Source of the DNA: Thermoanaerobaculia bacterium
GTDB taxonomy: Bacteria > Acidobacteriota > Thermoanaerobaculia > UBA5066
Direction: 5' to 3'
Length of the DNA stretch: 64,000 nt
NCBI GenBank assembly: GCA_038245905.1
Contig: JBBRRY010000002.1
Span: 1 to 64,000, forward strand
Within the stretch, counting starts at the first letter, position 1. Every line of letters begins with the position of its first letter. The translations under genes were made by a program, and so were the position numbers. Below, piece by piece: positions 1 through 64,000 of this stretch. The notes below the pieces were generated by a model that had not been told where the DNA came from, did no database searches, and saw nothing but the letters and a program-made list of their open reading frames with translations.

Positions 1-5
1 CCGTC

Positions 6-545
6 TCAGTCGTCTTCGAACGGGTCGCGGCCCATCTCGGCGATGACCTTGTCCAGCCGGTACTGGCTCGGGCCGAAGACGAAGCGCATCTCGCCGTTCT
101 CGCAGACGACGTCCTTGACCTGGACGGAGAGCTCGGGCGGGAGGACGCCGTTCAGGTTCACGACCACGATCCGCTCCTCCGGGTAGAAGAACGCGCGCCC
201 TTCCGGCTGCCGGTCGACGATCTTCGTGAGGACCCAGTTCGGAATCGGCACGACCCCGAAAACGCGGAGGTCGGTGATCGTGAACCCGAGGAAGCCGTCC
301 TTGAAGCGCATCGACTCGAGGTGGCCGCGAAAGGCGACCGGAATCCCTTTTTTGATGCGCACCGTGAGGCCCAGCCGGCCGTCCTCGGGCTCGATCAGGA
401 TCTCCCGGACTTCGGGCACTTTTCGGGTCGCCTGGCGGGCGATCGTGTTCAGCGTCGTCGCGTCGATGGCGACGACGAGGCCCTCCCAGCGCACGGTGAG
501 GGCGGGGAGGTCGGGAGACGGGATCGCGAATGCGGGCTCAGCCAT
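6..545 (-). CDS. Hypothetical protein, possibly LmeA/DUF2993-like lipid-binding fold
   Basis: ATG at 545 (MAEPAF...) inside ORF 6..653, just downstream of the ubiA-like stop. Normal globular composition with amphipathic beta strands. The fold assignment is a weak impression. Confidence 0.6.
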   Translation of the reverse strand: MAEPAFAIPSPDLPALTVRWEGLVVAIDATTLNTIARQATRKVPEVREILIEPEDGRLGLTVRIKKGIPVAFRGHLESMRFKDGFLGFTITDLRVFGVVPIPNWVLTKIVDRQPEGRAFFYPEERIVVVNLNGVLPPELSVQVKDVVCENGEMRFVFGPSQYRLDKVIAEMGRDPFEDD

Positions 546-586
546 CCCACCGATCCTACGCTCGACGGCCCCGTTCGCGAAGGGAC

Positions 587-1564
587 TCAGAGGAGATAGG
601 CGGCCGCGAAGCCAATCTGCGCCGCCATCAGCATGAGGTACATATGAGTCCATGACGGATGGTTTTCCGTCGTCGCGAGCTCATCCGGATTTCTTCGAAG
701 GAGGTGGACCGTATACGCGCCCCAGGCGGCCAGGAGCAGGCCGAGCGCCGTGAGGAGAAACGGGTTTCCGCTCAGGAGGCGGTGGGCGGGCGCCGCGGGG
801 TCCGGCGCGCGCGCGAAGAGCGGCACGAAGAGCCAGGGCAGGACGAAAAAGGGCGAGATGATCGCGACGGCTCGGCGGTTGCCGTATTTCACGGGGAGGG
901 TCGCACACCCACCCGCGCGGTCTCCCGCGGCATCCGAAAAGTCCTTCGTGGAGGCCGCACCGAGCAGGAAGAGGAAGAACACCGATCCGATGGCCCAGGG
1001 CTCCCACGAGAACGCGGAGCCGACGAGCGTCCAGCCCGCGACCTTGAGGAGGCACCCGCGGGGAATCGCGATCGTCACGTTCGCCCACATCCCGAGGCGC
1101 TTCGTGCGCCCGAATACCGGCACGGAATAGATCAGCGTCGCGAGGAGCCCGCCGAGGAACAGGAAGAAGCACTGGTGGTCGAGGACGGGTGCACGCAGCC
1201 GCGCAAAGAGCCCCGCTGGCGCGGGCACGACGATCACCCACGTCGGAACGAGGGCGAGGACGTAGAGCAGCCACGTGAGTCGCCACGCCGCGGCCATGGA
1301 CACCTCGCCCGTGACGAGGGGGCGGTCGGGCTTGTTGACCCGGTCCACCTCGATGTCGGTGATCTGGTTGAGGACGTTCGAGGCCGCGTTGAGGAGCGAC
1401 GCGCAGAGCGCTCCGAGCGCGACGACCCCGAGGAGCTCCGGCGTGACTCTGTGAGAGGCATTGTGCGCGCTTCCAAACGCGCAGACCGCGCCCGAGAGAA
1501 TGCCGAGGAGAGGCGGCAGGAGCGTGAACGGGCGCGAGAGGCGCGTCACGAGCCGGAGGTTCAC
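587..1564 (-). CDS. UbiA-family prenyltransferase (DGGGP synthase/chlorophyll synthase-like)
   Basis: GTG at 1564 overlaps the upstream TGA (GTGA). Motifs RLSRPFT, NVLNQITDIEVDRVNKPDRPLVTG, YS..P and KDFSDAAGDRAGG..TLP; multiple TM helices. Confidence 0.9.
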   Translation of the reverse strand: MNLRLVTRLSRPFTLLPPLLGILSGAVCAFGSAHNASHRVTPELLGVVALGALCASLLNAASNVLNQITDIEVDRVNKPDRPLVTGEVSMAAAWRLTWLLYVLALVPTWVIVVPAPAGLFARLRAPVLDHQCFFLFLGGLLATLIYSVPVFGRTKRLGMWANVTIAIPRGCLLKVAGWTLVGSAFSWEPWAIGSVFFLFLLGAASTKDFSDAAGDRAGGCATLPVKYGNRRAVAIISPFFVLPWLFVPLFARAPDPAAPAHRLLSGNPFLLTALGLLLAAWGAYTVHLLRRNPDELATTENHPSWTHMYLMLMAAQIGFAAAYLL

Positions 1565-2901
1565 GAGAAAGCTCGCGCGGCCGCGAGAAGGGCGGGAGCG
1601 GTTGCGGCTCCCGCGAGGGTGTTCAGGAAGTTCAGGACATGGCCGTTCGACAGGCGCCAGGAAGCCCCGTCCCGCCCGAGAAGGCTCTCGAGCACCGTCC
1701 CGGCGCAGGCCGCGAGCACGACGGCGACCGCGCCCCTGGTCGTGAGGAGGAACGAGACGACGCCCGCGCCCGCGAGGAGGGCCGCCGCCGCGAATCCCGC
1801 GAGCGTGCCCGCCACCGAAACAGCGCCGTCCGTGCCAGGCGGCACGCGGCGGAAATCGGGCAGGAGGGCCGTCGGCGAGGCGATCGACTGGCCGATCTCG
1901 GTTCCGACCGTGTCCATGAGCGCCGTCGCGAGCGCCGCCGCGGCCGCGAGGCGAAAGACGTCGCCATTCGGCCCCAGCCCCGCGACGAGAGCGCAGAAGG
2001 CGGCCACCGAGACGTTCGCGAGGACGTTCTCCGCGCCGCGCCGCCCACCCTTCTCTTCCGCCTTCCCCATCGCCTCCTTGCGCCCCTTCCGGAAACGCGT
2101 CGCCAGCGTGCCAACGCCGAAGAACACCCAGAGCAGGAGATAGAGAGGCGCGGTTCCGAACGCAAGGACGACCGTCCCGAGAAGCGCGCCCGCCAGCGCG
2201 CCCGAGGGACGGACGAGGCGGAGAGAGAGGGCGATCCCGGACACCACGACGTTGACAGAAAGCGCGACGAGAAGGCCGCGAAGCGCGCCCGGCTCGAGAG
2301 CGTCCCGCCAGCCTCCGCGTGTCCCCAGCAGACACGCGAGAACCGCGGCGGCCACGAGCGGTGGCAGAACGTTGTCGTCCAGCTCGGATGGGAGGCTCTC
2401 CATGGCCGCGCCCGCGAGCGCGCCCGCAAGAAGACAGATCAGCTCGGAGGAGGAGGGAATTCGCGACGAAAGGAATCCATAGAGAAAAGATGCTCCGAGA
2501 AAGCCGAAGAACAGGTAGCCGAAGAAGCCGGCGAATGTCTTTCGGGAGTTCCAGGGAAGGCGAGGACCTCCGAAGAGGAGGCCCGTGAGCGACGCGAATC
2601 CGTCACCGAAAGCGAGGTATCCCCATCCGGCGGCGGCCACGGGAAGATTTCTTCGAAAGAGAACGAGGAGAACGAGGAGAACGAGCGGATACAGCGCGAT
2701 CCCAACCGAGTAACCTTTCTCCCCCTCTTCCCTTCTAAGAAAATACGGCACCATCCGCGGCAGGACGAAAACATTGAAAAGACAGGCGACCCCCGCGGCG
2801 AGGGCGGCCTGAAGCCATGTGATCGACGGCAGGAGAAGCGCGAATCCCCCCATCCCGATGTGCAGCGCCTTTCGCGCCGCTTCGGCGCGGGTCAGCGTCA
2901 T
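1561..2901 (-). CDS. Fusion of phytol/dolichol-kinase-like domain and DUF92 (VTE6/TMEM19-like) domain
   Basis: N half: RKALH, FGDGFASLTG, P.NSRKTFAG, ESL...LDDN. C half: GRRGAENVLAN, DTVGTEIG, VPPGTDGAVS..GT. ATGA overlap with rfbD. Confidence 0.85.
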   Translation of the reverse strand: MTLTRAEAARKALHIGMGGFALLLPSITWLQAALAAGVACLFNVFVLPRMVPYFLRREEGEKGYSVGIALYPLVLLVLLVLFRRNLPVAAAGWGYLAFGDGFASLTGLLFGGPRLPWNSRKTFAGFFGYLFFGFLGASFLYGFLSSRIPSSSELICLLAGALAGAAMESLPSELDDNVLPPLVAAAVLACLLGTRGGWRDALEPGALRGLLVALSVNVVVSGIALSLRLVRPSGALAGALLGTVVLAFGTAPLYLLLWVFFGVGTLATRFRKGRKEAMGKAEEKGGRRGAENVLANVSVAAFCALVAGLGPNGDVFRLAAAAALATALMDTVGTEIGQSIASPTALLPDFRRVPPGTDGAVSVAGTLAGFAAAALLAGAGVVSFLLTTRGAVAVVLAACAGTVLESLLGRDGASWRLSNGHVLNFLNTLAGAATAPALLAAARAFS

Positions 2902-3755
2902 GAAACGGGTCGCGCCGGTGCGGCGGCGCGGCGCTCGGCGAGATAGTCACCAAGGGCCTCGCGCCAGGAACGCGGCGCACTGCCGGTGAGGCGCTCGTAA
3001 AGCGACGTGTCGAGGACCGACCACAGGGGACGCCGGGCTGGCCTCGGGAACGCCGACGTCGGGACCGGGCGCACGAGGACGTCCGCGCGCCCCTCGCGCG
3101 CGAGGACCTCCGAAGCGAGCTCGAACCAGGTGGCGTCTCCCGCGTTCGCGAAATGGACGACTCCCGTGACGCGCTTGTCGACGAGCCGCCTGATCCCCGC
3201 CGCGAGGTCGGCGGCGAACGTGGGGCGCCCGACCTGGTCGTTCACGACCGAGAGCTCCCGCGCGCCGCCTTCGACTCTCTTCAGAATCGTGTCCACGAAG
3301 TTCACGCCGCCCATGCCGAACACCCACGAGGTCCGGACGACGAGCACCTCATGGCCTTCCTCGAACGTGCGGCGTTCCCCCATCAGCTTGGCGCGGCCAT
3401 ACGCGTTGATCGGGTCCACGGGGTCATCCTCGCGGTAGGGCCGTATCCCTCTGCCCGAGAAGACGAAATCTGTCGAGACATGCACGAGCATCGCGTCGAG
3501 CTTGCGGCAGAGCGCCGCGAGCGCGCCGACGGCGACGGCATTCACGAGCACGTGGTGCGGGTCGGACTCGGCGGCGTCGACGCGCGTGTCGGCAGCGGCG
3601 TTCAGGACGAGGCGCGTGTCCGGGGCGAGGGCCGCGCGCAGGGCGGCCCCGTCCGTGATGTCGAGCGCCGCCCGCGTGAAACGCTCGGCGTCCGGGAACT
3701 CCCGTCCGAGCGCCCGTCCGAGCATTCCGCCGGCACCGAGAATGACCGTCTGCAC
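2898..3755 (-). CDS. rfbD: dTDP-4-dehydrorhamnose reductase
   Basis: GAGGMLG, NAAADT.VD.AE, HVSTDFVF.G, YGRAK, RTSWVFG, DQVGRPT motifs. Confidence 0.93.
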   Translation of the reverse strand: MQTVILGAGGMLGRALGREFPDAERFTRAALDITDGAALRAALAPDTRLVLNAAADTRVDAAESDPHHVLVNAVAVGALAALCRKLDAMLVHVSTDFVFSGRGIRPYREDDPVDPINAYGRAKLMGERRTFEEGHEVLVVRTSWVFGMGGVNFVDTILKRVEGGARELSVVNDQVGRPTFAADLAAGIRRLVDKRVTGVVHFANAGDATWFELASEVLAREGRADVLVRPVPTSAFPRPARRPLWSVLDTSLYERLTGSAPRSWREALGDYLAERRAAAPARPVS

Positions 3756-3788
3756 GAGCAGAGAAGTCTACACGGCGAGGCTCGCCCG

Positions 3789-5147
3789 CTACTTGCGGAG
3801 CGGCACGGCAAAGGGGTCGTTCGTGCCGGCCGTCGTGTTCCCGTCCACCACGTAGGCGGTTCCGGCGACTGCGCAGCCCGGGGTCACGTTTCGAACCAGG
3901 ACGGACGCCGCGCGGACGTCACCTGAGATCCCGTACGTGTCCTTGAGGCGGTTCTTCTGGATCATCGTGCGCGGCGGAACCGTGAAGGTCTTCGTGCCGC
4001 CGAGCACGTTTCCGCCCGCATCGCGCAATTCCGACTGAAGGACGCATGGCGTCGACGACGGATTGACGAGAGCGAGGTTCGTTCGCGCGGACGCGTCCTC
4101 GCGCACCGCAGTGAACCAACCGGTCTCCCCGGTGGCGAGCGCCAGCGCGGGCGACGCGCCCGCGGACACGTCCACGGCCTCGGTAAACTGCCCGAAGGTC
4201 CCCGCGCCCCCGGGCGCCGTCGTCGCGGTGCGCGCGCCGACGAGAAGCCGGCTCGTGGACTGCACGAGAACGGCGCCATAGTCCGAAGACACCGAGAAGA
4301 GAGCGGCCAGGACGTCCGGGATCTCGCGCGACCCGGACGGGCCGATGCGCTGCGGGCTGGACGAGGGCTGGACGGCCGGGAGGTTCTGCTCGCCGTCGCT
4401 TCCGTGCCCCAGATACTGAACGACGAACTGGCCCTCTGAAGCTTCCACGTTCGTGACCGAAAGGTCGCTCACGAACCCGCCCGACCGCGCGATCGACGGG
4501 ACCACGTAGGTGTACGGATAGTTGATCGCCACGCGGGCGACGTTCAGCCGGAGCGTGCCGCCCTTCGAGGGTTCGAAGGCGCCCATAAACGAATTCGCCT
4601 GGCCGATGCCGCCGACGGCGATCGTGTAGGTCGTGCCGACGCTCAGGTTGAGCGTGACCGAGGACTGGAGCGACCCCGGAGCGTCGTCGGGATTGAAACC
4701 GTTCTGACGACAGATTCCCGAGACGGCGCTGAGTGACCCACACGACCCGGTGTACAGGCCGATGATCGTGTCGTAGTCGGAGGCCGGCGTCGTCCCGATC
4801 GTATCGATGCGGTAGGTGGCCGAGACGGCGGGAGTGAACGAAAACCAGGCGAGACGCGAAGGCGGCGCTTGGCCACCGGTCGCGACCTGCCCCTTTACGT
4901 AGCACGGGAAGACAGGGGGGGCCCCGTCGTCCGGGAGAGCCCGGGTGTCCATGCCCGCCGAAGACCACGGCAAGGCCGCTGAGTCGACCACGACCGCGTC
5001 CGTGCAGGTCGCGCTGGGGGCCGCCACCTCGCCCCGGAGCACGGAAACGGGAAAAAAGAGGGCCAGAAGGACGAAACGGACCGAAAAATGCCTCACGGTG
5101 GAAGTGTCGGAACCGAGCGGAATCTCTCTCACCCGGTCCTGGGTCAT
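3789..5147 (-). CDS. Secreted hypothetical protein (Cys-containing N domain, beta-sandwich C domains)
   Basis: ATG at 5147 overlaps the lptD stop. Hydrophobic signal-like segment FVLLALFFPVSVLRG; Thr/Gly/Ser-rich beta content. The true start may be a GTG slightly downstream. Confidence 0.75.
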   Translation of the reverse strand: MTQDRVREIPLGSDTSTVRHFSVRFVLLALFFPVSVLRGEVAAPSATCTDAVVVDSAALPWSSAGMDTRALPDDGAPPVFPCYVKGQVATGGQAPPSRLAWFSFTPAVSATYRIDTIGTTPASDYDTIIGLYTGSCGSLSAVSGICRQNGFNPDDAPGSLQSSVTLNLSVGTTYTIAVGGIGQANSFMGAFEPSKGGTLRLNVARVAINYPYTYVVPSIARSGGFVSDLSVTNVEASEGQFVVQYLGHGSDGEQNLPAVQPSSSPQRIGPSGSREIPDVLAALFSVSSDYGAVLVQSTSRLLVGARTATTAPGGAGTFGQFTEAVDVSAGASPALALATGETGWFTAVREDASARTNLALVNPSSTPCVLQSELRDAGGNVLGGTKTFTVPPRTMIQKNRLKDTYGISGDVRAASVLVRNVTPGCAVAGTAYVVDGNTTAGTNDPFAVPLRK

Positions 5148-7387
5148 GGCAGGCTCCCGGTGAAGTCCAGGAAGCTGCCGACGTTTTTCAGCGTCAGTGC
5201 CACGCGAAAGTCCCGCGAAGGCACGTCTCCGGTTCTTAAATCCCGGTATTCCGCGAGGATCTTGAAGCAAGAGGCCTGGAGGGTCAGGAGCGAGCGGGAC
5301 TCGAGCATCTTTCCCTTGGACAGGTCGTAGTTCGCCTCCACGTCGAACCGGAGCCGCTTCGGAATAATCGGCATCCCGCCCGAGAATCGCAGCTGGGCCG
5401 AGGCGCCGGGGTCGAGCTCGGCCGGGACGATGACCGGGTGACTGTCGAAGAGCGAGAGCGAGAGCGAGCGCTCGGCGCCCGACACCACGGCCGTGACGCT
5501 CGCCGCCGTGACCTGGTTCGCGTGGGAATCCCACGTCGTCCGGACGTCGAGGTTCAGCGCAGAGGTGGCGTTCACCCGCAGGATGAAGTCCCACGGAGAG
5601 CTGCGTTGCGCGTCGGGCAGGGGCCCGTAGGCCGTGCCCTCGCCTGGCAGCTTCACGAAGTACCGGCGCGCCACCTCGAACGACGCGATCTCGCGCGAGC
5701 CGCCCTGCTCTCCCTTCGCGAGGAGGTGCTGCAGCAACGAGTATCGGATCACGTTCGTCGGGACCAGGGAATCGATCTCGTCGAAGAGAGGCGTCGCCGC
5801 GAAATCGTCGCGGCCCGCGAGGTAATCCCACGTGACACGCGGCTCGATCACGTGCTTGAACTTCGTGAACGGGCCGAGCTTGCCCTCGAAGAGGCGTGAA
5901 AAGGACGGGCCCGTCAGCGAGACGCTCGTCGAGAGCGCCTCGCGGTTGTAGCGGTCGTCGGTGAGCGACGCGCCGTCCGGTGAGAGGGACTTCCCGTACG
6001 ACGTGAGCCGCACGCCCGCCGTGCCTTCGAGCGACAGCCACGGGAAGAGCGAAAGCGGCACGTTCACCTTCGGGAAAAGGTCGAAGCGGCCGTAGGTGCC
6101 GGAGGGCAGGCCCTCGCCCCGATCCGTTCGAAGGACGCCCCCCTGCGCCGACGCTTCCACGAAGACCGCCTGCCCGAAGAAGGGCGTCGGACGCAGGCTG
6201 GCCTCGATCGTCGGAAGACGCTCGCTCACGATCGAGGAGGAACCGTAGCCGAGGGCCTCTTCGCGCGAGACGCGCAGGTTGACGGAGACGGGATCCGGAC
6301 TCCAGGTCAGGAAACCCTCGCTCTTCAGTGACCGGGTCGACGCGAGGCTGAAGTTGCGATTGAAGTCCTGGAAAAACGTCGAGTCCGAGAAGTTGATCCA
6401 CGTGGCGACGCCGCGCAGTCTGGGCCCGAGATCGTCCGAGACGAGCGTGCCCTGCGTCTGCCAGCGCCATGTGTCGACCGTCGGATCCTGAATCGTGTAG
6501 TACGTGCCTTCGAAACGCGTCCCCTCGGACGGCCGCGCCCGGACCTCCGCGCCGAACCCGTAGTACTTCTTCGTATAGAAGTCTCCCGAGAACGTCGCGT
6601 CCAGAGAACGCGAGATCGCCCAGTAGTACGACATCCCGAGATAGCCGCCACGGTTCGAGTTGTACCCGATTCCCGGAATCAGGAAACCCGACGCGCGGTC
6701 CCGGAGAGCCGGCCAGATGAGATAGGGAGTCCAGAGGATCGGCACACCCCCCATCGAGAACGTCACGCCCTTGAGGCGCGCGAACTCCTCGAGCGTCACC
6801 CGGGCGCTCCGGACCTTGAACTTCCAGGCCGGATCCTGACCCTCGCAGACCTCGCAGGACGTCACCATTCCGTCGGTGAGCGTAAAGGTGCGGGGTCCGA
6901 CCTTCGCGAGCGTCGCGCCCTTCAGATGAAGCCCCCCTTCGAGGTCCATGCGTCCGTCCGTGAGGACGCCGGTCTTCTCGGCGAGATCCAGCTCGAGGAG
7001 CGCGCCCTGCATGCGAGAGGCGCCCTGTTCGAAGGTGACGTCGCCTTCGGCGACGACGGTCTTCTGCTTCCGGCTGCCGTGCACGCTACGCGCCGTGAGC
7101 TTCACGTCCTGATACTCGATCGTGACGAACTTGCCGGGCGGCGCGTCCGCCGTGAACAGGTCGTCGTCCTTGAACGTCTGCTTGCCCTGCGGTCCGCCCG
7201 GTTCTCCATTGTCGATGACGATGCGAATCGTCCCGCCCTTGTCGGGCAGGCGGAATTTTGGCTCGAATCCGCCCCTCTCGCGAAAGCGCGACGAGAAAGG
7301 ATCGGTGTCGAACGAGGACTGGGAGAAGGAGAGATTTGCTGCCGCGCAGACGGCGACGGCGGCGCAAACGAGGAGCGGCCGGCGCAA
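5144..7387 (-). CDS. lptD: LPS-assembly protein LptD
   Basis: Signal peptide; OstA-like N domain (AEGDVTF, TSC....P.W, PILWTPY...P..DRASGFLIP); beta barrel with KHVIEP; aromatic-rich C terminus. TTG start at 7387 is uncertain. Confidence 0.88.
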   Translation of the reverse strand: MRRPLLVCAAVAVCAAANLSFSQSSFDTDPFSSRFRERGGFEPKFRLPDKGGTIRIVIDNGEPGGPQGKQTFKDDDLFTADAPPGKFVTIEYQDVKLTARSVHGSRKQKTVVAEGDVTFEQGASRMQGALLELDLAEKTGVLTDGRMDLEGGLHLKGATLAKVGPRTFTLTDGMVTSCEVCEGQDPAWKFKVRSARVTLEEFARLKGVTFSMGGVPILWTPYLIWPALRDRASGFLIPGIGYNSNRGGYLGMSYYWAISRSLDATFSGDFYTKKYYGFGAEVRARPSEGTRFEGTYYTIQDPTVDTWRWQTQGTLVSDDLGPRLRGVATWINFSDSTFFQDFNRNFSLASTRSLKSEGFLTWSPDPVSVNLRVSREEALGYGSSSIVSERLPTIEASLRPTPFFGQAVFVEASAQGGVLRTDRGEGLPSGTYGRFDLFPKVNVPLSLFPWLSLEGTAGVRLTSYGKSLSPDGASLTDDRYNREALSTSVSLTGPSFSRLFEGKLGPFTKFKHVIEPRVTWDYLAGRDDFAATPLFDEIDSLVPTNVIRYSLLQHLLAKGEQGGSREIASFEVARRYFVKLPGEGTAYGPLPDAQRSSPWDFILRVNATSALNLDVRTTWDSHANQVTAASVTAVVSGAERSLSLSLFDSHPVIVPAELDPGASAQLRFSGGMPIIPKRLRFDVEANYDLSKGKMLESRSLLTLQASCFKILAEYRDLRTGDVPSRDFRVALTLKNVGSFLDFTGSLP

Positions 7388-7398
7388 GGAAACGTCCG

Positions 7399-8061
7399 TC
7401 AGAGCCGCATTTCGGGCACGTCGCCCGAAACCTCGAGCGGCGGCTCGGTGGCGGCACGAATCTCGTCCACGGAGACGCCGGGCGCGCGCTCGACGAGAAC
7501 GAGACCTCCGCCCTTCTTCACGTCGAGGACGGCGAGGTCCGTGATGACGCGGTGGACGCAGGCTTTCCCTGTCAGGGGCAGCGTGCAGCGGTTCAGGATC
7601 TTCCTCTCGCCGTTCTTCGCCACGTGCTCCATCGTGACGACGATGCGCTTCGCCGCCGCGACGAGATCCATCGCGCCGCCCATCCCCTTGACGAGCTTTC
7701 CCGGGATCATCCAGTTCGCGAGGGAGCCCTCGGCGTCGACCTGCATGGCGCCCAGAATGCAGAGGTCGATGTGGCCGCCCCGAATCATCGCGAAGGAGTC
7801 GGCCGACGAGAAAAACGCCGCACCGGGAATGACGGTGACGGTTTCCTTGCCCGCGTTGATGAGGTCGGCGTCGACCTGGTCTTCCCCGGGATAGGGCCCC
7901 ATGCCGAGGATGCCGTTCTCTGACTGGAGGATGACCTCCATGCCCTTCGGGATGAAGTTCGAGACGAGCGTCGGCATGCCGATCCCGAGGTTCACGTACA
8001 TCCCGTCGCGCAGCTCCTCTGCCGCGCGCCGGATAATGCCGTCCCGGTCGAGCTTCGCCAT
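7399..8061 (-). CDS. scoB: 3-oxoacid CoA-transferase subunit B
   Basis: VNLGIGMPT, catalytic [26 protein letters not shown] at 8061. Confidence 0.95.
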
Positions 8062-8066
8062 TCCGG

Positions 8067-8780
8067 TCAGCCCTTCCGCACCGTGCGCCGCTCGATCCGC
8101 TTGACACGCGGCGCGACGACGACGCGCTTCACGAAGATGCCCGGCGTGTCGATTTCGTCGGGATCGAGTCCGCCCGGGTCCACGAGCTCTTCGACCTCCG
8201 CGATCGTGATCCGTCCCGCGGTCGCGGCCATCGGGTTGAAATTCCGGGCGGTCTTGCGGTACACGAGGTTCCCGAGCCGGTCGGCCTTCCAGGCGGCGAC
8301 GAGCGCGAAATCGCCGGTGATCCCGCGCTCGAGGACGTGCTCCCTCCCGTCGAAGAGCCTCGTCTCCTTGCCCTCCGCCACGATCGTGCCGGCGCCCGTC
8401 GGCGTGTAGAAGCCGGCGATGCCGGCCCCGCCCGCGCGCATGCGCTCGGCGAGCGTGCCCTGGGGACAGAACTCGAGCTCGAGCTCCCCCGCCAGGTACT
8501 GCCTCTCGAACTCGGCGTTCTCCCCGACGTAGGACGAGATCATCTTCCGGATCTTTTTCTTCCCGAGGAGGATCCCGAGGCCCCAGTCGTCCACACCGCA
8601 ATTGTTCGAGACGCAGACGAGAGAAGAGACGTCGCGTTCCGCGAGCGCCCCGATGAGGTTTTCGGGAATTCCGCAGAGGCCGAATCCGCCCACGACCAGC
8701 GTCGCGCCCGACGGAATGTCCCGGACGGCCTCTGCCGCCGCGTCCCGGGGTGAGGCTCCGCGGACGACCTTGTCGATCAT
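8067..8780 (-). CDS. scoA: 3-oxoacid CoA-transferase subunit A
   Basis: [49 protein letters not shown] at 8780. Confidence 0.95.
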
Positions 8781-8790
8781 CGGCCCGATT

Positions 8791-9969
8791 CTAGAGCGCT
8801 TCGACGACGACCGCCGTCGCTTCGCCGCCCCCGATGCAAATCGCGGCGAGGCCGTACTTCTTTTTGCGGGCGCGGAGGGCATGCACCAGCGTCGTGACGA
8901 TGCGTGAGCCCGACGAACCGATCGGATGGCCGAGGGCCACGGCCCCGCCGTTCACGTTCACCTTGTTCGGGTCGAGTGAGAGGTCCTCGATGAACGCCAT
9001 CGCCACGACCGCGAACGCCTCGTTCACCTCGAAGAGGTCGATCTGGGAAAGCGGAATTCCCGCCTTTTCGGCGGCCTTCCGCGCCGCCGCGACGGGCGCC
9101 GTCGTGAACCACTCGGGCTCCTGTGCGTGCGAGGCCTGGGCGACGATCCGGGCGATCGGCTTGTAGCTTCCGAGGCTCCCCTCGCCGACGAGGACGAGCG
9201 CCGACGCGCCGTCGTTGATCTTCGACGCGTTCGCAGCGGTGACCGTGCCGTCCTTCTGGAACGCCGGCTTGAGCGACCCCATCTTCTCGAGCTTCTCGAG
9301 CGGCGTCGCGAAGGGCTCCTCGTCTCGATCCACGGTGACAGGCCCTTTCTTGCCTTCGATCGTCACGGGCGCGAACTCGGCGTTGAAATCTCCAGCCTCG
9401 TTCGCACGGCGCGCGCGCTGGTAGCTCTCGAGCGCGTACGCGTCCTGCGCCTCGCGCGTGAAGGCGTACTTCGCCGCGCAGAGCTCGGCGCACGTTCCCA
9501 TGTGGACGCCCTTGTATGGATCCGTGAGTCCGTCGGAGATCATCGAGTCGAGGAGCTGGCCGTGGCCCATGCGCATGCCCGAGCGGCCCTTGAGAAAGAG
9601 GTAAGGCGCGTTGGACATGGACTCCATGCCGCCCGCGACCGCGACCTCGAACTCGCCTGCCCGAAGGGCGTTTGCCGCGTCCATGATTGCCCGCATACCG
9701 GACCCGCAGACCTTGTGGACCGTGATGCAGCCGGTCGAGACGGGGATGTCCGCGGCGAGGGCCGCCTGCCGGGCGGGCGCCTGGCCCTGGCCGGCCTGCA
9801 GGACGTTGCCCATCCAGACCTGGCCGACGCTTCCGGCAGGGACTTCCGCGCGGTCCAGCGCGGCCTTGATGGCCACCGCGCCGAGGCGCGAGGCCGAAAG
9901 GGGTGCGAGCGCGCCGAGAAACGTGCCGACCGGGGTGCGGGCGGCGGATAGGATGAAGACGTCGTTCAT
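8791..9969 (-). CDS. Acetyl-CoA C-acetyltransferase (thiolase)
   Basis: [22 protein letters not shown] and CIGGG catalytic motifs. Confidence 0.96.
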
Positions 9970-10074
9970 GGCGGATGTGTCTCCCGAAAGTCGAGGTCCC
10001 GCGTGCGGACCGGCGAAGGGAGCGATTGTAGCCGGATTGGACTTCGCCGAGGGGGCCTCCTACGATTCGAGGTC

Positions 10075-10503
10075 GTGCGCGTCCTCGCGGTCGATTTCGG
10101 CGAAAAGCGGATCGGTCTCGCCGTCTCGGACGAGGCCGGCCGGGTCGTCGTCCCCGTGGGCGTCGTCTCGCGCTCGAGCGACGCGCAGGCCGCGGCGGCC
10201 GTCGCCGCAGCGGCGAAGGAGCGCGACGTGGTCCGCCTCGTCGTGGGGCACCCCGTGAACGCGGACGGCACCGAGGGCGATTGGGCGCGGCGCGTCCGGA
10301 ACTTCGCGCGGCGCCTCGAGGAGGCTTCCGGGCTCCCCGTGGACCTTCACGGCGAGGCCCTGACGACCGCCGCCGCCGAACGGACCCTCATCGACGCGGG
10401 CTTCGACAGGCGGCGACGCGGCGAAGTGCGCGACGCGGAAGCGGCAGCCCTCCTCCTGCGCGACTACTTCTTCGAGCGCGACGAGGCGCGCGGCGTGCGC
10501 TAG
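10075..10503 (+). CDS. ruvX: Holliday junction resolvase-like / pre-16S rRNA nuclease YqgF
   Basis: GTG start, RVLAVDFGEKRIGLAVSD, VVG.P, E..TT..A, D..AA..LL; upstream of mltG as is typical. Confidence 0.92.
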   Translation: MRVLAVDFGEKRIGLAVSDEAGRVVVPVGVVSRSSDAQAAAAVAAAAKERDVVRLVVGHPVNADGTEGDWARRVRNFARRLEEASGLPVDLHGEALTTAAAERTLIDAGFDRRRRGEVRDAEAAALLLRDYFFERDEARGVR

Positions 10504-10537
10504 GCGCGCGCCGGAGTCACCCGTGTACAGCGGTCAA

Positions 10538-11587
10538 ATGAACCGCAAGCGCCACGTCTACCCACTGCTCACGTGGGTGCTCGCCCTCGTCGTGCTTCTC
10601 CTCGCCGTCGGCCTCTCGCTCGTGCTCTTTTTCGTGCGCGCGCCCTATCAGGGCTATGCGGGCGAAGACGTCGTCGTCTCGATCGCGCCGCGCACGCCTT
10701 CCATGACGATCTTCACGCTCCTCGAGTCGAAGGGCGTCCTCCGGGACGCGCGTCTCGGCTTGGTCGCCCTCAAGATCTTCCACCGGGGAAAGACGCTCAA
10801 GGCGGGCGAATATCGCTTCGCGGGCGCCCGGACACCCGAGCAAGTCGTCCTTTCGCTCGTCGCGGGCGACGTCGTGACCTACCGCATCACCGTCCCGGAG
10901 GGGTTCACGGCCGAGGAAGTCTTCACGCTCTTCTCGTCGCAGGGATTCTCCACGCTCGGCGACTACCAGGCGTTGTTTCAGAAACCGGGCGAGTTCGAGG
11001 GACTTCCAAAGGACGCGCCCACGCTCGAGGGCTTCCTGTTTCCCGATACGTTCACGATCACGCGTTCGATGGGCGCACGGGAGATTCTCGGCGCCATGAC
11101 GCGCCAATTCGCCCGCCGGTTGCCCGAGGGCTTCGAACAGAAAGCCCGGGCGCAGGGCCTGTCTGTGCTCGAGGCGACGACTCTCGCGTCCCTCGTCGAA
11201 AAGGAGACGGCCGTCCCCAGCGAGCGGCCGATCGTGTCCGGCGTCTACCGAAACCGCCTGCGCAAGGGAATGCTGCTTCAGTGCGATCCGACGACGATCT
11301 ACGCGTTGAAGCGGCTCGGGATCTGGCGCGGTTCTCTGGCACGTTCCGAGCTGGCCGTGGATGCGCCTTACAACACGTACGTGAGGCCGGGCCTGCCGCC
11401 GGGTCCGATCTGTAACCCCGGGATCGCGTCGCTGCAGGCGGCCGTCGCCCCGGCAGACGTGCCCTTCCTCTATTTCGTGGCGGCAGGCGACGGCTCGCAC
11501 CTGTTTTCCGCGGACTACGAGGAACAGCAGCGCAACGCGGCGCGCTATCACGAGGCACGCCGGGCGGCACGGGCCGCGGCTCCCTGA
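10538..11587 (+). CDS. mltG: Endolytic transglycosylase MltG
   Basis: N-terminal TM, LKAGEY, TVPEG, LEGFLFPDT, LASLVEKET, NRL..GM.LQCDPT, YNTY...GLPPGPICNPG. Confidence 0.95.
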   Translation: MNRKRHVYPLLTWVLALVVLLLAVGLSLVLFFVRAPYQGYAGEDVVVSIAPRTPSMTIFTLLESKGVLRDARLGLVALKIFHRGKTLKAGEYRFAGARTPEQVVLSLVAGDVVTYRITVPEGFTAEEVFTLFSSQGFSTLGDYQALFQKPGEFEGLPKDAPTLEGFLFPDTFTITRSMGAREILGAMTRQFARRLPEGFEQKARAQGLSVLEATTLASLVEKETAVPSERPIVSGVYRNRLRKGMLLQCDPTTIYALKRLGIWRGSLARSELAVDAPYNTYVRPGLPPGPICNPGIASLQAAVAPADVPFLYFVAAGDGSHLFSADYEEQQRNAARYHEARRAARAAAP

Positions 11588-11635
11588 CCGGCGACCGCTC
11601 CTGCTAAACTCAAATTGCCAGCTTCTGGAAAGCTC

Positions 11636-13558
11636 ATGAGCGCAACCGGACCGAGTCCGCGGCCGTTCGGGCCATACGTATTGACCCGTGCCCTTGGCTC
11701 CGACGCCTTGGGGGAAGTTTGGCGTGCCGGCACGGCGGGCGCTTCCCGGCTGAAGCCCTTCCTTCTGGTGCGCATCTTCGCAGCCCTTTCGATCGACCGG
11801 CCAGCGCTTCTCGCCGCGATGGAAACGGCCGTCAATCTCGTGGACGACGTCCAGGGCCCGGCAATCGCGAAGGGGACCGTCATGGGCGCCATCGACGACA
11901 TGCCCTTCGTGGGCACCTCGTACGTCGAGGGGCGCACGCTCGACCATCTCCTCGCCGTCCGCCTCCTCGGCACGCCGATGCCGGTCGAGCACGGCCTCCT
12001 CATCGCGGAGAGGCTGCTCGCGGCGCTCGAATCCGGGACGCCGGTGGAAAAATTCACGGGGGCGGCGCATGGATTCCTGGTACCGGCTTTCGTGTGCATT
12101 TCCAACGAAGGAGAGGCGAGGGTCTTCGGACACGGCCTTGGAGCTGGGCTGCTGCCGGCCCTGCGCCACCCGCGCGCACGACAGAGCTTCGCTCCTTATG
12201 TCGCTCCGGAGGTTCTCGCGGCGGGGAAACCGTCGACCTCGGGGGATCTCTACTCCGTGGGCGCCATCCTCTTCGAAGCGCTCACGGGCCGCGCCCCTTC
12301 GCCGGGCGTCGCGTTCGAGTCCATAGACAGCGCCAACCTCGCCGTCGACGGGTCGCCGATGCCCGAGGACCTTCGCCGCCTCCTCAGGCGGGTCCTGCAT
12401 CCCGATCCTCGCGTCCGGGACCGGAGCGTGCCGGCGTACCGGCGCGACCTCTCGGCGCTGCTGTACGGGGGGCCCTATGCGCCCTCCACGTTCAATCTCG
12501 CGTTCTTCCTCCAGAAGTGCTTCGACAAGGCGATCCAGCGCGAGAAGCTCGAGCTGGCGGCGGAAGAGGAGATCGACCCGCGGACGCTGGCGCTCCCTCC
12601 CGTGTTCGCGCCCGTACCCGACGCGTCGGGCAGCAGCCGCCGTCCGGCCGTGGAGAGAAGCGGCTCCAACCGGCTCGAATCCTCCACGGGGTCGCGCCGG
12701 CTGCCCGTGCCGCCACTCCGGCCTCCCGAACGCCCGCGTTCGGTTCCGAAGCCGGTCCCGGTGCGGTCGGTCGCAGGGCCGATGCCGAAGAAGGTGCTTT
12801 CGGGCGCCCCGCTGTGGGCCGTCGTCGGCGGCGCCGCGCTGCTCCTTTCGGGCGGTGCGTTCTTCGCGTTCCGTGAGTCTGCCCCTGCGCCCGCGCCGCT
12901 GCCCACGCCGGCGCCGCGGTCCACGCCCGCGCCGCCCACGCCCGCGCCGACTCCCGCACCCGTCCTCGTCGGGAAGGAAGATCCGCTCTTTCAGGCGGCC
13001 CTCGAGAAGAAGCTCCAGGAAGAGCTCAAGAAGCGCGAGGCGAAATCCGCGCGCGAACAGGAAGCCGCAACGAAGAAGCGCAAGGCCGAGATCGACAAGA
13101 CGTCTGAAGCGGCCGCGAGCTCGAAGGACAGCGAGGAAACCGCTCGCGCCGCGCATGACAACGCGGACCGCGAAGAGGCGACGCGCCTCGCGCGCGAGGC
13201 TGTCCAACGCCGCAAGTCCGAAGCGCAGAAGGCGGAAGCCGCAATGGCGGCGGCCGTGAAGGACGGCGACCTCGTGGAGGCGGAGCTGGCCGACACGCCT
13301 CCCGTTGCCGTGAAGCAGGTGAGCCCGCAGGCGACACCCCTCGCTATTCGGCGTCACGTGACGGGGACGGTCCTCCTCCGCGTCCTCGTCGACGAGAACG
13401 GCGCGCCCGCCAGGGTCGATGTCCTGCGCGACACTGCGCTCAGGGTGGGCCTCGGTGACGCGAGCAAGGCCGCGCTCGAGCAGTGGCGCTGGAAACCCGC
13501 CACCAAGGACGGGCACCGGGTCAAGACCTGGATCACGGTGCAGGTCCCGTTCAAGTAA
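11636..13558 (+). CDS. Pseudokinase - TM - coiled coil - TonB C-terminal domain fusion
   Basis: Hanks-kinase fold remnants (FGPYVL...LG, YVAPEV, DLYSVGAILFEALTG..P), one TM, Pro-rich linker, charged coil, then TonB_C (GTVLLRVLVDENG...QWRWKPA..DG..V..W..V.V.F). Confidence 0.85.
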   Translation: MSATGPSPRPFGPYVLTRALGSDALGEVWRAGTAGASRLKPFLLVRIFAALSIDRPALLAAMETAVNLVDDVQGPAIAKGTVMGAIDDMPFVGTSYVEGRTLDHLLAVRLLGTPMPVEHGLLIAERLLAALESGTPVEKFTGAAHGFLVPAFVCISNEGEARVFGHGLGAGLLPALRHPRARQSFAPYVAPEVLAAGKPSTSGDLYSVGAILFEALTGRAPSPGVAFESIDSANLAVDGSPMPEDLRRLLRRVLHPDPRVRDRSVPAYRRDLSALLYGGPYAPSTFNLAFFLQKCFDKAIQREKLELAAEEEIDPRTLALPPVFAPVPDASGSSRRPAVERSGSNRLESSTGSRRLPVPPLRPPERPRSVPKPVPVRSVAGPMPKKVLSGAPLWAVVGGAALLLSGGAFFAFRESAPAPAPLPTPAPRSTPAPPTPAPTPAPVLVGKEDPLFQAALEKKLQEELKKREAKSAREQEAATKKRKAEIDKTSEAAASSKDSEETARAAHDNADREEATRLAREAVQRRKSEAQKAEAAMAAAVKDGDLVEAELADTPPVAVKQVSPQATPLAIRRHVTGTVLLRVLVDENGAPARVDVLRDTALRVGLGDASKAALEQWRWKPATKDGHRVKTWITVQVPFK

Positions 13559-13579
13559 GAAGTCCCGTTCAGAGAAGGA

Positions 13580-14773
13580 TCAATGGCCTCCGGTCGCCGG
13601 CGTTTTCACGACCGGCGTCGGGAGAGGCAGGCCCTTGCCGCCGAGATACGTCTTCCTCAGGAACTCCTCCATGAGGTTGTCGGTGAACCACGAGACGAAG
13701 ACGCCGTCGATGTAGTAGGACGGCGTCGAGCGGACGCGCATGGCCCAGCCCTCGGCGAGGTCGGCGTGAATTTTTTCACTCGCCTTCGCCTGCAAGTAGC
13801 AGGACCGGAACACTTTCTCGTCGATGTCGTTGGCGACCGCGAAGTCCATCGCGAAGGCGTCGACCTGAGGCACGGAGAATTCATCCTGCTTCGCGTACAC
13901 GTTCGACTTCCACCGGAAGAAGAGATCCGTGCCGCCAGGACTGTCGAAGAAACAGCGCCCGGCTGACGAGGCGCGGAAGGCCCAGGGATGAGCCCCCGTG
14001 AGCGGAAACGACTTGATGTAACGCCGAATCTTGAGCTCCTTGCCGAGCTTCTCGACGAGATTCTCGAAGTCCGCCGTCCGCTTCTTGCAAAAGCCGCACT
14101 GCATGTCGGAGTACTCGACCACGGTTACGCGCGCATCGGCGGGCCCCGTGGCGGGCGTTCCGGTGAGCTTGATGAACTCCCTCCGCTGTTCGGCGACGCC
14201 GCGCCTTCGGTCCCACCATCGTCCGAGCACGAGGAGCGCCCCGTCGTCCGCCTTCACCCAGCCGGCCATCGGGTAGCTTCCGTACCCGGTGTCGGCTTTC
14301 ACGGTCACGCCCTTCCACCCTTTCCGATCGCTGGCCGGGTCGAGAACCACGGAGAAGGCCCCGATGAGGTACTGCTTGAGACGCGCGCGGAGTCCGTCGA
14401 GGTCGGCCTCGGTACGGATCGGAAGCGGCCGCTTCGCACGATCCTCGTCGTAGATCACGTCCCCGACGAGCACGGACTTCGCGCCGTCCTCGAGGACGAG
14501 GTACGCCTGGTCGTTCATCCGTGCGTCGGCCGTGAAGGTCTTCTTCGCGACGGCCAGCCGCGCGCCGCCTCCGAGCGAGACCTGCGAAATCGTTTCGATC
14601 GTGACTTTCCCATCGCCCCAGGCGAAGAACGCATCGACCCATTCGAGGAGGGCTTCGTTCGAGGAGGACCGGGCCGGCGCCGGCGCGGCGGCGGAAGGCG
14701 TGGGCGACGCCGCCTCGCAACCCAGAGAGACGGCGGCGAGGAGGACGACGAGGGCTGAGACGCGTGTCTTCAT
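13580..14773 (-). CDS. DsbA/thioredoxin-fold lipoprotein
   Basis: Lipobox SLG-C; GPADARVTVVEYSDMQCGFC, FPL...HPWA and cis-Pro VRSTP; long N-terminal extension. Confidence 0.88.
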   Translation of the reverse strand: MKTRVSALVVLLAAVSLGCEAASPTPSAAAPAPARSSSNEALLEWVDAFFAWGDGKVTIETISQVSLGGGARLAVAKKTFTADARMNDQAYLVLEDGAKSVLVGDVIYDEDRAKRPLPIRTEADLDGLRARLKQYLIGAFSVVLDPASDRKGWKGVTVKADTGYGSYPMAGWVKADDGALLVLGRWWDRRRGVAEQRREFIKLTGTPATGPADARVTVVEYSDMQCGFCKKRTADFENLVEKLGKELKIRRYIKSFPLTGAHPWAFRASSAGRCFFDSPGGTDLFFRWKSNVYAKQDEFSVPQVDAFAMDFAVANDIDEKVFRSCYLQAKASEKIHADLAEGWAMRVRSTPSYYIDGVFVSWFTDNLMEEFLRKTYLGGKGLPLPTPVVKTPATGGH

Positions 14774-14789
14774 GAGGTGAAGATTAACC

Positions 14790-15314
14790 TCATTCCCCTC
14801 CGGCCTCGAAGCGTAGGAGAACATCGCCCTGGGAGACCGCCTGCCCGGCGGCAGACTCGACGGAGGCGACCACGCCGTCCCGCGGAGACTTGACCTCGTT
14901 CTCCATCTTCATCGCCTCGAGCACGAGGATCGGCTGGCCCTGAATCACGCGGTCGCCCGCCCCGACGAGAATGCGAAGGACGCGGCCCGGCATGGCCGCG
15001 GCGACGTGCCGGACCCTCTTCGCGGCGCGCCCGCCCGTCGTCAGCAGCGCGCGCGCCGTGAGCTCGTCCAGAAGCTCGAACCCGAAGAGGGCTCCCTCCG
15101 CCGACGCGCGCACCGAACCGTCCTTCTGGAAGGCGACGCTGACCTCGATCTGACGGCCGTCCCGGCCCACGAGCGACCACACGCCGTCGCGCACCTCGAG
15201 GGCATCTCCGGTCAGAACGGCGTTCTCGAGCGTGGCCTCGAACGCGGGCGCCCCGGCCGTCACGACGACCGTGCGTCCCTCGCGCTCGCCGGGCATCCGC
15301 ACCTGGAATTTCAT
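14790..15314 (-). CDS. Biotin carboxyl carrier subunit of acyl-CoA carboxylase
   Basis: AMPGRV...LEAMKMENE biotinylation motif; ATGA overlap with the biotin carboxylase gene. Confidence 0.92.
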   Translation of the reverse strand: MKFQVRMPGEREGRTVVVTAGAPAFEATLENAVLTGDALEVRDGVWSLVGRDGRQIEVSVAFQKDGSVRASAEGALFGFELLDELTARALLTTGGRAAKRVRHVAAAMPGRVLRILVGAGDRVIQGQPILVLEAMKMENEVKSPRDGVVASVESAAGQAVSQGDVLLRFEAGGE

Positions 15315-16831
15315 TCGCGCGCGCCGAAGGAAGCCCGCGCGTTCCGCCACGCGGAGGGCCCCGTCTCGCCGCCCGCCGGGGCCGCCCCGGGCCGGCGCTT
15401 CTTCGCGCCCTCCATCGATCCGAGGGCAGCGGCGACCACGGACGCCGCGACAACGTCCTCGGGCGGCCGCCTCGGCTCGTATTTCCAGTCGTCCAGAAAT
15501 TGCGTGGAGACGCGGTTCGCGACGACGTCGGGATCCTCGAGAAGCGAAAGGAAGAACGGGATCGACGTTTCGATGCCCTCGACACGCGCCTCCGAAAGGG
15601 CGCGCCGCATCCGCCGGAAGGCCTCGTCGCGATCCCGGCCCCACGCGATGAACTTCGCGACCATCGGGTCGTAGTCGAGCGGCACGACGTCCCCGTCTTC
15701 GACGCCCGAGTCGACGCGGATCCCCGGTCCCTGCGGCCTGCGGAGGCGCCGGATGCGCCCAGGGGAGGGGGCAAAACCGTGGGCAGGGTCCTCCGCGTAG
15801 ATACGACACTGGATGGCGTGGCCGCGCAGCTCCGGCTTCTTCGTCACCGACATCGGTTCGCCCTGCGCGATCCGGATCATCTCCACGACGAGGTCGACTC
15901 CGTAGACCATCTCGGTCACGGGATGCTCGACCTGGATCCGCGTGTTCATCTCGAGGAAGAAAAAACGTCCGTCCTTCGCGAGCAGGAATTCCACGGTGCC
16001 GGCCGAGACGTAGTTCACGGCCTTCCCGGCCGCGACGGCCACCGCTTCCATTCTCGCGCGGAGCTCCTCGGAGACCGCCGCGGACGGACACTCTTCGAGC
16101 ACCTTCTGGTGCCGGCGCTGGAGCGAGCACTCGCGCTCGCCGAGCGCGATCACGCGCCCGGTCGCGTCGCCGAGAATCTGCACCTCGACGTGCCGCGCGC
16201 CCTCGACGAGGAGCTCGGCGTAGACGCGTTCGTCGGCGAAGTAGGACTTCGCCTCGCTGCGCGTGCGAAGGAACGCCTCGGCCACTTCGGTCTCACCGCG
16301 CACGACGCGCATCCCCTTGCCGCCGCCGCCCGCGGCCGCCTTCAGGAGGAGTGGGAACCCGTTTGCGCGTCCGAATGCGGCGATCTCCTCCGCGGTCTCC
16401 GCCGGCGTCGTCATACCGGGAACGACGGGCACTCCGGCCGCGATCATCCTCTGCCGCGACTCGGTCTTGCTGCCCATCGCCGCGATGGAGGCCGACGCCG
16501 GGCCGACCCACGTGAGGCCCGCCTCCTCGACTCTCCGCGCAAAGTCGGCGTTCTCCGACAGGAACCCGAATCCCGGATGCACCAGAGTCGCGCCGGTCGT
16601 CCGCGCCGCCGCGAGAATCCTGTCCGGGACGAGATAGCTTTCACGCGCGGGCGGCGGGCCGATGGCGACGGCGTAATCCGCGAGGCGCACGTGGAGCGCG
16701 CCACGGTCCGCCTCCGAATACACCGCGACGGGTGAGATCCCGAGATCGCGGCAGGCCCGGATGATCCGAACGGCAATCTCCCCGCGGTTCGCGATGAGAA
16801 GGCGCGGGGCGCTAGAGCGGGATGTTTCCAT
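15311..16831 (-). CDS. Biotin carboxylase subunit (AccC/PccA-like)
   Basis: [64 protein letters not shown] at 16831. Confidence 0.95.
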
Positions 16832-18374
16832 GCTTCTTTGGCGGCATGACGTCGCGCTTGTTCCCGAGGAGGTCGAGGGCACGGATAAGCCTCGGCCGCG
16901 TCGACCGCGGCGCGATGACGTCGTCGACATAGCCGCGCCGAGCCGCAACGTACGGGTTCGCGAAGGCCTCGTCGTACTCGGCGATCTTCGCCTGGCGCGC
17001 CGCCGACGGGTCGCTCGCGGCCGCGATCTCCCGGTGATAGAGGATGTTCACCGCGCCCTCCGCGCCCATCACCGCGATCTCCGCCGTGGGCCAGGCGAAG
17101 TTGAAGTCCGTCCGGATGTGCTTCGACGACATCACGCAGTACGCGCCGCCATAGGCCTTGCGCGTGATGACGGTGATCTTCGGAACCGTGGCCTCGGCGA
17201 ACGCGTAGAGCAGCTTCGCGCCGTGCTTGATGATCCCGCCGAATTCCTGCTTCGTGCCCGGCAGGAATCCCGGCACGTCCTCGAACGTCACGAGAGGGAT
17301 GTTGAAGGCGTCGCAGAAGCGGACGAAGCGCGCGCCCTTCACGGAGGCATCGATGTCGAGGACGCCCGCGAGATGGTCCGGCTGGTTCGCCACGATGCCA
17401 ACCGGCTTGCCGCCGAGCCGCGCGAATCCGACGACAAGATTCTTCGCGAAGTCCGCGTGGATCTCGAAGAGCTCCCGGTCGTCCGTGACGCGGCGGATGA
17501 GCGCCGCCATGTCGTACGGCTGGTTCGGCGACGCAGGCACGATGCGATCCAGCTCGGCGTCCTCGCGGTCGGCGGGATCGCCGTTTTCGCGGCGCGGCGG
17601 ATCCTCGCGGTTATTCGACGGGAGAAAGGACAGGAGGGCCCGGATCTTCTGGAGACAGTCCGCGTCCGAGTCCGCCACGATGTGCGCGACCCCCGAGACG
17701 GCCGCGTGCGTGTCCGCGCCGCCGAGCGCCTCCTTCGTGACATCCTCGTGCGTGACCGTCTTGATGACGTCCGGCCCGGTCACGAACATCGAGCTCGTGC
17801 CGCGCACCATGAGGATGAAGTCCGTGATCGCGGGCGAATAGACGGCGCCGCCCGCGCAAGGGCCGAGGATCGCCGAAATCTGCGGGACCACGCCCGAAGC
17901 GAGGGTGTTGCGGAGAAAAATGTCCGCGTACCCCCCGAGAGACACGACGCCTTCCTGGATCCGCGCGCCGCCCGAGTCGTTGAGACCGACGACGGGCGCG
18001 CCCACCTTCATCGCGAGATCCATGAGCTTGCAGATCTTCGCGGCGTTCGTCTCGGAGAGGGACCCGCCGAACACGGTGAAGTCCTGGGCGAACACGAAAA
18101 CCGGACGGCCCTCGACGCGCACGACCCCCGCGACGACGCCGTCTCCGGGGATGGCGTTCGACTCGTCGTCCATGCCGAAGTCACGCGCGCGGTGCACGAC
18201 GAAGGGGTCGATCTCGTCGAACGATCCCGGATCGCCGAGCAGCTCGACGCGCTCCCGCGCCGTGAGCTTGCCCGCCTTGTGCTGTTTCTCGCGCCGATCG
18301 GCTCCCCCGCCGGCACGGGCCCTCGCGCGAAGGGCTCCGAGGGCGTGGAGACGATCTTCGATCGAACGTGTCAT
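16812..18374 (-). CDS. pccB: Propionyl-CoA/acyl-CoA carboxylase carboxyltransferase subunit
   Basis: [56 protein letters not shown]-terminal KKHGNIPL. Confidence 0.93.
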
Positions 18375-18401
18375 GGGGGCTCTCTCTCGTGCCTCGTGTC
18401 T

Positions 18402-18680
18402 CTACAGGGGAATCTTCTTCTTCTCGGCGAGCATCCGCTTCGCCTTCCGGAACATCTCGGCGTAGTCGACGTCCGCCCCGCGAATCGCCGCCGCGTTCTT
18501 CTCGAGCAGCCGCTTGACCTCTTCGTCGAGGGCCCGCTCGCGATCGCGGTCCTCGACGAGCGCGGCCTCCAGAGCATGCCTGAGGTCGGCGGGTGAGGCC
18601 GCCTTCACGAGGCCTTCGGCGACGAGGCGACGGGCGACGAAGGCCGCCTGCGCCAGGAGTCGAGCGTCCGAGAGGGCCAT
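18402..18680 (-). CDS. Small DUF507-like protein
   Basis: ATG at 18680; helical protein ending LDEEVK.LL......VDY.EMFRK.KR.LA....I.L, typical of DUF507. Confidence 0.75.
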   Translation of the reverse strand: MALSDARLLAQAAFVARRLVAEGLVKAASPADLRHALEAALVEDRDRERALDEEVKRLLEKNAAAIRGADVDYAEMFRKAKRMLAEKKKIPL

Positions 18681-18754
18681 GGACCCTAGAGGATATCGCA
18701 CCCCGGCGCCCGTGAGGCGCTCCGGGATTCTGGCGCGCTCCTACAATCCCCCCG

Positions 18755-20110
18755 TTGAGCGACGCCATCGAGACTTTCCGCCAGGACGCCGAGGACGCTG
18801 TCCGAATCGTCTCCGGGCTGCTGCGCCGGGACGAGGACGGCGAGGCCTTTCGCGAGCGGCGGCGCCGCGTCTCGTGGACCGCGACCGAGGCCGGCCTCCT
18901 CGCGCCCGCCTTCGCGGAGGAGCGCGGCACCGCCGTGCGTCTCCGCAGGGGCCGCGAGTCCTTTCTCGTGGCGCGCGACGGGGACGGTCCCGAAGCGCTC
19001 CGGGAAGCCGTCCGCGAGGCCTCCCGCCGCGGCGGCGGATCCCCCTTCCTTAAATCCCGCGGCCTCGAGAAGGCGCGCGCCGGGACCGAGGGGCCGACAG
19101 ACGACGAAGACGAGCGCGCGGCCCAGCTCGGCGCGGCCCTTCACCGGGCCCTCCCCGATCCGCGCGGAATCTCGCTCACGCTCAGCATCTCACGTGTCAC
19201 CGTCTCGCGCGCGGTCGTGACGGCGAAAGAGCTCGTGACGTGCGGAACCGTCCGGCGCCTCGAGGCGGCCGGCCTCCTCCGGCGCGCGCACTCGGCGCGG
19301 CCATTCGCGTTCCAGACGTCTGCCCCGTGGGCTCCGGCGCTCGACGCCCTCGCGCGCGCCCTCCAGGACGCGGCGCGGCCCGTGCCCACGCACCAGGCCG
19401 CCGAGGGACCGGTGGACGTCGTCTTCTCCCCGGGTGCGGCGTCCGTGTTCTGGCACGAGGCGGTCGGCCATCCTCTCGAAGCGGGAGGCGGCGAGCGCGG
19501 CTCCGTCCTGACGCGCGTGCCGCGCGCCGCGGTCGCGCCTCCGGGCGTCTTCGTGACCGCGGACCCGACGCGCGGAGACCTTCCGGGCCACTACCTCGCG
19601 GACGACGAGGGCACGCCCGCGCGGCCCGTCGCCCTCCTGACGGACGGCTGCGTGGACGGCCAGGTCACGGACCGAAGGACGGCTGGCAGCTCCTCGAACG
19701 GCCACGCGCGCTGCGGCGACTTTCGCCGCTCGCCGCGTCCACGGCTCTCCAACCTCGTCGTCTCGCCGGGTCGCGCGAGTCGCGAGGAGCTTCTCGAGGC
19801 CTGCGGCAAAGGGCTCTACGTTCGCGAGATCTCGGCCGGACACGCGGACCCTGAGTCGGGCCGCTTCACGCTCTTCGTCGAGAGCGCGGACCTCGTGAGG
19901 AGGGGCGCGCTCGGCGCGCCCCTCGGCCCGTTCATCCTCACGTCCGACGTCCTCACCGCGCTGCGGTGCCTCCACGCCGAGAGCGGCGACGTGACGCATC
20001 CCGCGAGCGGTCTCGGGCTCTGCCTCAAGGGAGGCGAGGGCGTCGCCGTGGGCGGCACTTCCCCCGCGATCCTCATTCGCGGTCTCACGGCCATGCGGGG
20101 TCGCTCGTGA
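18755..20110 (+). CDS. tldD: TldD-family metalloprotease
   Basis: HEAVGHPLE zinc motif, DDEGTP, SNGHAR, PRLSN and C-terminal CLKG. Confidence 0.85.
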   Translation: MSDAIETFRQDAEDAVRIVSGLLRRDEDGEAFRERRRRVSWTATEAGLLAPAFAEERGTAVRLRRGRESFLVARDGDGPEALREAVREASRRGGGSPFLKSRGLEKARAGTEGPTDDEDERAAQLGAALHRALPDPRGISLTLSISRVTVSRAVVTAKELVTCGTVRRLEAAGLLRRAHSARPFAFQTSAPWAPALDALARALQDAARPVPTHQAAEGPVDVVFSPGAASVFWHEAVGHPLEAGGGERGSVLTRVPRAAVAPPGVFVTADPTRGDLPGHYLADDEGTPARPVALLTDGCVDGQVTDRRTAGSSSNGHARCGDFRRSPRPRLSNLVVSPGRASREELLEACGKGLYVREISAGHADPESGRFTLFVESADLVRRGALGAPLGPFILTSDVLTALRCLHAESGDVTHPASGLGLCLKGGEGVAVGGTSPAILIRGLTAMRGRS

Positions 20111-21447
20111 GCGCCGGCAAGGAAGACCTTCTCGAGCGCCTCCTCGCGGGCGCCCGGTGCGACGCGGCGGCAGGCGAGAGCGCGGAGGCATACGAACGGC
20201 GCGGGACGTCGCTCGAGATCGTCGAAGACGCCGAAGGCTCGCGGCTGTCCGTCGTCACCGAGCGCGGTTTCGCGCTGCGACTCTTCCGCTCGGGGCGCAC
20301 CTCGTTCGCGGCCTCTCCTCCGGAAGCCGTGGACGGCCTTCCGGACGCGGCGCGCCTTCTTCTCGCGCGGTCGCGGACGCGCCGCGGAGTCCGCGCGGCG
20401 GGACCCGTCGCGGGCAAGGACGCTTGCGCGCTCGCGCCGCCTCGCGCCCCCGACGAAGAGTCGGCCCGGGCCCTCCTCGCTTCGTTCCGGAGCGACCTTC
20501 TCGCGGCAGGCGAGGGTGCCGTGTCCCTCACCGAGGCGATTCTCACGGCCGGAGCTCGCACGGAGCGTGTCGCGACGACCGCCGGGCGCGACGTCGTATT
20601 CGGCAGCGAGACCACGACGCTCGTCGCGGCCGTCACGGGCAGAACCGGGGCCGGCAGCGTGTCGGCGCGATTTCTCGCGTCGGCCGCGCGGCCCGAAGAG
20701 CTCCCGCTCGCCCGTCTCGCGCACCTCGCCGTGGACCGGGTGCTCCTGCCGCTCCGCGGCCGGCCGCTCGCGCCGGCCCGAGGCGACCTCCTTCTCGATC
20801 CGAACGTCGCCGCCCCGGTCGTGGGCCGTCTCGCCTCCGCGTTCTTCGGCGACGACTGCGACACGCTCCTGGCGTCGCGGACACGCGAAGGACGCGACGC
20901 CTTCGCCGCGCCCCTCTTCTCGCTCGTCGACGACGCGGCCGTCTCCGGCGGACCCGTGCAAGCGACACATGACGGAGAGGGAACACCGCATGCGCGCACC
21001 GTCCTCGTCTCGCGCGGGATCGCCATGGGCAGGCTGTCGGATGCGGCGGCCTCGGTTCGCCTCGAGCAACCGCCCACCGGCAATGCCGTGCGCCGCGCCT
21101 ACACCGAGCCGCCCGTGATCGGCATCACGAACCTGTTCGTGGACCCGTCGGCCGGAGTCCCGCCTCTGGAGCTTCTGCGCGCCATGGCGCGCGGCTTCTA
21201 CGCAGCGGTCCTCCTTTCGCGCCCGGAGGTGGACCTCTCGGGCGACCGCTTCCGCCTGCACGCCGCGGGCTACTGGATCGAGAAAGGCCGGGCGAGAGAG
21301 GCGGTGTCCGAGACGCTCGTCGAGGGCCGGCTCTCGGAGCTTCTGCGGTCGATTGCTGCCGTCGGGGACGACGTACGGTTCGTGCCTTCGGGCACGGGCA
21401 GCGCGGGCACGCCCACCCTCTTCGTGCCGAAGTGGAAGGGGGCCTGA
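20107..21447 (+). CDS. pmbA: PmbA/TldE-family protein
   Basis: GTGA overlap with tldD; DGEG.P, TGNA.R, TNLFV, G.WIEKG, GTPTLF; no HExxH. Confidence 0.8.
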   Translation: MSAGKEDLLERLLAGARCDAAAGESAEAYERRGTSLEIVEDAEGSRLSVVTERGFALRLFRSGRTSFAASPPEAVDGLPDAARLLLARSRTRRGVRAAGPVAGKDACALAPPRAPDEESARALLASFRSDLLAAGEGAVSLTEAILTAGARTERVATTAGRDVVFGSETTTLVAAVTGRTGAGSVSARFLASAARPEELPLARLAHLAVDRVLLPLRGRPLAPARGDLLLDPNVAAPVVGRLASAFFGDDCDTLLASRTREGRDAFAAPLFSLVDDAAVSGGPVQATHDGEGTPHARTVLVSRGIAMGRLSDAAASVRLEQPPTGNAVRRAYTEPPVIGITNLFVDPSAGVPPLELLRAMARGFYAAVLLSRPEVDLSGDRFRLHAAGYWIEKGRAREAVSETLVEGRLSELLRSIAAVGDDVRFVPSGTGSAGTPTLFVPKWKGA

Positions 21448-21465
21448 CGGGGCGTTTTCCGCGGC

Positions 21466-22485
21466 TCAGCCGACCCCAGGGCCCGGACGCGGCGGCGCGG
21501 GCGTGGGCGCGGGCGCGGGCGCGGCGGGAGCCTCCTCAGGGTCCGCGGGGGCGGGCGGGCGTCTCTTCGCCGGCCCGGCGGGAGACTGGGCCGGAATGTC
21601 CGACGGGATTATTTCGTTCGCGCGGGTATACGCGGGCGTGGGGGGGGGGAACGACGAGTTCGGCGGCGGCGCGGGACGGCTCGTACTCACGGGTGGAACG
21701 GACGTCACGACCGCTCCGCCCGGCCCCGGCCTCATCACGGACCCGTCGTCCGGCACCAGACTGCCTGCCGGTGTGCGCGTCCCGGGCGCGGGTGCTCCGC
21801 TCGCGAGTCCCCCGGGCACGGCCGAAACCGCGACGCGGCCGTGTTGGAACGAGCCCACGAGGTCGGCCTGTGCCATCTGCTCGGCCACCGGAAGAGCGGC
21901 GCGAACCAGGCGCCCTTCGAGGGTCTCGAGGAGGACGCGCCCCTTGAGGCGCGTGTATGCGGCAAAGGGGTTCCTTCGCACGTCGAACAGCGACGTGTCG
22001 ACCCGCAAGGACACCTTGTATGCCGCGATCGCGGAGGAATCGTTGCCCCGCCGTTCCTCGGCGTAACCGAGCATCCACCACGCCACCCAGTTCCCCGGCG
22101 CGCGCGACACGGCTTTCCGGAACGAGGAGGCGGCGCTTCCCCATTCGCCGCGCGTCGCATGGACCAGTCCGGCGTTGTAGAGCGGCCGGCCGTCCGCCTT
22201 GTCGAGTTTCGCGGCGACACCGAATTCCCGAAGAGCGTCCCGCCAGAAGCCGTCCCGCGCGATGAGGCACGCGAGATCGTTGTGCAACGAGGCGTCGTTC
22301 GGCGCCGTCTCGAGACGTGCGAGGAGGTCGAGCGTCGCGCGGTGCTGCGGAATGCTCGGCTCCAGGAAGCCTTTGTAGACGTCCCGGGCGGCAAGCGGCC
22401 CGGCGAACACCAGTGTCGCCAGTGTCGCCAATGTCAGAAAGTGCACGAGCGCGCCCTCGAAGAGCGCGCGTCGATCGTTGCTCAT
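21466..22485 (-). CDS. Exported tetratricopeptide repeat protein with Pro-rich tail
   Basis: Signal-like N terminus; three TPR-like units (LHNDLA, LYNAGLV, AWWMLGYA); ATGA overlap with the upstream gene. Confidence 0.8.
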   Translation of the reverse strand: MSNDRRALFEGALVHFLTLATLATLVFAGPLAARDVYKGFLEPSIPQHRATLDLLARLETAPNDASLHNDLACLIARDGFWRDALREFGVAAKLDKADGRPLYNAGLVHATRGEWGSAASSFRKAVSRAPGNWVAWWMLGYAEERRGNDSSAIAAYKVSLRVDTSLFDVRRNPFAAYTRLKGRVLLETLEGRLVRAALPVAEQMAQADLVGSFQHGRVAVSAVPGGLASGAPAPGTRTPAGSLVPDDGSVMRPGPGGAVVTSVPPVSTSRPAPPPNSSFPPPTPAYTRANEIIPSDIPAQSPAGPAKRRPPAPADPEEAPAAPAPAPTPAPPRPGPGVG

Positions 22486-23075
22486 GATCGTCCTTTCGTC
22501 GGCGCGGCAAGAGAGCGGCCGACGAGCCGCACTTTCCCGTCGCGAGTCTGCACGTCGAAGGCGAGGCGCGTGGCGCCCGTGGCGTTTCGGATCTCGGCGG
22601 CCTGCTTTTTCACGAGTTCCTCGAATCGGTCGTACCGGAGCCGGGAAGCGTCCTCACCGGCCGCCGCGCGCGCCGCGCAGTACCGGTCGAAGAGAGACCT
22701 GAGGTCACCCCGTCCGGAGCCTTTTACGGAGCCCGGCAAGGGAGCGTCGCCCGAGGGAGGGAGGGCTCCCGGCTCGACCAGCCGCGCCCGCGCCGCGAGC
22801 CTGACCGGTCCCCGCCCTTCCTCTCGCGCGAGAAGCCTCTTTTCCCAGAGATCGGAAAGGGCCGTGAAGCGGCTCTGGAGCGCCTGAAGGCGGAAGCGCT
22901 CGGCGACCTTCTCGACAGGGGCATTGCCGATCCGGCTGAGGACCCTTTCCACGCTCTTTCGGGCGGGAAGCGGAGGCACCTTCACGTCGCCCGAAAAAAA
23001 GCGCTCGTAGTCCAGCTTGAGAGCCGTGATGCTCTTGTCCAGAAGGTCGAGATCACCCGCGATCGAGACGGCCAT
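22482..23075 (-). CDS. Hypothetical protein, MXAN_5187 C-terminal domain-like
   Basis: ATG at 23075; LKLDYERFFSG..K.PP, RFR...LQSRF....DLW, LFDRY.AAR...GE, F.V...DGKVRL. Confidence 0.75.
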   Translation of the reverse strand: MAVSIAGDLDLLDKSITALKLDYERFFSGDVKVPPLPARKSVERVLSRIGNAPVEKVAERFRLQALQSRFTALSDLWEKRLLAREEGRGPVRLAARARLVEPGALPPSGDAPLPGSVKGSGRGDLRSLFDRYCAARAAAGEDASRLRYDRFEELVKKQAAEIRNATGATRLAFDVQTRDGKVRLVGRSLAAPTKGRS

Positions 23076-23104
23076 CGGCGAAAAGTAGTCTACATTCCGT
23101 TCGC

Positions 23105-24493
23105 ATGAATCCCGAGCCGCCCCGGCCTCCCGCCATGGACCGCCTCCTCGAGACGACTGCCGGGAAGGCGCTGGCCGCCCGCCACGGCAGGACGCGCGCG
23201 AAGGAGGCTTTCCGCGAGGCGGCTGCCGCCTGGCGCGAGTCGGAGTCCCCGGACGGCGACGCGGTAGAGGCGATCCTGGCCGCCGCGGCACGCGCCCTCG
23301 AGACGCGTCTTCCGGTCGGGCCGCGCCGCGTGATCAACGCGACGGGGGTCCTCCTGCACACGAATCTGGGCCGTGCCCCGCTCGCCCAGGAAGCCGTCTC
23401 GGCCGCGGGCCGCGCAGCGGGGTTCTCGACGCTCGAATTCGAGCTTGTCGAAGGGACTCGGGGAAGGCGCGGCGATCACGTCCGGCCGCTCCTCCTTGCG
23501 CTCTTCGCGCCCGGACGCGACGACCTCGACACCCTCTCGGTCACGAATACCGCCGCGGCGCTCCTCCTCGCCCTCGACACGCTCGCGAACGGCAGGCCCG
23601 TTGCGGTGTCCCGTGGGGAGCTCGTCGCGATTGGCGGCGATTTCCGCGTGCCGGCGATCCTCGCCAAGAGCGGCGCATCGCTGCACGAGGTCGGCACGAC
23701 GAACAGGACGACGACACGGGACTACGAAGAGGCGCTCGACGCCGGCGCGGCGGCAATTCTCAAGGTCCGGCCCTCGAACTACCGCATCGTCGGCTTCACC
23801 GAAGAGGTCGCGCTCCCCGCCCTCGCGGAGCTCGCGCGCGCCCGGGGAGTCCCGCTGATCTTCGACGCCGGCGCGGCGACGCCTTCGCGCCTCGCCGAGC
23901 ACGGCCTCGCAACCGAGCCCGTGCCGCTCGACGCTCTGGACGCGGGAGCCGACCTCGTCTGCTTCTCGGGCGACAAGCTCCTCGGCGGACCGCAGGTGGG
24001 AATCCTGATCGGAAAGAGAGAGCTCGTCGCGCGCGCCGCCGCAAATCCGCTCGCCCGCGCTCTGCGCCCGGACAAGCTCGTCCTCGGCGCGCTGGCCGCC
24101 ACCCTCGATCTCCATCTCTCGGGCCGCCGCCTCGAGATCCCCTTCTTCCGGATGCTCGAAGCGTCTCTCGTCTCCCTGCGAGACCGCGCGGAAGCGCTCG
24201 CGGAGCGAGCCCGCGCAGCCGGGTTCACGGCGATACCCGTCGACTCCGTCGCGACCGCGGGCGGGGGCGCCGGCACCGAGTCGACGCTGCTCTCGAAGGC
24301 GGTCTCGCTCGCGCATCCGGCAAGGTCCGCGGACCGGCTCGCCGCGGCTCTCCGCGGGAGCGAGCCCCCCGTCGTCGCGCGGATCGAAGAGGGCCGCGTT
24401 CTCGTCGACCTCAGGAGCGTCGCGGAATCCGAGGATGAGGAGCTCGCGCGCGTCCTCTCGGTCCTCGGGGCTCTTCTGCCTCCCGAAGCCTAG
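23105..24493 (+). CDS. selA: L-seryl-tRNA(Sec) selenium transferase
   Basis: VINATGVLLHTNLGRA, SRGELVAIGG.FR, EVGTTNRT, PLP-lysine motif FSGDKLLGGPQ. Confidence 0.95.
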   Translation: MNPEPPRPPAMDRLLETTAGKALAARHGRTRAKEAFREAAAAWRESESPDGDAVEAILAAAARALETRLPVGPRRVINATGVLLHTNLGRAPLAQEAVSAAGRAAGFSTLEFELVEGTRGRRGDHVRPLLLALFAPGRDDLDTLSVTNTAAALLLALDTLANGRPVAVSRGELVAIGGDFRVPAILAKSGASLHEVGTTNRTTTRDYEEALDAGAAAILKVRPSNYRIVGFTEEVALPALAELARARGVPLIFDAGAATPSRLAEHGLATEPVPLDALDAGADLVCFSGDKLLGGPQVGILIGKRELVARAAANPLARALRPDKLVLGALAATLDLHLSGRRLEIPFFRMLEASLVSLRDRAEALAERARAAGFTAIPVDSVATAGGGAGTESTLLSKAVSLAHPARSADRLAAALRGSEPPVVARIEEGRVLVDLRSVAESEDEELARVLSVLGALLPPEA

Positions 24494-25851
24494 ATCCCGA
24501 GCTCCTTCATCCGTTGCGCGAGCTTGCGCAGCGGGACGCCGAGCTCCTCCGACGCATGCGTCTTGTCACCGCCGGTGGCGTCGAGGGCGCGCCGGATGCG
24601 CGCCGCCTCCCCCGCCTCCCGCCATCTCTCCGCGGTCTCCTCGAGAGTTCCGTCCAGGGAAGGATGCCGCGGCTCCGTTTCGCCCGCCACGCCGACGACG
24701 ATGTCCTGAGGCCGGACGACGTCCCCCGAGGCGAGGAGGACGGCACGTTCGACGACGTTGCGGAGCTCGCGCACGTTGCCCGGCCAGTCGTGCGCCGCGA
24801 GCCTCTCGAGCGCGGCCGGCAAGAAAGCGGGCGTCTTCTTCTTCACCTGGCGCGCCGCGGAGACCGCGAACCCGCCGACGAGCGCGGGAATGTCTTCCTT
24901 TCGCGCGCGAAGCGGCGGCAGCCGCACGGGAAAAACGTCCAGCCGGTAGAAGAGATCCTCGCGAAATGTGCCCGCCTTCACGAGGGACGCGAGCTCGCGG
25001 TTCGTCGCGGCGACGATCCGGACGTCCACGGCGATCGGAACCGTGCCGCCCACACGGAGAAACGTGCGTTCCTCGACGGCCCGGAGGAATTTCGCCTGCG
25101 CCGCCGGCGGGAGCTCGCCGATTTCGTCGAGGAAAAGCGTCCCGCCGTCGGCCAGCTCGAAACGCCCGGCCCGCCGTTCGTTCGCGCCCGTGTATGCGCC
25201 GCGCTCGTGTCCGAAGAGCTCGTTCTCGACGAGGCTCTCGGGCAGCGCGGCGACGTTCACGGCGACGAACGGCCCGGGGGCGCGTGGCGAGAGCGCATGC
25301 ACGGCCCGCGCGAACAGCTCCTTGCCGGTCCCCGACTCGCCCGTGAGGAGAACCGTCACGTCGGAAGCCGCGGCCCGGCGAATCCGCTCCAGGGCTTCTG
25401 CTAGGGCCCGTGACGTCCCGACGATTTCCGGCATTCCTCGGAGGCCCGCCTCGGCGGCGAGAAGCCCGTGGGCGACGGCCGCCCGGCGGGCGCGCACGTG
25501 ACGCGCGACGAGAAGGAGGAGGAGATCCGGGTCGACCGGCTTGCTCAGAAAGTCGGCCGCGCCCAGCTTCATCGCGGCGACCGCGGTCTCGACGGTTCCG
25601 AAGCCGGTGAGGACGACGACAGGGAGCGCGGGGTCCGAGGCCGTGGCCGCCTTGAGCACGGCGAGACCGTCGGCACCTGGCATCTTGAAATCCGTGAGGA
25701 CGAGCGTATAGCGCCGCCCCTCGGCCAGGCGGCGCAGCGCTTCCTCGCCGGTCGCGACGGCCTCGACGCTATAGCCCTCGCGGGTCAGCGTCTCTTCGAG
25801 CATCGCGCGGAGGGACTCCCGGTCCTCGACGAGCAGGATCTCCGCGGACAT
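24490..25851 (-). CDS. Sigma54-dependent response regulator (PilR/NtrC family)
   Basis: Receiver domain (LLVED, TDFKMPG, KP), [46 protein letters not shown], Fis-type HTH. Confidence 0.95.
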
Positions 25852-25874
25852 CGAAACGCCGGGATCCGGCCTCG

Positions 25875-26798
25875 TCAGGAGCCCGGAGGCCTGGAAGTCG
25901 TCTTCGGGGCTTCCGAGCCCGGAATGAAGGTTCCGTTCGCCGGATTCCCGGTCGGCGGATTTGCCATGGGTGGGGCGACGTCGCCCCTCGGAACCGTAAT
26001 GTAGGTCGGAGGCGTTGGCGCGGGCGCCGGCGTGGGTGCTGCCTCGGCCTCTCCTTCCGGTTTGGGAGGCGCGCTGCCCGGCGCGCGCGCGCCGGCCGCG
26101 GCGTCGCCTGCCGGCTTGACGGGAATGCGGATCTGCCAGTGAGGAATGTAGCGGTACGACGCCGCCTCCCCTTCGAGCGGGGCGCTCGCCGTGAAGGTCG
26201 ACTTCTCTCCCGGCGCCAGCGTGTCTTTCGCGAGCTGCGCGAATGCCGACGAGAACGTCTTGCCGTCCTTGCCGACGATTTCCACCGTGATGGCAACGGC
26301 CGTCACCTCGCCGGAGCCGCCGTTGACGACGGAGCCCGAGAATGCGTAGCCGTCCTTCGAGCGCGTCACGCTCGTGTTCGCGACGTCGACCCGTCCGTCG
26401 CCGCTGCCTTCCTTCGTCACCGGCGCCTCGTCGCCGATTCCGTGCGCGATCGTGTCGTCCGTCAGGACGACCGCCGCCCGGCGGCCGGTCTTCTGCTTCG
26501 CCGCTTCCGCGGGCGTGAGAGGTTTCAGTGGGTTCGGCGCCGGGAGCGGCTCGGTGGCGGCTACACGCGCTTTCTCGGCCGCTGTTTTCTCGAGGTCGAT
26601 CTCACTGAGGGGGAGGGACAGGAGCACCCCGTCCGTCGTCGTCAGGAGCGCGAGGCTGCCCTTCTGAACGAAGGGCTTCTTCGTGACGATCCGGCGACCG
26701 TCCTTGAGCCAGATTTCGTCGGCCCCCGCAATGCCCGCAATGCCCACGAGGCCCGCGAGGCATGCGAGGACGGCCACCGCCAACATCAGCCGTCGCAT
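25875..26798 (-). CDS. Exported hypothetical protein with FxLYD-like Ig domain
   Basis: GGAGG RBS, signal peptide ending AGA-D, DEIWLKDG N domain, GSVVN.G...V..V.I.V...KDG...LAPGEKSTF, Pro-rich tail. Confidence 0.75.
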   Translation of the reverse strand: MRRLMLAVAVLACLAGLVGIAGIAGADEIWLKDGRRIVTKKPFVQKGSLALLTTTDGVLLSLPLSEIDLEKTAAEKARVAATEPLPAPNPLKPLTPAEAAKQKTGRRAAVVLTDDTIAHGIGDEAPVTKEGSGDGRVDVANTSVTRSKDGYAFSGSVVNGGSGEVTAVAITVEIVGKDGKTFSSAFAQLAKDTLAPGEKSTFTASAPLEGEAASYRYIPHWQIRIPVKPAGDAAAGARAPGSAPPKPEGEAEAAPTPAPAPTPPTYITVPRGDVAPPMANPPTGNPANGTFIPGSEAPKTTSRPPGS

Positions 26799-26826
26799 GG
26801 GACCTCCTTCCAAATCGAGAACAACC

Positions 26827-28014
26827 CTATTTTACACCCGGAGGTGCTCCAGGCGGTGCGCGCGGCTCCGCGTCGCGCAATGTCAGCGCGAACTCTCTCG
26901 ACGCGCGCTCGAACGGAACCCGGCGGCTCTCGTCCGGATCCCACCCGACCGGAGCCGCGCCCGGCCCGGGTGCGGGCGCATTAAGGAGCGGCGGGAATTC
27001 GAGCGGGGGCGGAGGGCCGTCGCCTCGCCTCCAGCGGTGCTCGGCCTTCGCAGTCCACGCGAACCTCAGGGTCCCCGCGGACCTCCGCCCCCAGTCCACC
27101 TGGAATTCCTCGACGTCCTCGCCAAGATGCGCGATCTCCCACCGGCCGTTCCCGGCGAATTCGGCGACGGCCAGAAAGGGATGCGGGAACTTCATGGACG
27201 GCGGATCGTTCGTGGCATCGTAGTCGGGGACCCGGCCGGCGGGCCCGCGCGCGACGAACCAGACGACGTCGTCGAGGAGGCCGCCCGTCACGGGCTCCAG
27301 GAGCGCCCGCACCGCATCCGTCTTTCCGCGAGGGTTCAGGCGCGCCGCCTCCGCGTCGGTGAAGTCGAGACGGATCTCGAGAGCGGCGCCGGCCTCCCGG
27401 GAGCGATTCCACTCGCGGACGAGTGCAACGGCCGAACGGCCCTCCCGATCCGCCACCAGGAAAAACCGTTTCGCGCGCCGCGTCGCCGCCCCCAGCCTTT
27501 CGGCGACGGCGCGAGGCTCGTCCTCGGGGCTCGGGCCCGCGCTGCCAGAGGCGCCAGAGAGAGGCCCAGCCCGGAGCCACACGGACGACGCATCGCCAGT
27601 AATCCAGGCGCTCCCGTCACCCCCGCCCGCACCCCCGGACCCCCCGCGCAACAGCCGGACGGCGAGGAGGGGCGTGCGTATCACCCCACGGACGCCGAAC
27701 TGATCGGTGCCCGCTCGAACGGCGACTGGAGCTCCCGAGACGTCCTTGTAGCCTGTGTCTTCTTCCGCCCTCGTGTTGTCCGCTATCGGGCGAAAGGCCT
27801 CTCCTGGCGGGACGCCCCCCCGGCCCGCTTCCCTCACGTCCCGCGCGAGAGAGCGAGAGGCCGCCTCGAGCACACCGCCGAGGCCGGGATCGTCCTTCTC
27901 GACGACCAGAAGCCTCGTCCTGAGGTCGATGAGCCTGAGAACCGCCACGATGACGATGGCGAGCAGAAGCAGTGTGAGGCCGAGCTCTCGAAGGGAGAAC
28001 CCTCTCGGCCTCAC
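26827..28014 (-). CDS. Second PilW-like minor pilin (divergent)
   Basis: Class III signal RPRG|FSLRE plus hydrophobic helix; segments GTDQ, LVADREGR and LGEDVEEFQV parallel PilW at 34337-35767. Start may be 28014 or 28038. Confidence 0.75.
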   Translation of the reverse strand: MRPRGFSLRELGLTLLLLAIVIVAVLRLIDLRTRLLVVEKDDPGLGGVLEAASRSLARDVREAGRGGVPPGEAFRPIADNTRAEEDTGYKDVSGAPVAVRAGTDQFGVRGVIRTPLLAVRLLRGGSGGAGGGDGSAWITGDASSVWLRAGPLSGASGSAGPSPEDEPRAVAERLGAATRRAKRFFLVADREGRSAVALVREWNRSREAGAALEIRLDFTDAEAARLNPRGKTDAVRALLEPVTGGLLDDVVWFVARGPAGRVPDYDATNDPPSMKFPHPFLAVAEFAGNGRWEIAHLGEDVEEFQVDWGRRSAGTLRFAWTAKAEHRWRRGDGPPPPLEFPPLLNAPAPGPGAAPVGWDPDESRRVPFERASREFALTLRDAEPRAPPGAPPGVK

Positions 28015-28076
28015 GTACGCACCCGGCCCCGCGATCACATTCGAATACTAGCGGGAACTCCGGGATCCTCCAGGGA

Positions 28077-31000
28077 CTACTTCTGCTCCTTCCACCACAC
28101 GGGTGTGAAGTTCGGCAAGCCCGGCAGCGCAAGCGGGGGAATATTGACCTGGATGAGCTTTGCCACGTCTTTTCCGACGCCGCTCTGCGCGGCGAAGGCG
28201 CCGTCGCCCGTCACGACGAGTCCGGACGAGGCACCCGCGCCTGCGGCGTATACGATCGTCGCCTGATTCGCCGTGAAACCCGGAGGGGAGCCCGTGGGGC
28301 CCCACTTCGGCACGCCGCCCGCGGAAATCGCAAATACCACCTTGAGGATGTACGAGTAGCCGTTACAGCCGAAGTCGGGATCGAAGACCGTGAAGAAGAC
28401 GGTCGGCGACGTCGCGTTCGTGACGAGGAGCGGCGAAGACGTGATCTGGGTGTGAATACCGAGGCTCGTGTGGACGCCCGCGATGTACGTCGGGTCGCAC
28501 GTCGGGCCGGGACAGGCGCCCGACTGAAGCGGAATACCGGCGATGACTTCCTTGATGACGTGCGGCGCCAGGGCTCCCGCACCGAGCGCTACGGTGCCAA
28601 ACAGGGGATCACCGATCTTGTACGGATTCGTCGCGACGAAGAGGGTTGGGACGAACACGGGGAGCCCTGGATAAGCTGCCGGCGGGGCGCCGCTACGGTT
28701 CACGTTCCAGCCCGAGACGGTCGGGCTCGTCTCGTAGAAGCTGCCGCTCGCTAAGGCGTAGACCTGATACCCGAGCGTTCCGATCCCGTTCGCTGCCGGT
28801 GAATAGTAGAGCGGCTGGGGGCCGCCCGCCGCCGCGTTGAGGTCGATGAGGACCGTCGAGGTCGGGGCCGCCCAGGCTCCAAAGATCGCGTTGAGGCGGC
28901 CATTCGTATCCCCCTGGAGCGAGAGATTCGCCAGGTTGTCGTTCTGGAAGCCCGAGGCGTTCGTCTGGAATAAAATCGAGTCCGTAAATGTCTGGTGGCC
29001 GACGAGCGGGTCGGGCGGAGGGGTCTGGGGCACGACCGCCGTCGTCGACAGGAGCGTACCGACGGTCGGATCGACCACGAAGATGTTCGCGCTCAGCTGC
29101 GCGTTACGGATACTTGCCGGGTTGATGCCGGCTCCGAACGTCATCTTGCTCGTAATGAATGTGTCGGCCGCGACCGCGGGCACGCTCCAGGAGCCGAAGA
29201 GGCCGGCATAGTCCGACGAATTCTTCGTCCAGAGAACATCTACCGGCTTTCCCGCGTTGGCACCGCCGAAGGCGCCGTAGCCCGGGTCCGCGGCCACGGC
29301 CGGCGCGATGATCCGGCCCGGATAGGGGTGCGTGATGTCGATCGCGGCGACGAGGTCGCCTCCCGCTCCCTCGGTGAGGAACCCGATCGTCTTGTAGCTG
29401 TTCGTCGGAGCGTCGAACCATATGTCCGCGAACCTCAGGGAGCTCGCGATCCCCCAGGTGTGCTGGTCGAACAGGAACCCTGCGTTCTGTCCGGTGTCGG
29501 TCGAAACCGAGCTATCCGGGTCGAAGAAGTTGTTGTAGAGATCGATCTGGCTCGCGATGAGGTTCGGAGGCAGAAGCGCGATCACCTCGGCACCGTCTTC
29601 GAGGTCGAACGCATGCAGGAACCCGTCGTCCGCGCCCAGCCACGCGAGCTTGCGCCGGCTCCCGTAAGTTCCCTCGAAGGAGCTGTGGCTCGAGACGTTC
29701 CCCAGCTGAAAAAATCTCTGCGGGGGGCCCACGATCGCGGGCGTCACGTTGATGGACGGACCCAGGAGCCAGTTGCGCTTGACCGACGCCTCGGTCCCGT
29801 CGTTTCCGCGCATGAAGTCGATGACCGAACCCGCGCCCAGAGGGCCGATCGGGCCTGGTATGGCGGCCCCTGCGGTCGTGATCCCGCAGCCGCCGCAAAG
29901 AGCGTCGATGGCCCCGGCGTTCGCCGCGATGATCTCGATGAGGGCGCCCGTGGCCGGATCCCACGTGAAGAGCTGACGGCGCGGCGTACCGGCCGTTCCG
30001 TCGGGCGTCGGGTGCCACGGCTGCGACGGAGTCGTCAGGACGGCTCCCGCGTCCCAGACGTCGACGATCGCGAGCGGGTTCGTGACGTCTTTCGCCTTGA
30101 TGTGACCCTGCCAGAGCGGATACGTCGCCGAGGTGAGGACGACCTTGTTTCCGAGGCCGACAGCTGCTCCCGAAACAGGAGCGCTCGTGGTGTAGTCGCC
30201 GCTCGCCGAGCTCTGCACGATCTTGATGAAGGCGTTGTAGAGCGCCTTGGCGTCGCTCGCGAAGAAGGCGTAGTCCTTGAGGTCTGCCGCCGTCGGAACC
30301 GTCTGGTCCGGGCCAAAGTGGTTGATGCCCGGATTCGGCGCGCCTGGCCCGCTCTCGTTCGTCGGAACCGCATTTCCGGCGGTCTCGGGAGCCGGGCTGA
30401 TATGCGGCAAGCGGATATCTCCCCGCAAGACCGGTGGGTCGGTCGTGTCGTAGAGGACGAATCCAGCGTCCTTCTTTTTCGCGTTCGCATCGGTGCGTCC
30501 GCGATACGCGACGCGGTTCAGCTCGCAACGCGAGATGTCGGACGAGATTCCGATCGCGAACGTCCGGGTTCGCACGATGGCGTCTCCGGCCGCTGCCTGA
30601 TGCGCGTTCAGATACATGGCTTCCGCGGCACCCGGAGGGAAGTTCGTGAAATCGAGCCCGTTCTTGTCCGGAGTGCACCCCGCGCCCCAGGCCGAGTCCG
30701 CGGGAGCACCCGTATTGCAGACGTTCGACTCGCCGTCTGTACAGAGAATGACCCCGTAGGCCCGGTTACATGCCTTTCTCGGGTCCGCGCCCCACGTCCT
30801 CGTCATGGCGAGGTCCGCCTGGTCGATCGCGCCCTTGATGGGCGTGCCGCCACCCACCCCGAGGCCGGGATTCGGTCCGGTGTTGAAGTAGTGGAGCCGC
30901 ATGTAGCTTTCGATGGCCGTGACGTCGCCGGAACCGCTGTCGACGATGGCAATTGGAACCTTCTCATCCCAGTTCGTTCCGTCCCCGCAGGCCCCGGTCG

Positions 31001-33656
31001 TCGACGCGAACGTCATGAGGCCCCAGTTCACGACGTCCTTCGTCGTGCCGACGACGTCCCGATAGACGTTCTTCGTCCAGGAGGGCTGTTTGCCGCCTCC
31101 AAACAGGATCACGGTTGGATCGCCCGCCTTGGGTACCTGGGTCTGGCCTCCGATTACGGCGCCGCCCTTTGTCTGCCAGCCCGCCGGGAAGGACAGAGGC
31201 GTCCCCGTCGTGCCGGGGATGGAGTTTCCACTGACTTCCGTCGTCTCGTCCATCAGCGTGGGAACCAGGCCGTTGAGCCCGAGGGGCGGACCCGGGTCCG
31301 GTCCATAGACGATGTCGTTGTTCGGAGGAATCCCGTAGCCATAGTTCAACGTCCAGGCCCAGCCGTCGTACGTCGCGGCCGTTCCGTAGGGCGCGGCCGC
31401 GTAGACGGTCGGAGGGTTCGCCAGGTCGGAGTACTTGCGGGAGCCCGTCGTCGGGACCCCCGGGTGATAAAGCGGCGGGTGGGCGGGATCGTAGTTCGAG
31501 AACAGGAACGGCGCGTTCGGATCGGGCCAGTCCCATGTTCCCCTGGAGTAATAGATTCCGGGCTTTTCACCCTCGACATCCGTCGAGGTCGGCAACGCAC
31601 AGGCCGGCAATCCGACGCCGCAGTCGTGATTGTAGGCTCCCACCGTGGGCTGTGACGGAGCCGTGTACTTCCATGCGCCCGCTGTCTCGCTGTGCAGGAT
31701 CGGATCCGGCCAATCGTTCGCGCTCGCCCCGCCGTTCGGCGCCTTGTAGTCCGTGTAGATCGTCACGGAGTCACCCAGGACGTTCTTGAGGATCGCGAGC
31801 CGCGACGGCTGCTCCCACCGAAGCGCGTAGCGCCAGCGGTGGCATCCCGCGCCCGCGGCGGGCGGCACGGGCGTGGGCGTGGCGACGGCCATGAGAGCCG
31901 CGATTCCCATCGAAACGCCATGGGGCTCGCGCGGGAGGAAGGCCTCGAAAGAATCCGAATCTGAAGCGAGGTCCGCTGGCCCGTGACCTGACCCGCTCCA
32001 CGCAACCATCGCCACCGGCTCCGGCAGGCCACGAGGCCGCGCCGAGGCCTGGACCGGCTGCCGTTCGTCCGGCTTCACGAGCGGGTTTCTCGGGATGTTG
32101 AGGTCGTTGATCTTGACGGTCGGCGTGCGCGTCGGCGTGCCCGTGGGCGTCCAAGACGGCGTGTACGTGAACGTGGGCGTCGTCGTGGGCGTCACCGTCG
32201 GGGTCGACGTGGGCGTCGTCGTCGGCGTCGGCGTAAGAGTCGGCGTATTCGTCGGCGTCACGCTCGGCGTCGAAGTCGGCGTCACGGTCAACGTGGGCGT
32301 CGACGTGGGCGTCATCGAGGGCGTAAGGGTCGGCGTGACCGAGGGCGTGTTCGTGGGCGTCGGGGAAATCGTCGGAGTCCACGTCGGCGTGTAGGTCGGC
32401 GTGACCGTGGGCGTATACGTCGGCGTCCCCGTCCACGTCGGCGTGTTCGAAGGAGTCGACGTCGGCGTCACGGTGGGCGTCGGCGTGACCGTGGGCGTGG
32501 TGGTCGTGGTCGAGGTCGGCGTCACGGTCGGCGTCACGGTCGGCGTCGGCGTCCCGGTCGGCGTGTCCGTCGGCGTCCCGGTCGGCGTGACCGTGGGCGT
32601 CCGCGTCGCCGTGCCGGTCGGCGTCGACGTGGGCGTCACCGTGGAAGTCGGCGTCACGGTCGGCGTACTCGTGGGCGTGTCCGTCACCGTGAAGGTCGGC
32701 GTCACCGTGGCCGTATCCGTGGGCAGATTGGTCGGCGTGCTCGTCACCGTGGCCGTCCGCGTCGGCGTGTGCGTCGGCGTGCGCGTGGGCGTTCTCGTCC
32801 GCGTCGACGTTCTCGTCGGTGTCCGGGTCGGCGTGTTCGAGGCCGTCGACGTCGGCGTGACCGTGGGCGTGATCGTCGGCGTCGGTGTGATCGTCGGCGT
32901 TCTCGAAGCCGTGTAGGTCGGCGTGACGGTGGGCGTGATCGTCGGCGTCGGCGTTCGGGTCGGCGTGTCCGAGGCCGTCGAGGTGGGCGTCAGGGTAGGC
33001 GTGTTCGTCGAGGTCCCCGTCGGCGTCACGCTTGGGGTCGAGGTCGGCGTCGGCGTCAGCGACGGCGTGTTCGTCACCGTGAAGGTCGGCGTGACCGTCG
33101 GCGTGGACGAGGGGGTGCTCGAGGGCGTATTCGTGGGCGTCACGGTCAGCGTGGGCGTGACCGTCGGCGTTGAGGTCGGCGTCTCGGACGCCGTCGAGGT
33201 CGGCGTCAGCGTCAGCGTGGGCGTGAACGTCAGCGAGGGCGTCAGCGTGGGCGTCTCGGTAGGCGTCACGGTGGGCGTGATCGTTTCCGTGGACGTTGGC
33301 GTCACCGTTGGCGTCACCGTCGGCGTTTCCGTCGGCGTGACCGTCGGCGTATTGGTCGGGCCCGGGTTGCCGTCGAGGCATGTCACGCTCCAGACGAGCC
33401 GGCCGACGGAATCCTCGTCCTCGACGAGGGAGTGTCCGGTCACGTCCCAGCGCATCGAGCCGCTGACGTCCTGGAGGATGAGGAGGTTCGAGCGGAGAAG
33501 CTGCGCGGTGAGCTGGCGAAGGGGGTCGAACCCTTCCGTTCGGATCGCACCCTGCACAGTGCCCGCCCCGCCAAAGGCCATGGCGAAGAGAAGCAGGAAG
33601 GCGCACCCTTTCCTCACCGAGACCGGAAGAGCGACGGAGCGGCGAGGTTTCGTCAT
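28077..33656 (-). CDS. pilY1: PilY1/PilC-type pilus tip adhesin with vWA domain and Thr/Pro insertion
   Basis: Signal peptide; vWA motifs [33 protein letters not shown]; propeller motifs [27 protein letters not shown]...DGAE, GDTNG; C-terminal WWKE; follows pilX. Start ATG 33656 or TTG 33671. Confidence 0.9.
32115..33359 (-). repeat. Coding low-complexity repeat (Thr-Pro-Thr-X)n, about 415 aa, within pilY1
   Basis: Near-strict Thr/Ser at every second residue; DNA is degenerate ACGCCGACN/ACGCCCACG repeats; includes 22-aa higher-order units. Confidence 0.97.
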
Positions 33657-33680
33657 GGCTTTCTCATCCAATCACGGCTC

Positions 33681-34340
33681 TCAAGGGCCGATTGCGGCGG
33701 TCGCCGACCCGGTAATGGTGTTCGTTCCACCTTGGTTCACGTTTTTCTGTGCTCCGGTCGATCCCCCGCCGGTCGTCAGGAGGAGCTGCTCCTCGACGAT
33801 CTTCGTCACGACGACACCCGCCGCGAGCCGCACGGTTCCGACCGAAATGAGGTTCACGATGTTGTCGTTGTCGACGGTGTCGGTGCCCGTCGCGTCATCC
33901 ACGTTGTTGCGAAGGTAGAGCGAGTATGTGACCCGATCCACGACGGAGACCCCTGCGGGTGGCGGGATCGGGACGTCGAGGTATGCCCGGCGATCCAACA
34001 GGAGGCAGCCGGCGTTCGAAATGGTGGAAAGGTCCAGCACCTGCGCGTCGTATCCCCCGCCGGGCACCTTCAGAGTCGGTGCCGAGCGGGCCGCAAGAAT
34101 GAGCGACAGAGTCTGGACGCCACAGGCCGCCGGGGCGAGGTTGATGACTTCGGTCAGGAGGGCCTCGCCGCGCCTGAGGCCCGCGTCCGCCGCGTAGAAG
34201 CCCGCCTTCGAGATGCGCGTGTTGCCCGACAGGCGGTCCTCCATGGACGTGAAGTACGCGATGCCGACTCCCACGATCGTCAGGACGAGGAGAACGAGGA
34301 TCACCGAGATGAGGGCGCTGCCGCGTGTTCTCATCGTCAT
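33681..34340 (-). CDS. pilX: Minor pilin PilX
   Basis: RG|SALISVILVLLVLTIVG with no Glu5, as expected for PilX; FYAADAGL; ATGA overlap with pilW. Confidence 0.85.
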   Translation of the reverse strand: MTMRTRGSALISVILVLLVLTIVGVGIAYFTSMEDRLSGNTRISKAGFYAADAGLRRGEALLTEVINLAPAACGVQTLSLILAARSAPTLKVPGGGYDAQVLDLSTISNAGCLLLDRRAYLDVPIPPPAGVSVVDRVTYSLYLRNNVDDATGTDTVDNDNIVNLISVGTVRLAAGVVVTKIVEEQLLLTTGGGSTGAQKNVNQGGTNTITGSATAAIGP

Positions 34341-35767
34341 CCCCTCGGAATCCGGTTGCGCAGCATCAGGGTCGCCGTCGCGCGGTAGTGGTCGAACTGA
34401 TCGTAAAGAGGCTTCAACCCGACCATCGTCACGGCGTGATCCTCCGAAGCCGGACGGAAATGCTGGTTAGGGGTCTTGGTCGGGTCCGCCACAACCAGGT
34501 CGTCATCCGCGCCCACGTTCGTGAGCTGACGGGCGCCGATCGGGAGGAGCGGGGATCGCCCCGTGACGGAGAACCTGAGGCCGATCACGTTTGCGATGTC
34601 GAGAGCGGGAGGACCCGCGGCGAAATTCGGCCCCGCCTGGAAGGGAACGCGCCCGGTGCATCCGGGCGCCGCCAGCGCCGCGCATCCGGGAGCCGCCGGA
34701 TTGATCGTCTGGGAGGCCGTATTCCAGACGAGCCCGCCCCCTCCCGCGGCCGCGTCCTGCGAGAACACGTAGGCGACCTGCAGATCCTCCACGTTCTCCA
34801 TCACGTTCGTGAAGGCCACACCCGGGTTGTCCGTGTTCGGGTCGAAGAGACCGAGCTTCTGCTGCAGCTTCGGAAGCCCGTCGACGCTGTCCGTGAGGAC
34901 GCGGAAGGAGATCACTTGAAGACCCGTGACGAGGAAAACCGGATCCGTGAGGCTCGCGACTGGGTTCGGGGCGGCGGGAAGCGCCGCCGTGGCCGTATCG
35001 GCCGTCACGTGAATGTTCTTGAAAGAACCCGCGGTCGTGTCGGTGCAGAGCCCGTCCACCAGATAACCCGCGGCCGGAATGCTCACGTAGGACCATCTCC
35101 CGTTCCTGTCGACGAGCATGAGGAGGGCGCTCGGCGTCGTTCCGTCAGATCCCGTCGCCGCCTGAAAGGCCAACCGATTCGCCGCATCGTCATTCAACGG
35201 GCCGCAGCCGACCCGGAAGTTGAACCACAAATCGACGTTCGCCCCGAGCGCCGGGAACCCCGTCGGCCCAGGCCAGGCCTGGTACCGGGCGGGATCGAAG
35301 GGAGCCACCATCGTGATCACGTCGGTTCCGACATCGCCGAACGCGGTCGAGGTATTGGCGGGCCTGAGCCCGCTCGCCGGCAGGAGAGAGTTCAAGGGCT
35401 CCGCACCCAACCCAATCCCGACGAGGTTGTTGTACGAGGCCTGCGTCGAGACCCCGTTGAGGTTGTAATACATGACCAGCGCGTTCGGGCTCGGGTGCGC
35501 GGAATCGACGTAGTTGGCGTCGGAAGCACCCGCGAAATAGTATGAGAGGTAGTCGGTCGCGCGGCGTGCCGCCTGGCGGGGAAGCATGAAGTACTGCTGC
35601 CGTTCCGCGAAGGCGCGCATCTGGAAAAGCATCGTCATCGCCACGACGAGGATGATGACGAGGAGCAGCAGCGAAACCATCGCCTCCAGAAGCGTGAAGC
35701 CCCGGGACAGGCCCCGGCGCCCGCGGCCATGGCTCTTGCTACTGTTACTGTGTGAACTGGGCCACAT
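34337..35767 (-). CDS. pilW: Minor pilin PilW
   Basis: RG|FTLLEAMVSLLLL, ENVEDLQVAY and C-terminal LRN; located between pilV and pilX. Confidence 0.87.
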   Translation of the reverse strand: MWPSSHSNSSKSHGRGRRGLSRGFTLLEAMVSLLLLVIILVVAMTMLFQMRAFAERQQYFMLPRQAARRATDYLSYYFAGASDANYVDSAHPSPNALVMYYNLNGVSTQASYNNLVGIGLGAEPLNSLLPASGLRPANTSTAFGDVGTDVITMVAPFDPARYQAWPGPTGFPALGANVDLWFNFRVGCGPLNDDAANRLAFQAATGSDGTTPSALLMLVDRNGRWSYVSIPAAGYLVDGLCTDTTAGSFKNIHVTADTATAALPAAPNPVASLTDPVFLVTGLQVISFRVLTDSVDGLPKLQQKLGLFDPNTDNPGVAFTNVMENVEDLQVAYVFSQDAAAGGGGLVWNTASQTINPAAPGCAALAAPGCTGRVPFQAGPNFAAGPPALDIANVIGLRFSVTGRSPLLPIGARQLTNVGADDDLVVADPTKTPNQHFRPASEDHAVTMVGLKPLYDQFDHYRATATLMLRNRIPRG

Positions 35768-36311
35768 AGTCCACTCTCTTGCCGCCGCCGTTCGTGCCGA
35801 TTCCCAGGTAACGCGAATCGCCGGCAGCGGCGGCGGCGGTCGTCGGCACTGCCGAGACCGTGATCACCCAGACGGCGACGCCGCTGTTCAGCGTCTGGTT
35901 CGCGTCTTGCGCGATCCTGTAGCTGATCTGGTACGGGCCGTTCGACGTTTCCATCACGTTCGCTCCCGCAGGACCCCAGAACGCCCACCCGGAATCGCCG
36001 CTGAGGTACGGAAGATTCCTGGTGACCGCACCGAGCGCGGGGATGTCGGTGGTGCCGATCACGGCGTCCGTCGCAAGACCGCGCGACGTCACGTAGTAGT
36101 ACCAGCGGATGTTCTCGACGACCTGCTGGCACTTGAAGAGCAGCTGCGTGCGCGCCGCCGAGCCCTTGTTGACGATGAGCGACACCGAGAACATCTGGAG
36201 AATGCCCACGAGGACGAGCGCCATGATGCTCATGGCGAGGAGCACCTCGACGAAGCTGCTGCCACGGCAGGAGCGGAAGCGGCGGTGCATGCGGAAGTTA
36301 CGCTCAGCCAT
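35745..36311 (-). CDS. pilV: Minor pilin PilV
   Basis: RG|SSFVEVLLAMSIMALVLVG (Glu5 present, Ser1); position in the fimT-pilV-pilW-pilX-pilY1 order. Confidence 0.8.
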   Translation of the reverse strand: MAERNFRMHRRFRSCRGSSFVEVLLAMSIMALVLVGILQMFSVSLIVNKGSAARTQLLFKCQQVVENIRWYYYVTSRGLATDAVIGTTDIPALGAVTRNLPYLSGDSGWAFWGPAGANVMETSNGPYQISYRIAQDANQTLNSGVAVWVITVSAVPTTAAAAAGDSRYLGIGTNGGGKRVDYVAQFTQ

Positions 36312-37122
36312 TTTGATCCACCCACGCAGGCGTAGAGTCCTTGATCTGTTTGACGACGCGAACGCTCCAGACGGGGTTGATGTTGAGAATGTACCGCGTC
36401 GGAGGCTGGAAGGTCTGGTTGACGACGTCCACGTGCGTGAAGACGAGCGTGGCCGGCCCCGCGATCTGCCGGCCCGTCGAAGCGGGGAGGCCGGCGTTCG
36501 GAGCGAAGGGCTTCGGGCCGACCGCCATCGCGCGCCCCTGGAGGTCGCACATGATGACGCGCGGAGCGGTCCAGAGCAGGGCGTTGTCCGACCAGAGCGT
36601 CGACTGGATCTCGGCCGTGTTCAAGACGGACAGGCAGAACTCCTGGTCCACACCGGAGATCCCCAGCGTTCCGGAGAGCCCCTTCACGATGATGTTGTAC
36701 TGGTCGATGAGGAGATCGGGGCATGCGGCCGTCGGCACCCTCTGAAAACATTCGAGGACTTCGTCTCCCGTGGACGACAAGACGCCGCCGGGAGCGCTCT
36801 GGTCCCCGACCAGGTAGATGGGGAGAGTACGGGAGGCTCCCGCGATGACGAGAGGACCCACCTGCACGAACACCGGGTTGCCGCGGCGGAACATCTCCGA
36901 GTACGCGCGCTGGAGGAGGACCTTGATGTCCGAGGAGGCGCTCTGGAGCTTCTGGCGTTTCCAGGCCCTCGAGATCTCGCCTCCGCCGATGACGGCGATG
37001 ATGCCGAGGATCATGATGACCACCAACAGCTCGACGAGGCTGAATCCCCTCCGGCCGCGCGGACGGGCCGAGCACGGGATCGGACTCAGGAGCAAAAGCG
37101 GCCGGTTCTTGCGGTTCTTCAT
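36304..37122 (-). CDS. fimT: Minor pilin FimT/FimU (GspH-like)
   Basis: RG|FSLVELLVVIMILGIIAVIG; first gene of the minor pilin operon; ATG at 37122. Confidence 0.82.
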   Translation of the reverse strand: MKNRKNRPLLLLSPIPCSARPRGRRGFSLVELLVVIMILGIIAVIGGGEISRAWKRQKLQSASSDIKVLLQRAYSEMFRRGNPVFVQVGPLVIAGASRTLPIYLVGDQSAPGGVLSSTGDEVLECFQRVPTAACPDLLIDQYNIIVKGLSGTLGISGVDQEFCLSVLNTAEIQSTLWSDNALLWTAPRVIMCDLQGRAMAVGPKPFAPNAGLPASTGRQIAGPATLVFTHVDVVNQTFQPPTRYILNINPVWSVRVVKQIKDSTPAWVDQNG

Positions 37123-37143
37123 CGAGAAAGTCCGTCCCTTAAA

Positions 37144-37160
37144 AGCGAGGTTCGTGCCCA
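37144..37160 (-). promoter_or_regulatory. Putative sigma54 -24/-12 promoter of the fimT-pilY1 operon
   Basis: Minus strand TGGGCACGAACCTCGCT = GG-N10-GC with a GGCACG core, about 23 nt upstream of the ATG. Confidence 0.65.
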
Positions 37161-37346
37161 ACCTCTTTCTTGGAAGCCAAATGATTCCTGGAAAGCATGT
37201 TACACCCGTCGAGAGGCAAGGTCATCACCGCCATCCCACGCACGAACAGACACTTTTCGTAACACTCAATGCCCGGCGGCGGACGATTCCCGCGCAAGGC
37301 GCGAACCGGCGCGCTCGGCTACGATAGAGAACATGGAGCTTCGCTG

Positions 37347-39872
37347 ATGGTCTTCGAGAAGCTGCGCGGCCTGCGTTCCGAGCCGGCCTTCGTCGCCCAG
37401 CTCCGCGAGCATAAGTGGACGAGCGACCAGCAGAAGAGAGAGCTCCTCGAGAAATTCCAGAGCGTCTCGAAGCCGGACGTCGAATGGGTCGCCTGGACGG
37501 CCCTCGACCAGACCCCGGAGATTCGGGCGGCGGGCCTCGCGATCCTGAAACGGCGCCACGATCGGGCCGGCCTCGAGGCGCTCGTCCCTCTCCTCAAGAC
37601 CCGCTCGGAGGCCGTCCGGCGCGCGGTCATGCGTTTTCTGAAAGACCTCGCGGGCCCGCAGCTCGGACCTTTCCTCCAGGAGGTGGCGTCCCGCGGCGAC
37701 GACTTTGCGCGGCTCGCGGCCCTCGATCTCGCGCGTGAGCTGCCCGCCGAGGCCGCCTTCGACATCGCGCGCCGAGTCCTCACCGCGGCGAACCCCGCGG
37801 TCCGCGCCCGCGCCCTGAAGGCCGTGAGCGAGATGAGCTTCGAGGGAAGCGCGGCGGTGGCCGCGAGCCTTGCCGTTCCCCTCCTCCAGGACGAAAGCGA
37901 GGAGATCCGGTACTCCGCCCTCGCCGTTCTCGAGAATAATCCGAACGAGAGCTACTTCCCGGACGTTCTCCAGATGGCCCGCACGGGCGGCGGGCGCGTC
38001 GCGGAGGCCTCGTTCGCGGCCATCAAGCGCCTGCTCGCGTCGGCCAAGCAGGATCACACCCCGGAGATCGTGCCGCTCCTGGCCGACGGGAACGCGCTCG
38101 TGCGCCAGGGCGCCGTGAATCTCCTCATGCCCTTCGCGCCGGAGCTCCTCGCGCGCCGGCTTCTCGAGCATTTCCGCGGCTCGTTCGTCTGGGTTCGCGA
38201 CCGCGCGGTCGAGACGGCCCGGGACGGTCTTCCGGGGTTCGTGAACGCGCTCCTCACGCTCACGAACGATCCCGATCCGGCGTTCGCGAAGGCGGCGTCG
38301 GAAATGACCCTTGCGCTTTCCGACGTCAAGGCGCTGCCCGTGTGGATCAAGCTCGTGGACGACCGCGACCTCTGGGTACGGACGCGGGCCGTCGAGGCGC
38401 TCGGCCGCTTCGGCAAGGGAAACGACGACGTCCTCGCGCGCCTCCTCGCAGCGCTGAAAGACCCGGAGCTCGTCATCGCGGCCGCATCGGCCGTCGGGGA
38501 TCTCGGCGACAAGCGCGCCGCGCAGCCGCTGCTCGACGCGTTCAAGGCCGCCGCGACGCGTCCCGACGTCCAGATGGAGATCCTCGACGCGATGGGACGG
38601 CTCGCGCTTGCCGAGCCCGGAGTGCAGTCGCAGATCGCGACGATCTGTTCGCGGGTCTCGCAGATGGCACAGCTGGACGCCGCGGTTCGCGAACGCGCCC
38701 GCCGGCTCGTCGGCAGGCTCTCGGGCGACGACGCCCGCGACGCGCTCCCGAATATCGAGCCGGAGATCGAGGCCGTCAACCTCTCGGGCAACATCGGCGC
38801 GCGGCTCGTCGAGTTCCTCGCCGACACGGTCAAGCACGGCGCCTCCGACCTCCACCTCGCGACCGGATTCGTGCCCCATCGGCGAGTGCAGGGCGTTCTC
38901 GAGCCCGTGGATGCGCCTCCTATGACCCGCGCGCGTGCGGCCCAGCTCATCCGCGAAGTGCTCGACGAGACGGAGTGGAAGCGTCTCGAACGCGAGCGGC
39001 AGATCGACGTCTGCCTGAAGCTGCCCGGACTCGGGCGCTTCCGCGCGAACTTCTATTCCCAGCGCGGCGGCTTCGACGCGTGCTTCCGCGTCGTCCCGAA
39101 GTCGATTCCGACGATCGAGGAGATCGGGCTCCCCTCCTCCCTCTCCGACGTCCTGAAGTTCACGCAGGGACTCGTCCTCGTGACCGGCCCCTCAGGATGC
39201 GGGAAGTCCACGACGCTCGCGGCGCTCATCGACCGAATCAACGAAACGCGCCCGTGCCACATCATCACCGTCGAGGACCCTGTCGAGTTCGTCCACCAGA
39301 ACAAAGAAGCGCTCGTGAACCAGAGGCAGGTGCCCCACCACACGGCCTCGTTCGCGCGAGCGCTCAAGGCCGCCCTCCGCGAAGACCCGGACGTGATCCT
39401 GGTGGGCGAGATGCGCGACCTCGAGACGATCTCGCTCGCGATCACGGCCTCGGAGACGGGCCACCTCGTGCTCGGCACCCTGCACACGACCAATGCTCCG
39501 GCGACGATCGACCGCGTCGTCAGCTCCTTCCCCCCCGGTCAACAGGGCCAGATCCGCGTCATGCTCGCGGACTCCCTGAAGGCCGTCGTCTCCCAGGCTC
39601 TCCTGCCGCGCCGCGGGTTCGCGGGCCGCGTGGCCGCCTTCGAGATCCTGCGGACGACCTCCGCGGTGTCCGCGCTCATCCGCGAAGGAAAGACGCATCA
39701 GCTTCCGTCCCAGCTCCAGACCGGCCAGAGCGCCGGCATGATCACGATGGACCAGTCGCTCATGAAGCTCTGCGAAGAAGGCAAGGTGGATCCCGAGAGG
39801 GCCCTCGAGAAGGCGCTCAAGAAGGAACCCTTCGAGAAGCTACTCGCCGACGAGAGGCAGGCGCTCGAATGA
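37347..39872 (+). CDS. HEAT-repeat - PilT/PilU retraction ATPase fusion
   Basis: About 470 aa of HEAT/PBS-like repeats, then ASDLHL, RFRAN, GPSGCGKSTT, EDPVE, LREDPDVILVGEMRD, GHLVLGTLHT, AVSALIRE. Confidence 0.92.
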   Translation: MVFEKLRGLRSEPAFVAQLREHKWTSDQQKRELLEKFQSVSKPDVEWVAWTALDQTPEIRAAGLAILKRRHDRAGLEALVPLLKTRSEAVRRAVMRFLKDLAGPQLGPFLQEVASRGDDFARLAALDLARELPAEAAFDIARRVLTAANPAVRARALKAVSEMSFEGSAAVAASLAVPLLQDESEEIRYSALAVLENNPNESYFPDVLQMARTGGGRVAEASFAAIKRLLASAKQDHTPEIVPLLADGNALVRQGAVNLLMPFAPELLARRLLEHFRGSFVWVRDRAVETARDGLPGFVNALLTLTNDPDPAFAKAASEMTLALSDVKALPVWIKLVDDRDLWVRTRAVEALGRFGKGNDDVLARLLAALKDPELVIAAASAVGDLGDKRAAQPLLDAFKAAATRPDVQMEILDAMGRLALAEPGVQSQIATICSRVSQMAQLDAAVRERARRLVGRLSGDDARDALPNIEPEIEAVNLSGNIGARLVEFLADTVKHGASDLHLATGFVPHRRVQGVLEPVDAPPMTRARAAQLIREVLDETEWKRLERERQIDVCLKLPGLGRFRANFYSQRGGFDACFRVVPKSIPTIEEIGLPSSLSDVLKFTQGLVLVTGPSGCGKSTTLAALIDRINETRPCHIITVEDPVEFVHQNKEALVNQRQVPHHTASFARALKAALREDPDVILVGEMRDLETISLAITASETGHLVLGTLHTTNAPATIDRVVSSFPPGQQGQIRVMLADSLKAVVSQALLPRRGFAGRVAAFEILRTTSAVSALIREGKTHQLPSQLQTGQSAGMITMDQSLMKLCEEGKVDPERALEKALKKEPFEKLLADERQALE

Positions 39873-41020
39873 GCGAGGCGCCTCCCGTCCGTGCCGCCGA
39901 GACGGGCGCGAACCGGATCGACACCCTCCTCCGGATCGTCGTCGACAAGAAGGCCTCGGACCTACACCTCGCCGTGGGCTCGCCGCCGATGGTCCGCGTG
40001 GACGGCGATCTCATACGGCTGAAGTGGCGCACGCTGACCGAGGAGGAGTACGAGAGCCTCGTCGCACCGATCGCCCCGGAGAAGCCCTTCAAGGACTGGA
40101 AGGAGACGGGCGACGCCGACTTCGGATACTCGATGGGAAAGATCGCCCGCTTCCGTGTGAACCTGTTCCGGCAGGAGCACGGGTCCGGCGCCGTACTCCG
40201 CATGATCCCGCCGAAGGTCCTCACGATCGAGGAGCTCGGACTCCCGCCCATCGTCGCGAACGTCGCGCGTGTTTCGCGCGGCCTCGTGCTCGTGACCGGC
40301 CCCACGGGATCCGGCAAGTCCACGACGCTCGCGGCCCTCCTCGACTGGATCAACCGCACCCGCGCATCGCACATCGTGACGATCGAGGACCCCGTCGAGT
40401 TCATCCACGCGCCCCTGAAGTCGCTCATCTCGCACCGCGAGCTCGGTTTCGACACGCCGACGTTCGCGGGCGCGCTCAAGGCCGCGCTTCGCGAGGACCC
40501 CGACGTCGTCCTCGTCGGCGAGCTTCGCGACCTCGAGACGATGTCGATGGCGTTGCAGGCCGCCGAGACCGGGCTCCTCGTCTTCGGCACGCTGCACACG
40601 AATTCCGCCGCGAAGGCGGTGGACCGCCTCATCGACAGCTTCCCCGCCGAGGAGCAGGAGCAGGTTCGAACCGTCCTGGCCGAAGTGCTGAAGTCGGTCG
40701 TCGCCCAGGTGCTGCTGAAGAGGAAGGGCGGCGGACGCGTGCCCGCGTTCGAGGTCCTCCGCGGCTCCTCCGCGCTCTCGAACAGCATCCGCGAAGGCAA
40801 GACGAACATGATCTCGACCCTCATCCAGACGGGCCGCAGCGGTGGGATGATCGGAATGGACCAGTACCTCGCGGATCTCGTCGCGGCAGCCACCGTCGAA
40901 CCTGAGGAGGCGCTCGAAAAGGCCCTGGACAAGGAACAGTTCAAGGGACTCGTCGAGAAGCGGAAAACCGCGGCAAACCGCCCGCCGGCGCCCGCGGCGG
41001 GCGCCGCCCTCGAACCCTGA
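39869..41020 (+). CDS. pilT: Type IV pilus retraction ATPase PilT
   Basis: ATGA overlap; ASDLHL, RFRVNLF, GPTGSGKSTT, EDPVE, LREDPDVVLVGELRD, GTLHT. Confidence 0.93.
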   Translation: MSEAPPVRAAETGANRIDTLLRIVVDKKASDLHLAVGSPPMVRVDGDLIRLKWRTLTEEEYESLVAPIAPEKPFKDWKETGDADFGYSMGKIARFRVNLFRQEHGSGAVLRMIPPKVLTIEELGLPPIVANVARVSRGLVLVTGPTGSGKSTTLAALLDWINRTRASHIVTIEDPVEFIHAPLKSLISHRELGFDTPTFAGALKAALREDPDVVLVGELRDLETMSMALQAAETGLLVFGTLHTNSAAKAVDRLIDSFPAEEQEQVRTVLAEVLKSVVAQVLLKRKGGGRVPAFEVLRGSSALSNSIREGKTNMISTLIQTGRSGGMIGMDQYLADLVAAATVEPEEALEKALDKEQFKGLVEKRKTAANRPPAPAAGAALEP

Positions 41021-41048
41021 GAGCAACTCCCGATCGGAGAGGGAAGGC

Positions 41049-42821
41049 TCAGCCGGCCGCGGGCAGCGTGAGAACGAATCGCGCGCCGGAAAGCGCGCGT
41101 GAGCTCTCGACGGTCACGGCGCCGCCGTGGAGAAGCGCGATCTTGGCGACGAGAGCGAGGCCGAGCCCCGTCCCGGTGTCTTTCGTGGAATAGAAAGGGA
41201 CGAAGAGCTTCCCGGCGGCCTCTTCGGGCACTCCCGGGCCGTCGTCCTCGACCGCGATCCGCGCGAAGCCGGCCGCCGCGCCCTCGCCGCAGAGGACGAC
41301 GCGGCCCGCGCGGCCGCCCGCGGCCGCGGCCTCGCATGCGTTCTTCACCAGATTCACGAGCGCGCGCCGCACGAGGGCCGGGTCGGCGATCGCGGGCGCG
41401 AACGTCCCCGCTGCTTCCACGCGGACACCGGGCGTCAAAACGCGCTGCTCCTCGGCGATCTCGAGCGCGAGCGCGCGGAGGTCGCACAGGCCGGCCTCGA
41501 GCCGCTCGGGCCTCGCGAAAAAGAGGAAGTCGCCTGTCACGCGCGCCACGTGCTCGGCCTCGGCCTGGATCGCGTCGAGCTGGCGCCCGCGTGCCGCGGG
41601 ATCGCTCGTCTTCGCGGCGAGGCGCGCCCATCCGAGAATCGTGCCCGTCGCGTTGCGAAACTCGTGCGCAATGCCCGCTGACATCTCGCCGAGAGCCGCA
41701 AGCTCGCGGCGGGACGAGAGCTCCCGCTCGAGACGCCGCGTGTTCGTGCGGTCCTCGAGGAACAGCAGGATGCCCATGATGGATTTTCCAGAGTCGAGGA
41801 TCGGGACGGCCGTCAGCTCGAGCAGGCGCGCGCCCGCTCCCGTTCCGATCGCCAGCTCCAGGGAAAGAGTCGGCGAGCCCTTCCGCGCGGCCTCCGCCGC
41901 CGCGCGGAGAGCGGGCACCGCGTCGATCGCCGCCTCGGCTCCCTCGGCAAGAGCTCCCTCGCCGAGGCCGAGGAACTCGCGGGCGGGAGCATTCGCCTGC
42001 GTCAGGCGGCCCGCGGCGTCCACCACCACGAGCCCGCCCGGGTGCGAGCGCACGAGCGTCTCGGCCGTCACCGCGAGGTCGTCCGCGCGCCGCTTTTCGG
42101 AACGGCGGAGCCCTTCCAGCTCGACCGTGCGTTTCTTCAGCTCCTCGACCGTGCGTTGGAACGTGGCGATCGCCGTCTCGGCTTCGTCGCTGCCGGCTCG
42201 CGCCGCCGGCACGAGGCCTCCGACTCCGCGTGCCGTCTCCGTGAGGGCGTCGATCGGTTCCGAAAGGCGCCGGAGGAACGGCACCACGAGAAGAACGAGG
42301 ACGCACGCGGCCGCGGGCACCGCGATCGAGAGGATGCGGGCATTGCGGCGGGCCTCCGCGATCGACGCTCCGTCCCAGACGACCCTCAGTATCCGCGTCT
42401 CTCCCGAAAGGGCGACGGTGATCGACGGAGCTCCGCGTTCGCCCCCCGCCACGACGGGCTCCGGAGAGGGCCGCTCGCCGGCCGGCAGCACGGCGGGCGC
42501 GAGCCCCGCGTCCGGGAGGAACTGGGCCTCGACGATGCGCTCTCCGCGCGCGTCGTAGAGCGCCGCCCCCCGCGCGTTCAGCTCGCGGAGAATCCGCGTA
42601 AGGGGCGCATCCGAGGCAAGCGCGAGCGCGGCGTCCGGCGTTCGGGCTAGGCGGTCCGCGACCGCGCGCGTTTCCACGGTCAGGCGCCGGAGATTCTCGC
42701 CGGCGCCCCACTCCGCGGTGTTCCGGAGCACGACGACGGCCGCGCCGGCGAGAAAGAGCAGCGTCGCGAGCCCGCCCACGATCACGATGCGCACCTCGCG
42801 CTCGAACCCGCGATCCGTCAT
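41049..42821 (-). CDS. Sensor histidine kinase with HAMP/PAS (PilS-like)
   Basis: Two TMs, PAS (GLVVVDAAGRLTQAN), H box AGIAHEFRN, NLVKNA, DDGPG, FVPFYSTK, GTGLGL; ATGA overlap with pilD. Confidence 0.92.
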   Translation of the reverse strand: MTDRGFEREVRIVIVGGLATLLFLAGAAVVVLRNTAEWGAGENLRRLTVETRAVADRLARTPDAALALASDAPLTRILRELNARGAALYDARGERIVEAQFLPDAGLAPAVLPAGERPSPEPVVAGGERGAPSITVALSGETRILRVVWDGASIAEARRNARILSIAVPAAACVLVLLVVPFLRRLSEPIDALTETARGVGGLVPAARAGSDEAETAIATFQRTVEELKKRTVELEGLRRSEKRRADDLAVTAETLVRSHPGGLVVVDAAGRLTQANAPAREFLGLGEGALAEGAEAAIDAVPALRAAAEAARKGSPTLSLELAIGTGAGARLLELTAVPILDSGKSIMGILLFLEDRTNTRRLERELSSRRELAALGEMSAGIAHEFRNATGTILGWARLAAKTSDPAARGRQLDAIQAEAEHVARVTGDFLFFARPERLEAGLCDLRALALEIAEEQRVLTPGVRVEAAGTFAPAIADPALVRRALVNLVKNACEAAAAGGRAGRVVLCGEGAAAGFARIAVEDDGPGVPEEAAGKLFVPFYSTKDTGTGLGLALVAKIALLHGGAVTVESSRALSGARFVLTLPAAG

Positions 42822-43996
42822 GGCAGGAGCCTCGGAACCCAGGGCAGCCCCCCGGCGATCGCGTCCCAGGCCGGGCGACCGGCCACGAACGCCACGAGCT
42901 CACCGCAGGCGAGAAAGACACCGAACGGCACGTCGACGCGCGCGAGAAGCACGAGGAGCCCGCCCGGCGTCGCCTCGGCACGCGCCGCGAGAACCCGGAA
43001 GAAGTCGGCGCCGTCGTCGAGCGCGAGGCGCCCGTGCGCGGCCCGCTCGCCGCGCCGGGCCCGCGTCCTCGCGAGCCGGACGAACGCGAGGAGCCGGCCG
43101 GCCGTCGGGACGTCCGCCGCGAGCCGATTTCCTTCGGCTGCGGCCCCCGGAATCTCGCGGAAGCGTGCCGAGGCCGAAAGGACGCGGCCGTCCTCCCCGA
43201 TGAGAAGCCCGGAACGTGCCGCCACCGCGCGAGCGGCCGAGGACGACGCGCGCGCGCGCCGCGCTTCGAGGGACCAGCGGAGCGCGCGCAGGAGCGTCGC
43301 GCCGCCCGCCACGACCGTGCCCGCGAGAGAGGCGAAAAAGAGCGTGAGAAAGACGCCCGCGGGTCCCGTGAACGCTCCCGCCATCGCGAGCATCTTCACG
43401 TCGCCTGCGCCCATGCCTTCCTGCCCACGCAGCCGTGCGTAGGCGCGGCGAACCCCTTCGAGAAAGAGCGCACCCAGGAGCGCCCCGAGGACCGCCTCGG
43501 CGAGGTGGCTCCCGGCCACCGCCCCCGCGAGATCGCGCCCCGAAGCCGGCGCGATGCGGTCGCGGAGCGCCGCGAGGACGAGGCCAAGCGCGAGAGTCCC
43601 GAGAGTCACCTCGTCGGGCAGCGTGCGCGCCTCGAGGTCGGTGGCCGCGAGGATCACCGACGCCGCTGCGAGAAAGGACGCCGAGGCCGCGACGAGCGTG
43701 GGCCCGTAGAGGAAGCCTGCCGCGAGAAAAAGCACCGCCACGAGCAGCTCGACGAGCGGGTAGCGGAGCGGGATGCGTGCGTCGCAGCGGCGGCAACGGC
43801 CGCGGAGAAGGAGCCAGGACACGACGGGCACGTTGTCGAAGAACGCGACGGGCTCCCCGCAGGACGGGCAATGCGAACCCGGGTAGACGACCGAAAGCCC
43901 GCGCGGCAGCCGGTGGATGCATACGTTCGCGAAGGAGCCCACGATCGCGCCCGTCGCGAAGAAGAGGCCCAGGAGGACGCCGTCGACGGCGCTCAC
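42818..43996 (-). CDS. pilD: Prepilin peptidase/N-methyltransferase with about 120-aa insertion
   Basis: GSFANVCIHRLP, SHCPSC...RGRCRRC, RYPLVE, catalytic D in TDLEARTLPD and GMGAGDVK, PFGVFL. Confidence 0.93.
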   Translation of the reverse strand: MSAVDGVLLGLFFATGAIVGSFANVCIHRLPRGLSVVYPGSHCPSCGEPVAFFDNVPVVSWLLLRGRCRRCDARIPLRYPLVELLVAVLFLAAGFLYGPTLVAASASFLAAASVILAATDLEARTLPDEVTLGTLALGLVLAALRDRIAPASGRDLAGAVAGSHLAEAVLGALLGALFLEGVRRAYARLRGQEGMGAGDVKMLAMAGAFTGPAGVFLTLFFASLAGTVVAGGATLLRALRWSLEARRARASSSAARAVAARSGLLIGEDGRVLSASARFREIPGAAAEGNRLAADVPTAGRLLAFVRLARTRARRGERAAHGRLALDDGADFFRVLAARAEATPGGLLVLLARVDVPFGVFLACGELVAFVAGRPAWDAIAGGLPWVPRLLP

Positions 43997-46290
43997 GCGC
44001 GACTCTTTCCCGCGAGAACGAGGCCGAGGAGCACGACGAGTGACGCGATCGAAATCGCCGCGCCCACGCGGAAAGAGATCGGGCGGTAGACGAGCTCGAG
44101 GCGGTGGGCGCCCGCCGGCAGGAGCACCGCCGAAAGGGCGAGGTCCGCCCGGCGGAGCGCGACGCCCTGCCCGTCCACGGACGCCTCCCAGCCGCGATCG
44201 TACGCGCGCGTGAGGACGAGGAAGCCCGCCTCGGAAGCCTCGACGTCGACCCTCAGGAGCTCGGGCGCATCCGACACGACGCGCGCGACCGAGAAGCTCC
44301 TCCCCGAGCGCGAAAGTGGAAGGGGTCCGGCGGGAGGAGCGACGAGGACGACAGCCTCCGGGTCGAAATCCGGCGTGGCAAGGGCATGAAAGGCGTCGTC
44401 GTCATCCGCCTCCCGCGCCGACCGCGCGAAAAAAACGCGCCCCTGCGGCCGCGAGAGGGCGTAGAGGAAGACGCCGCCGCCCTGCCGCTCGAGCCGGGCT
44501 CCGGGAATTGCCGCCGGAAACGGCGACACGATATGCCGCACGTCCGCTAGCGAGAGAATCGTGCCCGCGTTTCCCCCCGAGAGCGCGGCGCCGAGGAGGC
44601 GCCTGCGCCAGGGGTTCCCGATGGGCGACGGCGACGCCGCAGAGGAAAGGCCGAGGGGCAGGTTCGTGTAGCCCGAGAGTGCGGCCCGCGCCCGCGCCGC
44701 GGCCTCGCCTCCCCACTCACCGCCCGTCTCGCGGCCGAGCGCGAGGAGTGCCGCCCCGTCCGAGGCGAAGGGAAAAACTCGACCCGGCGCTCCGGTCAGT
44801 CCCGCGACGAGAGGCGGCGAACCCTCGAGCCTGGCGGGCGCGAAGAGGCCGGCCGTCGCGCCGGCGAGAGGAAGCGCCACGAGCACGATGAGAAGGGCGC
44901 CCGAACGCGCGGGACCCGGCCGCCCGGTCATGCGAACGGACGCGAGCAGAATCCCGCCGGCAGCCGCAGCGATAAGCGTCGCCCGGGCCGTCACACCCGT
45001 TGCTCGCCCGGCCGCGAGCCCCGCGCACAGAAGTGCGACCGTGATCGCCGCGAAGACGAAGAGGGGTGCGAGACGGGCCGCGGCCGGCGCCGACACGCGG
45101 GCGCCGTCTTCCGGTTCGAGACTCTTTGGCCACGTGAATATCCGTCCGTATCGCCAGCCGTCGAGGCCGGCGCCCGCGAGACCCGCGAGAGCGAACAGCG
45201 TGAGGACGAACCAGCGCGCGGGGAACCTTATGCCGCGCGCGATTCCCAGATCCCAAAGAACCGGGAGTAGCCCTCCCCGCGCCCCAAGAGCGAGCAAGAG
45301 GCCGACGAGCGCGAGAATCGCAAGCCCCGCGAGCAGCCGCGGCCGCGCCGCCAACCCAGCGCCCGCCCCCGCCGCGAGGACGAGCACGAGCGGAGACAGC
45401 GCGAGCGTCGCGAGGTAGCCGCCCCGCCCAGGCTCCGGACGGAGCGTCAGGGCGTCGGGCGGCGGCAGGACGAGATCGAGAAAATCCGACGATCCGACGG
45501 GACGTGCGAGCGCCTCGGCGCGGGTTACGCCCAGCAGCCGTCCGGAGGACGCGGCGTATTCGAAGAAGGGAAGCGCCGTGGCCGCCGCCAGGGTCGCGCC
45601 GAGAAGAAGCCCTCCAAGGAGCCGCACGAACGGCCTGCCCGAATCGACTGTTCCGGCCGGCTCCTCGCGCCGCGTGAAGAATGCAAGAAGGACCGCACCC
45701 GCCGCGCCCGCGACCGCGACGGACGGCTCCCCGCCGAGGAACGAGAGAGCGAAGGCAACCGCGAGCCCCGCAGGCGAGCCGCCCGCTGCCGCGTAACGCG
45801 CCGCGGCGAAGAGCCAGGGGAGGAACGCCGCCGTTTCGAAGTTGTTGTACACGAGCGCGAGCGACAGGAACGCACCGCCCCCCACGTACGCCGACGCGCC
45901 GAGGAGCGCCCCCGCGCGCGAGGCGCCGAGGCCGAACAACCAGACCGCCATTCCGGACGAGGCGATCGCAAGATGGATGGCGATGCTCAGGAGCGGCCCC
46001 CAGATGCCAGGGAGCAGGAACGGAAAGTCCACCGGGTTGAGTACGCCGGACTGGAGCTGAGCGATCCACGGCTCTCCACACCCCGACAGGGGATTCCAGA
46101 GAGGCATGCCGGAGGCCCAGCGCACGGCTGTGTAGGCCTTCATCGGCCAGAAGAAATCGGCGAGGTCTCCGCGCGCGGGCAGCCCGCCCGAAAACACGCT
46201 CGGCACCAGGAATACCGCCGCGAACGCGAGCCCCATGGCGCCGCCCAGGAGCGCCGTCCGTCCCGTCGTCCCGCGGCCTTGCACCGTCAC
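43993..46290 (-). CDS. YfhO-family membrane glycosyltransferase (GT-C)
   Basis: GDL..FF.P, PLWNPLSGCGEP......QSGVLNP, RFPARW, C-terminal GFLVL...YD.GWEASVDG....AV.LPAGAHRLELVYRP plus last TM. Start 46290 (GTG) or 46236 (ATG). Confidence 0.85.
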   Translation of the reverse strand: MTVQGRGTTGRTALLGGAMGLAFAAVFLVPSVFSGGLPARGDLADFFWPMKAYTAVRWASGMPLWNPLSGCGEPWIAQLQSGVLNPVDFPFLLPGIWGPLLSIAIHLAIASSGMAVWLFGLGASRAGALLGASAYVGGGAFLSLALVYNNFETAAFLPWLFAAARYAAAGGSPAGLAVAFALSFLGGEPSVAVAGAAGAVLLAFFTRREEPAGTVDSGRPFVRLLGGLLLGATLAAATALPFFEYAASSGRLLGVTRAEALARPVGSSDFLDLVLPPPDALTLRPEPGRGGYLATLALSPLVLVLAAGAGAGLAARPRLLAGLAILALVGLLLALGARGGLLPVLWDLGIARGIRFPARWFVLTLFALAGLAGAGLDGWRYGRIFTWPKSLEPEDGARVSAPAAARLAPLFVFAAITVALLCAGLAAGRATGVTARATLIAAAAGGILLASVRMTGRPGPARSGALLIVLVALPLAGATAGLFAPARLEGSPPLVAGLTGAPGRVFPFASDGAALLALGRETGGEWGGEAAARARAALSGYTNLPLGLSSAASPSPIGNPWRRRLLGAALSGGNAGTILSLADVRHIVSPFPAAIPGARLERQGGGVFLYALSRPQGRVFFARSAREADDDDAFHALATPDFDPEAVVLVAPPAGPLPLSRSGRSFSVARVVSDAPELLRVDVEASEAGFLVLTRAYDRGWEASVDGQGVALRRADLALSAVLLPAGAHRLELVYRPISFRVGAAISIASLVVLLGLVLAGKSRA

Positions 46291-46304
46291 GATTCTAGGC
46301 CCGG

Positions 46305-46334
46305 AAAAGAAAAGAGCCCCCAAGAGGGGGCTCT
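46305..46334 (-). terminator. Rho-independent terminator after the major pilin gene
   Basis: Minus strand AGAGCCCCC-TCTT-GGGGGCTCT followed by TTTCTTTT, about 27 nt after the pilin stop. Confidence 0.88.
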
Positions 46335-46360
46335 CGAATCGGGACTCAGCGGGAGGACGA

Positions 46361-46867
46361 TTACCGCTGCGCGCCCGCGGGGTATTGGACGAACTGGCCG
46401 TTGAAGAAGACGATGTCGTCGTTGAAGTTCGTCGTCTCACCGCCGACGTAGGTACCCGGTGCGCCGTCTTTGCCGTTGGACGCCATGGCATAGGCCTGCG
46501 GGTTGGCCCCGCTGTTCCCGTACAGGAAGTACGAGCTCCAACCGTCCACGACGGGCAGGAGGCGGATGTAGGTCGGCGCGACCTGTTTGTTGAATCCGCT
46601 GTTGGGGGCGCCGAACGACGTCGTCGGGAGACCCATACCCGAAGGAAGGGTCACCGCGGCCGCGGCCGGATAGTGGTTGAAATCGACGGCATACGCCTCG
46701 GCGGCCGTGCCCGCGGAGCGCAAGTCGGCCATCGTCCTCTTCTGCTTGGCGCGCTGGATGGCGTTGAGCAGGTTCGGAATGGCGATCGCGACGATGATGC
46801 CGATGATCGCGACGACGATCAAGAGCTCGATCAGCGTGAAGCCTTTGTTTTGGTTCCTCTTCTTCAT
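46361..46867 (-). CDS. pilA: Major type IV pilin (GspG-like head), copy 1
   Basis: AGGAGG RBS; MKKRNQNKG|FTLIELLIVVAIIGIIVAIAIP; DGW and S.G.DG GspG-like motifs; own promoter and terminator. Confidence 0.85.
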   Translation of the reverse strand: MKKRNQNKGFTLIELLIVVAIIGIIVAIAIPNLLNAIQRAKQKRTMADLRSAGTAAEAYAVDFNHYPAAAAVTLPSGMGLPTTSFGAPNSGFNKQVAPTYIRLLPVVDGWSSYFLYGNSGANPQAYAMASNGKDGAPGTYVGGETTNFNDDIVFFNGQFVQYPAGAQR

Positions 46868-46898
46868 GAAAATAACCCTCCTAGTTCCCTGCTCTGCT

Positions 46899-46914
46899 TT
46901 CAAGACGCGTGCCG
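46899..46914 (-). promoter_or_regulatory. Putative sigma54-like promoter (GG-N10-GA) of pilin 1
   Basis: Minus strand CGGCACGCGTCTTGAA, about 32 nt upstream of the ATG. Confidence 0.65.
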
Positions 46915-47041
46915 TAGCCCTCCGAGGCTGAAACGGGCTCGTTCGGCAAGGATTTCGGCCCGAACAAGGGCGCCACGACGAATTTTTGTCAGAGAAGGCG
47001 GGAAGGGCGGGCCACCGTTTGTCGGGCCGCGGATGCTTCTC

Positions 47042-47527
47042 TCATCGCTGCGCGCCGTCGGGAAACTGCACGAACGTCCCGTCCACGAGAATGATGTCGG
47101 CGTTGAAATTCGTCGTCGCACCACCCAGGGGGCTCGTTTCCGGGACGCCGTCCGCACCCGTGGAGCAGAGGGCGAAGTCGCTCCGCGACACGCTCGTCCC
47201 GTAGAGGAAAAACGAGCTCCATCCGTCCACCAGCGGCACCCCGCGGATGTAGGTCGGACCGAGCGAGCCGGAGATCGCCCCGATCGTGCCGGTGGGCAGC
47301 GAAAGCCCCGACGGCAGAGAGAATGCCGCCGCGGCTGGATAGAAATTCTGGTCTGTGGCGTATGCCTCGATGGCGGTCGCGATCGTCTTCATGTCGCCCA
47401 TCGAACGCTTCTGTTTCGCGCGCTGAATCGCGTTGATCATGTTCACGATCGCGATGGCGGCGATGATGCCGATGATCGCCACGACGATCAATAGCTCGAT
47501 GAGAGTGAATCCCCGGCGTCTCGGCAT
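47042..47527 (-). CDS. Type IV pilin (GspG-like head), copy 2
   Basis: GAGGGAG RBS; MPRRRG|FTLIELLIVVAIIGII; co-linear with pilin 1 through the shared C terminus GAQR. Confidence 0.9.
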   Translation of the reverse strand: MPRRRGFTLIELLIVVAIIGIIAAIAIVNMINAIQRAKQKRSMGDMKTIATAIEAYATDQNFYPAAAAFSLPSGLSLPTGTIGAISGSLGPTYIRGVPLVDGWSSFFLYGTSVSRSDFALCSTGADGVPETSPLGGATTNFNADIILVDGTFVQFPDGAQR

Positions 47528-47559
47528 GCTCCCTCGTAACCCGAATTCCCGGAAAAGCA

Positions 47560-47575
47560 CTCAAGAAGCGTGCCT
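47560..47575 (-). promoter_or_regulatory. Putative sigma54-like promoter (GG-N10-GA) of pilin 2
   Basis: Minus strand AGGCACGCTTCTTGAG, about 33 nt upstream of the ATG; 13 of 14 core bases match the pilin 1 element. Confidence 0.65.
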
Positions 47576-47618
47576 CGAATCGGGCGCCTCGGGAAATGGC
47601 CTTTAGAATAGGTCCAAC

Positions 47619-49154
47619 GTGATCCCGCGACCACCCTTCGCGTCCGCCCTCACTCTCGAGCAGGAACTGGCTGAATTCGAGACCCTGAAACCGCGCCTGG
47701 CCGAAGTCTGGGATTCGATTTCCGGGCGTGACGATCAGCCCCATACCTCGGTCGTTGTGCCGTCGCTCACGCTGGACCAGGCGGAAATGAAAAAGCTCGA
47801 CGGCGCCAGCTTTTACGAGGAAAGACTCCTTTTTCTCCTCATCCGGCTGCGCAACCCACGGGCACGCGTTGTTTTCGTGACCTCTCAGCCCGTTCATCCC
47901 CTCGTCCTCGAGTACTACTTCCAGCTCCTCGTCGGCATTCCCGCGAGCCACGCGCGCGGCAGGCTCACGCTCCTCTGCGCCCATGACGCCTCGCCCCGCT
48001 CGCTTACGGAGAAGATCCTGGAACGGCCGCGCCTCATCGAGCGCATCCGGCAAGGGATCCCCGATCGTTCGCGCGCGTATCTGACCGTCTTCAACTCGAC
48101 GCCGCTCGAGCGAAAGCTCGCCGTTCTCCTCGGCGTGCCCCTGAATGGCGTCGACCCCGCCCTCAACTCGTACGGAACGAAGTCCGGAAGCCGGAAGATC
48201 TTCCGGGAGGCCGGCGTACCCGTGCCGGACGGCTTCGAGGACCTGAGGGACGATGCCGACATCGAGGCGGCACTCGTCGCGCTCAAGGAGCGAAACCCTG
48301 CCCTCCGCCGAGCGGTCGTGAAGCTGAACGACAGCTTCTCGGGCGAAGGCAACGCGGTCTTCCGCTACCCGGAGACGGGACACCTCGGCGATGCGGTCCA
48401 CGCGACGCTCCCGAACGTCGAGTTCTCGGTGCCATGGGAGACCTGGGACGATTACCACGGCAAGTTCCGCAGGATGGGCGGGATCGCAGAAGAATTTCTC
48501 GAGGCGCCGCAAAAGATGTCGCCCAGCGTTCAGTTGCGCAGCGACCCGCATGGCGGCGTGATCCCGATCTCCACGCACGATCAGATCCTGGGCGGTCCGA
48601 GCGGACAGGTTTTCCTCGGCTGCCTCTTCCCCGCCGCGGACGACTACCGAATGCTCATCCACGACGCGGCGATGCGCATCGGCAAGGTCCTCGCCGCGAA
48701 GGGCGTCGTGAGCCGGTTCGCCGTCGACTTCCTCGTGACGCGGGAGAGCGACGATCTTCCCTGGAAGGCCTGGGCCCTCGAGATCAACCTCCGCATGGGA
48801 GGAACGACGCACCCGTACCTCGCGCTCCAGTTCCTGACGGGCGGGCAGCTCGACCCCGGAACGGGCCTCTTCCATTCGCCGCGCCGCTCGCCGAAGTTCT
48901 ACCGCGCCACGGACAACCTGCAGTCGGAGACGTTCCGCGGACTCCTGCCCGAGGATCTCATCGAGATCGTCACGATCAACTCCCTCCACTACAGCCACAA
49001 CTCCGAGTCGGGCGTGCTCTTTCATCTCATCGGGGCGCTCTCGGAATACGGGAAGCTCGGAATGACGGCCATCGGGAACACGCGCGAGGAGGTCGAGGCG
49101 ATCTACGGCAAGACCCTCCGGATTCTCGACCACGAGGCCGGCATGGGCCGGTAA
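47619..49154 (+). CDS. PGM1-related ATP-grasp peptide/carboxylate-amine ligase
   Basis: VVVPSL, YEERLLF.LI.L, GTKSGSR..F, VVKLN.SFSGEGNA, SPSVQ, STHDQILGG, EINLRMGGTTHP. Confidence 0.85.
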   Translation: MIPRPPFASALTLEQELAEFETLKPRLAEVWDSISGRDDQPHTSVVVPSLTLDQAEMKKLDGASFYEERLLFLLIRLRNPRARVVFVTSQPVHPLVLEYYFQLLVGIPASHARGRLTLLCAHDASPRSLTEKILERPRLIERIRQGIPDRSRAYLTVFNSTPLERKLAVLLGVPLNGVDPALNSYGTKSGSRKIFREAGVPVPDGFEDLRDDADIEAALVALKERNPALRRAVVKLNDSFSGEGNAVFRYPETGHLGDAVHATLPNVEFSVPWETWDDYHGKFRRMGGIAEEFLEAPQKMSPSVQLRSDPHGGVIPISTHDQILGGPSGQVFLGCLFPAADDYRMLIHDAAMRIGKVLAAKGVVSRFAVDFLVTRESDDLPWKAWALEINLRMGGTTHPYLALQFLTGGQLDPGTGLFHSPRRSPKFYRATDNLQSETFRGLLPEDLIEIVTINSLHYSHNSESGVLFHLIGALSEYGKLGMTAIGNTREEVEAIYGKTLRILDHEAGMGR

Positions 49155-49196
49155 GAAGAGGCCCTTGAGCGCCAAAGGGCGGGATAGCATCCTCAA

Positions 49197-50705
49197 ATGG
49201 TCCGCCTGACGCGCCAGGCCGGCGTGCTTTTGCACCCGACGTCGTTGCCGTCGCGCTTCGGCGTGGGGGACCTGGGTCCGGCCGCCGACGCCTTCCTCGA
49301 CTGGGCGTCGGAGGCGGGGCTGAGGCTCTGGCAGGTCCTGTCCCCGGGTCCGACCGGCCCCCACCATTCTCCCTACGACGGCCTCTCCGCGTTCGCCGGG
49401 AATCCGCTCCTCGTCTCGCCCGAGTGGCTCGTCGAGGAGGGCCTCCTGCCGGCCGGCGCCCTCGACGACGCCCCGGACTTTCCGGCTGACCGTGTCGACT
49501 GGGAGCGCGTGGTGCCGTTCCGCCGGCGGCTTCTCGAAGATTCGTTTCGCCATACGCGTTCCCTCGGCGGAAGGATCGAAGAAGAGATCGCGCGCTTCCA
49601 GAACGCCTCGTCACAGTCCGCATGGCTCGCGGACTGGGCGCTCTTCGCTGCCCTTCGCGAACGAAACGAGGCGCGGCCCTGGACCGAGTGGGACCCAGCC
49701 CTCGCGCACCGCGAGGAGGCCGCCCTCGCCGCGGCGCGGGCCGAGCTCGCCGGCGAGATCGCCTTCCACACCTACTCGCAATTCCTCTTCTTCCGTCAGT
49801 GGCAACGGGTCAAAGCCGCCGCGAACGCGCGCGGCATCTCGATCCTCGGAGACGTGCCCATCTACGTCGCGGGAGACAGCGCCGACGTCTGGGCGCACCG
49901 CCGGCTGTTCGCCCTCGGAGAGGACGGGCGGCCCACGGCGGTGGCGGGCGTTCCGCCGGACGCCTTCAGCGCGGACGGCCAGCTCTGGGGTCATCCGCTC
50001 TATCGTTGGGACGTCCTCGCCGACGAGGGCTACGACTGGTGGATCGAGCGGATTCGCCTCAATCTCCGGCTCGCGGACGCGGTGCGCCTCGACCACTTCC
50101 GCGGCTTTTCCGCATATTGGGAAGTGCCCGCCGGCGCCGCTACCGCGCGCGCGGGGCGCTGGGTGAACGGACCGGGCCTCATGCTCTTCATGGCGATCCA
50201 GCACGCGCTCGGAGACGTCGCGCTCGTGGCCGAAGATCTCGGCGTTCTCACGGACGAGGTGAGGCGGCTCCTCGAGGTTCTCGGCCTGCCGGGTATGAAG
50301 GTGCTTCAGTTCGCCTTCGGCGAGCTCGACAGCGAGCACCTGCCGCACCGTCACGTTTCCAACAGCGTCGTCTATACGGGCACCCACGATAACGACACGA
50401 CCCGCGCCTGGTTCGCGACGCTCGACGAAGACGCGAGGACCCGCTTTCGCGACTACCTCGGCACGACGGGAGAGGACGCGGCCTGGGATCTCATCCGCGC
50501 CGCGTTCTCTTCCGTCGCGGAGCGCGCGATCGTGCCGCTGCAGGACATCCTCGATCTCGGAGCGGAGGGCCGCATGAACGTGCCGGGGCGCGCCGGCGAG
50601 AACTGGGACTGGCGCGCCTCGAAGGATGCGTTCACGCCCGAATGCGCCGCACGCCTCCGGCACCTCGCGACACTGACGGGACGCGCGGCCGGCCCGAGGA
50701 GCTAG
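49197..50705 (+). CDS. malQ: 4-alpha-glucanotransferase (GH77)
   Basis: GVLLHPTSLP, SPY...SAFAGNP, GDVPIYV, GVPPDAFS..GQLWG.P, RLDHFRGF, AEDLG, YTGTHDNDT. Confidence 0.96.
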   Translation: MVRLTRQAGVLLHPTSLPSRFGVGDLGPAADAFLDWASEAGLRLWQVLSPGPTGPHHSPYDGLSAFAGNPLLVSPEWLVEEGLLPAGALDDAPDFPADRVDWERVVPFRRRLLEDSFRHTRSLGGRIEEEIARFQNASSQSAWLADWALFAALRERNEARPWTEWDPALAHREEAALAAARAELAGEIAFHTYSQFLFFRQWQRVKAAANARGISILGDVPIYVAGDSADVWAHRRLFALGEDGRPTAVAGVPPDAFSADGQLWGHPLYRWDVLADEGYDWWIERIRLNLRLADAVRLDHFRGFSAYWEVPAGAATARAGRWVNGPGLMLFMAIQHALGDVALVAEDLGVLTDEVRRLLEVLGLPGMKVLQFAFGELDSEHLPHRHVSNSVVYTGTHDNDTTRAWFATLDEDARTRFRDYLGTTGEDAAWDLIRAAFSSVAERAIVPLQDILDLGAEGRMNVPGRAGENWDWRASKDAFTPECAARLRHLATLTGRAAGPRS

Positions 50706-52018
50706 CTTCTCCCGCTGCCGGGGACCCGCTCGGACGGCAGCAGGATGACCGACTCCCCGAGCCCGCCCGCCGCGCTGCCGCCGCGATACGCTTCTTCCCC
50801 GTGCACCTGGCGGTCGAGGCCTTCCAGCTCGGCGCGAAGCTCGACCCGGAGCGGCGTGACGGCCTTCACGAGGAGGAGAACGGCGGCCGTGGCCGCCGCG
50901 GTGTATAGAAACACGACCGCGACCGCGCCGATCTGGACGCCGAGAAGCGCCGCGCCCCCCGCGAGGAGCCCGTTGCCGCCGTCCGGGTTCGCCGCCTTCG
51001 AGGCGAAGACGCCAGTCAGGATCGAACCGGTGATCCCGCCGATTCCGTGGCACGCGAAGACGTCGAGCGTGTCGTCGAGCGACGTACGCGCCCGAAGGCG
51101 CAGGGCCGTGAAGCTCGCGAGGGCCGTGAGCGCTCCGATCGCGACCGCGGAGAGCGGCGACACGAAGCCGGCCCCCGGCGTGATGCCGACGAGCCCGACG
51201 ACCGCGCCCGTCGCCGCGCCGACCGCCGTCGCATGGCCGCCAAAGTGGTTTTCGAGGAGGAGCCAGGTGAGGAGGGCTGCCGCCGCCCCGGCATTCGTCG
51301 TGACGAACGCGAGCGACGCGATGCCGTTCGCGGCGAGCGCCGATCCCGCGTTGAAGCCGAACCAGCCGAACCACAGCAGACCCGAGCCGAGGAGCACATA
51401 TGGGACGTTGTGCGGGATCAGCGCGATGCGCTTGTGGTCCTGCCGCGCGCCGAGCAACCGCGCGGCAACGAGAGCAGCCGTCCCGGCCGTCACGTGCACG
51501 ACCGTGCCGCCGGCGAAATCGAGCGCGCCCCATCCCCGCAGGAATCCGCCGGTGCCCCAGACCCAATGCGCAACCGGGGCGTAGACGACGAGACTCCAAA
51601 GTCCGATGAAGAGGACGTAAGCGCGGAAGCTCATCCTCTCGACGATCGCGCCCGAGATGAGCGCGGGCGTGATCGTCGCGAACATCCCCTGAAAGACGAA
51701 GAACGCGAGGTGCGGAACCGTGGGCGCATAGTCGGACTGGGGCGCCGCTCCGACCCCGGAAAGGCCGAGCCACTTCAACCCGCCGAGGAACGCCGAACCC
51801 GGAGCAAACGCGAGCGAATAGCCCGCCGCCATCCAGACGAGGGCGCCCGTACCCATCGCAACGTACGTCATCATCAGCGTGTTGAGCGTGTTCTTCCGCC
51901 GCACGAGGCCGCTGTAAAAGAAGGCCAGCCCTGGGTTCATGACGAAAACGAGCGCGGCCGAGCCGAGGAGCCACGCGGTGTCGCCGGCGCTGATCGCGGG
52001 AAGAGCCGCGCCATTCAC
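50702..52018 (-). CDS. amtB: Ammonium transporter
   Basis: GDTAW, PGLAFFYSG, FQGMFA, DFAGGTVVH, LLWFGWFGFNAGS, DDTLDVFACHG (both pore His); GTGA overlap with glnK. Confidence 0.96.
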   Translation of the reverse strand: MNGAALPAISAGDTAWLLGSAALVFVMNPGLAFFYSGLVRRKNTLNTLMMTYVAMGTGALVWMAAGYSLAFAPGSAFLGGLKWLGLSGVGAAPQSDYAPTVPHLAFFVFQGMFATITPALISGAIVERMSFRAYVLFIGLWSLVVYAPVAHWVWGTGGFLRGWGALDFAGGTVVHVTAGTAALVAARLLGARQDHKRIALIPHNVPYVLLGSGLLWFGWFGFNAGSALAANGIASLAFVTTNAGAAAALLTWLLLENHFGGHATAVGAATGAVVGLVGITPGAGFVSPLSAVAIGALTALASFTALRLRARTSLDDTLDVFACHGIGGITGSILTGVFASKAANPDGGNGLLAGGAALLGVQIGAVAVVFLYTAAATAAVLLLVKAVTPLRVELRAELEGLDRQVHGEEAYRGGSAAGGLGESVILLPSERVPGSGRS

Positions 52019-52416
52019 GCCGGGTCTCCCTTCGCGACACGGATCGCGCGCGCCTGGACCGCTCCGGCCGAAACGGGCGTCAGCGCCTGGACGTCCTGCT
52101 CGCCCGTCCGGATCCGGATCACGCGATCGAGCGGCTGGACAAAAATCTTTCCGTCGCCGACCTCGCCGGTGCGGGCGCCCGCGATGATGGCCGCGATCGT
52201 CGCCTCGACGAACGGCTCGGAGACAGCGATGTCGATCCGCACTTTCTCGACGAACTCGAAGACGAGCGTCGTGCCGCGGTACTGCTCGACCGTTTCATGC
52301 TCGCCGCCGTGCCCCTGCACGCGCGACAGGGAAATCCCCGTGACGCCGGCGCGGAACAGCTCGGCCTTTACGTCGGCGAGCTTCTCGGGGCGGATGATCG
52401 TGGTGATGAGTTTCAT
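52015..52416 (-). CDS. glnK: P-II nitrogen regulatory protein
   Basis: ATG at 52416: MKLITTIIRPEKL...YRG...ARTGEVGDGKIFV...RIRTGE; upstream of amtB. Confidence 0.95.
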   Translation of the reverse strand: MKLITTIIRPEKLADVKAELFRAGVTGISLSRVQGHGGEHETVEQYRGTTLVFEFVEKVRIDIAVSEPFVEATIAAIIAGARTGEVGDGKIFVQPLDRVIRIRTGEQDVQALTPVSAGAVQARAIRVAKGDPA

Positions 52417-52500
52417 GTGCAATCTCCCGCTTTCGCGCGTCGACGGCGCGTTGTATCGTCTTTCGGGGTCGAAGAGAAGCCTCGGCTCCTGGAGGTCTTC

Positions 52501-53082
52501 GTGGTTCGGACGGTCCGGGAAGAACCGGGGGGCGGGACCGGCACGAGCGGGACCTACCCAGCCGGGGACGAGCAGGACGTCGTCCTGAAGGACGGCGCGG
52601 CGCTGCACATGCGCCCGATCCGGGACGCCGACGAGGCGGGCCTCCTCGCGCTCTACGACCGCCTCTCTCCCGAGAGCCTCTATTTCCGCTTTTTCGCCGT
52701 GCCCGACAAGGACGCGGGGAAAGTCGCGTACCTCACGCATGTCGACTACGAAACGCGCTATGCCGTCGTCGCCGAGACGGCGGGAGCTATCGTGGGCGTC
52801 GCGCGATGGGAGCGCCTCGGCGTCCCGCCGGGCCACGCGGAAGTCGCCTTCACGGTAGCCGACGACTTTCAGGGGCGCGGCCTGGGCAGTATTCTTTTCC
52901 GGCGCCTCGCCGTGCTGGCCCGCGCTCGGGGAATCGCGGTATTCGAGGCCGAGGTCTTGAAGAACAACGAGCGCATGCTGCGCGTCTTCGAGCGCACCGG
53001 CCTCCCGACAGCGACGCGCGATCAGGGAAGCATTCTGACGATCCTCATGACGCTGGATCCGGCGGGCTCCCCGCCAGCCTGA
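52501..53082 (+). CDS. GNAT N-acetyltransferase (like the GNAT domain of Pat lysine acetyltransferases)
   Basis: LKDG...MRPI, LSPESLYFRFF, VDY, AEVAFTVADDFQGRGLG, N.RML.VF. The GTG start is uncertain. Confidence 0.87.
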   Translation: MVRTVREEPGGGTGTSGTYPAGDEQDVVLKDGAALHMRPIRDADEAGLLALYDRLSPESLYFRFFAVPDKDAGKVAYLTHVDYETRYAVVAETAGAIVGVARWERLGVPPGHAEVAFTVADDFQGRGLGSILFRRLAVLARARGIAVFEAEVLKNNERMLRVFERTGLPTATRDQGSILTILMTLDPAGSPPA

Positions 53083-53116
53083 TCCGGCGCCCGTATCCCT
53101 ATACACTTGCCGCGCG

Positions 53117-54253
53117 GTGGCCGCGGAACCACTTCCCAAGAGCATCGGCCGGTACGAGATTCTCCGCCTGCTCGGCCGGGGCGGAATGGGAGAGGTCTAC
53201 CTCGCGTCGGACTCCGCGCTGGGCCGCCAGGTCGCCATCAAGATCCTCCCGGCGGCTCTCCAGAGCGACGCGAAGATGCGCGGGCGTTTCATGAACGAAG
53301 CGCGCGCCGTCGCGACGCTGATCCATCCGAACGTGATCACGATCCACGACCTCGCGACGACGGACGCGCGCGACATGGGGGTCCCTCCGGGAGCCCTCTA
53401 TCTCGTCCTCGAATACCTCGAGGGAGAGGGCCTGGACGAGATCATGGACAGGCGGCGGCTCTCGATCGCCGAGTGCCTCGACATCGCGATCCAGGCGCTC
53501 GAGGGCCTGAAGGTGGCGCATCAGAGCCGCATCCTGCACCGGGACATCACGCCGTCGAACATCATGCTGGCGCCGAGCGGCCACGTGAAGGTGCTCGACT
53601 TCGGACTCAGCAAGATTCTCTCCGAGGGCGCCCGCGACACGGCGCGGTCTCACCTCCATACGGGCGAAGGGATGATCGTCGGCACACTCGACTACCTGTC
53701 GCCGGAGCAGGCCCTCGGCAACCCCCTCGACGAGCGGTCCGACCTCTTCTCGTTCGGCATCGTGTTCTACCAGATGCTGGCCGGCGTGCATCCGTTCTCG
53801 GGTGCGAGCGTGACGCAGATGGTGGCCAAGATGATGACCAAGGAGGCGGACCCCTGGCCCGAGCCCGAGCTCGTGCCCGAAAGCCTGAAACAGATCGTTG
53901 CGCGCGCCCTCCGGAAAGAGCCCGCCGAACGTTACGGAAGCGCGGGCCAGATGATTCTCGACCTCGTGGTCGCCCGGCGCGAGCTGCACGCGAGACCCGC
54001 CCGGGGGGCCGTCACGCGAGAAGTCCCCGCAGCAAGACCCGTCGCGGGCTCCGTCGCCGACTCAACGGCCCCGCTTCGGCGGCCGCGCTCCTCGGCCGCG
54101 GCCATGACGAGCGAAATGCCAGCGCCCCGAAAGGGGCCTCTTCTTCTCCTCCTCGGCGCGAGCCTCTCGTTGATCGCCGTGACCGCCCTCTTCGCGACCC
54201 GCGGCTGCGGACGGCTCCGGACGCTCGCCCCCCCGCCGGCGTCGGCCCGCTGA
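53117..54253 (+). CDS. Hanks-type Ser/Thr protein kinase with C-terminal TM
   Basis: LGRGGMGEVY, VAIK, HRDITPSN, DFGL, GTLDYLSPEQ, SDLFSFG; TM near the C terminus. Confidence 0.94.
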   Translation: MAAEPLPKSIGRYEILRLLGRGGMGEVYLASDSALGRQVAIKILPAALQSDAKMRGRFMNEARAVATLIHPNVITIHDLATTDARDMGVPPGALYLVLEYLEGEGLDEIMDRRRLSIAECLDIAIQALEGLKVAHQSRILHRDITPSNIMLAPSGHVKVLDFGLSKILSEGARDTARSHLHTGEGMIVGTLDYLSPEQALGNPLDERSDLFSFGIVFYQMLAGVHPFSGASVTQMVAKMMTKEADPWPEPELVPESLKQIVARALRKEPAERYGSAGQMILDLVVARRELHARPARGAVTREVPAARPVAGSVADSTAPLRRPRSSAAAMTSEMPAPRKGPLLLLLGASLSLIAVTALFATRGCGRLRTLAPPPASAR

Positions 54254-54380
54254 ACACGCCGCCATGACGAAACCTTGTTGCGATCGCCGTCACACGGATC
54301 TTGAGATAGGCTTCACGCGAACTTCACGTCCCCTGCATCTAGGGGTGACGATCATTGAGCCGTTCGAAGGAGGATTTTCG

Positions 54381-57335
54381 ATGTCGCGATCGTTCCGTTC
54401 TCTCGCGATTCTCACCGCGGTCATGGCCCTTGCGCTGGCGTGGCCCGCCGCGCCGCTTTTCGCGCAGAGCAGCGCGGGATCCATCTCGGGCACCGTGGCG
54501 GACGCTGCCGGAGGGCCCCTCCCCGGCGCAAGCGTGACCGCGAAGAACGCGAAGACGGGGGCCACGCGGGCCACCGTCTCCAACGCTGCCGGCGCGTTCA
54601 ACTTTCCTCTTCTCGGCGTCGGCGTTTACAGCGTCACCGCGGACCTCTCCGGCTTCGGCTCCGCGACGAAAACCGGCATCGAGCTGAATGTCGGCGGCGA
54701 CGTCTCGCTCAAGTTCGTGCTCGCGCTCTCGAGCGTGAAGACGGCCGTGACCGTCACCGAAGAGGCGCCCCTGATCGAGACGACGCGCACGCAGCAAAGC
54801 GCCGTCGTGAACGAGAACTACATCCAGAACCTCCCCACGAACGGGCGCAATTTCATCGACTTCGTCCTCACGACGCCGGGCGTCACGAAGGACCCGCGCC
54901 TTGGCGACATCAGCTTCGCCGGTCAGCGCGGCACACTGAACAGCCTGGTGATCGACGGCGCCGACAACAACAACACGTTCTTCGGCCAGGCCCTTGGCCG
55001 CACGGGCTCGGGCCGCGCGCCCTACCAGTTCAGCCAGGATGCCGTGAAGGAGTTCCAGGTCAACCGTAACGCATACACGGCCGAGTTCGGCCGGGCGGGC
55101 GGCGCGGTCATCAACGTCGTGACGAAGTCGGGCACGAACGAGTTCCACGGAAGCGCGTTTGAGTTCTTCCGCGACAAGGGCATGAACGCGAACGACTACA
55201 TCAACGTGATCAACGGCCGCGACAAGAGCAACTACCACTACAACCAGTTCGGCGCGAGTCTCGGAGGACCGATCCTCCGAGACCGGCTCTTTTTCTTCGT
55301 GAACTACGACGGACAACGCAATACGAACGGACAGCCCGTCATCCTCTCCACCGGCGCCCTCCCGACGGACGCAAACACGGCCGCCGGCCTTGCGAAGCTC
55401 ACCCCCCTCGCGAGCCCCTACGACCGCGGCCAGAACCAGGACGTCTTCCTGGCGAAGGCCGACTATGACGCGGGCTCCTCGGCGCACGTCTCCGTTCGCT
55501 ACAACCGCCAGGACTTCACGGGCGTGAACAACGAGAACGGCGGCACGACACAGTCCGTCACGCACTCGGGCAACTCGCTCGTCAAGACGGATACCGTCAC
55601 CGCCTCCCTCACTAATTCCTTCGGGACGTCGCTTTTCAACGAGCTGCGCGGCCAGTACGCGAGGGACTCCGAGCCCGGCCTCGCGAACAGCTCCGACCCC
55701 GAGGCGCTGATTCAGGACGTCGGAAACTTCGCCTTCACGATCGGGCGGAACAATTTCAGCCCGCGCGAGACGACGATTACGCGCTACCAGGCCGCCGACG
55801 CCGTGACCTACCTCTTCGGCAGCCACGCGATCAAGGGCGGCGTCGACTTCAACCGCGACCTGATCCTGAACTGGTTCCCCGGCAACTTCTCCGGCAGCTA
55901 TACCTTCAACTCGATCGCGTCTTACAACCTCGGACAACCCATCCGGTTCGTCCAGGCGTTCGGGGGCCCCGGCACGAGCGGCCCTTTCACGAACCCCGAT
56001 CTCTCGGAGATCGGAATCTTCCTGCAGGACGAGTGGCGGCCGACCCCGAACCTCACGCTCAACCTCGGCGTGCGCTACGACAAGCAGGGCATCGCGCAAC
56101 CCACGGTCCGTAACCCCGACGCCCAGCTCCTCGCGGCGGGCATCGACACGAGCGTCGTCCCGGAGGACACGAACAACGTCGGCGTCCGCCTCGGCTTCGC
56201 ATGGACGCCGAAGGGCCAGGACACAACGGTCGTTCGCGGCGGCTACGGCATGTTCTACGGCCGGACGCCTTCGATCATGATCGGGACGGCGATGTCGAAC
56301 AACGGCGTCAACGTGCAGACGCTCACGTTCACGGGCGCGCAAATGCCGGCGTACCCGAACATCTTCCCCTCGATCCCGACGGGCGTCGCCCTGCCGAAGC
56401 CGACGATCTTCGTCTTCGACCCGAGCTTCGAGAACCCGCTTGTCCACCAGGCGAGCCTCGGCATCGAGCATGCGGTGTCGAACGACTACTCGGTCGGCCT
56501 GTCCTATCTCTACGTGAAGGGCACCAAGCTACAGCGCTCGACGGACATCAACGTCGGATCCCCATCCGTCGTCAACTTCACGGACGCCGCGGGAAACGTC
56601 TACCCCATCACACGCTACGGCGCCGACCGTCCCTTCACGAACTTCGCGCGCGTCGTCCAGTTCCAGAGTACGGCGGAATCCAACTACAACGGCGTCACGC
56701 TCGAGCTCAACAAGCGCTTCTCGAACAACTGGCAGGCGCGCGTCGCATACACGTTCGGCAAGGTCCTCGACACGAAGCCCGACGCGACCTCGGTCGTCCC
56801 GGGCGGCGGCGACGACGCCAAGCAGGCCTCCGACCCGAAGAACTTCCAGGCGGACTACGCCCCGGGAGACGCCGACCAGCGCCACCGCATCGTCTTCTCG
56901 GCCTACTGGAGCCTTCCTTACTACCGCAGCGCGGGCGGCGTCGAGCAGGCCCTGTTCGGAGGATGGTCGCTCTCGGGAATCGTGACGCTCGCGAGCGGCC
57001 AGCCGTATTCGCCGATCCTCTCGCCGCTCACCGACATCAACAGCGACGGAAACAACCGCAACGACCGCGCCCCCGGCTTCTCGCGCAATTCGTTCAACTA
57101 CCCGACGTTTTTCTCGATCGACCCGCGCATCACGAAGGACGTCCCGCTCGGCGGGGTGACGCTCCAGGTGATCCTCGAAGCCTTCAACGTGTTGAATCGC
57201 TCGAACATCGTGAGCGTGAACCAGGGCTACTACGGCGTGAACGGAACGGTGCTCGCGCCTCTCGCGAGCTTCGGCGCGCCGACCACCTCGTTCGGCCCCC
57301 GCATCCTGCAGCTCGCGGCCAAGGTCATCTTCTGA
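54381..57335 (+). CDS. Oar-like TonB-dependent outer-membrane receptor with carboxypeptidase-regulatory N domain
   Basis: GGAGG RBS; signal; GSISGTV.D..G..LPGA.VT, LP.NGRNF, IDGADNN, AEFGR..G.VINVVTKSGTNEFHGS, QDEWR, LNLGVRYD; terminal PRILQLAAKVIF. Confidence 0.94.
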   Translation: MSRSFRSLAILTAVMALALAWPAAPLFAQSSAGSISGTVADAAGGPLPGASVTAKNAKTGATRATVSNAAGAFNFPLLGVGVYSVTADLSGFGSATKTGIELNVGGDVSLKFVLALSSVKTAVTVTEEAPLIETTRTQQSAVVNENYIQNLPTNGRNFIDFVLTTPGVTKDPRLGDISFAGQRGTLNSLVIDGADNNNTFFGQALGRTGSGRAPYQFSQDAVKEFQVNRNAYTAEFGRAGGAVINVVTKSGTNEFHGSAFEFFRDKGMNANDYINVINGRDKSNYHYNQFGASLGGPILRDRLFFFVNYDGQRNTNGQPVILSTGALPTDANTAAGLAKLTPLASPYDRGQNQDVFLAKADYDAGSSAHVSVRYNRQDFTGVNNENGGTTQSVTHSGNSLVKTDTVTASLTNSFGTSLFNELRGQYARDSEPGLANSSDPEALIQDVGNFAFTIGRNNFSPRETTITRYQAADAVTYLFGSHAIKGGVDFNRDLILNWFPGNFSGSYTFNSIASYNLGQPIRFVQAFGGPGTSGPFTNPDLSEIGIFLQDEWRPTPNLTLNLGVRYDKQGIAQPTVRNPDAQLLAAGIDTSVVPEDTNNVGVRLGFAWTPKGQDTTVVRGGYGMFYGRTPSIMIGTAMSNNGVNVQTLTFTGAQMPAYPNIFPSIPTGVALPKPTIFVFDPSFENPLVHQASLGIEHAVSNDYSVGLSYLYVKGTKLQRSTDINVGSPSVVNFTDAAGNVYPITRYGADRPFTNFARVVQFQSTAESNYNGVTLELNKRFSNNWQARVAYTFGKVLDTKPDATSVVPGGGDDAKQASDPKNFQADYAPGDADQRHRIVFSAYWSLPYYRSAGGVEQALFGGWSLSGIVTLASGQPYSPILSPLTDINSDGNNRNDRAPGFSRNSFNYPTFFSIDPRITKDVPLGGVTLQVILEAFNVLNRSNIVSVNQGYYGVNGTVLAPLASFGAPTTSFGPRILQLAAKVIF

Positions 57336-58014
57336 GGAGAGTCAGAATCCTCTCGTAGTCTTCCGGGAGCTGGGCCTCGACGTCGAGGCCCAGCTCCTCG
57401 ACGACGATCCGCTCCGCGTGGAGGAGCGGCCGCGTGATTCCGGCGAGCGCCTCACGCAGCGCGTGGTTGCGAACACCGTGCCAGCGGCTGGCGCCCCCGT
57501 AGAAGTCGTCGCCCACGATCGGGTGGCCCACCGCGGATAGGTGGACGCGGATCTGGTGCGTGCGTCCGGTCTCGGGCGCAAGCGAGAGATCAGCGAGCGA
57601 CGAGAACCTCGCAAGCGTCGCGTAGCGCGTGACGGACGGCTTCCCGTCGCCGGAAACGCGCATCTTGCGCCCGTCCTTCGGGTCGCGTGAGAGAGAGCGG
57701 TCGATTGCCCCTTTCGCGGGCACGGGATGGCCCCAGACGAGCGCGCGGTATGTCTTTTGGGCGCGGCGCTCCTGAAACGAGAGACTGAGCGCGCGATGGG
57801 CGGCGGGCGTCTTCGCAAAGAGAACGACACCCGACGTCCCCGTGTCGAGGCGGTGGACGAGAAGCGGAAGGGGATCCGGCGGATCGACGCCACAGGCCGC
57901 GAGCAGACGCCGGACGGCATCTTCCGCCGACTTGCCTTCCTTCGAGGATGTCGCCATCGAGACGCCCGGGGGTTTGTCGAGCGCCAGGACGTCGTCGTTC
58001 TCGAAGAGGACCAC
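57325..58014 (-). CDS. RluA-family pseudouridine synthase
   Basis: DKPPG, VHRLDTGTSG, KTYRALV.G, TGRTHQIRVHL...GHPIVGD..YG, LHA. Confidence 0.93.
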   Translation of the reverse strand: MVLFENDDVLALDKPPGVSMATSSKEGKSAEDAVRRLLAACGVDPPDPLPLLVHRLDTGTSGVVLFAKTPAAHRALSLSFQERRAQKTYRALVWGHPVPAKGAIDRSLSRDPKDGRKMRVSGDGKPSVTRYATLARFSSLADLSLAPETGRTHQIRVHLSAVGHPIVGDDFYGGASRWHGVRNHALREALAGITRPLLHAERIVVEELGLDVEAQLPEDYERILTLLRR

Positions 58015-58024
58015 CTCGCCGCCG

Positions 58025-58498
58025 TCAATCCACGTTCGTCATGACGACGCGGGACTCCGCGTAGGTGACGCGCGACGCGTAGCGGCGCTTTTTCACCACT
58101 TTCGTCTCGACGAGAACCATCCGTCCCGACGCCAGGCCTTCGGGAACGGACGCGTCCCTCGCGAGGGGGTATTTCACGAGCTGTCCCGCGGGCGACTTCA
58201 CCGTGATCGATCTTCCCGGCACGTATCCCGTCACGGTCGACGCGGCCGAACGCCCGAGCGTGACGGGCTTGCCCGAGGCGAGGCCCGACTTCAGCCGGAC
58301 GCGGCCGGCCGCCGGGGACGCGACGAGCGGCGGCGCGGAAACGGTCGGTCCGCTATCGGGCGTCGGGGCGGAAGCGGGTGCCGTCGTTTCCGGGACGGGT
58401 GTCGGGGCGGCCTCCCTCGCGGAGAGCCGCGACCCGGTCAGCGCCATCAGTGAAGCGAAAGCGACGCGGAAAATCGGCGGGGACGCGCCGGCTTTCAA
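58025..58498 (-). CDS. Exported hypothetical protein (small beta domain)
   Basis: TTG start overlaps the upstream stop; signal-like segment; Pro/Thr linker; domain similar to the upstream gene. Confidence 0.65.
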   Translation of the reverse strand: MKAGASPPIFRVAFASLMALTGSRLSAREAAPTPVPETTAPASAPTPDSGPTVSAPPLVASPAAGRVRLKSGLASGKPVTLGRSAASTVTGYVPGRSITVKSPAGQLVKYPLARDASVPEGLASGRMVLVETKVVKKRRYASRVTYAESRVVMTNVD

Positions 58499-59112
58499 CG
58501 GACCGGCGACTGCGCGGCGGAGAACTTGGACTTCGGCGGCGCCTTGGGCGGCGTCTGCCGCGACACGAGGTCTGCGGTCTTCCCGCTGCCGGAGCTCTCG
58601 AGCGGAACGCGCACGATGACGCGGTCTCCGGTCGCGAGACCTTCGTACACGCCCGCGCCCGGCGCGAGAGCCACGGTGCGCTTGCGCCCGTTCTTCTCGA
58701 CGATCGTGATCGAGACGCCCTTCGCGTAGGCCTTGACGCGTCCCCGGAGCGACACGAACGCCGCCTTGACCTCCGCCGGGCCGGTCGGGCCGGAAGGCGG
58801 CGCCGGAGCGGGCGCCCGCACGATGGTTCCGGTGCCCGTGACGCCGGCAACGCCCGTCGAGGGGGCCGGCGTCGCGGACGGATCCACCGCGCCGCGATTC
58901 GTTCGAACGTATCCCTCCGCGTCCGTCGGCATCGAGCCGCTCGGGCGCGCGACGCCTTCCTTGTTCGGCTGATCCGGGAGAGACGGCGCCACGACGTGCT
59001 GTTCGGCTGGCGTCGGCGCGGGCGCCGGCGGGATGGGCGTCGGCGCCTGCGCGAGTGCCGAGGCGCCGGCGACGGACGCGAAAGCGAGGACTGCGGCGAG
59101 CGCGACTTTCAT
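58495..59112 (-). CDS. Exported hypothetical protein (Pro-rich plus small beta domain)
   Basis: ATG at 59112, signal MKVALAAVLAFASVAGASALA-Q; C-terminal GRVKAYAKGVSITI...GDRV.V. Confidence 0.72.
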   Translation of the reverse strand: MKVALAAVLAFASVAGASALAQAPTPIPPAPAPTPAEQHVVAPSLPDQPNKEGVARPSGSMPTDAEGYVRTNRGAVDPSATPAPSTGVAGVTGTGTIVRAPAPAPPSGPTGPAEVKAAFVSLRGRVKAYAKGVSITIVEKNGRKRTVALAPGAGVYEGLATGDRVIVRVPLESSGSGKTADLVSRQTPPKAPPKSKFSAAQSPVR

Positions 59113-59168
59113 GTGCGAATTGTAGTCTTCGGGGTCACGGGTCCGCGGAGTGGTTCCCGCAATCGTCC

Positions 59169-60644
59169 TCATGCGGACTCCGGCGTGCGCGGCCGGACGC
59201 TTCGATCGGGGAACCGCGACGTCACGGCGAGATTGACCAGGGCGAGGGCGAGGAGCACGGCGAAGACGGGCAGGAGCGACTGCTCGAGCGCGAGACGCAT
59301 CTCGCGGGGGACGTGCCCCTGCGTCAGGAGCGATCCGGCGGAATCGGCAGCCGCCCCCAGCCGGCGGGTCAGGCCGGCCGCGAGAATCCCGCCCAGGGCC
59401 CCGACGCCCAGCGAGCCGCCGACGGTGCGGAAGAAAGGCACGAGGCTCGTGGCGACGCCCCGGCGATTCTCTTCGACGACGTTCTGGATCGCGAGCACCT
59501 GGGAGAGTGACGACGGGCCGAGCCCGGCCCCGATCAGGCCGCACGCCGCGCTGATCGCAGCCACCGGAGCGTCGTATCGCGCCGCCACGAGGAGGCCCAC
59601 GAAGCCCGCAAGGATCAGGAGGGCGCCGACGCGGGCGGTCCTCCGGAAGCCGAAGCGGACGATGATCCGCGCCGCGATCGCCGCCGAGAGCGACCAGAAA
59701 AGGACGAGCGGTGTGATGACCGCGCCGGCTGCCCCCGCGGTGCCGCCGCGCGCGCCCTGCACGAAGAGCGGCACGAAAGTATCGACCCCGTAAATCGTCG
59801 TTCCGAGGAGAATCCCGCCTACGTACGGAGCCGCCGTGTCGGCATGCCGGAAAAGCTCTGGCGGAATGAGGGGATGCTTGCGCCGGGTTTGCAGCCGCGC
59901 GAAGAGTCCGAGCAGGGTGAAGCCCATGACCCCGAGGAAGAGGCGGACCCCCACGCCGAGCGCTCCCGCGCCGGCTCTCTCCAGAACTGCGAAAAGCAGC
60001 GCCCCGATCCCGAGAGCGAGCGTGAGCGCGCCCGCGACGTCGAGCGGATCGGACCCCGGCTTGCGCGATTCGATCATCTTCGTCGCGACGAGGTAAAGGG
60101 CGACGAGGCCGAGCGGCACGTTGATCGTAAAGATGGATCGCCATCCGAACGTGACCGTCAGGAACGCGCCGAGAAGCGGACCCACGAGGCTCGCGAACCC
60201 CCAGACGCCGCTGAAAAACGCCTGCACCCGTGCGCGCTCCTCCAGCGAATAGAGGTCGCCGGACACCGTGAGGGCGATCGGAACGAGGCCGCCCGCGCCC
60301 AGGCCCTGAAGGCCGCGCGCGACGATGAGCTGCGGCATCGACCGGGCCAGCGCGCACGCCACCGCCCCGGCCAGAAACACGAGCGTTGCGCCCATGAGGA
60401 TGCGGCGCCTCCCGTAAACGTCCGCGAGCCGGCCGTAGATCGGCATCGTGACGGTGGACGCGAGGAGGTAGATCGAGAAGACCCATGAGTAGAGAGGAAG
60501 TCCGCGGAGCTCGCCGATGATCGTCGGCATCGCCGTCGACACGACCGTGGACTCGAACGACGAAAGAGCCGTGACGAGAAGCAGGGCGATCGTGACGGCG
60601 CGGCGCCGCGCCGGGTCGAAACGGGGCTCGACGGAGGCCGGCAT
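59169..60644 (-). CDS. MFS drug-efflux transporter (DHA2/EmrB-like)
   Basis: [10 protein letters not shown], motif [36 protein letters not shown]; about 14 TMs. Confidence 0.92.
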
Positions 60645-60664
60645 CGGCCGGCGAGAGTAGCAGG

Positions 60665-60853
60665 CGCCTCCGCGCCTACTACGCGCTCGGGGCGCGCTAC
60701 ATGACGCTGACCTACAACGTCACGCTCGACTGGGCCGACAGCGCGACGGACCCGCCCGCCCGCCACGGCGGTCTCACGAAGTTCGGCGAGGACGCCGTGC
60801 GCGAGATGAACCGGCTCGGGATGCTCGTGGACCTCTCCCACGTCGCGCCCTAG
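60665..60853 (+). pseudogene. Internal fragment of a membrane dipeptidase (peptidase M19)
   Basis: Translates [62 protein letters not shown]; no N-terminal half and a TAG at 60851. Confidence 0.85.
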
Positions 60854-60914
60854 ACGGTCGCGAAACGGCTCCGGTCTTCACAACCGCACTAGAATCCCGA
60901 AGCGGGAGTCACAC

Positions 60915-61625
60915 ATGGAACTAAAAGGCCGAGTCGTTCTCATCACGGGCGCGGGGCACGGCATCGGCCGCGCGCTGGCGCACGCCTTCGCGGCGGCGGG
61001 GGCGAAGGTCGCTCTCCTCGGGAAGACGAAGAAGAACCTGCTCGACGTGCAGAAGGAGCTGAAGGACTCCGGCGTCCCGACCGTCGTCCTCGCGGCGGAC
61101 GTCTCGGACGAGGGCGCGGTCTCGCGCGCCGTCGCCGCCGCCGAGCAACAGCTCGGGCCGGTGGACGTCCTCGTGAACAACGCGGGCATTTTCGTGCTGG
61201 CGCCGGTCGAGAAGCTGGACACGCTCGCCTTCGACCGGACGATCGCCGTCAACCTGCGTGGGCCCTTCCTCATGTCCCGCGCCGTGCTGCCCGGGATGAA
61301 ATCCCGCAAGCGCGGGCACATCGTGAACATCTCGTCGACGGCGGGCCGGCGCGGGTTCGCGGGCGGCGGCGCGTACTGCACGTCGAAATTCGGGCTCGCG
61401 GGCCTCACGGAGGCGATGCGGTACGAGGCCCGCACGTCGAACGTGCGTGTGACCTGCGTCTACCCGTCCACGGTGAACACCGGCCTCGTGAAGAAGGCGG
61501 GAATGGACCTAGTACCCGAACGCGCGATCCAGCCCGAGGACGTCGCGAACGCGGTCGTGTCGCTCGTGGCGATGGACGACCGCGCGATGACGACGGCCTT
61601 GGAGATCTGGCAGACGAACCCGTGA
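60915..61625 (+). CDS. Short-chain dehydrogenase/reductase
   Basis: GGGAG RBS; TGAGHGIG, NNAG, NISS, YCTSK. Confidence 0.93.
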   Translation: MELKGRVVLITGAGHGIGRALAHAFAAAGAKVALLGKTKKNLLDVQKELKDSGVPTVVLAADVSDEGAVSRAVAAAEQQLGPVDVLVNNAGIFVLAPVEKLDTLAFDRTIAVNLRGPFLMSRAVLPGMKSRKRGHIVNISSTAGRRGFAGGGAYCTSKFGLAGLTEAMRYEARTSNVRVTCVYPSTVNTGLVKKAGMDLVPERAIQPEDVANAVVSLVAMDDRAMTTALEIWQTNP

Positions 61626-62395
61626 CGGCTCCGGACGCCTCTCCAAGGCCGCACACGCCAGCGGCGCCTCCACACGCGAAGGGCACGTCCCGGCCCCGCC
61701 CCCGCCATCACCACGTGGAAGCCCACTTCTCGGGCTCCGAGACCGTGCGGGACGTCGTGCTCGGGATGTCCGACGGCCTCACGGTCCCCTTCGCACTCGC
61801 TGCGGGCCTTTCCGGCGCAGTTGCGAGCTCGCGCGTGATCCTCGTGGCAGGCGTCGCCGAGCTGGCCGCGGGCGCGATCGCTATGGGCCTCGGTGGATAT
61901 CTGGCCGCCAAGAGCGAGACCGATACGTGGCACAGCGAGCTGAAGCGCGAGTACGAAGAAGTGAAGGACGTTCCCGCGGAAGAGCAGGAAGAGGTCCGCA
62001 AGGTGTTCCGCGCCTGGGGCCTCGAGGGGGACACACTGGAAGCGGCCACGCACGCCGTCTGTGCGGATCACGATCGCTGGGTCGACTTCATGATGCGCGA
62101 GGAGCTCAACCTCTCGGAGCCCGATCCGAAGCGGGCCCGCGTCTCGGCGCTCACGATCGGCGGGTCGTACGTGGCCGGCGGGGCGATTCCGCTCGCTCCC
62201 TATCTCTTCGGGATGCCCGTCACGAGGGCTCTCGCCGCTTCGGTCGTCGTCACCCTCATCGCGCTCGCCGTCTTCGGAGCGTGGAAGGGCAAGCTCACGG
62301 GACGGCCGCCCGTCAGCGAGGCGCTGCGCACCGTGCTCGTCGGAGCCCTCGCGTCCGGAGCGGCCTATACGCTGGCCCGACTGATTTCCGGCTAA
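61622..62395 (+). CDS. VIT1/CCC1 iron/manganese transporter
   Basis: GTGA overlap; RDVVLGMSDGLTVPFALAAG, AGAIAMGLGGYLA, WVDFMMREEL, IPLAPY. Confidence 0.93.
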   Translation: MTAPDASPRPHTPAAPPHAKGTSRPRPRHHHVEAHFSGSETVRDVVLGMSDGLTVPFALAAGLSGAVASSRVILVAGVAELAAGAIAMGLGGYLAAKSETDTWHSELKREYEEVKDVPAEEQEEVRKVFRAWGLEGDTLEAATHAVCADHDRWVDFMMREELNLSEPDPKRARVSALTIGGSYVAGGAIPLAPYLFGMPVTRALAASVVVTLIALAVFGAWKGKLTGRPPVSEALRTVLVGALASGAAYTLARLISG

Positions 62396-62554
62396 ACCGC
62401 CGCTCCGGGCCAGCAGGGGCTGAGACACAGGATCAACAGGGTGATCCGTTTGCACCATTGAGGAAGACCCCGCCCCCCCGCACTCTGGCGCGCACCCGAA
62501 GGGCCCGTTCTGAGAGCCGTTCTTGGTCAATTCATTGGAGAAGGCGAGGCCGCT

Positions 62555-64000
62555 GTGCAACAACGAACAATCACGATCGCCATGGTCGGCGCGGGTGGCG
62601 ACGGAATCGTCACGATGGGCGACGTCCTCTCGCAGGCCGCCGCGCGCGATGGGCTCAACGTCCTGAAAACCGAGGCTTACGGCCCGCAGATTCGCGGCGG
62701 CGAATCCTCCTGCGTCGTCCGCCTCAGCGGCGACCCGATCTATGAATCGGGCGACGGCGCGGACGTCCTCGTCGTATTCAGCTGGGCCGACTTCAGCCGT
62801 TTCAAAGGCGAGTGCACCCCCGCGAAGAATGCCGTCGTCCTCTCGGACGAGGCCGATCCCGTCGCGCGCACGCCCGAGGACCTCGGACTCGGCGCGGACG
62901 CGGTCTGGATCAAGCTGCCGTTCGGGAAGCTGTCCACGGAGTCGGGCGCGAAGGGATCGAAGAACCTCGTGGGCCTCGGCGTTCTCACGGCTCTCTTCGG
63001 CCTGCCCGCGGAGACGCTTCGCCGCGCGGTGGTCTCCCGCTTCGGGAAGAAGAAGGCGGCCGTCGGCGAAGGCGCCCTGAAGGCGTTCGAGGCCGGCTTC
63101 CTTCTCGGTCAGACGCTGCCTCCGATGCCGGAGCGCCGGCTCGGCTTCACGCCGGGGCCCGCCAAGCTCATCATGTCGGGCAACGAAGCGACGGCGATCG
63201 GCGCCCTGCACGCGGGCTGTCGCTACTTCGCGGGCTATCCCATCACGCCTTCCACCGAAATCCTCATGTTCCTCGACGAGTGGCTTCCAAAGATGGGCGG
63301 CTCGCTCGTTCAGACGGAGGACGAGCTCTCCGCCATCGGCGCCGTCCTCGGCGCGTCGTTTGCGGGCCAGAAGGCGATGACGGCCACCTCCGGCCCCGGG
63401 CTCTCGCTCATGACCGAGATGCTCGGCCTCGCGTCGATGGCCGAGCTCCCTTGTGTCGTCGTGAACGTGCAGCGCGGGGGCCCGTCCACCGGCCTTCCCA
63501 CGAAAAGCGAGCAGTCGGATCTCTTCCAGGCGGTCTTCGCCGGACACGGCGATATGCCGCGCGTCGTTCTGGCCTGCTCGGACGTGGAGGACTCCTTCCA
63601 TACGACCGTCGACGCCTTCAACATCGCCGAGGAGTACCAGATCCCCGTCATCGTCCTCTCCGATCAGCTGGTCGCGGGCCGGCGGGAAACTTTCGACCCG
63701 GCGTCCCTCGTCCACGCCGTGCGCGAGCGGCGCCTTCCCACCGACGAGGAGCTGACCGACTATCACCGCTACCGGGAGACCCCCGACGGCGTCTCGCCGA
63801 TCGCGCGCCCCGGGATCAAGGGCGGGATCTATCAGACGAACGGCCTCGAGCACGACGAAGAGGGCAGCCCCGGCTCCGGGTTCGACCTTCACGAAGTGAT
63901 GAACGCGAAGCGGTACCGCAAGCTCATCCCCATCCGGGACGCCCATACGTTCCACCGGCGTTACGGCCCAAAAGACGCGGATATCGGCATCGTGTGCTGG
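62555..64000 (+). CDS. 2-oxoacid:ferredoxin oxidoreductase alpha(gamma) subunit, truncated by window end
   Basis: Not in the ORF track because it has no stop. GTG at 62555: TIAMVGAGGDGIVTMG, YGPQIRGGES, MSGNEA, FAGYPITPSTE, QTEDE, ATSGPGLSL, VQRGGPSTGLPT. Confidence 0.93.
   Translation, partial: MQQRTITIAMVGAGGDGIVTMGDVLSQAAARDGLNVLKTEAYGPQIRGGESSCVVRLSGDPIYESGDGADVLVVFSWADFSRFKGECTPAKNAVVLSDEADPVARTPEDLGLGADAVWIKLPFGKLSTESGAKGSKNLVGLGVLTALFGLPAETLRRAVVSRFGKKKAAVGEGALKAFEAGFLLGQTLPPMPERRLGFTPGPAKLIMSGNEATAIGALHAGCRYFAGYPITPSTEILMFLDEWLPKMGGSLVQTEDELSAIGAVLGASFAGQKAMTATSGPGLSLMTEMLGLASMAELPCVVVNVQRGGPSTGLPTKSEQSDLFQAVFAGHGDMPRVVLACSDVEDSFHTTVDAFNIAEEYQIPVIVLSDQLVAGRRETFDPASLVHAVRERRLPTDEELTDYHRYRETPDGVSPIARPGIKGGIYQTNGLEHDEEGSPGSGFDLHEVMNAKRYRKLIPIRDAHTFHRRYGPKDADIGIVCW

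Follow-up and report, generated by a model that had tools for sequence, protein, structure and literature searches.

Probable accessory half of a conventional type IVa pilus, with decorated components, in a Thermoanaerobaculia genome

When many genes of a type IV pilus locus carry an unusual addition, are we looking at a new kind of system, or at a familiar one that has been decorated? The question is raised by positions 24490 to 47575 of the window, the 64-kb stretch of DNA that was analysed, taken from an uncultured acidobacterial MAG (96% complete, 113 contigs). The original prediction saw there an acidobacterial type IV pilus locus and proposed that it was an undescribed system. The acidobacterial origin was borne out, and all the items described were found, every add-on proving real when checked in the sequence or in a structure model. 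The proposal of an undescribed system did not hold: the pilus locus, whose flanking genes are housekeeping, is one of three loci that together encode the full set of a conventional type IVa pilus (T4aP), with core genes on other contigs, and the region is probably the accessory half of that pilus in this Thermoanaerobaculia MAG. Its features are collected in Table 1.

Table 1. Features of the pilus locus, with positions counted from the first letter of the window
Feature	Position	Strand	Remarks
NtrC-type sigma54 response regulator	24490..25851	-	last gene of minor-pilin operon; REC, AAA+ with GAYTGA, Fis HTH
orf312, secreted protein	25875..26813	-	signal-peptide-like N-terminus, FxLYD domain, Pro/Ala-rich tail
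orf403, second PilW-like minor pilin	26827..28038	-	prepilin N-terminus RG/FSLRE
PilY1-family tip protein	28077..33671	-	1864 aa; after pilX
Thr/Pro stretch of PilY1	32115..33362	-	residues 104-519, 416 aa
pilX minor pilin	33681..34340	-	PilX_N 50 bits (Pfam)
pilW-position minor pilin	34337..35767	-	476 aa; N_methyl; between pilV and pilX; VEDLQVAY common to G029 PilW
pilV-position minor pilin	35745..36311	-	188 aa; by position; N_methyl E 0.00045, just under cut-off
FimT/GspH-like minor pilin	36304..37122	-	likely ATG 37122; ORF to 37161; N_methyl 32 bits
sigma54-type motif GGCACGAACCTCGC	37145..37158	-	5' of minor-pilin operon
HEAT-PilT	37347..39872	+	841 aa; ORF 37269-39872; 37347 likely start
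pilT (plain)	39869..41020	+	383 aa; ATGA overlap with HEAT-pilT; GC3 frame analysis
Sensor histidine kinase	41049..42821	-	two membrane helices, PAS, HisKA, HATPase
PilD prepilin peptidase/N-methyltransferase	42818..43996	-	392 aa; A24_N_bact 117 bits, Peptidase_A24 66 bits
PAS/Cache-like PilD insert	42932..43285	-	residues ~238-355, 118 residues, between last two membrane helices
YfhO-family GT-C membrane glycosyltransferase	43993..46290	-	start uncertain (46236-46290); between pilins and pilD
Terminator-like hairpin	46312..46335	-	3' of pilin 2; 10-bp stem, 7 GC pairs, T-rich tail
Pilin 2	46361..46867	-	168 aa, leader MKKRNQNKG/FTLIE; N_methyl + T2SSG (Pfam)
sigma54-type motif GGCACGCGTCTTGA	46900..46913	-	33 bases 5' of pilin 2 ATG
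Pilin 1	47042..47527	-	161 aa, leader MPRRRG/FTLIE; N_methyl + T2SSG (Pfam)
sigma54-type motif GGCACGCTTCTTGA	47561..47574	-	34 bases 5' of pilin 1 ATG

The genes pilB, pilC and pilMNOPQ, expected to lie outside the window, are indeed absent from the 64 kb and present on other contigs of the same genome: pilB on C28, pilT-pilC-pilS(6TM_PilS)-pilR on C60, and pilMNOPQ on C38. The genome also contains rpoN. In a relative whose genes lie on a single contig, G011, the order is pilB-PIN-pilT-pilC-pilS-pilR.

Comparison with relatives shows that the whole locus is retained in the genus (nine loci) and in four other genera of its family, f1, and that the block formed by the pilins, the YfhO gene, pilD, (the kinase), pilT and HEAT-pilT is retained across the order. 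The genes are tightly packed: the end of the YfhO gene and the start of pilD share 4 bases, as do the end of pilD and the start of the kinase gene, and in the minor-pilin operon, 12.7 kb long, the coordinates leave gaps of at most 38 bases each from fimT to the regulator. The GT-C gene predicted between the pilins and pilD is there, a position kept across the order, and belongs to the YfhO family, with 40.9 bits on PF09586 against a cut-off of 28.5 and 30 YfhO proteins among 30 atlas hits of its product. Its matches to PgfM1 and PgfM2 (NF047589 and NF047590) are weak, 27-35 bits against cut-offs of 1400-1500 bits.

The reported fusion of PilT with HEAT repeats is confirmed by scores of 87 bits on HEAT_2, 155 bits on T2SSE and 443 bits on TIGR01420, whose cut-off is 319. 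The gene is intact, and the protein consists of an alpha-solenoid of about 460 residues, a 20-residue linker and a PilT ATPase; in the AF2 model (pLDDT 78), residues 10-466 are all helical and residues 467-486 unstructured. Relatives measure 837-843 aa, and the five distant hits that were checked, of 825-899 aa, all have both HEAT and T2SSE. The plain PilT scores 436 bits on TIGR01420 and shares 49% identity with the ATPase portion of its neighbour.

The minor-pilin operon opens with the FimT/GspH-like pilin, which matches TIGR02532 and, weakly, GspH. Its longest product is laid out as a signal peptide, a MIDAS-like D68-x-S-x-S, the Thr/Pro stretch, the rest of a vWA-like region and a C-terminal PilY1-type domain. 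This protein has no sequence match in the PDB, and its own hit to PF05567 (12.1 bits, E 0.089, residues ~1303-1451) is under the cut-off; its C-terminal 807 residues have 515 homologues, and among 35 that were scanned, 21 match PF05567 at E<=0.001, 15 pass the cut-off, and 6 contain VWA or VWA_2. The protein can be identified as a PilY1, by transitive homology only. The stalk, put at 415 aa by the original prediction, comes to one residue more and comprises 195 Thr (47%), 90 Pro (22%) and 34 Ser (8%), encoded by imperfect tandem repeats of 6-66 bases. Its full length is kept in four genus loci, with composition correction off, and the region is Thr/Pro-rich in four other genera of the family. 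In the sister family f2, PilY1s measure 1834-2087 aa with 22-23% Thr+Pro, and PF05567 gives 53.5 and 76.7 bits for the two that were scanned: two families of the order have a PilY1 rich in Thr and Pro. The second PilW after pilY1 is orf403, 26% identical (E 6e-16) to a sister-family PilW, from G029, that itself scores 43.4 bits on PF16074; BLASTP finds no similarity between orf403 and the PilW-position protein of Table 1. For orf312, NCBIfam gives FxLYD_dom (27.2 bits, cut-off 23) and Pfam no family; its homologues hold the same position in the order, and the regulator adjoins it in sister families too.

A PilS-like kinase and a PilR-like activator had been announced 15 kb apart. The distance is correct, but the kinase lacks the 6TM PilS domain, and its identification as PilS was rejected: the genome's sole 6TM_PilS kinase is on C60, where it adjoins pilC and another sigma54 regulator, and the true PilS and PilR are there. 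The best NCBIfam match of the local kinase is AtoS, under its cut-off. The local regulator scores 231 bits on Sigma54_activat and 93 bits on Response_reg, has HTH_8, and is 41% identical to the PilR-like regulator of C60.

It is tempting to see in the add-ons a single integrated and undescribed glycosylated contact pilus, controlled at the levels of transcription, prepilin processing and retraction, although we consider this unlikely. The add-ons do co-occur, with full synteny, throughout family f1, where HEAT and a PilY1 orthologue are each found in 15 of 15 genomes; there is a sensor-type fold on PilD and an extra domain on PilT; and the literature searched returned no paper on the PAS-like PilD, HEAT-PilT or Thr/Pro PilY1 architectures. 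However, across the class, 75 of 151 genomes have the HEAT domain and 15 of 151 have the PilD insert, all of family f1 (14 of its 15, plus G000): the parts differ in phylogenetic depth, and were thus neither acquired nor selected together. The co-occurrence holds in the family, but the add-ons are not one co-evolving package. Moreover, the core genes make up a standard T4aP set, and the canonical PilSR pair is the one on C60. We read the add-ons of PilD, HEAT-PilT and PilY1 as lineage-specific decorations, of different ages and with putative roles, on a conventional pilus; the component of the locus that stands out most is the PAS-like PilD.

The two major pilins are 60% identical and both have short class III leaders. 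Their N-termini match the M. xanthus PilA model NF041775 with 54-59 bits, over residues 13-79 only, and full-length matches to that PilA fall far under the cut-off (400 bits). Since both match T2SSG (PF08334), and reach 75 and 70 bits on TIGR01710 GspG, one might suspect a T2S-like pseudopilus or a non-retractile fibre in which these GspG-like proteins are pseudopilins, all the more as the minor-pilin order resembles GspH-K and the genome has, on C28, a second T2SS/T4P-like cluster with GspE, GspF and a secretin. Yet the GspG scores are under the cut-off of 88.85, the C28 cluster has a prepilin-type gene of its own, PilMNOPQ is present with an AMIN-domain secretin, and the locus itself contains two PilT-family retraction ATPases, a PilX_N protein and a PilY1-family protein; we hold a pseudopilus to be very improbable. 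The pilins, PilD, the PilT pair, the minor pilins and the PilY1 family bear out a type IV pilus locus.

Each pilin is preceded, as announced, by the same non-canonical promoter motif, GGCACG-N4-TTGA, with no other match in the window; at least two matches occurred in 5 of 100 shuffles. The -12 element is GA, against GC in 13 canonical GGCACG-N4-TTGC sites of the same genome. The motif stands before both pilin genes in all eight genus loci, and TGG-N8-TTGC is found at 17 of 18 sister-family pilin genes, where the background rate is 0.005 per 150 nt. The conservation of these promoter motifs in the genus and in sister families supports sigma54 control of the pilins. The motif before the minor-pilin operon occurs twice in the window, a count that by itself does not exceed chance; it recurs at the same position in all nine genus loci and in 4 of 6 loci of family f2.

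PilD has both catalytic Asp residues, with D120 and G196-x-G-D199 unchanged among 30 sequences compared, and its membrane core superposes on FlaK (PDB 3S0X) with Z 12.1 and rmsd 3.9 A over 175 residues (Z 11.5 in a second search). The PAS-like insert that had been proposed is modelled by AF2 (PilD pLDDT 84) as a beta2-alpha-beta3 domain; residues 197-248 form a single unbroken helix in the model. Its best structural matches are PAS, PYP and Cache domains, with Z 8.0-8.9, just above the tool's common range, and rmsd 3.1-3.5 A over about 105 residues; a search independent of Foldseek gives the same families, and the Foldseek E-values are weak, at least 0.17. On this predicted structure, the insert is best matched as a PAS/Cache-like domain. 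It has homologues in 123 proteins at E<=0.001, nearly all of the 120 listed being about 390 aa long. That it is a functionless in-frame insertion, a mobile repeat or expansion segment tolerated in a variable loop, is scarcely credible: Pfam gives it no family at E<=10 and the PilDs of sister families, 263-266 aa long, lack it, but it is single-copy in G000, it is modelled confidently as a compact domain (block pLDDT 79-95), it has invariant residues (W241, P283, G289, R307, R312, R323, F333-L336, D355), and its protein sequence is conserved in 5 genera and 123 protein clusters, down to 46% identity.

How might such a decorated conventional pilus work? Sigma54 holoenzyme and an enhancer-binding regulator, either the local one or the PilR of C60, would transcribe the pilin genes and the minor-pilin operon. 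PilD, judging by its family, would cleave and methylate the prepilins. By analogy, FimT, PilV, PilW, PilX, the second PilW-like pilin and PilY1 would initiate assembly and occupy the tip, where the Thr/Pro stretch perhaps spaces the head of PilY1 from the fibre. The latter would be built by PilB, PilC and PilMNOPQ, and retracted by PilT and HEAT-PilT. The YfhO GT-C may O-glycosylate the pilins, the Thr/Pro stretch, or both, outside the cytoplasm; the PAS-like domain may modulate or localise PilD; and the HEAT arm may tether or regulate one retraction motor. From gene position, we conjecture that the kinase, last in the pilin-YfhO-pilD unit, and the regulator, last in the minor-pilin operon, make up a further two-component pair that serves the pilus specifically. 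The add-ons would be accretions of differing age: HEAT-PilT class-wide, YfhO and the Thr/Pro-rich PilY1 order-wide, and the PilD insert limited to one family.

The T4aP of P. aeruginosa is encoded by pilA/pilBCD, pilSR, pilTU, fimS-algR-fimU-pilVWXY1Y2E and pilMNOPQ. The parts list is the same as here, as are the dispersal over several loci, the tandem PilT-family pair, the order of the minor pilins (GspH-like, V, W, X, Y1, then a further pilin), the two-component system attached to their operon and the sigma54 pilin promoter. The present locus differs in its PAS/Cache-like PilD, its 460-residue HEAT arm, the 416 Thr/Pro residues that follow the PilY1 MIDAS, its two major pilins, a sigma54 activator rather than an AlgR-type LytTR beside the minor pilins, and a YfhO GT-C in place of pilin glycosylation genes of the TfpO/TfpW type. 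In M. xanthus, the genes run pilB-pilT-pilC-pilS-pilR-pilA, with separate minor-pilin/PilY1 clusters. The order from pilB to pilR is likewise found across C28 and C60, and in G011, and the minor-pilin/PilY1 locus is likewise separate; but here pilA and pilD lie outside the pilB-R cluster, and there are the HEAT, PAS-like and Thr/Pro additions besides. FlaK has a membrane core like that of this PilD, whose D120 and GxGD D199 are invariant, but at the site of its 118-residue PAS/Cache-like domain only a short loop is present in FlaK and in sister-family PilDs. Finally, TfpW of P. aeruginosa is a GT-C that arabinosylates pilin and is not known to belong to the YfhO family. Like TfpW and the YfhO-type PgfM1 and PgfM2 of S. 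mutans, the YfhO gene encodes a polytopic GT-C beside the pilins, its presumed substrate; some members of the YfhO family glycosylate proteins (NF047589, NF047590), and such a role is putative here, with PgfM1/PgfM2 matches far under their cut-offs.

The locus belongs to an ordinary type IVa pilus (T4aP), to whose components extra domains were added at different times. Family searches of the contigs of the source assembly, a 3.8-Mb MAG in 113 contigs that is 96% complete, provided an inventory of its type IV pilus genes. They located pilB, pilC and pilMNOPQ, which the original prediction had placed somewhere outside the window: contig C38 carries pilM-N-O-P-Q (PilM_2, PilN, PilO, PilP and a secretin with AMIN), contig C28 begins with pilB (T2SSE, 464 bits, with MshEN), and contig C60 holds pilT, pilC (T2SSF, 220 bits), a 6TM_PilS kinase and a sigma54 regulator. 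In G011, a genome of the same genus, the order pilB-PIN-pilT-pilC-pilS-pilR is contiguous. Since pilMNOPQ, pilB, pilC and PilSR are all found on these three contigs, the source genome, judged by its gene content, encodes a full T4aP, with the canonical PilSR outside the window.

The PIN-domain gene lies between pilB and pilT at locus L075 of C28, in the same place as in G011, with 73% identity. The same contig holds a second GspE/GspF/secretin cluster (L075 and L076), of type II secretion/T4P-like character: it comprises a Secretin_N protein, a GspF-like protein, a GspE-like protein with MshEN, three ORFs that match no Pfam family, a secretin of 819 aa with TPR repeats and a prepilin-type protein of 155 aa. 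Contigs C5 and C14 each contain a further match to the T2SSE ATPase family, covering the profile core only (positions 134-283), in frames of 495 and 407 aa.

Within the window, which corresponds to C2:1-64000, genes were called as ORFs with high third-position G+C (the G+C content is about 69%), then checked with Pfam and NCBIfam. Fifteen genes make up the region, arranged in the three transcription blocks listed in the table. Its neighbours are housekeeping genes, selA and TldD/PmbA at one end and an ATP-grasp ligase and malQ at the other. Rfam and tRNA scans found no RNA genes in the window.

Coordinates of the pilus locus and of neighbouring or related features (window positions unless a contig is named)
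Feature	Position	Strand	Content
Block 1	47574 to 41049	-	pilin 1, pilin 2, YfhO-family GT-C, pilD, PAS-HisKA-HATPase kinase
Terminator-like hairpin	46312-46335		3' of pilin 2
Block 2		+	HEAT-pilT then pilT, joined by an ATGA overlap
Block 3	37158 to 24490	-	fimT/gspH-like, pilV, pilW, pilX, 1864-aa PilY1-family gene, orf403, orf312, NtrC-type sigma54 regulator
Regulator gene	24490-25851	-	last gene of block 3
Regulator/selA overlap	24490-24493		the two stops
ORFs opposite PilY1	32095-33918	+	99, 171 and 331 aa
Rejected ORF	39962-41026	-	354 aa
ATP-grasp ligase	47619-49154	+
Second GGCACG-N4-TYGC match	57469-57482	-	GGCACGGTGTTCGC
PIN-domain gene	C28:1775-2173
Second secretion/T4P-like cluster	C28:11795-21331
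T2SSE-family match	C5:66024-66500
T2SSE-family match	C14:45229-45708

In block 1, pilD shares 4 bases with each of its neighbours, its start being overlapped by the stop of the YfhO gene and its stop overlapping the start of the kinase gene; the genes of block 3 either overlap or are separated by at most 38 bases. One 354-aa ORF was rejected: it belongs to no Pfam family, and both the GC3 frame analysis and the translation favour pilT on the plus strand. On the strand opposite to the Thr/Pro repeats of PilY1 there are three ORFs with GC3 values of 0.86-0.92, most likely an artefact of the codon composition of the repeat. At one edge of the locus, the stop of the regulator overlaps by 4 bases the stop of selA (selenocysteine synthase), which is on the opposite strand; selA remains adjacent to the regulator in the sister family f2. 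At the other edge, the ATP-grasp ligase (IQCH-like ATP-grasp and PGM1_C; its top NCBIfam family is BesA, with 174 bits where the cut-off is 750) is divergent from pilin 1, with a gap of 91 bases, and its synteny with malQ holds throughout the genus.

The most surprising element of the locus is, in our view, a PAS-like PilD. The protein is recognized by PF06750 (117 bits) and PF01478 (66 bits), and its D120 and the D199 of GxGD are invariant in 30 of 30 sequences. It is 392 aa long against 263-266 aa in the sister families, the extra length being residues ~238-355, which separate the final two membrane helices. The C-terminal 160 residues match no Pfam family at E ≤ 10. The insert has 123 homologous proteins at E ≤ 0.001; nearly all of the 120 listed are about 390 aa long, and none of these 120 has a precomputed PAS or Cache profile match. 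Its single copy and its conservation as protein, with invariant positions, led us to reject a mobile repeat. As to a bound cofactor or ligand, the insert has no conserved Cys or His.

An AF2 model computed from the 30-sequence alignment (pLDDT 84) draws the insert as a beta-beta-alpha-alpha-beta-beta-beta domain. Foldseek applied to this model yields matches that are mostly PAS domains, all of them weak (E ≥ 0.17) and none at E ≤ 0.001; the PAS reading rests on VIA alignments. These superpose about 105 residues of the insert on PYP, PAS and Cache domains, with Z of 8.0-8.9 and rmsd of 3.1-3.5 Å, and the protease core on FlaK, with Z 12.1. In a search of 48,161 chains independent of Foldseek, FlaK ranks first, and 47 of the 49 entries below it are of PAS, Cache, LOV or PYP type, with Z from 8.6 to 6.1, on PilD residues ~230-356. 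The predicted structure thus has the five-stranded antiparallel sheet and flanking helices of solved PAS domains: the PAS-like insert proposed for PilD holds at the level of predicted fold, but without a match to a sequence profile. On which side of the membrane it lies can be argued both ways. By analogy with GxGD proteases, the PilD loop that precedes the conserved PFG motif would be cytoplasmic, and the insert is rich in Arg; against this, residues 197-248 are a single uninterrupted helix in the model, and several of the top structural matches are periplasmic Cache domains.

The two PilT proteins of block 2 score 443 (HEAT-PilT) and 436 bits with TIGR01420, against a cut-off of 319, and a third copy is found on C60. 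In the model of the 841-aa form of HEAT-PilT, residues 10-466 fold into an all-helical solenoid, which a 20-residue linker joins to the PilT ATPase, as expected of a PilT fused to HEAT repeats. Its translation shows Walker A and Walker B motifs and a His box, each of them intact.

The 1864-aa protein, encoded after pilX, matches as a whole no Pfam or NCBIfam family, and no PDB sequence at E ≤ 10; on a fragment, PF05567, the C-terminal beta-propeller domain of PilY1, gives only a weak match, with E 0.089 and 12.1 bits where the cut-off is 28.1. This direct assignment having failed, the identity of PilY1 comes from its relatives: the C-terminal 807 residues have 515 homologues, and among 35 that were scanned, PF05567 is found at E ≤ 0.001 in 21 and above its cut-off in 15, and VWA or VWA_2 in 6. 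The Thr/Pro-rich stretch described earlier as a stalk is present, residues 104-519 being 77% Thr, Pro and Ser. It starts 31 residues past a D68-x-S-x-S motif, and vWA-like sequence continues beyond it, which suggests an insertion inside a vWA-like region. The GT-C gene announced between the pilins and pilD belongs to the YfhO family: PF09586 reaches 40.9 bits against a cut-off of 28.5, on the C-terminal 70 residues only, and in an atlas comparison all 30 nearest named clusters are YfhO, with a score of 0.99.

If these add-ons defined an undescribed, integrated system, as was first proposed, they would be expected to travel together. Within f1, the family of the source, they do. The locus is syntenic across the genus, in 9 loci, and four other genera of f1 have the same gene order, a full-length PilD and a Thr/Pro-rich PilY1. 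With default settings, tblastn missed the Thr/Pro-rich orthologues of several loci of the genus or broke them into pieces; with composition correction turned off, PilY1 is matched at full length in the four loci that were re-run.

Beyond f1, the picture is different. The PilD insert is found in 15 of 151 sampled genomes of the class, all in f1, the single miss in that family being a 480-contig assembly. The HEAT domain is far more widespread, with 75 of the 151 genomes: 15/15 in f1, 15/18 in f2, 3/3 in f3, the other sister family, 28/35 in f5 and 10/20 in f8. (These tallies include one f2 and one f3 genome flagged unpublished, G025 and G030; leaving out both gives 14/17 and 2/2, and the same conclusions.) Of 40 relatives, 24 belong to the same genus: 19 of these have a full-length HEAT-PilT in one piece, and in 5 its pieces lie at contig ends. 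Of the remaining 16, from elsewhere in the order, 15 have it in full length. All five distant matches that were checked are proteins of 825-899 aa with HEAT and T2SSE. In a sample of the phylum outside the class, the HEAT domain is matched in 12 of 229 genomes, 7 of them with open frames of 823-907 aa; these matches concern the HEAT half only. Orthologues of the C-terminal domain of PilY1 occur in f1, f8 and f11, and not in f2 or f3 (E ≤ 1e-20); family f2 has a PilY1 of its own, PF05567-positive, of 1834-2087 aa and 22-23% Thr and Pro. Co-occurrence of the add-ons thus holds within one family, and defines no new system.

Four loci of f3 (in genomes G028, G034, G036 and G038) have a homologue of orf312, the secreted FxLYD-domain protein, adjoining HEAT-pilT, and no kinase between pilD and pilT. 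A weaker homologue of the regulator, at 39-42% identity, lies near a partial kinase match in G036 and G038; in G028 and G038, a pilin like orf403 lies about 2 kb past the regulator.

The two major pilins, 60% identical, have short class III leaders with Gly-1, Phe+1 and Glu+5 (MPRRRG|FTLIE and MKKRNQNKG|FTLIE; N_methyl 38-40 bits). The gene orf403 is indeed a second PilW: its N-terminus is that of a prepilin, and it aligns to a PF16074-positive PilW of f2. The motif GGCACG-N4-TTGA occurs twice in 64 kb, 33-34 bases upstream of each pilin ATG, and is kept before both pilins in all 8 genus loci that include them. As candidate sigma54 promoters, these sites have GG at -24, but GA, not GC, at -12, and so depart from the canonical form, as had been noted. 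The source genome has rpoN and 13 canonical GGCACG-N4-TTGC sites, from which the A at -12 of the pilin motifs appears to be a genus-level deviation. Before the pilins of the sister families, the stricter pattern found no GGCACG-type site; the looser TGG-N8-TTGC is present 47-99 bases upstream of 17 of 18 major-pilin genes, in nine f2 and f3 loci, with a background of 0.005 per 150 bases. Upstream of fimT, the motif GGCACGAACCTCGC, of the GG...GC form, is by itself no more frequent in 64 kb than expected by chance; it is a candidate sigma54 motif because its position is conserved, in all 9 genus loci and in 4 of the 6 loci of f2. A second match to GGCACG-N4-TYGC, within a pseudouridine synthase gene, is probably due to chance.

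The kinase and the activator, described at first as PilS-like and PilR-like, are indeed separated by 15 kb and belong to two different transcription units, and the regulator has the REC, sigma54 AAA+ and HTH domains. This architecture is common to many NtrC-type regulators, and the protein reaches no NCBIfam equivalog cut-off. The kinase is not PilS: it has no match to the 6TM_PilS domain, whose sole match in the genome (65.8 bits) is the C60 kinase, adjacent there to PilR. The regulators of the window and of C60 are 41% identical; their sigma54-contact loops read GAYTGA and GAFTGA, respectively. The kinase gene and the regulator gene each close a pilus transcription unit, and f1 and f2 retain both; from gene position and this retention only, we infer that the two proteins form a second, split two-component pair.

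The role of each add-on is likewise something we infer. One hypothesis, which we hold to be unlikely, is that in f1 the PilD insert, placed beside the active site, gates leader cleavage or N-methylation upon a small molecule, a redox state or a partner protein, making prepilin maturation a sensory checkpoint. We know of no type IV filament system controlled at that step; if the hypothesis were true, the pilus could, with the class-wide HEAT-armed PilT, be adjusted after transcription in its assembly as well as in its retraction. The sister families, which have the same locus minus the PilD insert, offer a natural control, and practical value would be modest pending a cultured or heterologous system.

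A literature search on HEAT-repeat PilT, PAS-bearing PilD, YfhO pilin glycosylation and type IV pili of Thermoanaerobaculia returned no title on these architectures. Few bacterial machines are as well studied as type IV pili, in which PilD has so far been regarded as a constitutive housekeeping enzyme and PilT as a hexameric motor without additions. In the present case, one entire family of abundant, uncultured acidobacteria has retained what is predicted to be a folded, sensor-type domain inside PilD, and across the class one PilT paralogue, beside an ordinary PilT, bears a HEAT arm of 460 residues: two concrete cases of candidate regulatory or scaffolding domains on these enzymes.

Follow-up and report, generated by a model that had tools for sequence, protein, structure and literature searches.

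A predicted PAS-like domain inserted into the last loop of the prepilin peptidase PilD in one family of Thermoanaerobaculia

As a rule, prepilin peptidases are regarded as housekeeping enzymes that serve type IV pili and type II secretion constitutively, and regulation is looked for at transcription or at the ATPases. The class of GxGD proteases includes presenilin. Among other intramembrane proteases, the site-2 protease SpoIVFB carries a CBS domain. According to the accessible text of PMC4471445, prepilins are cleaved at the membrane's cytoplasmic side, and FlaK, the archaeal preflagellin peptidase, is a GxGD intramembrane aspartyl protease with a soluble domain of four antiparallel beta-strands that protrudes into the cytoplasm. 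Here we describe a PilD homologue with a large insert in its last loop, for which a PAS-like fold is predicted.

The window is a stretch of 64,000 nucleotides from a Thermoanaerobaculia bacterium (phylum Acidobacteriota; assembly GCA_038245905.1, contig JBBRRY010000002.1, positions 1 to 64,000). The pilD gene lies on its minus strand at 42818..43996 and encodes a type IV prepilin peptidase/N-methyltransferase homologue of 392 aa. Residues 15-93 match Pfam A24_N_bact (PF06750; E 3e-34, 117.3 bits, cut-off 23) and residues 108-230 match Peptidase_A24 (PF01478; E 6e-18, 65.6 bits, cut-off 26.5). A zinc-type CxxC...CxxC motif (C43, C46, C68 and C71; 43784..43870, minus strand) is located in the N-terminal cytoplasmic domain, within the PF06750 match. 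The first catalytic aspartate is Asp120 (TDLE...LPD; 43637..43639, minus strand), and Asp199 belongs to the GxGD motif (GAGDVK; 43400..43402, minus strand). Its catalytic role is assigned from what is known of the family, as set out in the accessible text of PMC4471445. All four cysteines and both aspartates are invariant in the 28 aligned sequences, so that the preliminary description was right in calling them intact. The same is true of G196 and G198 in the GxGD motif and of P357, F358 and G359, the PFG motif of the last transmembrane helix (residues 356-381; 42854..42931, minus strand), which the full-length AF2 model places at residues 358-381. By all the sequence features tested, PilD thus reads as a member of the A24A prepilin peptidases. 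The assembly (genome G000, 96.4% complete) contains a single match to Peptidase_A24, namely pilD itself; PilD is its sole A24 peptidase.

Between the penultimate helix, which ends in GGATLL, and the last helix, which starts with VPFG, the protein has a loop of 119 residues (residues 237-355; 42932-43288 of the window, minus strand). We compared it with the PilDs of eight genomes from the same order but from two other families (f2 and f3). Each of the eight has a length of 256-264 aa and a loop of about 8 residues at this place; in the alignment they show a single 111-column gap opposite residues 245-355 of PilD, which amounts to a net insertion of 111 aa. The earlier statement that PilD has 392 aa and about 119 extra residues before the PFG motif is therefore borne out. 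In families f2 and f3, 15 genomes gave a match, and in none of them did it extend through the insert without meeting a stop codon. The insert can be divided into an Arg-rich linker or N-cap with two predicted helices, which is its most variable part (residues 237-262; 43211..43288, minus strand), and a PAS-like core (residues 263-355; 42932..43210, minus strand) with two strands, a short helix, a conserved IPGA..G loop, a long helix and three further strands as predicted elements. Its length is nearly constant, at 111-123 residues across nine genera.

PilD also carries a second, smaller insertion of 15 residues (residues 144-158; 43523-43567, minus strand). It is found in the 20 aligned PilDs of genus g1 and is absent from the eight insert-less relatives. 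The loop that holds it connects two transmembrane helices and lies across the membrane from the PAS-like insert.

The pilD gene overlaps both of its same-strand neighbors by 4 bases. Upstream lies a gene for a YfhO-like membrane protein of 832 aa (43993..46491, minus strand), whose C-terminal part matches PF09586; the stop codon of this gene overlaps the start codon of pilD (GTGA). A homologue of this gene precedes pilD on the same strand in 21 of 21 loci checked, with and without the insert. The protein is polytopic and might be a glycosyltransferase acting on pilins. Downstream, the pilD stop overlaps the start (ATGA) of a gene for a sensor histidine kinase of 590 aa (41049..42821, minus strand) with PAS_4, HisKA and HATPase_c domains. 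The PAS of this kinase spans residues 255-363 (41733..42059, minus strand) and is matched by the Pfam models PAS and PAS_4 (PF08448), the latter over residues 259-363 with E 4e-7 (genome match C2:41733-42047). Both the overlap and the PAS domain of the kinase had been reported correctly from the window. The epithet "PilS-like" given to the kinase at the same time is not backed by these data. No NCBIfam model reaches its cut-off on this protein, the best being AtoS with 186 versus 646 bits, and no response regulator gene follows the kinase gene, which converges on a T2SSE ATPase gene.

There are in fact two T2SSE-type ATPase genes on the plus strand on which the kinase gene converges. One is an 867-aa ORF (37269-39872, plus strand) with HEAT repeats at about residues 247-399 and a T2SSE ATPase domain at residues 515-781; an N-terminal extension of HEAT repeats is unusual for a pilus ATPase. 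The other follows this ORF and ends at 41020. Minor-pilin-like genes (N_methyl, PilX_N) are found at 33681-37161. With these and the two ATPase genes close by, pilD is therefore set in a pilus gene neighborhood. Beside the minor-pilin-like genes we noticed an open frame of 1864 aa (28077-33671, minus strand) that has no Pfam match at E <= 0.001 and could either encode a large protein associated with pili or be an artefact of high G+C content. Another open frame, of 376 aa (52015-53145, minus strand), matches a P-II nitrogen-regulator domain at residues 244-349 only, and its listed start is probably too far upstream.

The insert proved to be common in the family of the window (f1). Apart from the window's own genome, 33 of 37 other sampled family genomes carry it; they span nine genera, and the identities fall to 42-45% at the lowest. 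The four genomes of the family that gave no match are all assemblies of 360-1020 contigs. The absence from close relatives that would have spoken against the insert was thus not what an ortholog search returned. Outside the family the picture is different. Our class sample comprised 401 Thermoanaerobaculia genomes, 363 of them from other families, and only seven of these 363 gave matches, of merely 21-24.5 bits (E 1e-4 to 9e-4), which we took as Ala/Arg-rich noise. In a profile search of 401 genomes across the phylum, with 11 candidates scored per genome, the insert was detected in four f1 genomes and in none of the 397 others. The tallies for f2 and f3, the class and the phylum include two unpublished genomes (G025 and G030), on which no claim hangs. 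A phmmer search of 1.84 billion representative proteins with the insert gave 11 matches, ten of them PilD-type proteins or fragments of such, each with this insert. The eleventh (P0012) is an unrelated repetitive protein. In a set of 5.8 billion proteins we found 79 matches to the insert; all 79 carry PF01478 and 75 also carry PF06750, while a precomputed PAS family assignment was found on none of them. Among the sampled genomes, the insert is restricted to one family of Thermoanaerobaculia, with no credible match outside.

Within the family, the PAS-like core (residues 263-355) is conserved about as well as the protease itself. Its mean pairwise identity is 0.63, compared with 0.65 for the A24 core; the linker (237-262) is at 0.44 and all parts other than the linker are at 0.63-0.66. 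By the Nei-Gojobori method, dN/dS over 78 pairs of the closer genus subgroup was 0.16 in the insert core, 0.25 in the A24 core and 0.19 in the N-domain. Purifying selection on the insert is as strong as on the catalytic core. Given this conservation, the dN/dS values and the single A24 match in the assembly, the insert is therefore a selected part of the sole prepilin peptidase. We also searched the genome for a second DNA copy of the insert and found none except for a 47-base low-complexity match. An origin from a repeat or a mobile element was rejected, since there is no other genomic copy and selection acts at the protein level.

The preliminary description had proposed that the insert is a PAS-like domain. 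Sequence models do not place it there. Pfam has no match at all on the insert of the window and no credible match on 35 family inserts, PAS_8 appearing in one of the 35 with E 0.096. Searched one by one, the best Pfam matches of these 35 inserts are scattered over unrelated families (E 0.009-1), and a profile of the insert finds a single match among PDB sequences, to an unrelated domain with E = 1. Structure prediction gives a clearer answer. When the insert alone was modelled with AF2 (121 aa, from a 35-row alignment of nine genera), the mean pLDDT was 91.1 and the pTM 0.86, and the five models ranged from 87 to 91. By its DSSP string, the model consists of helices at 2-12 and 16-26, strands at 27-30 and 35-39, a short helix at 41-44, a loop, a long helix at 61-78 and strands at 84-90, 98-107 and 110-118. 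These predicted elements follow the PAS order, preceded by an N-terminal cap. In a canonical PAS domain, two short helices stand between strand 2 and the long helix. In the model of the insert these are largely reduced to one short helix and a loop, and the loop contains an invariant Pro, Gly and Gly (P47, G48 and G53 of the model).

Using the predicted model as query, Foldseek listed 42 matches in the PDB, of which 41 are PAS, PYP, LOV, heme-PAS, phytochrome or Cache-type by description. PYP and LOV domains are PAS folds. The best match was 3luq_D (E 0.009, probability 0.99, TM 0.50); PYP entries had TM values of 0.54-0.62, and the top matches as a whole had probabilities of 0.95-0.99 and TM values of 0.50-0.62. 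No PDB match had E <= 0.001. Among viral predicted structures, E went no lower than 0.05, and a few of the rows were histidine kinases or PAS proteins. In the ESM Atlas, the feature neighbors of the insert are PAS-named, TraJ (PF00989) and PAS_4 clusters at 0.92-0.93; they share 136-152 of 256 features, which is below the usual level within a family and can serve as a lead only.

The outcome of the AF2 predictions depends on the alignment. In a full-length run on PilD with 28 rows, of which 20 had the insert, all with identities of 64% or more, residues 278-354 stayed below pLDDT 50. A single model, built on 35 aligned rows, therefore carries the fold assignment; the prediction is informative, yet alignment-dependent. 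The PAS-like reading is nevertheless supported by three lines of unequal weight, namely the order of elements in the AF2 model, the Foldseek matches and the neighbors found by the protein language model, and we consider it very likely that the insert adopts a PAS-like fold. It is predicted to be PAS-like yet does not belong, at the level of sequence, to any Pfam PAS family. The proposal thus stands as far as the predicted fold goes and fails where a Pfam PAS model would be expected to match. The Foldseek E-values are weak. The helix order of the full-length model and the positive charge of the Arg-rich insert suggest that it is located on the cytoplasmic side.

In the explanation that we favor, and hold to be somewhat more likely than not, PilD is a functional type IV prepilin peptidase, as its sequence suggests, that has acquired a PAS-like domain as a regulatory or interaction module. 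The insert would then consist of a folded, PAS-like domain (about 95 residues) and a helical, Arg-rich linker (about 25). The PilD of this family would have gained this domain in the last cytoplasmic loop, on the same face of the membrane as both catalytic aspartates and the zinc-finger methylase domain. As a built-in module it could modulate either the access of prepilins or the activity of PilD, triggered perhaps by a cytoplasmic ligand or partner, or it could tether PilD to a partner, and the conserved face of its beta-sheet may pack against the cytoplasmic parts of PilD itself. A mechanism of this regulatory or interaction type seems the most likely one, although we infer it entirely. More specifically, PilD could be a ligand-gated GxGD intramembrane protease, in which the PAS-like domain senses a cytoplasmic cue (a metabolite, the redox state or a protein partner) and either admits prepilins to the active site or keeps them out. 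We regard this gating as a tentative and rather doubtful refinement. If it were true, the biogenesis of pili or pseudopili would be controlled post-translationally, at maturation, by the sole prepilin peptidase. Our analysis identified no cofactor residue, ligand or partner of the insert.

It is also possible that the insert is a degenerate PAS scaffold that senses nothing, and either docks or dimerizes for the pilus machinery (the platform protein, the ATPases or a PilM-like protein) or stabilizes the last helix near the active site. The last three predicted strands are conserved on both faces (GRLxLDDGxDFFRVLAxRA..GLLVLLARxDVP), the invariant columns do not include a His or Cys typical of cofactor-binding PAS domains, and in the model a loop stands in place of the helices by which the ligand pocket is usually enclosed. 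The gene surroundings are pilus-related, with two T2SSE ATPases and minor pilins. However, the invariant Pro, Gly and Gly of the loop (P47, G48 and G53) would fit a binding loop as well, and no partner of the insert was identified in this analysis. A scaffold of this kind seems to us a possibility, albeit one with the balance against it.

The second question is where the domain came from, and here the PAS of the neighboring kinase has to be considered. The preliminary description had aligned the two by eye. A BLASTP comparison of PilD and the kinase finds nothing (best E 2.2). A Smith-Waterman alignment of the insert and the kinase PAS scores 62 versus 39 +/- 6.9 for shuffles and recovers the alignment made by eye; 12 of 2000 residue shuffles reach this score. 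When profiles were compared by hhalign (93 insert sequences, of which 62 were kept, against 22 kinase PAS sequences), the score was 28.8 (P 2.3e-4, probability 45%) over 76 columns with 28-29% identity, again in the register of the alignment by eye. This score was reached by none of 200 column shuffles (mean 11.4, maximum 20.4) and by none of 200 shuffles of six-column blocks (mean 15.7, maximum 24.5). As controls, the periplasmic region of the kinase scored 12.1, its DHp region 9.1 and the reversed PAS 8.1. A second hhalign comparison, of the 35-row insert alignment with the kinase PAS alignment, gave 25.8 (P 0.001, probability 21%). The score lies above all shuffles and controls, so the PAS-type signal in the insert appears to be real but remote.

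Whether it points to this particular kinase is less clear. We compared the insert profile with single PAS sequences of the same genome, using 21 of 26 genomic PAS_4 matches (two short partial ones and three below the cut-off were dropped). The neighbor's PAS came fourth of the 21 with a score of 16.8, behind, for instance, C13:55161-55454 with 22.4, and most alignments were in the same register of the N-terminal hairpin. Built into a profile of 25 rows, the PAS at C13:55161-55454 scored 22.5 against the insert, compared with 25.8-28.8 for the kinase PAS. The likeness to the kinase PAS, as judged from these sequence comparisons, seems to be real but weak, and not clearly specific to the neighbor. 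Of the original observation, the resemblance itself has thus survived the shuffle statistics (12 in 2000 by Smith-Waterman, none in 400 by hhalign), while a special tie to the adjacent gene could not be established.

One way to account for this likeness would be a duplication, in which the PAS-coding segment of the kinase gene was copied into the pilD loop. Such an origin would be compatible with any function of the insert. Here and in the insert-less relatives alike, such a segment is found about 1 kb downstream of the place of insertion, and the best profile match covers 76 columns in a single register with an identity of 28-29%; the neighbor's profile scores 28.8 or 25.8 versus 22.5 for the one other PAS profile tested. 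However, this margin amounts to only about 3-6 score units against a single other PAS profile, and the fourth place of the neighbor among 21 single sequences does not single it out. We would not bet on a local duplication, though it deserves a place among the candidate origins.

It had further been suggested that the insert forms a heterodimer with the PAS of the kinase, whose translation is coupled to that of PilD, and that such PAS-PAS docking couples prepilin processing to signalling. The ATGA overlap of the two genes fits this idea, as does the weak profile similarity above shuffles. A kinase homologue also lies on the same strand, within the flank of pilD that was analyzed, in all 37 other family loci. 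However, the kinase also adjoins an insert-less pilD in three relatives (L021, L024 and L025) and partly in two more (L026 and L027), though not in L022, L023 and L028; the adjacency therefore predates the insert. Moreover, the PAS of the kinase is kept in 33 of the 36 other family loci assessed and lost in three, L055 (genus g15) and L057 and L058 (genus g11), where clean in-frame deletions have removed about 100-126 residues. The PilDs of these three loci keep a conserved insert of 113-121 residues. An obligatory pair of insert and kinase PAS is therefore unlikely, and serving as an obligatory docking site is probably not the role of the insert; a facultative contact may still occur. Since the similarity, too, is not clearly specific to the neighbor, the docking proposal is left without support, and we now regard it as improbable. 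In the kinases without a PAS, the losses map to about 638-643 of L055 and 554-649 of L057, and the coiled coil is joined straight to the phospho-acceptor helix.

Finally, the Ala/Arg-rich composition of the insert, in a gene of 72-78% G+C, could suggest a low-complexity or repeat-derived filler that is tolerated in a permissive loop and forms no domain, but the dN/dS of 0.16 with conservation equal to the catalytic core, the lack of a second DNA copy in the genome, the confident AF2 fold and a length held at 111-123 residues over nine genera bring this reading already close to refuted.

If the favored explanation of a functional PilD with an acquired PAS-like module is correct, a sensor-type domain conserved in the sole PilD of a whole family would be a sign that control is exercised during prepilin maturation. 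The insert would also give a natural soluble handle on the question of how cytoplasmic domains gate intramembrane proteolysis by GxGD proteases. It may further serve as an example of a domain that is invisible to Pfam and is revealed by a modest custom alignment together with structure prediction. In the open full-text literature (main texts), as judged by titles and the beginnings of abstracts and by the accessible text of PMC4471445 and PMC4307647, we did not find a PAS-containing PilD described, in agreement with what the preliminary description had assumed.

Compared with known systems, the protein resembles PilD, XcpA and GspO (MEROPS A24A) in having both Pfam domains, the aspartates, the GxGD motif, the four cysteines and the terminal PFG helix, and in the location of its gene in a pilus gene neighborhood. 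It differs from all eight insert-less PilD relatives by the net insertion of 111 aa, predicted to be folded, in the last cytoplasmic loop and by the second insertion of 15 aa. A phmmer search with the whole PilD found no A24 structure among PDB sequences. Among GxGD proteases, FlaK offers the closest precedent for such a soluble domain in the cytoplasm; its domain is described as four-stranded, whereas a PAS-type alpha/beta fold is predicted for the PilD insert. In its predicted order of elements and fold, the insert is similar to PAS sensors such as 3luq, photoactive yellow protein, PpsR, DosP and NifL, and its N-terminal "GLLV-x-DGR-V..." hairpin pattern can be aligned with the genome's own PAS domains in a common register. 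Unlike sensor PAS domains, it has no Pfam PAS match, and the helices after strand 2 are replaced by a conserved loop. Sensor PAS domains stand upstream of a kinase, cyclase or DNA-binding output, whereas this one would sit inside a polytopic membrane protease. SpoIVFB differs in both protease class and domain, but it offers an analogy for the fusion of a soluble domain of a small-molecule-sensing type to an intramembrane protease.
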